From Bugula neritina (lineage: Eukaryota; Animalia; Bryozoa), in contig OZ037773.1 of the NCBI GenBank assembly GCA_964035545.1, positions 9,205,751-9,269,750 of the forward strand: a stretch of DNA of 64,000 nt, read 5' to 3'. Position 1 is the stretch's first letter; each line of letters begins with the position of its first letter. A program made the position numbers and the translations under genes. Of the stretch, positions 1-64,000 are shown one piece after another. The notes under the pieces were generated by a model, which worked only from the letters and a program-made list of their open reading frames with translations, had not been told where the DNA came from and ran no database searches.

Positions 1-180
1 CAAAAGCATTGAACTTTCTATAGCCAACATTTATTTAAGCAAGTAGGCTAAATCAGTCAGTTACTGTATGGAAAACAATGTAAAGAGATTCATATGGTAC
101 ATTAACGGCGATATCACAAAAATCTGTAAGTTTCATAACAAAAAGTTACATTTTAATTTCATTACTTATATATATTGCAG

Positions 181-275
181 GCACCAGTTTTGGATTGACT
201 TTGAAAAGACAGAAAAGAAGTCCGGTAACCCCACCACCTGGATTTCAGTCACTCGAGAAAAAATTCCAAAGCTAA
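181..275 (+). CDS. Prepropeptide P0, second coding exon only (signal exon lies left of the window): (G)TSFGLTLKRQKR-SPVTPPPGFQSLEKKFQS*
   Basis: Acceptor ttgcAG at 179-180, phase-1 frame, stop at 273-275. Inverted paralogue of the complete gene P3 (6504-7064). R-Q-K-R convertase site. Confidence 0.75.
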
Positions 276-1450
276 AGGGGACTTTAATAAACTTTTCAAG
301 AAACAAATGAACTCTTTCATTATGATTGGTTGAAATTTGTTATGTCTAATAAAATAATACGTTTTACATTTTCATGTTTTCACATGTGTTACTAATCCCT
401 ATTTGCGATTCATATGTTCAGACAACTGCATTGCATGGTTAACATAACTAAATAATATAAATTCACATTATACTGCCTGCAATTATCTTATCAAACTAAA
501 AACTTTCATGATATAGAAATCTTGATTGCCTTAATTGTAAGAGTTTGAACTGTTTGCAAAGTCAGCGGGCGCTTTGTTTTGATCTGATGCACAATTTCTA
601 TTTACATATTTGGTTCATTAGCAAATACCAAAAATAATTAATATAAGAAATCTGATACCATATCGTTAAAATAAAGAATGTATCAATGCAATGCTTATAA
701 CTGAATAATTTGTGATCCACATACTGCATGATAGAGTAAAACGTACAGTTGCCATGCAACTCTTGCTGCACACTTTATGTTGCTAAAAAGTTGTGAGCAT
801 ATAATTACATTTCCATACATTTATTATTTGAAATTGTGTCAAGAGCTAAACAAAGTTCTATTTAGTGGTACTGTTTTTCCTTGTAAAACATCCCATTCTA
901 AAAACAGTTATATTAGGGCAATTTTAGTAGCTACTTCACTATAGTCAAGTTGGAAAAGCTTACAGTCATGGAATTGTCTATTTTTAGTTACAGTTGAACA
1001 ATTTTGCATACAACATCTGGGTTCTAGGGTTGCCAATTACGATATATAAGAAGTTATGCTCTAAATATTTATCATAGACTTGTATATCGTCATATAAGAT
1101 AAAGCATTAGCAACAGGCAGAGTCAATAAAAAGAGAGAAACTTCAGAAGCTGGCAAGATTTCTATAATTCATATCAAAACAAAAATTTTAATGTGGTGTA
1201 TTTATGCGAAGCATCGCCTTTAAATCTGAAAAAAAAGAAGTTTCAAGTGAAATAAGTTACTGTCAGAAAACAATTGAGAACCAACTAAATATTTTACATC
1301 TAAACCACAAGTACTGAGTAGAATTGAATATGTAAATCATGTGAAAGTAGACATTACTGTTTGAAGGCGCATCACTGTATTGTTTGCTATATGTAATATA
1401 GTCTATACACATTATAGTATTTATTTCTTTATCAAAATCAAACCGAAAGT

Positions 1451-2220
1451 ATGAAGTTCCTTTCTGTAACCTTTCTAATGCTTGTCATGGCACTTTTCTC
1501 TATAAACATGTTGGGTAAGTAGCAGATTTGTACCGTATCTATAATAGCAAAATGTTATTTGCATTGAAGACCATTTTATCATAATATATAAAAAAATTAT
1601 GTATTTCTTGTCCATTTTCCCCCCTTCTGTATAAAAAATGAAATCAGTAGAAAATTAGAAGCACAAGTTACTGTTCACCATGTATTTGCTAAATATAATA
1701 TATTCAAATTAAACTTCATATATTTGAAAAATTGGCTGCATCTTTTTAACTGTTGAGTTACACAGTTTGAGTTCTTTTGACTGTATCAATTCCTATAATA
1801 TTTTACAAGACCATTGAAGGCAGCAATGTTTTATAAACACAATCTTTGAATAGTATAGGGTATTCCATTATGTTGATAACACACACTTATATACTAATGA
1901 TATTCGTGGTGTTGCCACCTCCAGATATAGCTCCTTATATATCGAAATGATTAGCACAGCTGCAGTCAAGTCTGAAGCTTGGTTCTCAGTTGGTCAGTTA
2001 TTCTATATACAATATTATTCATTGCATCATATTTTGGTATTCAATTACAGGAGCTAGTTTTGGATTGACTTTAAAGAGACTGCCAAAGAGCGAACTAAGG
2101 CCACCTAGCCAAGGGCTCCAGATAAGACTGCCAAAGATAGAACTAAGGCCACCCAGCCAAAGACTCCAGAAGTTTCTGAAAGATTATTTTAAAAAATTAA
2201 ATATTCCAAACTTCACTTAG
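1451..2220 (+). CDS. Prepropeptide P1, join(1451..1514,2051..2220): MKFLSVTFLMLVMALFSINMLGASFGLTLKR-LPKSELRPPSQGLQIRLPKIELRPPSQRLQKFLKDYFKKLNIPNFT
   Basis: Hydrophobic signal exon, GTAAGT donor at 1515, ttacAG acceptor at 2049-2050, frame preserved. Two 16-aa repeats. Paralogous to P2 and P4. Confidence 0.8.
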
Positions 2221-4539
2221 CCCAATGACCAAAGCTTTTATTGCACTAACTTTCAATAATTATTTTGAACTTTGCATCATTTATGCAACTGATTTTTAAG
2301 CTAACTCAAAATTGATTTCAAAAGATTCATCTTGCAGAAGAGATCCTGGTTTTGACAAAGAATTCAAGCTTCGTGCACATAAAAAAATAGAACGATTGTG
2401 GTTCGAGTGATAACAACTAAGAATTATACTGCACGGAGTTATAGGCAATTTCAAATTATAATCAGTTGGAAAACCGCCACCATATGTTACATTGGGCTTG
2501 ACTTGGCATAACCAAAAATTTCCATTGCGCATAATTTAGCTTAATTTTTTACCTGATTTATAGGTATGGTAATGTGTAAGATATAACAAACTTGGCATTT
2601 GAAGTGATTTATGATATATTGGCTTTAGGTATATTATATGTGCAATATTGCTATGACACTTCGAACATTAATATTAGATGAGCCAGAATTATAAACTGGA
2701 CAATATGAATAAATACCAGAAAGTAGGACACATAATTGTCTATAGAAGGTGAATTATAATTGTTAACTTTTTTATTTAGCCTAAGCGTTGATCAAACACT
2801 GTTCAAAATTGTGCGAGGCTACAGCTGCACCTTCTAGACTCGTGTTTTCCTGCCTACTAATCTTTTTGGCCACATATATAGTTTATCAAACTGATGAAAG
2901 TAACAGCGAGCTGGCATTAAACTTTTAGTTGTGGTTCTCAGATTGACCAAGCTTTCCCGTTCTCCTTGGAAGTTATGAGCTCAGTACAACTCATAGCCTT
3001 AGGTTAGTATAATATACTTGTTCAGTGTTGAGCTCTTGGTTTCTGAGAGGAAATTCATGCACTCTAACTAATTGAAGTTGTAAAGCTATGTCACAATTAT
3101 ACTACTTTACTTACAATTGATGACCAGTTTTGCTAGGAATTAGTAATTTATGACAAGAAAGAAATTGGATATTGCTGCGGAAGCACTAGCATAAATATAA
3201 AACTAAATAAAAAAAATACAATTGATTCAATTCAAATAATACCATAATTAAGAATGGGCTGAAATGGTATACTGACATGCAATGCAGCGAATTCAATCTA
3301 TGAACCATCTGCAAAAGCGTCAACATAATAGTTTGCTTGAATGCCCGGTGTAGCCTATTGGGTATGATTTGGCATAAGTTTGATTTATGTTGCAGATTAT
3401 AAGTGGTTTACGGTTGAACTTTGTATATTTCCATTTAGGTTTAAGGATATCATTATCATATGTGGTAATTATGCTGAAAACTCTGAAGTCCTGCATATTA
3501 ATTCAGTTTAGTTTTGATTATTATACTCTTCAGCTGGTGTTTCCACTACAGACTCTACCTTGGTTGCTTCCATATTAAAAACTGAATGGCAATTCTCGCT
3601 TTAATCAAATTATATACCAAACTTTGAGATGCTGCTAACTAAAATAAAATACTATCATGGAAAAATGTGCATTGTTTTTTTTCTCAAAATTAAAAAATAT
3701 AACTTTTATGGCTTATGCAACTGGTATTTATAACATCATATTAAAGTTATTCATAGCATAGCTATATTGACAGAATGCTTGAGTTAAATTTGAAGTTATA
3801 ATAACTAAACCAGAATCAGGTTTCAACTTTTTAGACCTGAAATATGACTTTTGTGTTTATATAACATATGAAAGTATAAAAATTCCATGTATAATTCAGC
3901 TTCTAGCAGTTGCTTGAATAAAAAAATTAGACCCAAGTTGAATGGATTCATTGAGCAAGAATAGTTTGGAGTTGGCTGTTTGTTACAGTTGAATGACTTC
4001 TCAAAATACTTCAGCAACAGGATAAATAGATGTATGCAATGCATAAAATGACTCGCTCAGGTTAGTTAATATATAGTTGGTTGCAGAAAACAGTCTTGGA
4101 AGAAGGTGCAGTGCTTTTGAGAGGATAATTTTCAAATTTGGTAAATCAAGTGACGAATCTAATTAAATCTATTGCAAAATGAAACACTATTACATACTTT
4201 TACACATATATCATTCTATATACAAAAACTTTGGATATTAAGACCTATTAGACTAATTCACTTTGATGTTTCACTTTAACTGCTGTATATATAAATTTAT
4301 AATTTGAAATTGCCTATAACTCCGTGCAGTATATTATTCTTAGTTATTATCACTCGAACCACAATTGTTCTATTTTTTTATGTGCACGAAACTTGAATTC
4401 CTTGTCAAAACCAGGATGTCTTCTGCAAAATTCATTTTTTGAAATCGATTTTGAGTTAGCTTAAAAATCAGTTGCATAAATGATGCAAAGTTCAAAATAA
4501 TTATTGAAAGTTAGTGCAATAAAAGCTTTGGTCATTGGG

Positions 4540-5339
4540 CTAAGTGAAGTTTGGAATATTTAATTTTCTAAAATAATCTTTCAGTAGCTTCTGAAATCCA
4601 TGAACGGGTGGCCTTAGTTCTCTCTTTGTCAGTCTTATCTGGAAGCCATGATTAGGTGGTCCTAGTTCTCTCTTTGTCAGTCTCTTTAAAGTAAATCCGA
4701 AGCTAGTTCCTGTAATTGAATGCCAAAATATGATGCAATGACTAATATTGTATATAGGATAACTGACCAACCGAGAACCAAGCTTCAGACTTAACTACAG
4801 CTGTGCTAACCATTACGCTATATTATATAAGGGGCTATAACTGGGAATGTCAACACCACGAATATCATTAGTATAAGTGTGTGTTATCAACATAATGAAA
4901 TACCCCATAATATTCAAGGATTGTGTTTATAAAACATTGATGCTTTCAATGGTATCGTAACATATAGGAATTGATACAGTCAAAATAACTCAAACTGTGT
5001 AAGTCAACAGTTAAAAAGATGCAGCCAATTTTTCAAAACTATAAAGTTTAATTTGAATATATTATATTTAGCAAATACATAGTAAACAGTAACTTGTGTT
5101 TCTAATTTTCTGCTGATTTTAATTTTTTATATAGCACGGGGAAAAAATAGACAAGAAATATATAATTTTTTTCACATATTGAAATAAAATGGTTTTCAAT
5201 GCAAATAACATTTTGCTATTATAGATAGTCAAGATAGTCAAAAAGAGTGTCTTCTGGTACAAATCAGCTACTTACTCAATATGTTTATAGAGAAAAGTGC
5301 CATGACAAGCATTAGAAAGGTTACAGAAAGAAATTTCAT
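4540..5339 (-). CDS. Prepropeptide P2, complement(join(4540..4709,5276..5339)): MKFLSVTFLMLVMALFSINILRTSFGFTLKRLTKR-ELGPPNHGFQIRLTKR-ELRPPVHGFQKLLKDYFRKLNIPNFT
   Basis: Signal exon with GTAAGT donor, canonical acceptor, two R-L-T-K-R sites. Lies in the inverted arm matching P1. Confidence 0.82.
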
Positions 5340-6503
5340 ACTTTCGGTTTGTTTTTGCTTAAAAAAACACTACTATGCGTATACACCATATTATATATAG
5401 CAAACAATACAGTGATATGCGCCTTCAAACAGTAATGTCTACTTTCACACGATTTACATATTCAATTCTAATCAGTACTATTGGTTTAGATGTAAAATAT
5501 TTAGTTGGTTCTCAATTGGTTTGTGACAGTCACTCATTTCACCTGAAACCTCTTCTTTTATCAGGGTTAAAGGCGATGCTTTGCATAAATACACCACATT
5601 AAAATTTTTGTTCTGATATGAATTATAGAAATCTTGCCAGCTTCTGAAGTTTCTCTTTTTTTATTGACTCTGCCTGTTGCTAATGCTTTATCTTATATGA
5701 CGATATACAAGTCTATAATAAATATTTAGAGCATAACTTCTTATATATCATAATTGGCACCCTTAGAACCCAGATGTTGTATGCAAAATTGTTCAACTGT
5801 AACTATGAATAGACAATTCCACGACTGTAAGCTCTTTCAACTTAACTATAGTGAAGTATAAGCTACTAAAATTGCCCTAATATAACTGTTTTTAGAATGG
5901 GATGTTTTACAATGAAAAACATTACCACTATATAAAACTTTGTTTAGTTCTTGACACAATTTCAAATAATAAATGTATGGAAATGTAATATGCTCACAAC
6001 TTTTTAGCAGCATATAATGTGCAGCAAGAGCTGCATATGACAGCTGTACGTTTTACTCTATCATGCAGTATGTGGATCACAAATTATTCAGTTATAAGCA
6101 TTGCATTGATACATTCTTTATTTTAACGATATGGTATCAGATTTCTTACATTAATTATTTTTGGTATTTGCTAATTAACCAAATATGTAAATAGAAATTG
6201 TGCATCAGATCAAAACAAAGCGCCCGCTGACTTTGCAAACAGTTCAAACTCTTACAATTAAGGCAATCAAGATTTCTATATCATGAAAGTTTTTAGTTTG
6301 ATGAGATAATTGCAGGCAGTATAATGTGACTTTATATTATCTAGTTATGTTAACCATATGCAATGCAGTTGTCTGAACATATGAATCGCAAATAGAGATT
6401 AGTAACACATGTGAAAACATGAAAATGTAAAACATATTATTTTATTAGACATAACAAATTTCAGCCAATCATAATGAAACAGTTCATTTGTTTCTGGAAA
6501 AGT

Positions 6504-7064
6504 TTATTGGAATTTTTTCTCGAGTGACTGAAATCCAGGTGATCCAGGTGGGTCTTTTATTGCACTTCTTTTTTGTCTTTTCGAAGTCAATCCAAAACTG
6601 GTGCCTGCAATATAATTATAAGTAATAAAATTATAACTTTTTTTTAGGAAACTTACAGGTTTTTGGAATATAGCCTTTAATGTACTACATGAATCTCCTT
6701 ACCTTGTTTTCCATATAGTAACAGACTGATTTAGCCTACTTGCTTAAATAAATGTTGGCTATAGAATAATCAAGGCTTTTGCTAAATATAAACCGAGCAT
6801 TTCGTGACTCGCAATAACTATAACTTGTATGTATCCAATATGTTGCTGAGAATAAGCATGGGATAAATTATAGCTCTTTGATACAAAAGCTAACCTAGAG
6901 TTTTAACAGTTTATAAAACACTGTTAACATAAAACATGTAGAAGGCTGCAATTAGAGAACCGGCGTTACTAAAAATGAACATGGCAATATGATGACTTAC
7001 CCCCGAGCATAGCGATCAATAGAAGTGTCACGGCAAGCTTTAGAAAGAGCTGAAGGTACTCCAT
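6504..7064 (-). CDS. Prepropeptide P3, complement(join(6504..6604,7001..7064)): MEYLQLFLKLAVTLLLIAMLGGTSFGLTSKRQKR-SAIKDPPGSPGFQSLEKKFQ
   Basis: 64-nt signal exon with GTAAGT donor, ttgcAG acceptor, phase 1, R-Q-K-R site. Candidate upstream non-coding-exon donors at ~7305-7325 on the minus strand. Confidence 0.82.
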
Positions 7065-7804
7065 TTTGTATCTTGCTATAAAAGACATATTCAATGATTA
7101 CATAAGAAGTAATATAGTATAAGTTGTTGTTTTTTGGCTTTGGATTTTTTTACAAGCCACTAGATATATTTGCGGACTGGATTCTATACAATTTCATCAC
7201 TTGGCGTGTAAAAGTTGAAATGAAATTAACTTATTTGAATTAAGTTTCAAGATAATACAACACAATACTAATTTTACAACTGCATGCTGAAGCTTTTACT
7301 TTACATTTACCTGAACTTACCTGGTTTAGGAATGAATCTCTTTTTAACAACTGAACTACTTTCCAGCGTGTGATCAACTTATATATCTGACTCTAAGAAC
7401 CAACCACAGATAACTACTTTTGCTAAAGTACTTTAGAGAAATCATTCAACTGTAACTTAAGCAAGCACATTCAAATTAATTAATAGCTTTAGTCAAGTTA
7501 TATATACTGCAGCTGCTAGAAATAGAATCATTATACGCGGGTTTTAAAGTTGGTTTGCTTGATCAAGTTAAACTGGCACAATTCGAAATTCAGTCAAATA
7601 AAACCACAGCAGATTTTGTGATATTAATAATCAAATATACATATACAACAATCTGCCTCCTTTTTACTCATGGAAAGGCAACTTCCAAAATATTCTAGAA
7701 TTATCAAACATTAGCTGTAGGCTTTATCAAAATCTAGTTTGAGATTAAGTAGTGTCTGCTGCATGATACATATATATTGCTATATGTGTCTGAAACATCT
7801 ACAA

Positions 7805-7965
7805 TGATGATACATATAAGATTTGACACATATATTATGATGACACATATAAAATTTGACACATTTATCATGATGACACATATGAGATATGACACATATG
7901 AGATGATGACATCTATATGATGACAATTGAATATAAAATACAACACATATAATCGATGATGACAC
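7805..7965 (+). repeat. Degenerate short tandem repeat with core gatgacacatat
   Basis: About 8 imperfect copies immediately upstream of hammerhead element copy 1. Confidence 0.7.
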
Positions 7966-7984
7966 AAAAAAAAAATATATATAT

Positions 7985-8020
<36 letters not shown>

Positions 8021-8278
8021 GATGACATTAAATGACATTAAATGATTGAGCACTCTCACCATGGTCACAAACTCAAGCTGCTAGCATTTACCAATGCTCG
8101 TGACTCCTAGGTGACCCCTAGAGTCACTTGAGCACTCTGGCTTGAGTTTACACACCTTTTAAATATGCTTTAGTAAAACTATGAGTTTTACTATTGCGAA
8201 GGTGTGGGCTATGGTACTCCGTTCTGTGCTGATGAGGGGACAAATCCCGAAACAGCTGCTGTCCACAGATTGAGATAT
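8021..8278 (+). mobile_element. Hammerhead-bearing non-autonomous retroelement (retrozyme or Penelope pseudo-LTR-like), copy 1
   Basis: Near-identical to 11915-12160 and 51313-51452, flanked on both sides by (AT)n. Confidence 0.75.
8223..8269 (+). ncRNA. Type I hammerhead ribozyme motif
   Basis: Stem I tctgtg/cacaga; core CTGATGA at 8229-8235; stem II gggg-acaaa-tccc; GAAA at 8249-8252; minimal stem III acagc-t-gctgt; GUC cleavage triplet ending at 8263. Confidence 0.85.
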
Positions 8279-8280
8279 AT

Positions 8281-8369
<89 letters not shown>

Positions 8370-9174
8370 ATATTGTATCGCATATATATGCAATACAATA
8401 TCCTATAACGTAATATATACATTCTAACGCAAATACTTTTATTCAAAACCTTATATAGTTAACTTAAAGCAAAACAATTTTCAATCAACCACATCCACAT
8501 CAAACTTTTAACCCTTTTAAGTTATTTATACCATAACACCACATTTGGAAGCCAAAAGAATTTTAAACCTTTAGTGCCAAGGAAAGCAGATTAATTTCAT
8601 ATATTATAATACTTTTGATCCACTTGGCAAGAGGTATCTATAACCATATTTTGCTGCCAATGTTTTTTTGCTGGCCAGCTATCCTACAGTTTCTGTAACA
8701 TTCATACAGCTCCACCTTCTTGCCAGCTATAAGGGTGCATTGCTGACTAATGCGCTACCTCACTTTAACGCTCACCTTTCACCAGTACATACACAGTCCT
8801 GATCAGTATCTGTTTTATTAGGGCTTATAATAAATCTTATTGAAGTACCCATTATATAAGCATGTCATGCCGCGGTTTATGGCATTAGCAAACCTTATTA
8901 GAGTGTTTTGTGGACAATTTTATATCAAATTACCAAACTGCAGTTAAACTATGGCTACTATAAAAGAAAGTATATACATATTTTTATAGAAAACATATAT
9001 TAATGAGTCTGTTTAGTACATGTGATTTTGTGCAGTTGACTTAACTACTAATTAAGTTATTTTACAAGGAAGCATAATGATTGACTCAAATTGGTTACTT
9101 TCTATCAAGTTTCTATTCCTGGACTTTTATGCACAAATTTATCGCATGCTGGACATATAAGATAATGGTTTTAG

Positions 9175-9698
<524 letters not shown>

Positions 9699-9699
9699 C

Positions 9700-11690
9700 A
9701 AACTTGTATTTTAGTTTGAGCAATGGAATATTATAGACCTGTGGTTTATATTAAAATGCATGCAATGTTTCTGAAAATAAGACTAGACATATGTAACTTT
9801 ATATATAAGTCATAGTTGACCCTTTAAAAGTCGTAAGTTTATTAATCATAGACAAGTTAAGGCTCCTTCCTATAGCATACAGCTTACTTTAATTAGTATA
9901 AAACGTATAACAAGGTTTAGCAGGCAACCATCACTTATTTAAGACTATAAATAATGATTAATGCTTGAAATGTAGGATGAATATTATATATATTTATTTC
10001 TATAAATCATGGCTGACCTCAAAATGTCAAGCTGTTTTTTGTTGTGGGATTCAGAACTTCTATACATTAAATAGTAGAAGTAAAAGCATATTCAAAAGTT
10101 AAAATGCTTGGCAAAGGCATGAATATAATATGTAGATAATTTCAAAATGATCTGGCAATACTCTGAGAAGCAAACATGTCTTTTTTATTTGACCTACTTT
10201 AGGCACCTGCAAGTGTATATCTCATCACCTGTATATACCTCATTACCTGTGTACCTCATCACCTGTATATACCTCATTACCTGTATATACCTAATTACCT
10301 GTATACCTCCTCACCTGTATATACCTCATCACCTGTATATACCTCATTACCTGTATATACCTAATTACCTGTATACCTCATCACCTGTATATACCTCATT
10401 ACCTGTATATACCTAATTACCTGTATACCTCCTCACCTGTATATACCTCATTATCTGTATACCTCTTCAGCTGTATATCTCACCATCTGTGTACCTCATC
10501 ACCTGCATATACCTCATTACCTGTATATACCTCATTACCTGTATAACTCATTACTTGATATACTAATCAATCATTACCTGTACATAAAAACCTAGTACTA
10601 CTATACTTGTGTACCTAGAACACTATAAGTTTCATGCTCTGTATTATTTGTATGCATTTTTATATCATACCTATATTATACCTCATATATCACATGTAAA
10701 CTCTGTTTCACCTTATTAAACCCTGCATGACTTTGTACATTATCTTGTCTGCCATCTGCAGTATGAAAGAAACTGCTGATTATATAGACACAAAATGAGG
10801 ACAATAAGCATGCTGCTTTTCTACCACCTGATCACTGAACGTTAAATTATCAGTTAACATTTAACCATGCAGGTAGTCATTAAGCTATACTATAGCTGTA
10901 AAATCAATGATCAGTAGGATATTATATATGGGGTAACTATAAGTTGGGCACCTCTGTATAGGGTTCATTTATTGTGTGCAGAATCTGTTCAGCTGAAAGA
11001 TATTTATTAGCATAAGAAGTGGCTATTTGAGAAACCTAAATAGTGAAAAATAATATAGGTATCTCTCGTTATATGCCATCTATTTGGAAATATATATGTG
11101 AAATTTAATATCATGTTAAATGGGCGAAATGATTCATCTATAAATAATATGAATTAGAGCTGGAACAAACTGTAAAGCTGTGTATATATATATATATATA
11201 TATTATAATAAAGCAACTGAACTAAAGTAAATGTAATAATAATGTAATAAATTTAATGTAATAAATTTAATGTAATAAATGTAATAAATTGATTAATCAT
11301 AAACCGCATATCTGCAGCATGAATCAAAGCTTATACCAGTTGTCATACCATAGACATGCTGGCATTTAGCTGACACTTTGAGTAAGTATAGACAACCTGA
11401 ATGCTATAGATTGCTAGTTAAGTATTGTACCGCTCTGACAGTTACTCAGTTACTATTAGTGTTCTTCTTATTTGCAACAAGAGCCAACCATCAACAAATT
11501 ATCATAATAATTTTACAAAGTCAAATAATTCAACTTAATTGCAAGTCAGTTTAACATATCTTTGTAAATAATGGTAATCGGATTAACAAATTCAGTGGGA
11601 TGTTGTAATAGCATTTTAAAATTTAATTTTAAAATTCAATATTTCAATTTTGTCAATATAAGGAAGCCAATATAATGATATGGTATTGTG
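9700..11690 (-). repeat. Inverted copy of ~20490-21940 and ~29820-31110
   Basis: Reverse-complement matches, for example 9900-9960 vs 21690-21745 and 10740-10840 vs 21310-21410. Confidence 0.85.
10215..10580 (+). repeat. Minisatellite with 16-18-bp unit (ta)tacctcattacctg
   Basis: About 20 degenerate copies. A shorter inverted version lies at ~30860-31000. Confidence 0.9.
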
Positions 11691-11779
11691 GCAAATTTAT
11701 CTGACGAGTGCACATCGTTTTTGTGTACAAAACTACTAGTAATAAATGCCATTATATTAATCAAATCTCATTTTATTTC

Positions 11780-11857
<78 letters not shown>

Positions 11858-11861
<4 letters not shown>

Positions 11862-12155
11862 GAAACAGCTGCTGTCCACAGATTGAGATATTACGCTCTC
11901 ATTTAATGCTCAGCAATGACATTAAATGATTGAGCACTCTCACCATGGTCACAAACTCAAGCTGCTAGCATTTTGCAATGCTCGTGACTCCTAGGTGACC
12001 CCTAGAGTCACTTGAGCACTCTGGCTTAAGTTTACACACCTTTTAAATATGCTTTAGTAAAACTATAAGTTTTACTATTGCGAAGGTGTGGGCCATGGTA
12101 CTCTGTTCTGCGCTGATGAAGTGACAAATCCCGAAACAGCGGCTGTCTACAGATT

Positions 12156-12160
<5 letters not shown>
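11858..12160 (+). mobile_element. Hammerhead-bearing element, copy 2: partial tandem with a 271-bp period
   Basis: Starts with the 3' half of the ribozyme (cgaaacagctgctgtccacag at 11861) and ends with a degenerate full ribozyme (cgaaac at 12132). Embedded in (AT)n. Confidence 0.78.
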
Positions 12161-12245
<85 letters not shown>

Positions 12246-14529
12246 TATAATGCAGTTATATATATATATATATAACTGCATCATCGACAAGAATCTTATT
12301 GTCATTTATCATTATTTAGCTATATCTTGTTATAACAAAAAAAGCAGCGTATAACCAGAGTAGATCACAAAACAAAGCCTAAATGTATCTAATGTAATAC
12401 CTGAAATTAAGGATTGTTCTAGAAAAAAGCTCAGAGTTATCTGTCCTTTAGATTGTTTATAATAAAAAGAAAATCACTAGATAAACTACAGGAGTACATA
12501 ACTCTGAGTGATTGGACAGCTGCAGCTTATGAATAATGCACAAGAAAAATGAGAGCACCATAAAATAAATATACTAATATACTAGTTTACCAGTGAAGCT
12601 CTCACCATGATGGTTTGTTGGTAGAATAATTCAGTGAAATAAAAAACATAAAAATTAAGACCTGCAATAAATAAACTCAGCTTTGGAATGTAAAACAAAC
12701 AACTACAATTCCCAGTTCAGCAAAAATATCATTATTTTACATGCAAATTATAAGTATACTATTTTAGAATAGTTATAATCACTCAAACTTTAATGTTGGT
12801 CTACCGATGTTTAAACAATATATTACACTAGCAATATAAGGCAGTAAAACATATGGTAATTTGCTACAATTAAAAAAATAAATTAAGCTAAACTTGATAT
12901 GGGCATTCAATTTAAAGTAGTTAGGTTATTGTTTTAAATTTTTTATACTCAAAACATTGTTTTTATGTGCTTCAACATCAAAATTTAGTTTTATTCAATT
13001 TTCCGCTAAACTTCTTTGACTTACTTCGTTCTTATTAGTATTAGATTATTTTCCTTTGAACAGCCGATGTTTCAAGTTTTAGATATATTAGATGAAGGTT
13101 TTCCTGTTGTGCTGGCACCACTATACATTCTTCAGTAGTTTACATGAAAGGTCTATATTATTCTTAAGATAGTTTGTTAATCTTTCATCAAGCCATTGGG
13201 AAGGGTTATATGGTGCCTAGATTTTAGAATGCATCAACTCATGTGACTCAGTCACTCCAGTATATCAGTTCAGCTATATCAACACATCTGTTTTATTAAC
13301 AGCCTATAGTTTCACGTTATGTTGATTGAAGTAGTATGTATTAGCTTCTCACCTATAGTATCCATGTAATTTTTATCCAAGAACTTGCTAAAATTTCACT
13401 TTGATGTAGTTTTTCAAACCGTATATAATTGGATAAATAATATTACTAAAAATATTTGTTATCTTTCACAATTTTTTGCGAATTCATTTGTCTTTTAAAC
13501 AGCAATTGAGAGAAGACAACTGTCAAGCATCACCATGCATAAAATGATATTCTAACACAGTTTGGCATGTAATGTTTATTTGTCAAGTTGAATGCGTCCT
13601 TATAATTGTGAGACTTCAAACAGTTTGCAGTTTGCTTTGTTTTGATCTGATGCACAATCTCTATTTACATATTTTGTTCATTAGCAAATACCAAAATTAA
13701 TATAAGAATTATCATACCATATCGTTAAAATAAAGAATGTATAGATGCAATGCTTATAACAAAATAATTTGTGATCCCATATACTGCATGATAGAGTAAA
13801 ACGTACAGTTGTCATGTGCAACTCTTGCTGCACATTAAATGCTGCTAAAAAGTTGTGAGCATATAAATACATTTTCATACATTTATTATTTGAAATTGTG
13901 AAAAGAACTAAACAAAGTTTTATATAGTGGCACTGTTTTTCCTTGTAAAACATCCAATTCTAAAAACAGTATTTAGGACAATTTTAGTAGCTACTTCACT
14001 GGTTAAGTTAAAACAGCTTACAGTCATGGAATTATCTATTTATAGTTACAGTTGAACAATTTTGCACACGAAATCCGGGTTCTAGGGGTGCCAATTATGA
14101 TATTATATAAGAAGTTATGCTTCAAATATTTATTATAGACTTGTACATCGTCATATAAGATAAGGCATTAGTAGAAAGCTGAGTCAATACAAAAAGGGAA
14201 ACCTCGAAAGCTGGTAAGATTGCCATATTTCATGTCAAAACAAAGATTTTAATGTGGTGTATTTATGCGCATCATTGCTTTTAACTCTGATAAAGTAAAA
14301 GGTTTCAACAGTAAAATGAGTGACTGTCACAGAAAAGTTGAGAACTAACTACATTTTACATCTAAACCACAAGCACTGAATATAATACAATTTAGACATC
14401 ATATGTGAAAGTTATAGACATTACTGTTTGTTAGGGCGTGTTACTGTATTGTTTGCTATATATAATATAGTTTATATATGCATTAATAATAAAGTATTTA
14501 TTTTTTTTTAGCAAAATCAAACCGAAAGT

Positions 14530-15371
14530 ATGAAGTTCCTTTCTGTAACCTTTCTAATGCTTGTCATGGCACTTTTCTCTATGAACATGTTAGGTAAGTA
14601 ACTGATTTTTACTATAGAAGACACTCTTTTTGACTATCTTGACTATCTATAATATCAAAATGTTATTTTCATTGAAGGCCATTTTATTATGAATATATAA
14701 GAAAAGTATATATTTTTTGTCCACGCTTTTCTCATTTTGTAAGAAAATGAAATCAACAGAAAATTAGAAGCACAAGTCACTGTTTACTACGTATTTACTA
14801 TAAACTATGATGAATTCAAATGAAACTTTATAGTTTTGAAAAATTGGCTTCATCTTTTCAACTGCATGTTGACTTGCACAGTTTAAGTTATTTTGACTGT
14901 ATCAATGTTTATATATGTTACAAGACCATTGAAGGCAACAATGTTTTATAAACACAATCCTTGAGTATTATGGGGTATTCCATTATGATGATAACACACA
15001 CTTATATACTAATAATATTTGTGGTGTTGACATTCCCAGTAGCCCCTGTGGTATATATCGTATTGGTTAGCACAGCTGTAGTTAAGTCTGTTAAGCTTGG
15101 TTCTCGGTTGGTCAGTTATTCTATATACAATATTATTCATTGCATCATATTTTAACATTCAATTACAGGAACTAGTTTCGGATTGACTTTAAAGAGACTG
15201 ACAAAGAGAGAACTAGGACCACCTAATCATAGGCTCCAAATGAGACTGACAAAGAGAGAACTAAGGCCACCTAGTCATGGGCTCCAGATGAGACTGACAA
15301 AGAGAGAACTAAGGCCACCCATCTCCGGACTCCAGAAGCTTCTGGGAGGTCTCAGAAGAGGCTTTCAATAA
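14530..15371 (+). CDS. Prepropeptide P4, join(14530..14593,15169..15371): MKFLSVTFLMLVMALFSMNMLGTSFGLTLKRLTKR-ELGPPNHRLQMRLTKR-ELRPPSHGLQMRLTKR-ELRPPISGLQKLLGGLRRGFQ
   Basis: Signal exon, canonical splice sites, three 48-bp repeats each opened by R-L-T-K-R. Confidence 0.85.
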
Positions 15372-17540
15372 ACTCTTCCAGAAATAAGAAAACTCTCCTT
15401 TATATTTCATAATATTTATAAAGTTTTACTAGTGTAGACCTAAATCATTCATTTTATTTGTATTTTTTTTTCATTTGTGAAGATAATGAATTCAGAGGAT
15501 TATTTCAGAAAACTAAATATTCCAAACTCTACTTAGCTCAATGATCAAAGTTTTTATTGCAATAACTTTCAATAGTTATTTTGAACTTTGCATGATTTAT
15601 GCAATTAGCTGATTTTTAAGCTAATTCAATTTTTTTTCAAATAATTCATATTGCAGAAGAGATTCTGGTTTTGACAATGCATTCAAGCCTCTTGTACATA
15701 AAAAATGGAACAATTGTGGTTTGAATGATAATAACTATAAGAATATACTGCACGGAGTTATAGGCAATTTCAAACTATAATAAGTTGGAAAACCACACCA
15801 TATGTTACGTGGGGCTTGACTTGGCATAACCAAAAATTTACATGGCACATAATTTACCTAATGTTTTACCTGGTTTAGGCATGTTAATGTGTAGGATATA
15901 AACAACTTGGCATTTGAAGTGAGTTATAACATATAGTTCTTTTTGGCCACATATATAGTTCATCAAACTGATAAAAGTAACATTGAGCTGGCATTAAACT
16001 CTTATAAGTTGTGGTTCTTAGTTTGACTAAGCCTTCTCGTTCTCCTTGGAAGTTATGAGCTCAGTACAACTCATAGCCTTAGGTTAGTATAATACTTGTT
16101 CAGTGTTGAGCTTTTGGTTTCTGAAAGAAAATTCATGCACTTTAACTAATTGGAGTTGTAAAGCTATGTCACAATTATATTACTTTACTTACAATTGATG
16201 ACCATGCAGTCTTGCTAGGAATTAGTAATTTATGGCAGGAAATAAATTAGATGTTGCAGCTGAAGCACTAGCATAAATATATAAATAAATAAAAATACAA
16301 TTGATTTAATTCAAATGATACCATAATTAAGAATGGGCTGGAATGGTATACTGACATGCAGCGAATTCAATCTATAAACCAACTGTGAAAGCGTCAACAT
16401 AATAGTTTGCTTGCATATGCCCAGCGTAGCCTATCGGGTATGATTTGGCATAAGTTTGATTTATGTTGCAGATTATAAGCAGTTTACGGTTGAACTTTGT
16501 ATATTTCCATTTAGGTTTAAAGATATCATTATCATATGTATATGTAGTAATTATGCTCGAAACTTTGAAGTCCTGCATATATTAATTCAGTTTAGTTTTG
16601 ATTATTATACACTTCTGCTGGTGTTTCTACTACAGACTCTGCCTTGGTTTCGTCCATATTAAAAGCTGAATGGCAATTCTCGCTTTAATCAAATAGCAAA
16701 CTTTGAGTTGCTGCTAACTAAATAAGACTATCATGGAAAAGTTTACGTTGTTTCTTTCTTCTTGAAATTGAAGAATATAACTTTTATGTTTTAAGCAATC
16801 AGTGTTTACAACACCGTATTATAGTTATTCATATAGCATAGCTATGACGAAATGCTTGAGTTAAATTTGAAGTTATAATAACTAAACCAGAATCAGGTTT
16901 CAACTTTTTAGACTTGAAATATGACTCTTGTGTTTCATATAAAATATAAAAGTAGGAAATTCTATGTATGATTTAGCTTCTAGCAGTTGCTTGAATAAAA
17001 AAATTAGACCCAAGTTGAATGGGCTCATTGAGCAAGAGTGGTTTGGAGTTGGCTGTTCGTTACAGTTGAATTACTTTTCAAAATACTCCAGTAACAGGAT
17101 AAATAGATGTATGCAATGTATAAAGTTACTAGCATAGCATAATTGTTATAGTTGGTTGCAGGAAACAGTCTTCGGAGGAGGTGCAGTGCTTTTGAGAGAA
17201 TAATTTTCAAATTTGGTAAACTTGTTGTGATCAATCTAACTAAATCTATTGCAAAATGATACACTATTACGTACTTTAACACATATATCTTTCTATATAC
17301 AATTACTTTAGATATTAAGACGTATTAGACTAATTTACTTTGATGTTTCACTTCAACTGTAAATATATAAATATATATTGGCAAATAACAAAAAAAAAAC
17401 ATTTTTACCTAATTATAAGGAACATTTTATATAATAGAAGTATTGTATGTAATTAGGAAATAATACAAATCTTCACAAAATATTTCTTTAATTATGTGTT
17501 ACATATATTTCTTTTCTTTAGCAAAATCAAACCCTGAGTT

Positions 17541-18273
17541 ATGAAGTTCCTTCAGTTCTTTCTGATGCTGTTGGTTGTACTTTTATCTATGAACATTTTG
17601 GGTAAGTTTCTCACTTTTACCTACTTTTACTCTGCACTCTCTCTCTGCCTATAGTATAAGTCATGTGTCAGCCACTTGCTTGTTTTACTTGTAAAGAAAT
17701 TAAATAGCTTGTTTAAGCGTTCGCTTTGTGAACACGAAGTCGTGGGTTCGAGCCCGGACAAAGGCCATTGGTGATGTTAGGAAGAGCATCCAGTCATAAT
17801 TGCTCCTGTGCCTCATTTGAACAAGTCCTTAGCCTGTTCTATCAAAAACCCTTTCCATCAGGGTTTCTCACAGGGATACAACTTTTATAGCAAAGAACTA
17901 ATTATATAGTAACTTTGTATACATTGTAGCAAGTTTGGTGACTTATATTATGTATTTCTTACAAAGTATTGCTTATAATTACTAGCATTCAGTTAAGAAT
18001 ATAGAATAATTGTTTATACGAAGTCACTGTCAGCTATGGCTTCTAAACTGTCGCTCATATATAAGACTTGCTTACCTTAACTCCTTCTTATAACAAAAAT
18101 GTTGATACTTTAAAGCAATCAGTTACAGCTGTGATATAATTAATTTCACTGTAAGTATTGGCTATAGCATGATATTTGGTTTGGTTTTTTTAGGAACCAC
18201 TTTTGGGTTGAAAGAAAGACAGTTGAAAAGAATTAAAAGAGGTCGGCCTGCAGGTGGATATGGATTCCAATAA
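17541..18273 (+). CDS. Prepropeptide P5, join(17541..17601,18194..18273): MKFLQFFLMLLVVLLSMNILGTTFGLKERQLKRIKR-GRPAGGYGFQ
   Basis: 61-nt signal exon, GTAAGT donor, T-rich AG acceptor at 18192-18193, R-I-K-R site, 10-aa mature peptide. Missed by the ORF track. Confidence 0.85.
17705..17877 (+). mobile_element. tRNA-derived SINE-like element in the P5 intron
   Basis: A-box-like tagcttgtttaagcg and B-box gggttcgagccc (~17744-17755). About 170 bp absent at the paralogous position (~26990) in the P6 intron. Confidence 0.65.
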
Positions 18274-18788
18274 CTAAGCATGTTTCTTATAAGTGGATTA
18301 TTTGAATATGTTACAAGTCTCATGTAATAATAATATGTTATATGAAACAGTTATAATGCATTTTATTACTGGTTGCTAATTATGAAGACTATGTTGCATA
18401 TCTATTATATATATAGCCAAATAATGGAAAGCTGAAATAAATGTTTTTGCTATTTTTATCACAATATTAATATATATTACACAGCATGTACATTACATAT
18501 TATATTTGGGTCATTTTACTTAATTCAGTACACACTGGATATCTTCAGTTTTTGGCTATCTTTCACAATTTAGCTAGTAATGAACATGGTCTTTTGGCCA
18601 AAACTATAAGTAAAACACCAATAAATACACCTAAATAATCAAAGTTCTTTTTAATTTTGCTTTATTTCTTATGTTTTTTCCTAATCATTCAGCTAGTTTT
18701 GGTTACCAACGTACAGTTACGGTTTTTTCGTAACATCGGCACATATAGAATATTAAGTGCATATGACAATGACCTGTGCTTTAATGTT

Positions 18789-18799
18789 GGGGAATCCCC
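18789..18799. promoter_or_regulatory. Candidate NF-kB/Rel site GGGGAATCCCC (second copy 27963-27973)
   Basis: Matches GGGRNNYYCC consensus in very AT-rich DNA ~0.5 kb downstream of P5 and P6. Function not shown. Confidence 0.3.
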
Positions 18800-19148
18800 T
18801 TCCAACCTTTTCTGTTATGCGTAGTTAAAACCAGCACATAAAAATACCATGTATGGTAAATTTCAATTGATTTTGAGCAAACTTTAATGTTAGGTCATAA
18901 GTTGCTGCATGGTGTGTATAATATACTAAATGAAGTAAACTGACTCATTTAAGTATTATTAAATTATTGATTTCAAATTGATAACAATAATTAATAAACT
19001 TGTAAAGCTAATTCATGACTTTAAAATATCAAATATATGTGTCACTGAATTTGTTAATTCAAACACATTTCTGCCAGTGCACATTAGACTGACCTATTAT
19101 TAAGCTTAATTGCTTCAATTAGTAAAACTATTCTAATATGTTTATATA

Positions 19149-19251
<103 letters not shown>

Positions 19252-19468
19252 TTGGTTCTGAAGTTGCTGCAAGTAAGAAAACAGAAGTAATAACTGAATT
19301 TCAGCATGTCCATGGTATGAAATATGGCATAAGCTGTGATTTATTCTGCAGATATATAAATGATTTATGATTGACTATTCTATTGCATTTTACTTTGGCT
19401 TAGCAGCTTGATTGTGTATTAAAAAGCTTGTTATTTGAGGTCTGCTCTAATTTATAATCTTTATAGAT

Positions 19469-19593
<125 letters not shown>

Positions 19594-20160
19594 GCAGATT
19601 TCAAAAACATTTTAAAATTTTAAACTACAAAATTAACTATAAGCATTGAATAGCATTACACAGCAGGTCCTTTCGATATCAAATGTTATCTATGCATATA
19701 ACTTTGCCAAGCATTTTAACAGTTGAATAATTTTTGAATAACTCATCAAACTATATTATAGTAACAGTACGTATTCATTGCTTTTTAAGCTGTAGAATTT
19801 CATTGCGAAATTTGACATATCGTTCAGGGTTGTAATTGACGTCATATGTGTATCATACTCTATTGATGTTTGTATGCATGATCAACTTCTCTCAACTGTC
19901 ATATTTTATGGCTACAAGTGTCAGGTGAAGGAATGGAAGGAATTTTTTAATTATCTATGCCAAGTCTTAAAGTAGGCAGGATAATGGAATGCATACAATT
20001 AGGTATCCTACACAACAGATATAAATGAACCTGCTTCATTTAATATGCATGTATGAAAAACTTGACAAATTAAAAACCATTAAAAACCTATGGTATATTT
20101 AATTGTTTTATAATTACATCATGCTTAAGTGTATATTATTTGGTCAGCTTTAGTTTTTAA

Positions 20161-20240
20161 AAAGCAGTTTGGGATTGAGCTCAAAAAGTTTGAAGAGAGT
20201 TAAAAGAGGCGTTCCAACTCCAGGCGGTTGATTTCAATAA
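20161..20240 (+). pseudogene. Orphan second exon of the peptide family: SSLGLSSKSLKRVKR-GVPTPGG*FQ*
   Basis: Homologous to P5 exon 2. The expected acceptor reads AA instead of AG. TGA at 20229-20231 replaces the GGA of GFQ. No signal exon found upstream. Confidence 0.65.
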
Positions 20241-21940
20241 GCTGTTCTAGCAATGACTAAACACTTTCCTTATATTTTCTTCTATATCATGAATTGCAAA
20301 TCTATAATGTAATACGTTAATCTATAATATGATTACATATGAAAGAAAATGAGAGCAACTGTTTTACTGGTCGCATATTCAATTCCGAAAATTGTCTTGC
20401 ATGTCTACTATATATACATCTAGTTTAGATGGAAAGGTTAAAATAAACTATATTTTTTCAATATACTGTTTTATTTTTATATTATGCATATTATAATAAA
20501 AGATTGTTATATACTGGCTTCCTATTGACAAAATTAAAATATTGAATTTTGAAGCTTAATTTCAAAATGCTATTAAAATACATTACTGAATTTGTTAATT
20601 CGATTCCATTACCATTATTTACAAAGGTATGTTAAACTGACTTGCAATTAAGTTGAATTATTTGAGTTTGTAAAAATATCTGGCAGTTTATCAAGTGTGA
20701 GATGGTTGGCTCTTGCTGCAAATAAAAAGAACATTAATAATAGCTGAGCAACTGCAAGAATCGTACAAAACTAATAAACTAGCAATCTACAGCCTTCAGG
20801 TTGTCTATACTTACTGAAAGTGTCAACTGAATGCCAGCATGTCTATATGGTATGACAACTGGTATAAGCTTTGATTTATGCTGCGGGTATAATGCGATTT
20901 ATGATCAATCAATTTATTACATTTTACTTTGGCTTAGTTGCTTTAATATACTATATATATACACAGCTTGACAGTTTGTTCCAGCTCTAATTCATAACAT
21001 TTATAGATGAATCATTTCGCCCACCTATAACATGATATTAGATTTCACGTATATATTCCAAGTAGATGGCATATAACAAGATATACCTATATATTATTTT
21101 TCAATATTTAGGTTTCTCAAATAACCACTTTTTATGCCAATAAATATCTTCCAGTTGAATAGATTTGGTATGCAATAAATGTGCTCTATATATACAAAGG
21201 TGCCCAACTTAGTTACCCAATTATATAATATCCACACTACTTATTGATTTTACAACTATAGTAGCTTAATGACTACCTGGTTGAATGTTACTTGATGATT
21301 CAATATTCAGTGATCAGGTGGTGGAAAAACAGCATGCTTATTATCCTCAGTTTGTGTCTATATAATCAGCAGTTTCTTTCATACTGCAGATGGCAGACAA
21401 GATAATGTACAACGTCATGCAGGATGCATACAGATAAAACAGAGTATGAAATGTATAGTACTCTAGGTACACAAGTACAATAGTACTAGGTAATGGTTTA
21501 CAGGTCATTTTGAAATTATCTACATATATGCATGCCTTTGCTAAGCATTTTAACTTTTGAATATGCTTTTACTTTACTATCTAATGTATAGAAGTTGTGA
21601 ATTCCGCAACAAAAACAGCTTGAAATTTTGAAGTCAGCCATGATTTATAGTAATAAATATATAATATTTATCCTACATTTCAAACATTAATCATTATTTA
21701 TAGTCTTAAATAAGTGATGGTTGCCTGCTAAACCTTGTTATACCTCATTTACTAATTAAAGTAAGCTGTATGCTATAGGAAGGAACCTTAACTTAACTAT
21801 GCTATATGAATTTAAAGGGTCAACTATGACTTATATAAACTTAAATATGTCTAGTCTTATTTTCAGAAACATTGCATGCATTTTAATATAAACTACAGAT
21901 ATCTATAATATTCTATTGCTCAAACTAAAATATAAATTTG

Positions 21941-21996
<56 letters not shown>

Positions 21997-22000
21997 CAAA

Positions 22001-22043
<43 letters not shown>

Positions 22044-24497
22044 CTGCTCTTTTTGTTATAACAAGTTATAGCTAAATAATGATAAATGACAATAAGATTC
22101 TTGTCGATGATGCAGTTAAATATATATATATATATTTATATAATATATATATATAATATATAGCAAAATATAAAGCATAAAAATTGGACCTGCAATAGAT
22201 AAACTAAGCTTTGGAGTGTGAAACAAACAGCTAAAATTCCCAGTTCAGCAAAAATATTATTATTTTTTATGCAGATTATAAGTATACTATTTAAAAAAAG
22301 TTATAATCACTCAAACTTTAATGTTGGTCCACCGATGTTTAAACGATATATTACACTAGCAATATAAGGCAGTAAAACATATGGTAATTTGCTACAATTA
22401 AAAAATTAAATTAAATTAAACTTGATATGGGCATTCAATTTAAAGTAGTTAAGTTATTATTTTAAAATTTTTATACTCAAAACTTTGTTTTTATGTGCTT
22501 CAACATCAAAATTTAGTGTTATTCAATTTTCCGCTAAACTTCTTTGACTTACTTCGTTCTTATTAGTATTAGATTATTTTCCTTTGAACAGCAGATGTTT
22601 CAAGTTTTAGATATATTAGATGAAGGTTTTCCTGTTGTGCTGGCACCACTATACATCTTCAGTAGCTTACATGAAAGGTCTATATTATTCTTAAGATAGT
22701 TTGTTAATCTTCTATCAGACCATTAAAAAGGGTTATATGGTGCCTAGATTTTAGAATGCATCAGCTTATATGACTCAGTCACTCCGGTGTATCAGTTTGG
22801 ATATATCAACACCTCTGTTTTATTTACAGCTTATAGTTTCACGTTATGTTGATTGAAGTTATAGTATTATATGTATTAGCTTCTCACTTATAGTGTCCAT
22901 GCAATTTTTATTCAAGATTTTCTTAAAATTTCGCTTTGATGTACCTTTTCAAGCCGTAAAATTGCATAAAAAATATAACTAAAAAATTGTGTTACCTTTC
23001 ACAGTTTTTGCAAATTCATTTTCTTTTAAACAGCAATTGAGAGAAGACAACTGTCAAGCATCACCATGCATAAAATAATATTCTAACACAGTTTGGCACG
23101 TAATGTTTATTTGTCAAGTTGAATGCGCCCATAAAGCCTATCCGCCTTAATAAATATTTATGGGAATAGAAATTTTGATTCTTTTAATTCCATACCAATA
23201 ATAATTGGCAATTATAATGCTATTTATGCATTATATTGACAATAATAGATGGTGAAATAAACAGTATATAAATTATAACTACTCACAATCTCTATTTACA
23301 TATTTTGTTCATTAGCAAATACCAAAATTATTATAAGAAATATCACACCATATCGTTAAAATAAAAGATGTATCAATGCAACGTTTATAACTGAATAATT
23401 TGTGATTCCACATACTGCATGATAGAGTAAGACGTGTAGTTGTCATATGCAGCTCTTGCTGCACATTATATGCTGCTAAAAAATTGAGAGCATAAAATTA
23501 CATTTCCATACATTTATTATTTGAAATTGTGTCAAGACCTAAACAAAGTTTTATAGAATGGTACTGTTTTTCATTGTAAAACATCCAATTCTAAAAAACA
23601 GTATTTATAGGACAATTTTAGTAGCTACTTCACTGGTTAAGTTAAAACAGCTTACAGTCATGGAATTATCTATTTATAGTTACAGTTGAACAATTTTGCA
23701 TACAGCATCCGGGTTCTAGGGGTGCCAATTATGATATATAAGAAGTTATGCTCCAAATATTTATTATAGACTTGTAGGTATATTGTCATATAAGATAAAG
23801 CATTAGTGGAAAGCAGAGTCAATAAAAAACGAAACTTCAGAAGCTGGTAAGATTTCCATATTTCATGTCAAAACGAAAATATAAATGTGGTGTATTTATG
23901 CGAAGCATTGCATTTAACTCTAATAAAGTAAACAGTTTCAATAGTAGATGACTCTTTTTGACTATCTTGATTATCTAAAGTATCAAAATGTTATTTTCAT
24001 TGAAGGCCATTTTATTATGAATATATAAGAAAAGTATATTTTTCTTGTCGACGCTTTTCTCGTTATGTAATAAAATGAAATCAACAGAAAATTAGAAGCA
24101 CAAGTTACTGTTTACTACGTATTCACTATAAACTATAATGAATTCAAATGAAACTTTATAGTTTTGAAAAATTGGCTACATCTTTTCAACTGCATGTTGA
24201 CCTGCACAGTTTAAGTTATTTTGACTGTATCAATTTTTATATATGTTACAAGACCATTGAAGGCAACAATTATGTTTTATAAACACAATCCTTGAGTATT
24301 ATGGGGTATTTCATTATGTTGATAGCACACACTTATACTACTGATATTTGTGGTGTTGACATTCCCAGTAGCCCCTGTGGTATATATCGTATTGGTTAGC
24401 ACAGCTGTAGTTAAGTCTGTTAAGCTTGGTTCTCGGTTGGTCAGTTATTCTATATACAATATTATTCATTGCATCATATGTTGGCATTCAATTACAG

Positions 24498-24652
24498 GAA
24501 CTAGTTTCGGATTGACTTTAAAAAGACTGACAAAAAGAGAACTAGGACCACCTAGTCATGGGCTCCAGCTAACACTGACAAAGAGAGAACTAAGGCCACC
24601 CAGCCACGGACTTCAGAAGCTTCTGGGAGGTCTCAGAAGAGGCTTTCAATAA
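24498..24652 (+). pseudogene. P4 duplicate with intact exon 2 (GTSFGLTLKRLTKR-ELGPPSHGLQLTLTKR-ELRPPSHGLQKLLGGLRRGFQ*) but signal exon deleted
   Basis: Alignment to the P4 locus shows ~14315-14620, including exon 1, missing at ~23948. Confidence 0.78.
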
Positions 24653-26821
24653 ACTCTTCCAGAAATAAGAAAACTCCCCTTTATATTTCATAATATTTAT
24701 AAAGTTTTACTAGTGTAGACCTAAATCATTCATTTTATTTGTATTTTTTCTTCATTTGTGAAGATAATGAATTCAGAGGATTATTTCAGAAAATTAAATA
24801 TTCCAAACTCTACTTAGCTCAATGACCAAAGTTTTTATTGCACTAACTTTCAATAGTTATTTTGAACTTTGCATGATTTATGCAATTAGCTGGTTTTTAA
24901 GCTAACTCAAATTTTTTTTCAAATAATTCACATTGCAGAAAAGATTCTGGTTTTGACAATGCATTCAAGCCTCTTGCACATAAAAAATGGAACAATTGTG
25001 GTTTGAATGATAACAACTAAGAATATACTGCACGGAGTTATAGGCAATTTCAAACTATAATCAGTTGGAAAACCACACCATATGTTACGTGGGGCTTGAC
25101 TTGGTATAACCAAAAATTTACATTGCACATAATTTACCTAATGTTTTACCTGGTTTAGGTATGTTAATGTGTAGGATATAAACAACTTGGCATTTGGAGT
25201 GAGTTATAACATATTATAGTTCTTTTTGGCCACATATATAGTTCATCAAACTGATAAAAGTAACAGTGAGCTGGCATTAAACTCTTATAAGTTGTGGTTC
25301 TTAGTTTGACTAAGCCTTCTCGTTCTCCTTGGAAGTTATGAGCTCAGTACAACTCATAGCCTTAGGTTAGTATAATACTTGTTCAGTGTTGAGCTTTTGG
25401 TTTCTGAAAGAAAATTCATGCACTTTAACTAATTGGAGTTGTAAAGCTATGTCACAATTATACTACTTTACTTACAATTGATGACCATGCAGTCTTGCTA
25501 GGAATTAGTAATTTATGGCAGGAAATAAATTAGATGTTGCAGCTGAAGCACTAGCATAAATATATAAATAAAAAAAAATACAATTGATTTAATTCAAATG
25601 ATACTATAATTAAGAATGGGCTGGAATGGTATACTGACATGCAGCGAATTCAATCTATAAACCAAATGTGAAAGCGTCAACATAATAGTTTGCTTGCATA
25701 TGCCCAGCGTAGCCTATCGGGTATGATTTGGCATAAGTTTGATTTATGTTGCAGATTATAAGTGGTTTACGGTTGAACTTTGTATATTTCCATTTAGGTT
25801 TAAGGATATCATTATCATATGTATATGTAGTAATTATGCTCAAAACTTTGAAGTCCTGCATATATTAATTCAGTTTAGTTTTGATTATTATACTCTTCAG
25901 CTGGTGTTTCTACTACAGACTCTGCCTTGGTTCCGTCCATATTAAAAGCTGAATGCCAACTTGCTTTAATCAAATAGCAAACTTTGAGTTGCTGCTAACT
26001 AAATAAGACTATCATGGAAAAGTTTACGTTGTTTCTTTCTTCTTGAAATTGAAGAATATAACTTTTATGTTTTAAGCAATCAGTGTTTACAACACTGTAT
26101 TATAGTTATTCATATAGCATAGCTATGACGAAATGCTTGAGTTAAATTTGAAGTTATAATAACTAAACCAGAATCAGGTTTCAACTTTTTAGACTTGAAA
26201 TATGACTCTTGTGTTTCATATAAAATATGAAAGTAGGAAATTCTATGTATGATTCAGCTTCTAGCAGTTGCTTGAATAAAAAAATTAGACCCAAGTTGAA
26301 TGGACTCATTGAGCAAGAGTGGTTTGGAGTTGGCTGTTCGTTACAGTTGAATTACTTTTCAAAATACTCCAGTAACAGGATATATAGATGTATGCAATGT
26401 ATAAAGTGACTAGCATAGCATAATTGTTATAGTTGGTTGCAGGAAACAGTCTTCGGAGGAGGTGCAGTGCTTTTGAGAGAATAATTTTCAAATTTGGTAA
26501 ACTTGTTGTGATCAATCTAACTAAATCTATTGCAAAATGATACACTATTACGTACTTTAACACATATATCTTTCTATATACAATTACTTTAGATATTAAG
26601 ACGTATTAGACTAATTTACTTTGATGTTTCACTTCAACTGTAAATATATAAATATATATTGGCAAATAACAAAAAAAAAACATTTTTACCTAATTATAAG
26701 GAACATTTTATATAATAGAAGTATTGTATGTAATTAGGAAATAATACAAATCTTCACAAAATATTTCTTTAATTATGTGTTACATATATTTCTTTTCTTT
26801 AGCAAAATCAAACCCTGAGTT

Positions 26822-27389
26822 ATGAAGTTCCTTCAGTTCTTTCTGATGCTGTTGGTTGTACTTTTATCTATGAACATTTTGGGTAAGTTTCTCACTTTTA
26901 CCTACTTTTACTCTGCACTCTCTCTCTGCCTATAGTATAAGTCATGTGTCAGCAACTTGCTTGTTTTACTTGTAAAGAAATTAAATAGCCTGTACAACTT
27001 TTATAGCAAAGAACTAATTATATAGTAACTTTGTATACATTGTAGCAAGTTTGGTGACTTATATAATGTATTTCTTGCAAAGTATATTACTTATAATTAC
27101 TAGCATTCAGTTAAGAATATAGAATAACTGTTTATACGGAGTCACTGTCAGCTATGGCTTCTAAACTATCGCTCATATATAAGACTTGCTTACCCTAACT
27201 CCTTCTTATAACAAAAATGTTGATACTTTAAAGCAATCAGTTACAATTGTGATATAATTAATTTCACTGTGTGTATTGGCTAGCATGATATTTGGTTTGG
27301 TTTTTTTAGGAACCAGTTTTGGGTTGAAAGAAAGGCAGTTGAAAAGAATTAAAAGATATCGGCCTGTAGGTGGAGTGGGATTCCAATAA
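26822..27389 (+). CDS. Prepropeptide P6, join(26822..26882,27310..27389): MKFLQFFLMLLVVLLSMNILGTSFGLKERQLKRIKR-YRPVGGVGFQ
   Basis: Tandem duplicate of P5 with identical signal exon and canonical splice sites. Confidence 0.85.
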
Positions 27390-28317
27390 GCTGGTATTAC
27401 AATAACTAAGCATGTTTTTTATAAGTGGATTATTTGAATATCTTACAAGTCTCATGTAATAATAATATGTTATATGAAACAGTTATAATTATAACTGTTT
27501 TATATAACATATTAATGCATTTTAATTATTACTGGTTGCTAATTATGAAAACTACGTTGCATCTCTATTATATATAGTCAAATAATGGAAAGCTGAAATA
27601 AATGTTTTTGCTATTTTTATCACAATATTAATATATATTACACAGCATGTACATTACATATTATATTTGGGTCATTTTACTTAATTCAGTACACACTGGA
27701 TATCTTCAATTTTTGGCTATCTTTCACAATTTAGCTAGTAATGAACATGGTCTTTTGGCCAAAACTATAAGTAAAACACCAATAAATACACCTAAATAAT
27801 CAAAGTTCTTTTTAATTTTGCTTTAATTCTTATGTTTTTTCCTAATCATTCAGCTAGTTTTGGTTACCAACGTACCGTTACGAAAAGTTACGGGTTTTTT
27901 CGTAACGTCGGCACATATAGAATATTAAGTGCATATGACAATGACCTAGGTGCTTTAATGTTGGGGAATCCCCTCCCAGCCTTTTCTGTTATGCGTAGTT
28001 AAAACCAGCACATAAAAATACCATGTACAGTAAATTTCAATGATTTTGAGCAAACTTTAATGTTAGGTCATAAGTTGCTGTATGGTGTGTATAATATACT
28101 AAATGGAGTAAACTGACTCATTTAAGTATTATTAAATTACTGATTTCAAATTGACAACAATAATTAATAAACTTGTAAAGCTAATTGATGACTTCAAAAT
28201 ATCAAAAATATGTGTCACTGAATTTGTTAATTCAAATACATTTCTGCCAGTGCCCATTAGACTGACCTATTATTAAGCTTAATTGCTTCAATTAGTAAAA
28301 CTATTCGAATATGTTTA

Positions 28318-28494
<177 letters not shown>

Positions 28495-28716
28495 TTGGTT
28501 CTGAAGTTGCTGCAAGTAAGAAAACAGAAGTAATAACTGAATTTCAGCATGTCCATGGTATGAAAATTGGCATAAGCTGTGATTTATGCTGCTGATATAT
28601 AGATGATTTATGATTGACTATTCTATTGCATTTTACTTTGGCTTAGCAGCTTGATTGCGTATTAAGAGGCTTGTCATTTGAGGTCTGCTCTAATTTATAA
28701 TCTTTGTTATATAGAT

Positions 28717-28840
<124 letters not shown>

Positions 28841-29477
28841 CAGACTTCAAAAACATTTTAAAATTTTAAACTACAAAAATGACTATAAGCACTGATTAGC
28901 ATTACACAGCAGGTCCTTTCGATATCAAATGTTATCTATGCATATACTTTTGCCAAGCATTTTAACAGTTGAATAATTTTTGAATAACTTATCAAACTAT
29001 ATTATAGTAACAGTATTCATTGCTTTATAAGCTGTAGAATTTCATTGCGAAATTTGACATATCGTTCAGGATTATAGTTGATGACATATGTGTATCTTAT
29101 TCTATTGATGTTTGCGTGCATGATCAACTTCTCTCAACTGTCATATTTTATGGCTACAGGTGTCAGGTGAAGGAATGGAAGGATTTTTTTAATTATCTAT
29201 GCCAAGTCTTAAAGTAGGCAGGATTTGTATGAAAACAAAGTACCTGCATGGATGTTCATGCTCCACTAAGAAAGTTATATTTTTCCATCTATAATGGATA
29301 ATGGAATGCATACAATTAGGTATCCTACACAACAGATATAAATGAACCTGCTTCATTTAATATACATGTATGAAAAACTTGACAAATTAAAAACCATTAA
29401 AAACCTATGGTATATTTAATTGTTTTATAATTACATCATGCTTAAGTGTATATTATTTGGTCAGCTTTAGTTTTTAA

Positions 29478-29557
29478 AAAGCAGTTTGGGATTGAGCTCA
29501 AAAAGTTTGAAGAGAGTTAAAAGAGGCCCTCTAACTCCAGGCGGTTGATTTCAATAA
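29478..29557 (+). pseudogene. Orphan second exon, duplicate of 20161-20240: SSLGLSSKSLKRVKR-GPLTPGG*FQ*
   Basis: Same lost acceptor and same TGA (29546-29548) as the 20161 copy. Confidence 0.65.
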
Positions 29558-32115
29558 GCTGTTCTAGCAATGACTAAACACTTTCCTTGTATCTTCTTCT
29601 ATATCATGAATTGCAAATCTATAATGTAATACGTTAATCTATAATATGATTACATATGAAAGAAAATGAGAGCAACTGTTTTACTGGTCGCATATTCAAT
29701 TCCGAAAATTGTCTTTCATGTCTACTATATACATATAGTTAAAATGGAAATGTTGAAATAAACCTATATTTTTTCAATATATTGTTTTATTTTTATATTA
29801 TGCATATTATAATGAAAGATTATTATATATACTGGCTTCCTATTGTCAAAATAAAAATATTGAATTTTGAAGCCTAATTTCAAAATGCTATTAAAATACA
29901 TTACTGAATTTGTTAATTCGATTCCATTACCATTATTTACAAAGGTATGTTAAACTGACTTGCAATTAAGTTGAATTATTTGAGTTTGTAAAAATATCTG
30001 GCAGTTTATCAAGTGTGAGATGGTTGGCTCTTGCTGCAAATAAAAAGAACATTAATAATAGCTGAGCAACTGCAAGAATCGTACAAAACTTATAAACTAG
30101 CAATCTATAGCATTCAGGTTGTCTATACTTACTGAAAGTGTCAACTGAATGCCAGCATGTCTATATGGTATGACAACTGGTATAAGCTTTGATTTATGCT
30201 GCGGGTATAATGCGATTTATGATCAATCAATTTATTACATTTTACTTTGGCTTAGTTGCTTTAATATATTATATATATACACAGCTTGACAGTTTGTTCC
30301 AGCTCTAATTTATAACATTTATAGATGAATAATTTCGCCCACCTAACATGATATTATAGATTTCACGTATATATTCCAAGTAGATGGCATATAACAAGAT
30401 ATACCTATATTATTTTTCAATATTTAGGTTTCTCAAATAACCACTTTTTATGCCAACAAATATCTTCCAGTTGAATAGATTTGGTATGCAATAAATGTGC
30501 TCTATATATACAAAGGTGCCCAACTTAGTTACCCAATCATATAATATCCACACTAATTATTGATTCTATAGCTATAGTAGCTTAATGGCTACCTGGTTTA
30601 ATGTTAATTGATGATTCAATATTCAGTGATTAGGTGGTGGAAAGACAGCGTGCTTATTATCCTCAGTTTGTGTCTATATAATCAGCAGTTTCTTTCATAC
30701 TGCAGATGGCAGACAAAATTATGTCCAACGTCATGCAGAGTTTAACAAGGTGAAACAAGGTTTACATGTGGTATGAGGAATAATACAGACGATATAAGGA
30801 TGCATACAAAGTAAACAGAGTATGAATTGTATAGTACAAGGTATGACACAAGTAGTAGTATACAAGGTGATTATATGCAGGTAATGAGGTATGCAGGTAA
30901 TGAGGTATACAGGTAATGAGATATACACGTGGTATACATGCAGGTATGATGAGGTATTATACAGGTGATGAGGTATACACCTGCATGCATGCAGGTGCCA
31001 AAAGTAGTTCAAATGAAGAAGACATGTTTTCTTCTCAGAGTATTACCTGCAGGTCACTTTGAAATTAATTGTTATCTACATATAAACATGCTATTGCCAA
31101 GCATTAAAACTTTTGAATAACTTTTATGCTATTCATCAATAAAAATATATTAATATTGTAATTTATTGCTAAATAGTAGAATGTGTTTTAAATGACTTAT
31201 CATTCAGGGTTGTAATTGATAACATGTGTGTATCATATTCTATTGATGTTTGTATGCATGATCAACTTCTCTCAACTGTCATATTTTATGGCTTATATAG
31301 GTGTCAGGGGATGGAATGGAAGGATTTTTTAATTTTAGTTCAATGCCAAGTCCTGAAGTCTAGGCAGAGTTTGCTTGAAAGCAAAGTACTTGGGTATTCA
31401 TATACTATGTGCAAGTTTGCTGCTTAAGTCGGTCGGCTTAGCAAGCACCAGTCATGGCTTTCATGGAAATTGAACTTGATTCACCACATGATGGAGAATG
31501 GAATGTACACAGGTAAATATCCTATAGGCCTAAATCAGAATTTAATTGTTCTACTTGATCTACACATAAAGCTATAAGGAGGTTATATAATAAGCATCAC
31601 TCGTATATATATGCTGACTGAAAGTTGATCAAAAACTGTTCGTAACTGCACAAACCTACTGCTGGACTTTCAGAATTATGTTCTACTGCATAAAAACCAA
31701 TTCTCCAATGTCCATCTTCGAACTAGTCACAATTAATACTGAGTTGGTATTGAAAAGTAAATATACTGCCAGTTGTGGTATTAATTTTTAGTCTTCTGGC
31801 AAACTTTACTTTGCCAAGCATTGTGACATTTTAATAGCTTTTAACTACATATATCCAATGCGCATAGAAGCATATAACTAACATTACTCATTGCTAACCA
31901 TTATAATGTGATTTGCTTGGCATATAATTAAGAATCCTAATTGATGATATTACTACAATACATATCATACAATATTCTATTTGCATGCATGATCAGTTTC
32001 TTTTCTACAGCCACATTTTATGACTAGGTGTCAGGTGCTGAAGTGGAATTGGAATCTTGAGATTTTTATACAAAATCCTGAAGTAGACTAGAGTCAATTG
32101 AATATAAAGCACCGG

Positions 32116-32258
32116 TCTCCATCATAGATCTAATGACACAACTCCTTGCACAAGTAACGAATATCCAGGCCAGGATATTCGTTACTTGTGCAAGTTTGCT
32201 GCATGCTTTCATGAAGCTTTAAGAAACTGGAGTTGTGTCATTTGATCTATGATGGAGA
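32116..32258. other. Nested inverted repeat (long hairpin)
   Basis: Inner perfect 22-bp stem 32145-32166/32173-32194. Outer 30-bp stem 32116-32145/32229-32258 with one mismatch. Confidence 0.85.
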
Positions 32259-33991
32259 ACAGAATGTATGGAATCAAATAACCTATAGAACAAATTTCTC
32301 TGGGATATAATCACGCCATACTTTCGTTAGGCATGCATGTATATTATAATAGTTCAAATATACATATCAGTTTACTATATTTGGTTAATATATTGGTCTG
32401 GTTATATAGCTATAATATTGTTATGTAAATGTTATTGAGTTGATTATATCAACAGATCAACAGGAATCTTAGAAACATGATGATCTATTAAGATAAAATA
32501 TTATATTTCAAACATGTTTTTATAACATTAAATGAGAACATTTTCAAACTATACGTGAATGGAATCTGCATATATTACAAATATGAATTGCAGTGTATAA
32601 TGCTATAAATGAAAGACAGTGCAAACATCAATTGAACAGTATCATTTGAATAAAATAATAATAATTTAACTTTGCTTTGACTTTGGGAATAAGAAGAAAT
32701 AGCAGTATTCTCAAACAGTATCAATCAAATTATTATTTTTTGACATTGTTAGCTGCATGATGAATGAATGAATTTATATACTCACTTTCATTACAAATTG
32801 CTTTCGTCAAAACTTATTAACATTGAAATGCTAACTACTACTAGTTATAACTGCATGACTGCGTGTATGTTGACAGCATCTTTAGTACAGCTGTTTCAAC
32901 AAAGTACCATATATTCTTTTAACTATAAGTATGCTTGTACAGGGAAAAAGAACTAGATTTAATAATCAATCTCTTTATATGCACTTTAAAACTGTTTAAG
33001 TGTAACTTATATCTGTGTGTTCAACACAGCATGATCTCTCAATTTAACTAAGTGTTTACTCTATACTGAAAGTTCCCAGCTGTAGATGTCATTGCAGTTT
33101 AAAGGGTAATGGCTCAGCACTTGATTTATGCGTTCTTATATAATATCTTAGCTATATCATCTGCAGATTGTTTGAGGATTGCTTGTTTTCTTGAACAGTT
33201 TAATTTTATAAGGGGCTCTGTTTCACACGCTGCTGATGATGAAACATTATAAACTTAAACCAATAGTTATATCATTGTTAAGTGCTAACTGTCACTGCAT
33301 GCTATTCTTAGCTATTGCCGCTCGCAGCCAAAAATTACCCAGGCTGGCTCAACACTTTTGAATTTTTTAAAGTTGCAGTTAAATAAACCTATAAATCATG
33401 AAGAATGAACCAGTGCTTAGTTTGATATATTCAGATATATATCAACTTATTTAAAAATTTACCCTGTCAGTAGTTGACATTTTGGGGTTGATATTGATTT
33501 ATGGAACTACATAAATATTAACATATTATTGGCAGTGCTTTTAACTTAACCTGCATTGGTTATATTTTAAAACTTGCTGAGCTGTTTACACATTCTTTGA
33601 TTTGTAGTCTGAGAATTATATATAAACTGCTGATGCCGTATGTTTTATTAATAAAACATACCCATTATTAATAAAACATTGTTTCACGGCTATCTCTTAG
33701 TACACAGATATTCCAGCCAAATAAGCGTTTCAAACCTATAAATCAAATGATTTTAAATCCTGCTTAATTTTATTTCCTTCATCCAAACTGAAAACTTTTA
33801 TTTTAATATAGCTTCAATTTGCAAAACAATTGAAAAAAAGTTACACCATAAATCATTATATACTTCATTTGACTAAATTTATAAAATTTAAAACCTCAAA
33901 CACACTATAACTCAGAATAAATTTCACAGGCTTAAAGGTCATTGCAGCTGTAACAATATAAGAAACTGCTTTACGTCAAAGTATGTGGAAC

Positions 33992-35921
<1,930 letters not shown>

Positions 35922-38123
35922 TATTGCAAACTTGAGTCTGTAAAATGTATAATTACAGCAAGTAAATGCATTTCAAAGTATGCTCATTGTGAACTTAAAG
36001 GTCAAACATATAGAACAAAACTTTCATTAACTTTAAACTATAGTTTATGATTTTTCATCAGCTAAAACTTATAAAGGCTTCAGTAAATTTTGGTATTATA
36101 AAAGCATTTGATATCAAAATTAGAAATTATCAAATGTTTGATCACTAAATTTTAGTTGCATGGAAACAGCATGTTGTTGCATGAGAACACCATTGGCATT
36201 TCAAATAGCAAAGTGACTAACTTTATAGTCATGAAATAGCAAACAACAACAAATAAACCAGTATACAATTCAAACAAAAAGTATGCATATACTAAACATT
36301 TGCAATGTAAACTATAATTCAAATTTCTATCAGTAACTTTTTTACAATTTTAAAGTATTGCTGAAGTTTTTCTCAATAGTTTAAACAGAAATATGATAAT
36401 GTACCTTGAAGAGAATCTTACAGAAGAAGGAATCAAGAAGAATTTAGTTATGTCAGACTATGTATCGTTCATCTTTAGTTAATGACTTAATTCACCAATT
36501 ATATCGCAGTGGAAATGAACCAATCAACTGTGAGTCATGTTTTGCAGGCCTACTTTAAAGTAGGCGTGGCTTAGCAGCTGGATTGAGGAAAGCCTGTGTT
36601 CTATATTAGCAATATATTATGTCCTTATGGAAATTTTAAACCGCACCCCAAACCAACTTCATTTAGAAAATTAAAGAATTTAAACAATTAAATTAATGCA
36701 CAACCTTTTGCAGAAGCAAATAGCCAAACAATTAATGGCACATGTCCTGATAGAAAACAGTTTATCAATATTATGTAGCAAACATATAGATCACCCCAAG
36801 CAAAAAAAGCAATAAAAGATTCACAGGAGAAACTAAAAACTAAAAGTAATACTTTTAGACTATTGGAATGCCAAATGGGGCACTGCACACCCTTCTCAAT
36901 AGCCTGTAAAACATGATCAGTTTTAAAAACTTATAAATAAAATTTCCATGGTGAAGTTATATAATTAATTATAGTATTTATAAAACATTATAGCTACATA
37001 TATGAAGCAAGGCTTATAGCTCCATAAAATGCCAATAACTTAGATATAGAGATCATTATATGTTAATTACTGTGATATTAATTGTAAATATTTGTGATAT
37101 TACGGCATGGTAATAGAGGAATACCATATACTACATTAAATATAATGCAATATAATATACAACACGTATAATTAACATAACACAATGCAAAATGTGACAT
37201 ATTATGCTACAAGGTGTATAAATCATAATATAATACAATATTTTGTGAAAATTGCATAATATTTTTTTCTCATTACCTTTATTAAAGAAACAGTTGAAAG
37301 AAAATATGATATGTTTGCAATAAGAGCACTCAATAGTCTCATTTAATAATAAATTTTGCTGCTTTTAGTAAATGACTTTATATACTGCAGAAATTAATTA
37401 TTCATGTGTTAATATCTATTCAGTATAACTATATAATGCTTGCAGTAGCAATTGTTTTAATTGAACCAATTAGTATAAAAACTGGTATGGCTATGATATT
37501 AAATTTCTAGAAATATATATATACTGTGACCATAATCTTCAGTGTGGTCCATGGATTTTTTAATTTAATATTCTTTAAATATACAAAATTTCAACTTAAA
37601 GCTTCAGTCAATATTATTTAATTTTAGTCTTTTAAATTTGTCTTTGTCATGAGACACTTAAAACATAAATATGACACTTCACAGCAATATTGCTGCCAGT
37701 AAAGAAGTGGATGAATGCTCAAAACTTTTGCAAAACTTTCCTGTATACCTTGTGGTTGGTTCGTTTAAAGATGTTATTATTATTAGATTATATAGCTGAA
37801 GCTTATATAAGATCTTTTTAGTATTTTTGATTTTTTTAAAGAAAGTTTCAATTGTCATTAACTTAGTGAGAATCAACATTAGTTTTCTTAAATCCTTACA
37901 AACAAGCAGTTTTACGAAGTTTAGCAAGGTTTGTGCAATTTGACTGGAGATTGTTCTAAGAGATGGTTTTTCTTCATATTGATTTGTTTTCGGTATATTT
38001 TTTTTTGAAGGAAAACAATTCATTATTTTTAAAAACATTTTTGCGTTTAATTTGATCTTAATTAATATCTAAAACCTCTTTAGTTTTGAGATCAAAACTT
38101 TATTTTATAATGTTTTTCAGAAA

Positions 38124-44618
<6,495 letters not shown>

Positions 44619-44779
44619 CACTATATTTATATTCTTTAGAATATATAGGGTATTACTATTTGTAGTTAATACCTATAGTTTTATGCTACATGTTCTTAAG
44701 GAGTGTTTTTGTATCTGCAAGTTGATGTATTTAAACACATGTAGGTGTTGTTTCACATTGAACCTGTTATTTCTAGACA

Positions 44780-45000
44780 TTGCATTGTGTGCTGCATTGT
44801 ATTGTATTGTATTGTATTGTATTGTATTGTATTGTATTGTATTGTATTGTATTGTATTGCATTGCATTGCATTGCAATATATTACATTGTCCTGTATTGT
44901 GTGCGGCATTACATTATAATTATTGTAGTACATTGCATTGTGTGCTGCATTGCATTATAATTATTGTATTACATTGCATTATATTGCATTGCATTGTGCT
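44780..45000. repeat. (ATTGT/ATTGC)n pentamer repeat downstream of gene A
   Basis: Direct inspection. Confidence 0.9.
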
Positions 45001-46838
45001 GTGTGTTGTTTGTGCTGTGGGTGTATCATGTGTTTTGGCTTCTGATAAAATTAATTAATAGCGATTTGTAAGTTTATAATTATTATGAAATTGTTGTATT
45101 GTTTAATAGATGCATAATGTAATATGATACAATATAACATTATGGTAATTATGTTGTAGGTATTTTATTATGATATTATAATTCTTTTTTATGTTGCCCT
45201 CTTTCAGTATGAATTACTGTTGCAATAGATTACTTAGATGGCTTCTTTTGCTGTTTGCTCTCCAACAAGTATAACTTGGTTGAATCCCAAGATTCTCTGC
45301 GCTGCAGCTAGTCTTTGCCTTCAACTTTGATAAATTAAGCAAAAAGCAATCTAAATGTATGTGCAAAGATATCACATTACTATCATCCTACCAGCTAATG
45401 CTTGATGTCACATTATAACTATAATGTAATTATAGCTACCAGCTAATGCCATCAGTCTTGTCTGAAAGATTATATTTGACTCCATATGATATTGCGTAAC
45501 AAAAGTGGTACAAATGGAGTATAAGTCTCAAGTATGCTTTTAATTGACTAACTTTCTAAAACAACGTCAATATATCATAATAGCTCAGAATGTTATGCAG
45601 GATACAATAAGCAACTTGACACTATGTTATTCCAGGATGATCAAAGATTGAAAGTTTTATAGATATCACAGTTGGTGCATGCCAGCATATATGGCCACAG
45701 TTATTATAGGGGTAATACATCAATCATTTCTTTTAGAATAAGTTGTATGGTGGCAATCAGTGATTTAGACTCTGCTAAAGTTGCCAAATTAAATATGTAG
45801 AATTTGGACGGGGTCCTATCAAAATACCTATAATGATAAACTTGTTATATGATCTATAAAATTTAATTCATTAAATACTTCATTTTACCAGGCACTACTT
45901 TGTAAAATGAATATTAATAATATTTTTGGGTCGCAGGTTAAATTATTAATAAAATAAATTGCATAATATTTTTGTTCTCATTACCTTCATTAAAGAAATT
46001 TTTGAAAACAGTTGGGAGAGAATAATAATATGTTTGCAATAAAAGCACTCAATAGTCTTATTTGTTAATAAACGCTGCTTTCAGTAAATGAATATAATAT
46101 AGAAATTAATTATCGATATATGTTAATATTTATTCAGTATAACTAGTATACTGACAGTGAAAATTGCTGTAAATAATGCCGTTGGTATAAGGCTTGGTAT
46201 GAGTATAATATTAAATTTCTAAAAATAAATATGTGCTGTAACTATAATAATGTTTTCTGTAACCCATGAATTTTTATTAAATATTCATTCAATAAACAAA
46301 AATTCAATTCAAATCTTAAGTCAATACTATTTATTTTTAGTCCTTGAAATTTTCTTTTGTTGTGAGACACACAAAATATAAATATGACACTTTATAGCAT
46401 TATTTCTGCAGATGAAGAAGTGGGTAAATCGTTAAGACTTCTGCAAAAAGCTTTTCTATATACTTGCAGTTGGTTCATTTAAAAACGCTATTAGTATTAG
46501 ATTTTTTATTTATAAGCTTATATGTCTTTTTAATATACCTTTAATTTTTAAAGAAAATTTCAATTTTCATTAACTTATTGAGAATGAATTTGAGTTTTCT
46601 CAAGTCCTTGCAAAAAATCAGCAGTTCTGCAAATTTAGTACATCTTGTGTCATTTAATAAGAAATTATTATATTATTTTTGCAATATCAATTTAATTTCA
46701 GTATAATTTTTAAGAAGTGAGTTATATTTTAATACACAAAACATGTGAGATTTGTGGTTTTATTGTCTAGTATGAACTGTGTCTAGCTAAAAGTTTAACT
46801 CTGAAATCAGAATCTTACTTTTTAATGTTTTACAGAAA

Positions 46839-54394
<7,556 letters not shown>

Positions 54395-54566
54395 CACTAT
54401 ATAAGTTATATTCTTTCGAATACCCATAGGGTATTATTAGTTGTTATAGTTAATATATAGTTTTATGCTACATGTTCTTGAGCAATGTTTTTGTATCTGC
54501 AAGTTGATTTATTATAGTTGTTGTTTCACATCAGACTCATTTTTTGTGGACATTGTGTTTTGTGCT

Positions 54567-55700
54567 GTATTGCATTTTATTTTATTGTCTTGCAATGTAT
54601 TGCAGTGTATTGCAGTGTATTGCAGTGTATTGCAGTGTATTGCAGTGTATTGCATTTTATTTTATTGTCTTGTATTGTATTGCAATGTATTGCAGTGTAT
54701 TGCAGTGTATTGCAATGTATTGCAATGTATTGCAGTGTATTGTATTGTATTGCAATGTATTGCAGTGTATTGCAGTGTATTGCAGTGTATTGCAGTGTAT
54801 TGTATTGTATTGCAATGTATTGCAGTGTATTGCAGTGTATTGCAGTGTATTGCAGTGTATTGCAATGTATTGCAGTGTATTGCAGTGTATTGCAGTGTAT
54901 TGCAATGTATTGCAGTGTATTGCAGTGTATTGCAGTGTATTGCAGTGCGTTGCAGTGTATTGCATTGTATTGCAGTGTATTGCAGTGTATTGCAGTGTAT
55001 TGCAGTGTATTGCAGTGTATTGCAGTGTATATTACAGTGTATTGCAGTGTATTGCAGTGTATTGCAGTGTATTGCAGTGCGTTGCAGTGTATTGCATTGT
55101 ATTGCAGTGTATTGCAGTGTATTGCAGTGTATTGCAGTGTATTGCAGTGTATATTACAGTGTATTGCAGTGTATTGCAGTGTATTGCATTTTATTTTATT
55201 GTCTTGCAATGTATTGCAGTGTATTGCAGTGTATTGCAGTGTATTGCAGTGTATTGCAGTGTATTGCATTTTATTTTATTGTCTTGTATTGTATTGCAAT
55301 GTATTGCAGTGTATTGCAGTGTATTGCAATGTATTGCAATGTATTGCAGTGTATTGTATTGTATTGCAATGTATTGCAGTGTATTGCAGTGTATTGCAGT
55401 GTATTGCAGTGTATTGTATTGTATTGCAATGTATTGCAGTGTATTGCAGTGTATTGCAGTGTATTGCAATGTATTGCAGTGTATTGCAGTGTATTGCAGT
55501 GTATTGCAATGTATTGCAGTGTATTGCAGTGTATTGCAGTGTATTGCAGTGCGTTGCAGTGTATTGCATTGTATTGCAGTGTATTGCAGTGTATTGCAGT
55601 GTATTGCAGTGTATTGCAGTGTATTGCAGTGTATATTACAGTGTATTGCAGTGTATTGTATTGCATTACAGTGTATTGCAGTGTATTGTATTGTGTGCTG
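54567..55700. repeat. (GTATTGCAGT)n 10-bp satellite with a 614-bp higher-order duplication, downstream of gene B
   Basis: Variant block tgcattttattttattgtct at 54571/55185 and 54651/55265, offset 614. Confidence 0.95.
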
Positions 55701-56407
55701 CCTTGCATTAACTCCTATTGTTGTGTGTGTGTTGTTTGTGAATGCATGTGTATGTGTTTTGACTTCTGATAAAGGTTATCAACATCGTAAAATTTATAAT
55801 TTTATTACTACAAAATATTAATATGCAATTGTTGTACTGTTTAAAAACATGCATGATGTATTATGATACAATATCACATTATGAGGATAAATTATATTTT
55901 TAATGCAAATTTATAATTTATTTTATGTTGCCATCTCTCAGTCTGAAATATTGGCTACAATAGAATACTTAGATGGCTTTTTTGTTATCCGTCAAGTATA
56001 ACTTGATTGACCTTCAACTTTGATAACTTAAGGCTTAAGCAAAAAGCAATCTAAATGTATGTGCAACGATATCACATTACTATCACCTATAGCTACCGGC
56101 ATATACCGTCACATAGCTTATATAATGTAAGTATATAGCTACCAGCTATAATGCCATCAGTCTTATCTGAAAGATTTTATTCAGCTCTGCGATATTGCAT
56201 AGCAAAAGTGGTACATTGAGTATTATAAGTCTCAAGTCTATGCCTTCAGCTAAAAAACTTTCTAAAACGACTAATATATCGTAATATAGCTCAGAATGTC
56301 ATCATGGCTACCATAAGCAACAAGCCTCTATGTTATTCCAGGATCATCAAATATTGAATTCATGTTTTATAGATATCAAAGTCAGTGTAGACCAGAATAT
56401 GTATATG

Positions 56408-56969
56408 GCTATTTGATGCCCTTTGTAAACGTCATGAATTAGTGAAGTGGACAGCATAAAAAAATGATAATTGAGAAGGCCAAGGCTATATAATTATTAC
56501 CATATAAGTACGCTGTCTAATCCCCAAAGTAATAACTAAATAACGATGTTTACAAGGAGTTATTACTCCTATTCTGAAAACAGCCTATTAAGTTATCATG
56601 CACAGCACAAAAATCTTTACGAGTGGCTTTTACAATGCAATGCAACTCGGAGAAATTGCAACCCGGCCAAATTGAAATTTTGACCAAAAATCGCGAAGGT
56701 ATAAAGGCAACTTAATTGGTTGAAATTTCTCCGAGTTGCATTGCATTGTAAAAGCCACTCGTAAAAATGTTTGTACTGTAATAACTTAATCAGCCAATTT
56801 CAGAATATGAGTAATAACTCTTTGTAAACATCGTTATTTAGTTATTACTTTGGCAATTAGACAACGTATACTTATACGGTTATAATTATATAGCCCACGC
56901 CTTCTCAATTATCGTTTTTATGCTGTCCACTTCACTAATTCACAACGTTTACAAAGGGCATCAAATAGC
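56408..56969. mobile_element. Fold-back / palindromic MITE
   Basis: Imperfect ~255-bp inverted arms (gctatttgatgccctttgtaaacg ... cgtttacaaagggcatcaaatagc) around a ~55-bp spacer. Absent from the paralogous flank at ~45635. Confidence 0.8.
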
Positions 56970-58756
56970 TATTATGTGAGTCAAATTTCAATTTCAGAAA
57001 GTGAGCAACCGCATCAATATGATTTCAACGAGTTTCAGCTTGACTATAAAGGGGTACCCGGACAAGCATTATTAACTTAAACTCGGTAGGCCTACTTTTT
57101 TCAGCAGAGGTATAAACGCAACTTAAATAATAATTTACTCTCCTTAATATTTGTTCTGTGTCAGAACTACAAATATAAGCTAATTGAATGAGTTGAGCAC
57201 AAGCAGCTGTTTTAAATTGACAGCATTCATTATTAATGTAGGTTAAAAAGAAAATAAATGTTACTAGTTGATGCATGCTTTGTTTAACTAAAATATTAAT
57301 TAAATGTATTTGTAAAATACCTTTTGCTGCAACTATAATATAGAACGAAAAACGACATTCTACATTATAGAATTATTGTATACATAAGTGAGAAATGGGA
57401 CTGGTCATAATATTATGATAGTTCTCACTAAACTAACATTCCTCTAATATTGCTATCTATTATGGTATAAAGTGATTTTTATAAAATAGGATATCTCCAG
57501 GTATAAGATAACATCCATTTATCATCCAATTGATATATAACAAAGTAGAATAATTAGTATAATATTATAGACAGTTTCTCGTCAATCGAAATGTCATTTT
57601 GGTTTTATATATATGAGCTTTAACAAATACACATTTACATGTAAGCTATCAAATTACCATCACTCCAGCTATATAGCTGTCAGCTAATCTTCATCGCATA
57701 GCTCTGATTCTATAGTTACCATGGCTATAATGCTTAAGATGTTTTGTATAAAAGATATTTGACTCCATGATATTATGTAACATATTCACTTTGACTGGCG
57801 CCTAAATAAATCTTTCACTTGACCAACTTTTTAAACTGACTACATAATATGTTATAATAACTTTGAGTTTGGGTGCCTCTAAGAAACATGAGGAGTGCAA
57901 TACTATATGTAAAGTTTTTCTAGGATCATCAAGGGTTGAAAGTTCAATAAATTATATAGTTATCAAAGTTTATAATGTATGCCAGCATATATTAAGCTAT
58001 CAACCTAATATACTATTATAAGGGTTATAATACATCAATCATTTCTACTATAGGATTCAGTTATATGATGGCTGCACTGGGTGATTAATGACACATAAAA
58101 AGACCAGCTATACGAGCCATGTATTTAGTTCAGACTGTAGAGTATAGAGTAACCAAGCAGAAGGATTGAGGAATTTATGTCAAATTAGGTGTTGTTTGCT
58201 TTCTGATATAAGCATTGTGTACCATGCATATTCTTTGAAGTTGTTGGGGAACAGCTTTTCAATTGTTTCTATTTACCCCATTGATGTTACAGTGTAAATT
58301 TTAACAAATATATATAATTAACAATTGAAGCACAAACATATAACAGTCGGTTTCTCTAATATATTTTTTGATAAATACTTGTAGATAAGGTTTTGTTTTT
58401 CTGGCAGAACACCTAATCAATGCAAACACAAAAAGTGTAAATAAAGTATGAGATTTACTTCTTATGATATAATCTCAATATTGTAATATATGTAACTATT
58501 ATATACAAGTAAAGATATTATACTGATAGACTTGCAAAACGCAGCAAATTAGGATATTTCATTTAACTTGCAATTATATGGATATATAATAGGCATCAAA
58601 ATGAACTGGTAGCAAAATATTCATTAAAGAAGTATCATAATATAGATGAAACTAACTTGAGTTAAATATTTATTTCAGAAAATTTTATCAAATATTATTT
58701 AAGTAAGATAAGAGTAATATATATGAGAAAGATGAGCTTAGTCAGCTTTGGACATG

Positions 58757-59623
58757 TTAACCATCAGTGCAGTTTGGAGGGCAATTACCGCGTCTTCCAC
58801 CACCTCCACCACGTTGCCTGAGAGATCTCTTTTGAATGAGGAGATCTTTTAACTTAAATCTGTTTGTCTGGGATTCAGCCACTAAAATATATATATTTGA
58901 TCTACACTGCAGTAATGCATGGTTAACGTTTTAACAATAATTAGGGATGGATAATAGAATTAATTTCTGCCTTTTGAATTATCAATCTTATAGTTATTTA
59001 AAATTCAACTTCAAAATGATACTTTTTAATGATTATATTGGTGTAAGTGACCATTTTTGAGTTTAATATAACTTTATTTATTTATCTTTATGAACCTAAA
59101 AGCCGAAGTTATATTTCTTTTACTCATTAAAACTATACTATAAGTACCACGAAAGCAATTTAATTCTAAAAATAAAAAAACTTGAACTGAATATAACTGT
59201 ATGCTAGCTGTATGCATTTTAAAATAACAAAAATAAGCCTATATATGAAGAAACTACAAAATATTTGGCCAAGGAGACAAAATAAAACAGGTATATATAC
59301 AGAAAAAAAATATATACAATCAGTCTTAAGTAGTTTTATCTAATAATTATATTAACATTATAAGAACATGGCTCTTAAATTAGTGCTGTTGGAAACAAAC
59401 CGAATAAAGCCAGTTTGATTTAAATGTCTATGTATACTAACATAATTATATGATGATTGTTTATAGACAGTTTTAACATGAATGTTATTTAAATGTTAAC
59501 ATGCAATTCACAGGCTTACACTCACATAATTAGTAAACATGCAATACACCTCAGCTAGAACTACACACCTGTGAGACAGAGAACCAAGAGAATAACCAGC
59601 AGGAAGTGAGTGAGAAACTTCAT
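58757..59623 (-). CDS. Prepropeptide P8, complement(join(58757..58881,59569..59623)): MKFLTHFLLVILLVLCLTVAESQTNRFKLKDLLIQKR-SLRQRGGGGGRRGNCPPNCTDG
   Basis: MKFL signal exon, GT donor, ttttAG acceptor, phase 1. KR-SL junction shared with P7. Two Cys and a C-terminal Gly. Confidence 0.8.
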
Positions 59624-61769
59624 AGTAACTACAGGTTATGATCTTATTTCAGCAATATAAAACGACCTAGATGTTAGTATAACAGTGTGACGAATGCTGT
59701 ATTTCTGACGCTACATCAGGATCTGTTAAAGTAGCCAATCAGCTAACCTTTAGGTTATAATAAGATGGAGTCGTCGGTTACTTATGTACCCAGTGAAGCA
59801 GAACTCAATAACACGTGATAGATGACTTATAGGACTTTGTTATTCCAGGCTTCCATGCAGAGTTGAAAGAATGTCTGCATATATTTTACTTATTGAAAGC
59901 TATTACTTTATTGAACATGATAGCTTGTATTCTATAATGTATATTCATTCTTCAAAAGCTTTATTGCAGGTTTTCAAGTTGTTCTATATCAAAGTTATAG
60001 TGTATGCCAGCATCATTCATTACCACTAACCCACGCAGTGCTATCCTAAGGGTAATGCAGTACATCAATCATTTATATCCAGACTAATAAGGATTTGATG
60101 ATTATATAGATTAGTATTTTTGAATAAATTAGTATAGTTGGGGGACTTGATATTTAACAGAGTCAATACTAATTTATTGCTATCTTCATAATTTTTCCTG
60201 ATTCAAAGTGCATGGAGATCAACTATATAACTAACTATATATATTAACACAGGGTTGAGCACAAGCAGCAGGTTCAAATTGACAGCATTTATAATTAATG
60301 TAGTTTTATAAGAAGAAAATTAAAATGTTGCTTTATGGTGCTAAAATAGTATTTAGATGTGTTTATAAAATATCTATCCAACTATAGAATGAGAAAAAAC
60401 ATTCTTGTATAGTATTATAGAATTATTGTATACATAAGTGAGTACTGTGACTGGTCATAATATTATAATAGTTCTCACCAAACTAACATTTCTCACATAT
60501 ATAAAGTGATTTTTATAAAATATGATATTCCCATACAGGTATAAGATATAATATCTATAATTTATCATCTATAATTGAATATAACAACTTAGAATAATTA
60601 GTAATATTAGACAGCCTCTCATCAATTTAAATGTCATTTTGGTTCCATGCTACATGTAAGCTATCAAATTATAACCATCACTCTAGCTACATATAGCTGT
60701 CAGCTAATCATCATCACATAACTCTGATTCTATAAGTTACCATGGCAATGCTTAAGATGTTTTGTATAAAAGATATTTGACTCCAAGATATTATGTAACA
60801 TATTCACTTTGACTGGCGCCTAAAGAAATCTTTCACTTGACCAACTTTCTAAACTGACTATATAATATTTCGTAATAGCTTTGAGTTTGGGTGCATGCCT
60901 CTAAGAAACATGAGGAGTGCAACACTATATGTTAAGTTTTTCCAGGATCATCAAGGATTGAAAGACCCATATAATATAGTTATCAAAGTTAATGCCAGTA
61001 TAATATTATAGTTCCATTAATCTAATGCTATAATTATAGGAGTAATATACATCAATCATTTCTACTAGGATTTTAAATTTTATGATGGCACTGGGTGATT
61101 AATAACACATAAGTAAGACCTGCTATAAGCGTCATGTATTTAGTTCAGACTGTAGAGTATTGAGTAACCAATTAGCAGAACTTATTTATGTCAATTGTTA
61201 TAGATGTTATTTGCCTTCTGATGTAAGCATAGTGTACAATATTCTTCAAAGTTATTGGGAGGACAACTTTCCGATTGCTTTCATTTACAGTTTTACACCA
61301 TTGATGTTACAGTGTCAATTTCACCAAACATAATTTACCTTCATGGCAACACAAAAATACAATCTGTTTTTCTAATATATTTTTTAATAAATGCTTTTAT
61401 AGATGAGATTTTGTTTTAACAGCCCACCATCAAATCAAACACAACAGGTGTACAGAATAAGTATGAGATTTACTTCTTATAATAGTCGCAATCTTGTTAT
61501 ATATGTAATTATCATATAACTATAAAGATATTATACTGCATGATAGACTAGCAAAATATAGCAAATGGGATATATTTCTTTCAACTCAATGCTATATGGA
61601 TATAATATATATATTAAAATCAAATGGTATAGCAAAATATTCTGTAAAAAAAGTTCATACATATGAAACTAAATGAAGCTATCAATTAATTTTTTTTTAA
61701 ACATTTTTTCAAACATTATTAGGTAAGATAAAAGCAACATGAGCAAGAAAAGCTTATTGATTGTAAATG

Positions 61770-61863
61770 TGGGCAATTATCTCTTCCTCCACCATGTTAT
61801 CTGGGAGATATCTTTTGAATGAGGAGATCTTTGAACTCAGATCTGTTGGTCTGAGACTCGGCC
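61770..61863 (-). pseudogene. Disrupted duplicate of P8 exon 2: AESQTNRSEFKDLLIQKISPR*HGGGRDNCP
   Basis: Homologous to 58757-58881. KR changed to KI, in-frame stop at 61797-61799, and upstream sequence replaced by unrelated DNA. Confidence 0.78.
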
Positions 61864-62192
61864 TGAGGTGGGCTAGCACTCACTAATACACCTTAACACA
61901 TTCTATTCTATTCAGACATATATTCTCTTCTTTCCCCAATTTTCAATCACCCAATTCACTCATCCTTCTCACAATCTCTTTCATACACATTCTGTTTTAT
62001 ATCCCCAACACTTACACAAGCCACACCCACATTATATGCACAGTATATTGATGCAAATATCACAGAGTTGTGCACTCGCTATACACACAAGAGTAAAAGA
62101 AGACAACTACAACTAACTTGCAAATTGGGATACAACAATATGTCATAATAGCTTTGAATTTGGGTGCTTCGAAGATACTTGAGGAGTGCAAC

Positions 62193-62336
<144 letters not shown>

Positions 62337-62783
62337 TATAATATACAATGCACAAGGTTCAATTACAGTTTATGCAACACACAGCAGTGCTGTTATAACA
62401 TATAACACTGTGTTTCAATGATTGCGAATTATGCAATGAATGATTATTTTTGGCTTGTGGTTTAATGCAATGACAGAAACATAATGATTAACTGTTTTAT
62501 TATGTAAGCTAAACTATTCATATATTATAGGTGCTGTACAATCATACATTATTATGAAACAATATATATAATATATGAAGGAATGTTACTTTCTGTTGCA
62601 GCATCCTGTTGTTACAAATAAGTAGTAAAACAACAATAACAACAAGTTGTGCAAGTGGATGATTGTAACACAGGCACTACAAACACTATATTAAGTTTTT
62701 CCAGGATCATCTTAAGAATTGAAAGTTCAATAAATTATACAATTATCAAAGCTAATGTATGCGCCAGCATATATTAAGCCATT

Positions 62784-63402
62784 CCCCCTGTTTGTACGCT
62801 GTAACAGCACAAACAAAATGGCGCTGACAAAAAGTACAACGCATGGCGTTGAGCCGTGACAAATCATAATAAGGCTAACTCTTGTCTGCGGTGACTTGTA
62901 CACCTTTGGATATTATTCACAAATTATTTGCAACATTCTTTTCAAAAGACGTTATATAAATGCTATTGACTAAATAAAAGCAAATAAAAAAAACAATCGC
63001 TTTTTTGAATATGTGTATCCTTGTAATAAATGTGCAAACTAATTTGAATATTAAATATTTTAGCCGTCCAAATAATTTTTAAGTTTCTGATTTTTGTGCT
63101 TTTGTGATTAGGGAAAGCTAGATTTTTAAACTGAGTTTAATTTAAACAACCAGGATAAAGATTTTTTAATCCTTTAAAACTTTTGAATTGGTTAAATTAA
63201 ATCAACAATAAGCTATTAAAATAAACTAGTGATAATGTTCTTTAAATTTTAGTACCCAATGAAAGCCTGCCGTGATTTTTTGAATCAAGCACTGCTTGAT
63301 CAACACCGCAGCGTATACAGGGTAAGATTCAGCCCGGATGTTACCAAAGGTGGTGGACATTTGCCATTACGGTGTACGGTATGGCAATGTGTGAACAAGG
63401 AG
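62784..63402. mobile_element. ~620-bp insertion, probable non-autonomous DNA transposon
   Basis: Interrupts a unit that is contiguous at ~58000. ATT on both sides, imperfect termini ccccctgttt / aacaaggag, small 3' hairpin at ~63360-63390. Confidence 0.55.
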
Positions 63403-64000
63403 ATTAACTTATTATATGAGTTTTACCCCAATCAGTTCTACTAGGATTCAGTTTTATGATGGCACCCGGTGATTATTAGCATGTAAATAAGACTTAATAT
63501 ATACACGGCATGTATAATTTAGTTCAGACTGTATAGAGCCTAAAGTAACCAAATCAGAATGATTGAAGAATTTGGGTCAAAGTTGTTGTTTTCCTTTTGA
63601 TATAAGCATAGTGTGCAATATTCTTTGAAGTTGTTGAGAGGACAGCTTTTCTATTTTTCTATTTACACCATTGATGTTACAGCGTCAATTTTTACAAATA
63701 TAATTAACAATTGAAGCGCAAACATACAATTAATTTTTCTAATATATTTTTCTAATAAATGCTCATAGAATAGATTTTATCCTAATCCAACACAACATTG
63801 CGTCAAACACAAATAAAGTAGATTTGCCTCTTGATAATAGTCACAATCTCGTAATATATATACACTGAAGATGTTATATATTGATAGGCTTGCAAAATGC
63901 AAGGTGTTTCATTCAACTCAACGCTATATGGATATAAAGTACCCAATCAGTTAACCTAAAAGTTACACTAACAGTGAAGCATAGTTCATTAGTGCTATTT

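Follow-up and report, generated by a model that had tools for sequence, protein, structure and literature searches.

The window analysed here, a stretch of 64,000 nucleotides, probably contains a lineage-restricted and tandemly duplicating family of small genes for secretory prepropeptides that are putatively processed by convertases, a reading that is based on the sequence. Annotation routinely overlooks spliced genes of such small size. Profile searches combined with translation re-found 13 loci, the number already counted in the first-pass annotation: eight with both exons open, one cut by the window edge and four relics. Both exons are open in the eight genes that had been called complete, but at least one of them, at +1451, shows signs of decay. 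The cluster represents a compact case of the birth, diversification and death of a peptide repertoire, combining several duplication ages, relics and a product-coding part that has changed faster than the introns. Should transcripts and peptides be demonstrated, the source lineage would gain a peptide family, and its proline-containing core, ending in G-[F/L]-Q, could be sought in related organisms.

The ATG codons of the eight signal exons are found at +1451, -5339, -7064, +14530, +17541, +26822, -35921 and -59623 (the sign gives the strand), and the exons measure 64, 64, 64, 64, 61, 61, 61 and 55 nt, respectively, thus differing in length by whole codons. Seven of them start with M-K-F, the sole M-E-Y start being that of -7064, and all eight close with a phase-1 GT donor, which reads GTAAGT in seven cases; the earlier description of 55-64-nt signal exons, mostly beginning with MKF and followed by a phase-1 intron, is therefore accurate. 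A single nhmmer profile matches all eight (E 1e-14 to 1e-26), with no other score below E ~1 in the rest of the window, and a second profile matches 10 second exons. Each signal exon is paired with a same-strand second exon located 0.4-1.8 kb downstream, which consists of a short pro-part, KR or R-x-K-R, a short product and a stop codon. The predicted signal peptide, called like the cleavage sites by simple rules, is formed by M-K and a hydrophobic stretch of approximately 15 residues (heuristic Kyte-Doolittle window means of 2.8-3.8). In A1 genes, exon 1 meets a stop within two codons if it is left unspliced. KR or R-x-K/R-R directly precedes every predicted product in nine of the 10 open second exons, the exception being the repeat units of +1451, and the proposed pro-region ending in KR or R-X-K-R before a short product is thereby recovered. 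In several genes, AATAAA overlaps the stop codon or closely trails it. Note also that the window is AT-rich (30% GC) and strongly depleted in CpG, and that neighbouring genes carry CTHRC1_C domains.

Ten of the loci, located between 0 and 30 kb, are clear paralogues (type A). Three type A1 genes carry tandem 48-nt units. The first of these (1451..2220, plus strand; exon 1 1451-1514, exon 2 2051-2220) has two units in an open frame, without flanking dibasic sites, and lacks the AG that is found upstream of the ATG in the other copies; this gene is probably decaying. Its inverted duplicate on the minus strand (4540..5339; exon 1 5339-5276, exon 2 4709-4540) also contains two units, with KR in front of both. 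The third (14530..15371, plus strand; exon 1 14530-14593, exon 2 15169-15371) contains three units, again with KR before each, and its stop codon overlaps an AATAAA. A fourth A1 locus (24498..24652, plus strand) is an open second exon with two units and without a signal exon, as the signal-exon part of the duplicated block is absent.

Type A2 is represented by a gene at 17541..18273 (plus strand; exon 1 17541-17601, exon 2 18194-18273), where R-x-K-R is followed by a 10-residue product, and by its tandem duplicate at 26822..27389 (plus strand; exon 1 26822-26882, exon 2 27310-27389), the two products differing at 3 of 10 residues. Two A2-like second-exon relics are found on the same strand: one at 20154..20240, with one premature stop and without a recognisable signal exon, and its twin at 29471..29557, with the same kind of disruption, so that the break must be older than the 9.3-kb duplication. 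Type A3 comprises a minus-strand gene at 6504..7064 (exon 1 7064-7001, exon 2 6604-6504), with R-x-K-R and a single product, and a plus-strand second exon at 181..275 (pro-part, R-x-K-R, product and stop), whose signal exon lies off the left window edge.

The remaining three loci (type B, 34-62 kb) have the layout of type A, and one of them shows modest sequence similarity to it. This is the B1 gene (33992..35921, minus strand; exon 1 35921-35861, exon 2 34086-33992), in which KR precedes a strongly basic product of 15 residues and the 1.77-kb intron contains a (TA)n array together with a small element whose ends are inverted. Its link to type A is modest, consisting of colinear exon-1 matches at E 2e-4 and 4e-3, and with profiles restricted to type A its signal exon is recovered at just E 0.15. 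The B2 gene (58757..59623, minus strand; exon 1 59623-59569, exon 2 58881-58757) has the 55-nt signal exon, with a GTGTGT donor, and a KR-preceded, Gly/Arg-rich product of 22 residues with two Cys and a C-terminal Gly. A B2-like second-exon relic at 61740..61863 (minus strand) carries a stop and deletions, lacks a signal exon and is 84.6% identical to the B2 exon over 78 nt. With type A-only profiles, no link from B2 to type A was found. The 13 loci had been presented as one family of shared architecture; the layout is indeed common to all of them, but a single demonstrable family was rejected, given the E of 0.15 for B1 and the failure of type A profiles to detect B2.

A proline-containing core that ends in G-[F/L]-Q is common to the type A products and is kept across A1, A2 and A3. 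A dibasic site followed by G-[FLMIV]-Q occurs 11 times in the window, versus 0.7 times expected from shuffled sequence. At the 3' end, the conserved F-Q-stop shares nucleotides with a poly(A)-like signal, and its conservation may be due to constraint at the DNA level. Two to three tandem units of 16 codons are present in three type A genes and in one relic without a signal exon, copy number varying among paralogues (two versus three units) and the KR spacers remaining invariant. Such multi-copy precursors are a pattern that is also known in receptor-binding peptides. All six products listed in the first-pass annotation can be read in the translation where they were expected, but a repeat length of 11 residues had been assumed; since the true unit is 16 codons, the ends of the multi-copy products are themselves predictions. 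The pro-part is basic and comprises approximately 7-15 residues.

In the favoured reading, precursors of 45-90 residues would enter the secretory pathway and be cut by signal peptidase close to where the exons join. Subtilisin-like proprotein convertases would then cleave after the dibasic sites, and trimming of the basic residues by carboxypeptidase would release linear peptides rich in Pro and Gly, some 10-16 residues long. Genes arise through segmental duplication and disappear through decay. In type A, the core ending in G-[F/L]-Q is kept while the surrounding residues change quickly between paralogues, a combination suggestive of peptides that act on a changing partner (a receptor that co-evolves, or a target belonging to another organism). 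The peptides may serve in defence or as pheromones, as first proposed, or as internal signals. Going beyond this, we tentatively propose, as a possibility raised by the sequence pattern, that the family encodes undescribed, taxon-restricted secreted bioactive peptides under diversifying selection around the fixed core, that these could serve between organisms (in a skin, gland or reproductive secretion), and that the cluster might extend past both window edges.

The same core could instead be read by a receptor within the organism, the products being endogenous neuropeptide- or hormone-like signals whose multi-copy precursors raise the yield. Its sharing by the divergent A1, A2 and A3 paralogues points in this direction, as do the 2-3-copy precursors with invariant spacers, similar to classical neuropeptide precursors, and the shortness and weak charge of the products. 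However, conserved internal signals would not usually show tandem and inverted duplications that are very recent, as many as four relics, or products that change so fast. Moreover, the usual neuropeptide amidation signal is absent from all products, type A included, save for the terminal Gly of B2, and no relative was found in other organisms in the protein collections searched. On balance, we regard endogenous signalling as rather unlikely.

Host-defence peptides with antimicrobial action, of a proline-rich or a cationic linear type, would agree with the gene layout and with a clustering that resembles tandem immune-peptide families; the strongly basic B1 product and weak matches of the signal exons to the immune-induced DIM family of Drosophila are also in line with this proposal. 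However, type A products, with approximately 10-16 residues and a net charge near 0 to +2, are atypical of membrane-active or proline/arginine-rich antimicrobial peptides, and the DIM matches concern the signal part only and stay under the 20.8-bit cut-off. A defence role of this kind is consequently considered unlikely.

How the copies have diverged bears on whether the cluster is mostly dead DNA, in which one ancestral small gene was copied segmentally and frames are open merely through the youth of the copies. Segmental duplications of three ages and the four relics among the 13 loci document the birth-and-death evolution suggested earlier, and many copies are 84-96% identical over whole blocks, introns included. 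Not only the relics and these young copies, but also the decayed appearance of +1451 and the behaviour of +1451 and -5339, whose frames read on into sequence equivalent to the 3' flank of +14530 beyond its stop, without AATAAA or ATTAAA within 300 nt, would fit dead DNA. Among the old paralogues, however, A1, A2 and A3 retain exon 1 with its splice sites and codon phase, as well as the beginning of exon 2, although their introns share no similarity; alignment is limited to exon 1 with its immediate flanks and to the ends of exon 2, which shows that the exons are constrained. Furthermore, exon-1 lengths differ by multiples of three; like the retention just described, this is unexpected under neutral decay. 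Taken together, predominantly dead DNA appears quite improbable.

Few changes in the signal exon are non-synonymous, and the product-coding part outpaces introns and flanks in divergence in all four recent pairs (Fisher p = 3e-5, 9e-4, 3e-3 and 1e-2). The A2 pair differs by 5.5 non-synonymous versus 0.5 synonymous changes. In the A1 pairs, synonymous changes are also raised (7 synonymous versus 15 non-synonymous), so that conversion between repeat units, or decay, could account for part of their fast divergence. The claim of a conserved signal and pro-region with a variable mature peptide thus holds insofar as the product part diverges fastest, but not for the type A core, which is fixed.

The proposal that the exons belong to one or several larger genes, for instance as alternative first exons, draws on the pyrimidine tract and AG found 11-25 nt 5' of the ATG in seven of the eight copies, and is highly improbable, as the loci lie on both strands, every second exon has a terminal stop and often a poly(A) signal, and A2 genes have an in-frame stop between this AG and the ATG. 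The latter stop also indicates that the ATG is the start codon, and the tract and AG make it likely that one or more additional 5' exons, or a spliced leader, exist.

Relatives were sought in databases using single exons or exon alignments as queries. Word-indexed protein searches with the second exon of +14530 and with an alignment of eight second exons revealed no relative. Weak exhaustive phmmer matches to two proteins (P0001 and P0002) were rejected, these being unrelated repeat proteins in which the similarity is confined to a repeated acidic/proline unit. Second exons matched no family in Pfam or PDB, and signal exons matched in Pfam only DIM, below its cut-off. Rfam and tRNA scans were empty, as was a scan of metagenome contigs, a source thin on eukaryotes, with peptide patterns and a DNA pattern. 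A literature search by peptide strings and motifs, with weak coverage of eukaryotes, found nothing relevant. Ten ORFs of the window were absent from the protein collection, and an exon of the neighbouring gene retrieved neither a protein of similar length nor a solved structure; a literature search on the domains of that neighbour yielded no lead. The family, which had not been recognised at first reading, thus has no match to a described family in protein collections, Pfam, PDB, metagenome contigs or papers, all of which are weak for eukaryotes.

No general principle is altered by these genes, because secreted peptides are classically encoded in this layout. Frog-skin dermaseptin and brevinin precursors come in large sets of paralogues, encoded by two-exon genes with the signal on its own exon and KR before the product; the signal is conserved and the product changes rapidly. 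The genes described here share these traits, with two coding exons, a phase-1 intron after the 55-64-nt signal exon (8/8) and KR or R-x-K-R before the product. Differently from frog-skin and cone-snail precursors, which have a long acidic propiece, the pro-part here is short and basic; the first-pass comparison with frog-skin and conotoxin precursors therefore does not extend to the pro-part. In addition, the products here share a core, no frog-skin family profile in Pfam matches the exons, and the 30% GC is unlike the frog genomes known to us. Conotoxin-like toxins have a conserved cysteine framework, whereas type A and B1 products contain no Cys and B2 has two.

Multi-copy animal neuropeptide precursors likewise consist of a signal peptide followed by tandem short peptides with invariant KR spacers, but the present family lacks their Gly-basic amidation signal and shows very recent duplications and relics, with no relatives found elsewhere. 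Like products of the present family, bradykinin-related peptides of amphibian skin and wasp venom are short and proline-rich, begin with Arg-Pro and contain a Gly-aromatic pair, and those of frogs derive from multi-copy precursors. The bradykinin-like look of the products is a lead rather than a result; it spans few residues and varies among subtypes, and second exons gave no kinin or kininogen match in Pfam or PDB at E up to 10. The Drosophila DIM/Bomanin peptides (PF08194) are also very small and secreted, carry an M-K-F-type signal and are encoded by tandemly clustered genes. However, the signal exons score 9.6-15.8 bits against the gathering cut-off, the best match spanning profile positions 1-20 of 36, and the product parts are unmatched. 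Finally, fungal Kex2-processed repeat and alpha-factor-like precursors resemble type A1 in having a signal peptide followed by KR-preceded repeats, but the spacer dipeptides are absent here, and the 0.4-1.8 kb introns, strong CpG depletion and CTHRC1_C neighbours suggest an animal rather than a fungal genome.

The cluster is real, and the reading we favour, with somewhat better than even confidence, is a family of secreted peptides that is restricted to one lineage and processed by convertases. Scanning for hydrophobic exons that open with ATG and end in a phase-1 GT donor identified eight related signal exons, named here by the position and strand of their ATG: +1451, -5339, -7064 and +14530 (64 nt each), +17541, +26822 and -35921 (61 nt each) and -59623 (55 nt). 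They differ in length by whole codons only, and seven of the eight start with M-K-F, in agreement with the exon lengths, MKF start and phase-1 intron described in the first-pass annotation. An nhmmer profile of these exons recovers exactly the same eight in the window (E 1e-14 to 1e-26), with nothing further at E below about 1. Each is followed 0.4-1.8 kb downstream by a second exon, behind a pyrimidine tract and AG. A profile made from the starts of second exons matched ten copies; a profile restricted to the type A loci described below added the relics near 20.2 and 29.5 kb, and BLAST one more near 61.8 kb. The earlier count of 13 loci is thus reproduced: eight have both exons open, one is truncated at the left edge of the window and four are disrupted. 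All six products quoted at that stage are present in the translation. A dibasic site with G-[FLMIV]-Q occurs 11 times, versus 0.7 expected in shuffles.

Ten of the loci, lying at 0-30 kb, form type A, in which alignment reveals a common short motif opening every second exon, followed by KR or R-x-K-R. In subtype A1 (+1451, -5339, +14530 and an exon 2 alone at 24498) there are two or three 48-nt units in tandem, each consisting of one peptide and an invariant spacer ending in KR, while A2 (+17541, +26822 and two relics) carries one 10-residue product and A3 (the edge copy at 181 and -7064) a single product. A core that contains proline and ends in G-[F/L]-Q is common to all type A products, so the mature peptide, which had been called variable, varies in part but not freely. 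An 11-residue product proposed earlier would need a cut at a single Arg; the unit present has 16 residues, and the product ends are therefore predictions. Type B comprises -35921 (B1), -59623 (B2) and one relic, in which KR precedes Gly/Arg-rich basic products, one of them with two Cys and a terminal Gly; of the KR or R-X-K-R ends described for the pro-region, type A shows both and type B shows KR. The B1 signal exon is colinear with those of A1 and A2 in pairwise searches (E 2e-4 and 4e-3), but reaches only E 0.15 with the type-A-only profile, which does not find B2. Type B thus shares the type A architecture; common descent with type A is modestly supported for B1, and what B2 is seen to share is the layout.

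Several features argue that these are genes. The introns of A1, A2 and A3 no longer align, whereas alignment persists over exon 1, its donor and some 35 nt of upstream sequence, and at either end of exon 2; codon phase and exon-length classes are kept among the copies. Read unspliced, A1 exon 1 meets a stop two codons on, and in several loci AATAAA overlaps or closely follows the stop codon. Almost all genes of the window have a pyrimidine tract and AG shortly before the start codon: the distance to the ATG is 11-25 nt in seven of the eight family genes (5339, 7064, 14530, 17541, 26822, 35921 and 59623) and 3 nt at 38124 and its paralogue (neighbouring genes with CTHRC1_C domains). A 5' non-coding exon (5'-UTR intron) or spliced-leader trans-splicing is therefore likely. 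An in-frame stop separates this AG from the ATG in A2, which marks the ATG as the start. A locus with both exons open need not be healthy: in +1451 the upstream AG and the dibasic sites flanking the units are gone. In addition, +1451 and -5339 continue into sequence that in +14530 is 3' flank, past the stop, and neither AATAAA nor ATTAAA lies within 300 nt of either.

The proposed birth-and-death evolution is borne out by the four disrupted copies and by duplications apparent in self-comparison: an inverted one (1-2461 versus 6781-4297, 90% identical), a 9.3-kb tandem one (12.6-21.4 kb versus 22.2-30.7 kb, 92-96%) and a segment triplicated at 57-64 kb. Block similarity between the inverted- and tandem-duplicated regions is older (83-88%). 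Both A2-like relics are disrupted in the same way, which places the disruption before the tandem duplication. The last copy of the triplicated segment (63410-63936) is 72% identical to the 3' flank of B2, so the cluster, which extends beyond the left edge, probably runs on beyond the right one too, and a further member may lie just outside it.

Four recent pairs are 81-89% identical in the product-coding part and 90-98% in introns and flanks (Fisher p 3e-5, 9e-4, 3e-3 and 1e-2), with one exception, the 1451/5339 pair, whose 3' flank is at 78%; the signal exon shows the opposite, with few non-synonymous changes. The A2 pair is identical over 461 nt of 5' flank and exon 1, and its ten product codons contain 5.5 non-synonymous versus 0.5 synonymous changes, a pattern that fits diversifying selection, on small counts. 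The A1 pair differs by 15 non-synonymous and 7 synonymous changes; both classes are raised, and part of this may come from repeat-unit conversion or from decay of one of the two partners. The rapid turnover speaks for use between organisms or in reproduction, and an internal signalling role is kept alive by the conserved core together with the multi-copy precursors.

The surrounding DNA is AT-rich (30% GC overall, 27-33% in 4-kb bins), with CpG depleted (observed/expected 0.42), TG/CA in excess (1.3) and GpC at 1.59. This composition suggests heavy cytosine methylation of the source genome and, taken with the spliced genes and the CTHRC1_C neighbour, points to a methylated, animal-like eukaryotic genome. 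The DNA is not regarded as human, given this composition and the lack of any human or vertebrate match in the protein, Pfam and paper searches. The CTHRC1_C neighbour is a multi-exon gene for a secreted protein, present as two tandem paralogues on the forward strand (38124-44613 and about 46850-54400, exon bounds approximate), whose exons form 91-96% identical blocks within units 72-80% identical overall. Their exon translations match the Pfam domain CTHRC1_C at 37.2, 20.7 and 18.8 bits, suggesting about three such domains behind a Cys-containing N-terminal part. An ORF scan of the window gave no long non-repetitive ORF, and Rfam and tRNA scans gave no matches. There are many long arrays of (TA)n and (CA)n. 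Unusual in length among the simple repeats are a 600-bp (TA)n array inside an intron (34141-34740), a perfect (TGAG)62 (52208-52456) and a 1.1-kb array of a 10-nt unit (54566-55694), in which ORFs of up to 434 codons arise spuriously. Two direct repeats of 335 bp (8031-8365 and 11915-12249) lie 3.5 kb apart with 95.8% identity, and each takes in part of an (AT)n array. The intron of -35921 holds an element of about 777 bp (34973-35749) that resembles a small DNA transposon of the non-autonomous kind: its inverted ends of 20 nt are 95% complementary, and TTAA borders it on either side.

The first-pass annotation did not recognise the family, and here, with single exons as database queries, no relative was found in a word-indexed search of 5.8 billion protein clusters, with phmmer run exhaustively over 1.84 billion representatives, or in metagenome contigs, Pfam, PDB sequences and full-text papers. 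The only two phmmer matches were spurious repeat proteins. Because eukaryotic small peptides are poorly covered in these collections, this absence argues only weakly for an undescribed family. The only named matches, below threshold, are those between signal exons and the DIM family of Drosophila, and they extend over the signal part alone. The products may bear some likeness to bradykinin-related peptides; the searches returned no kinin family.
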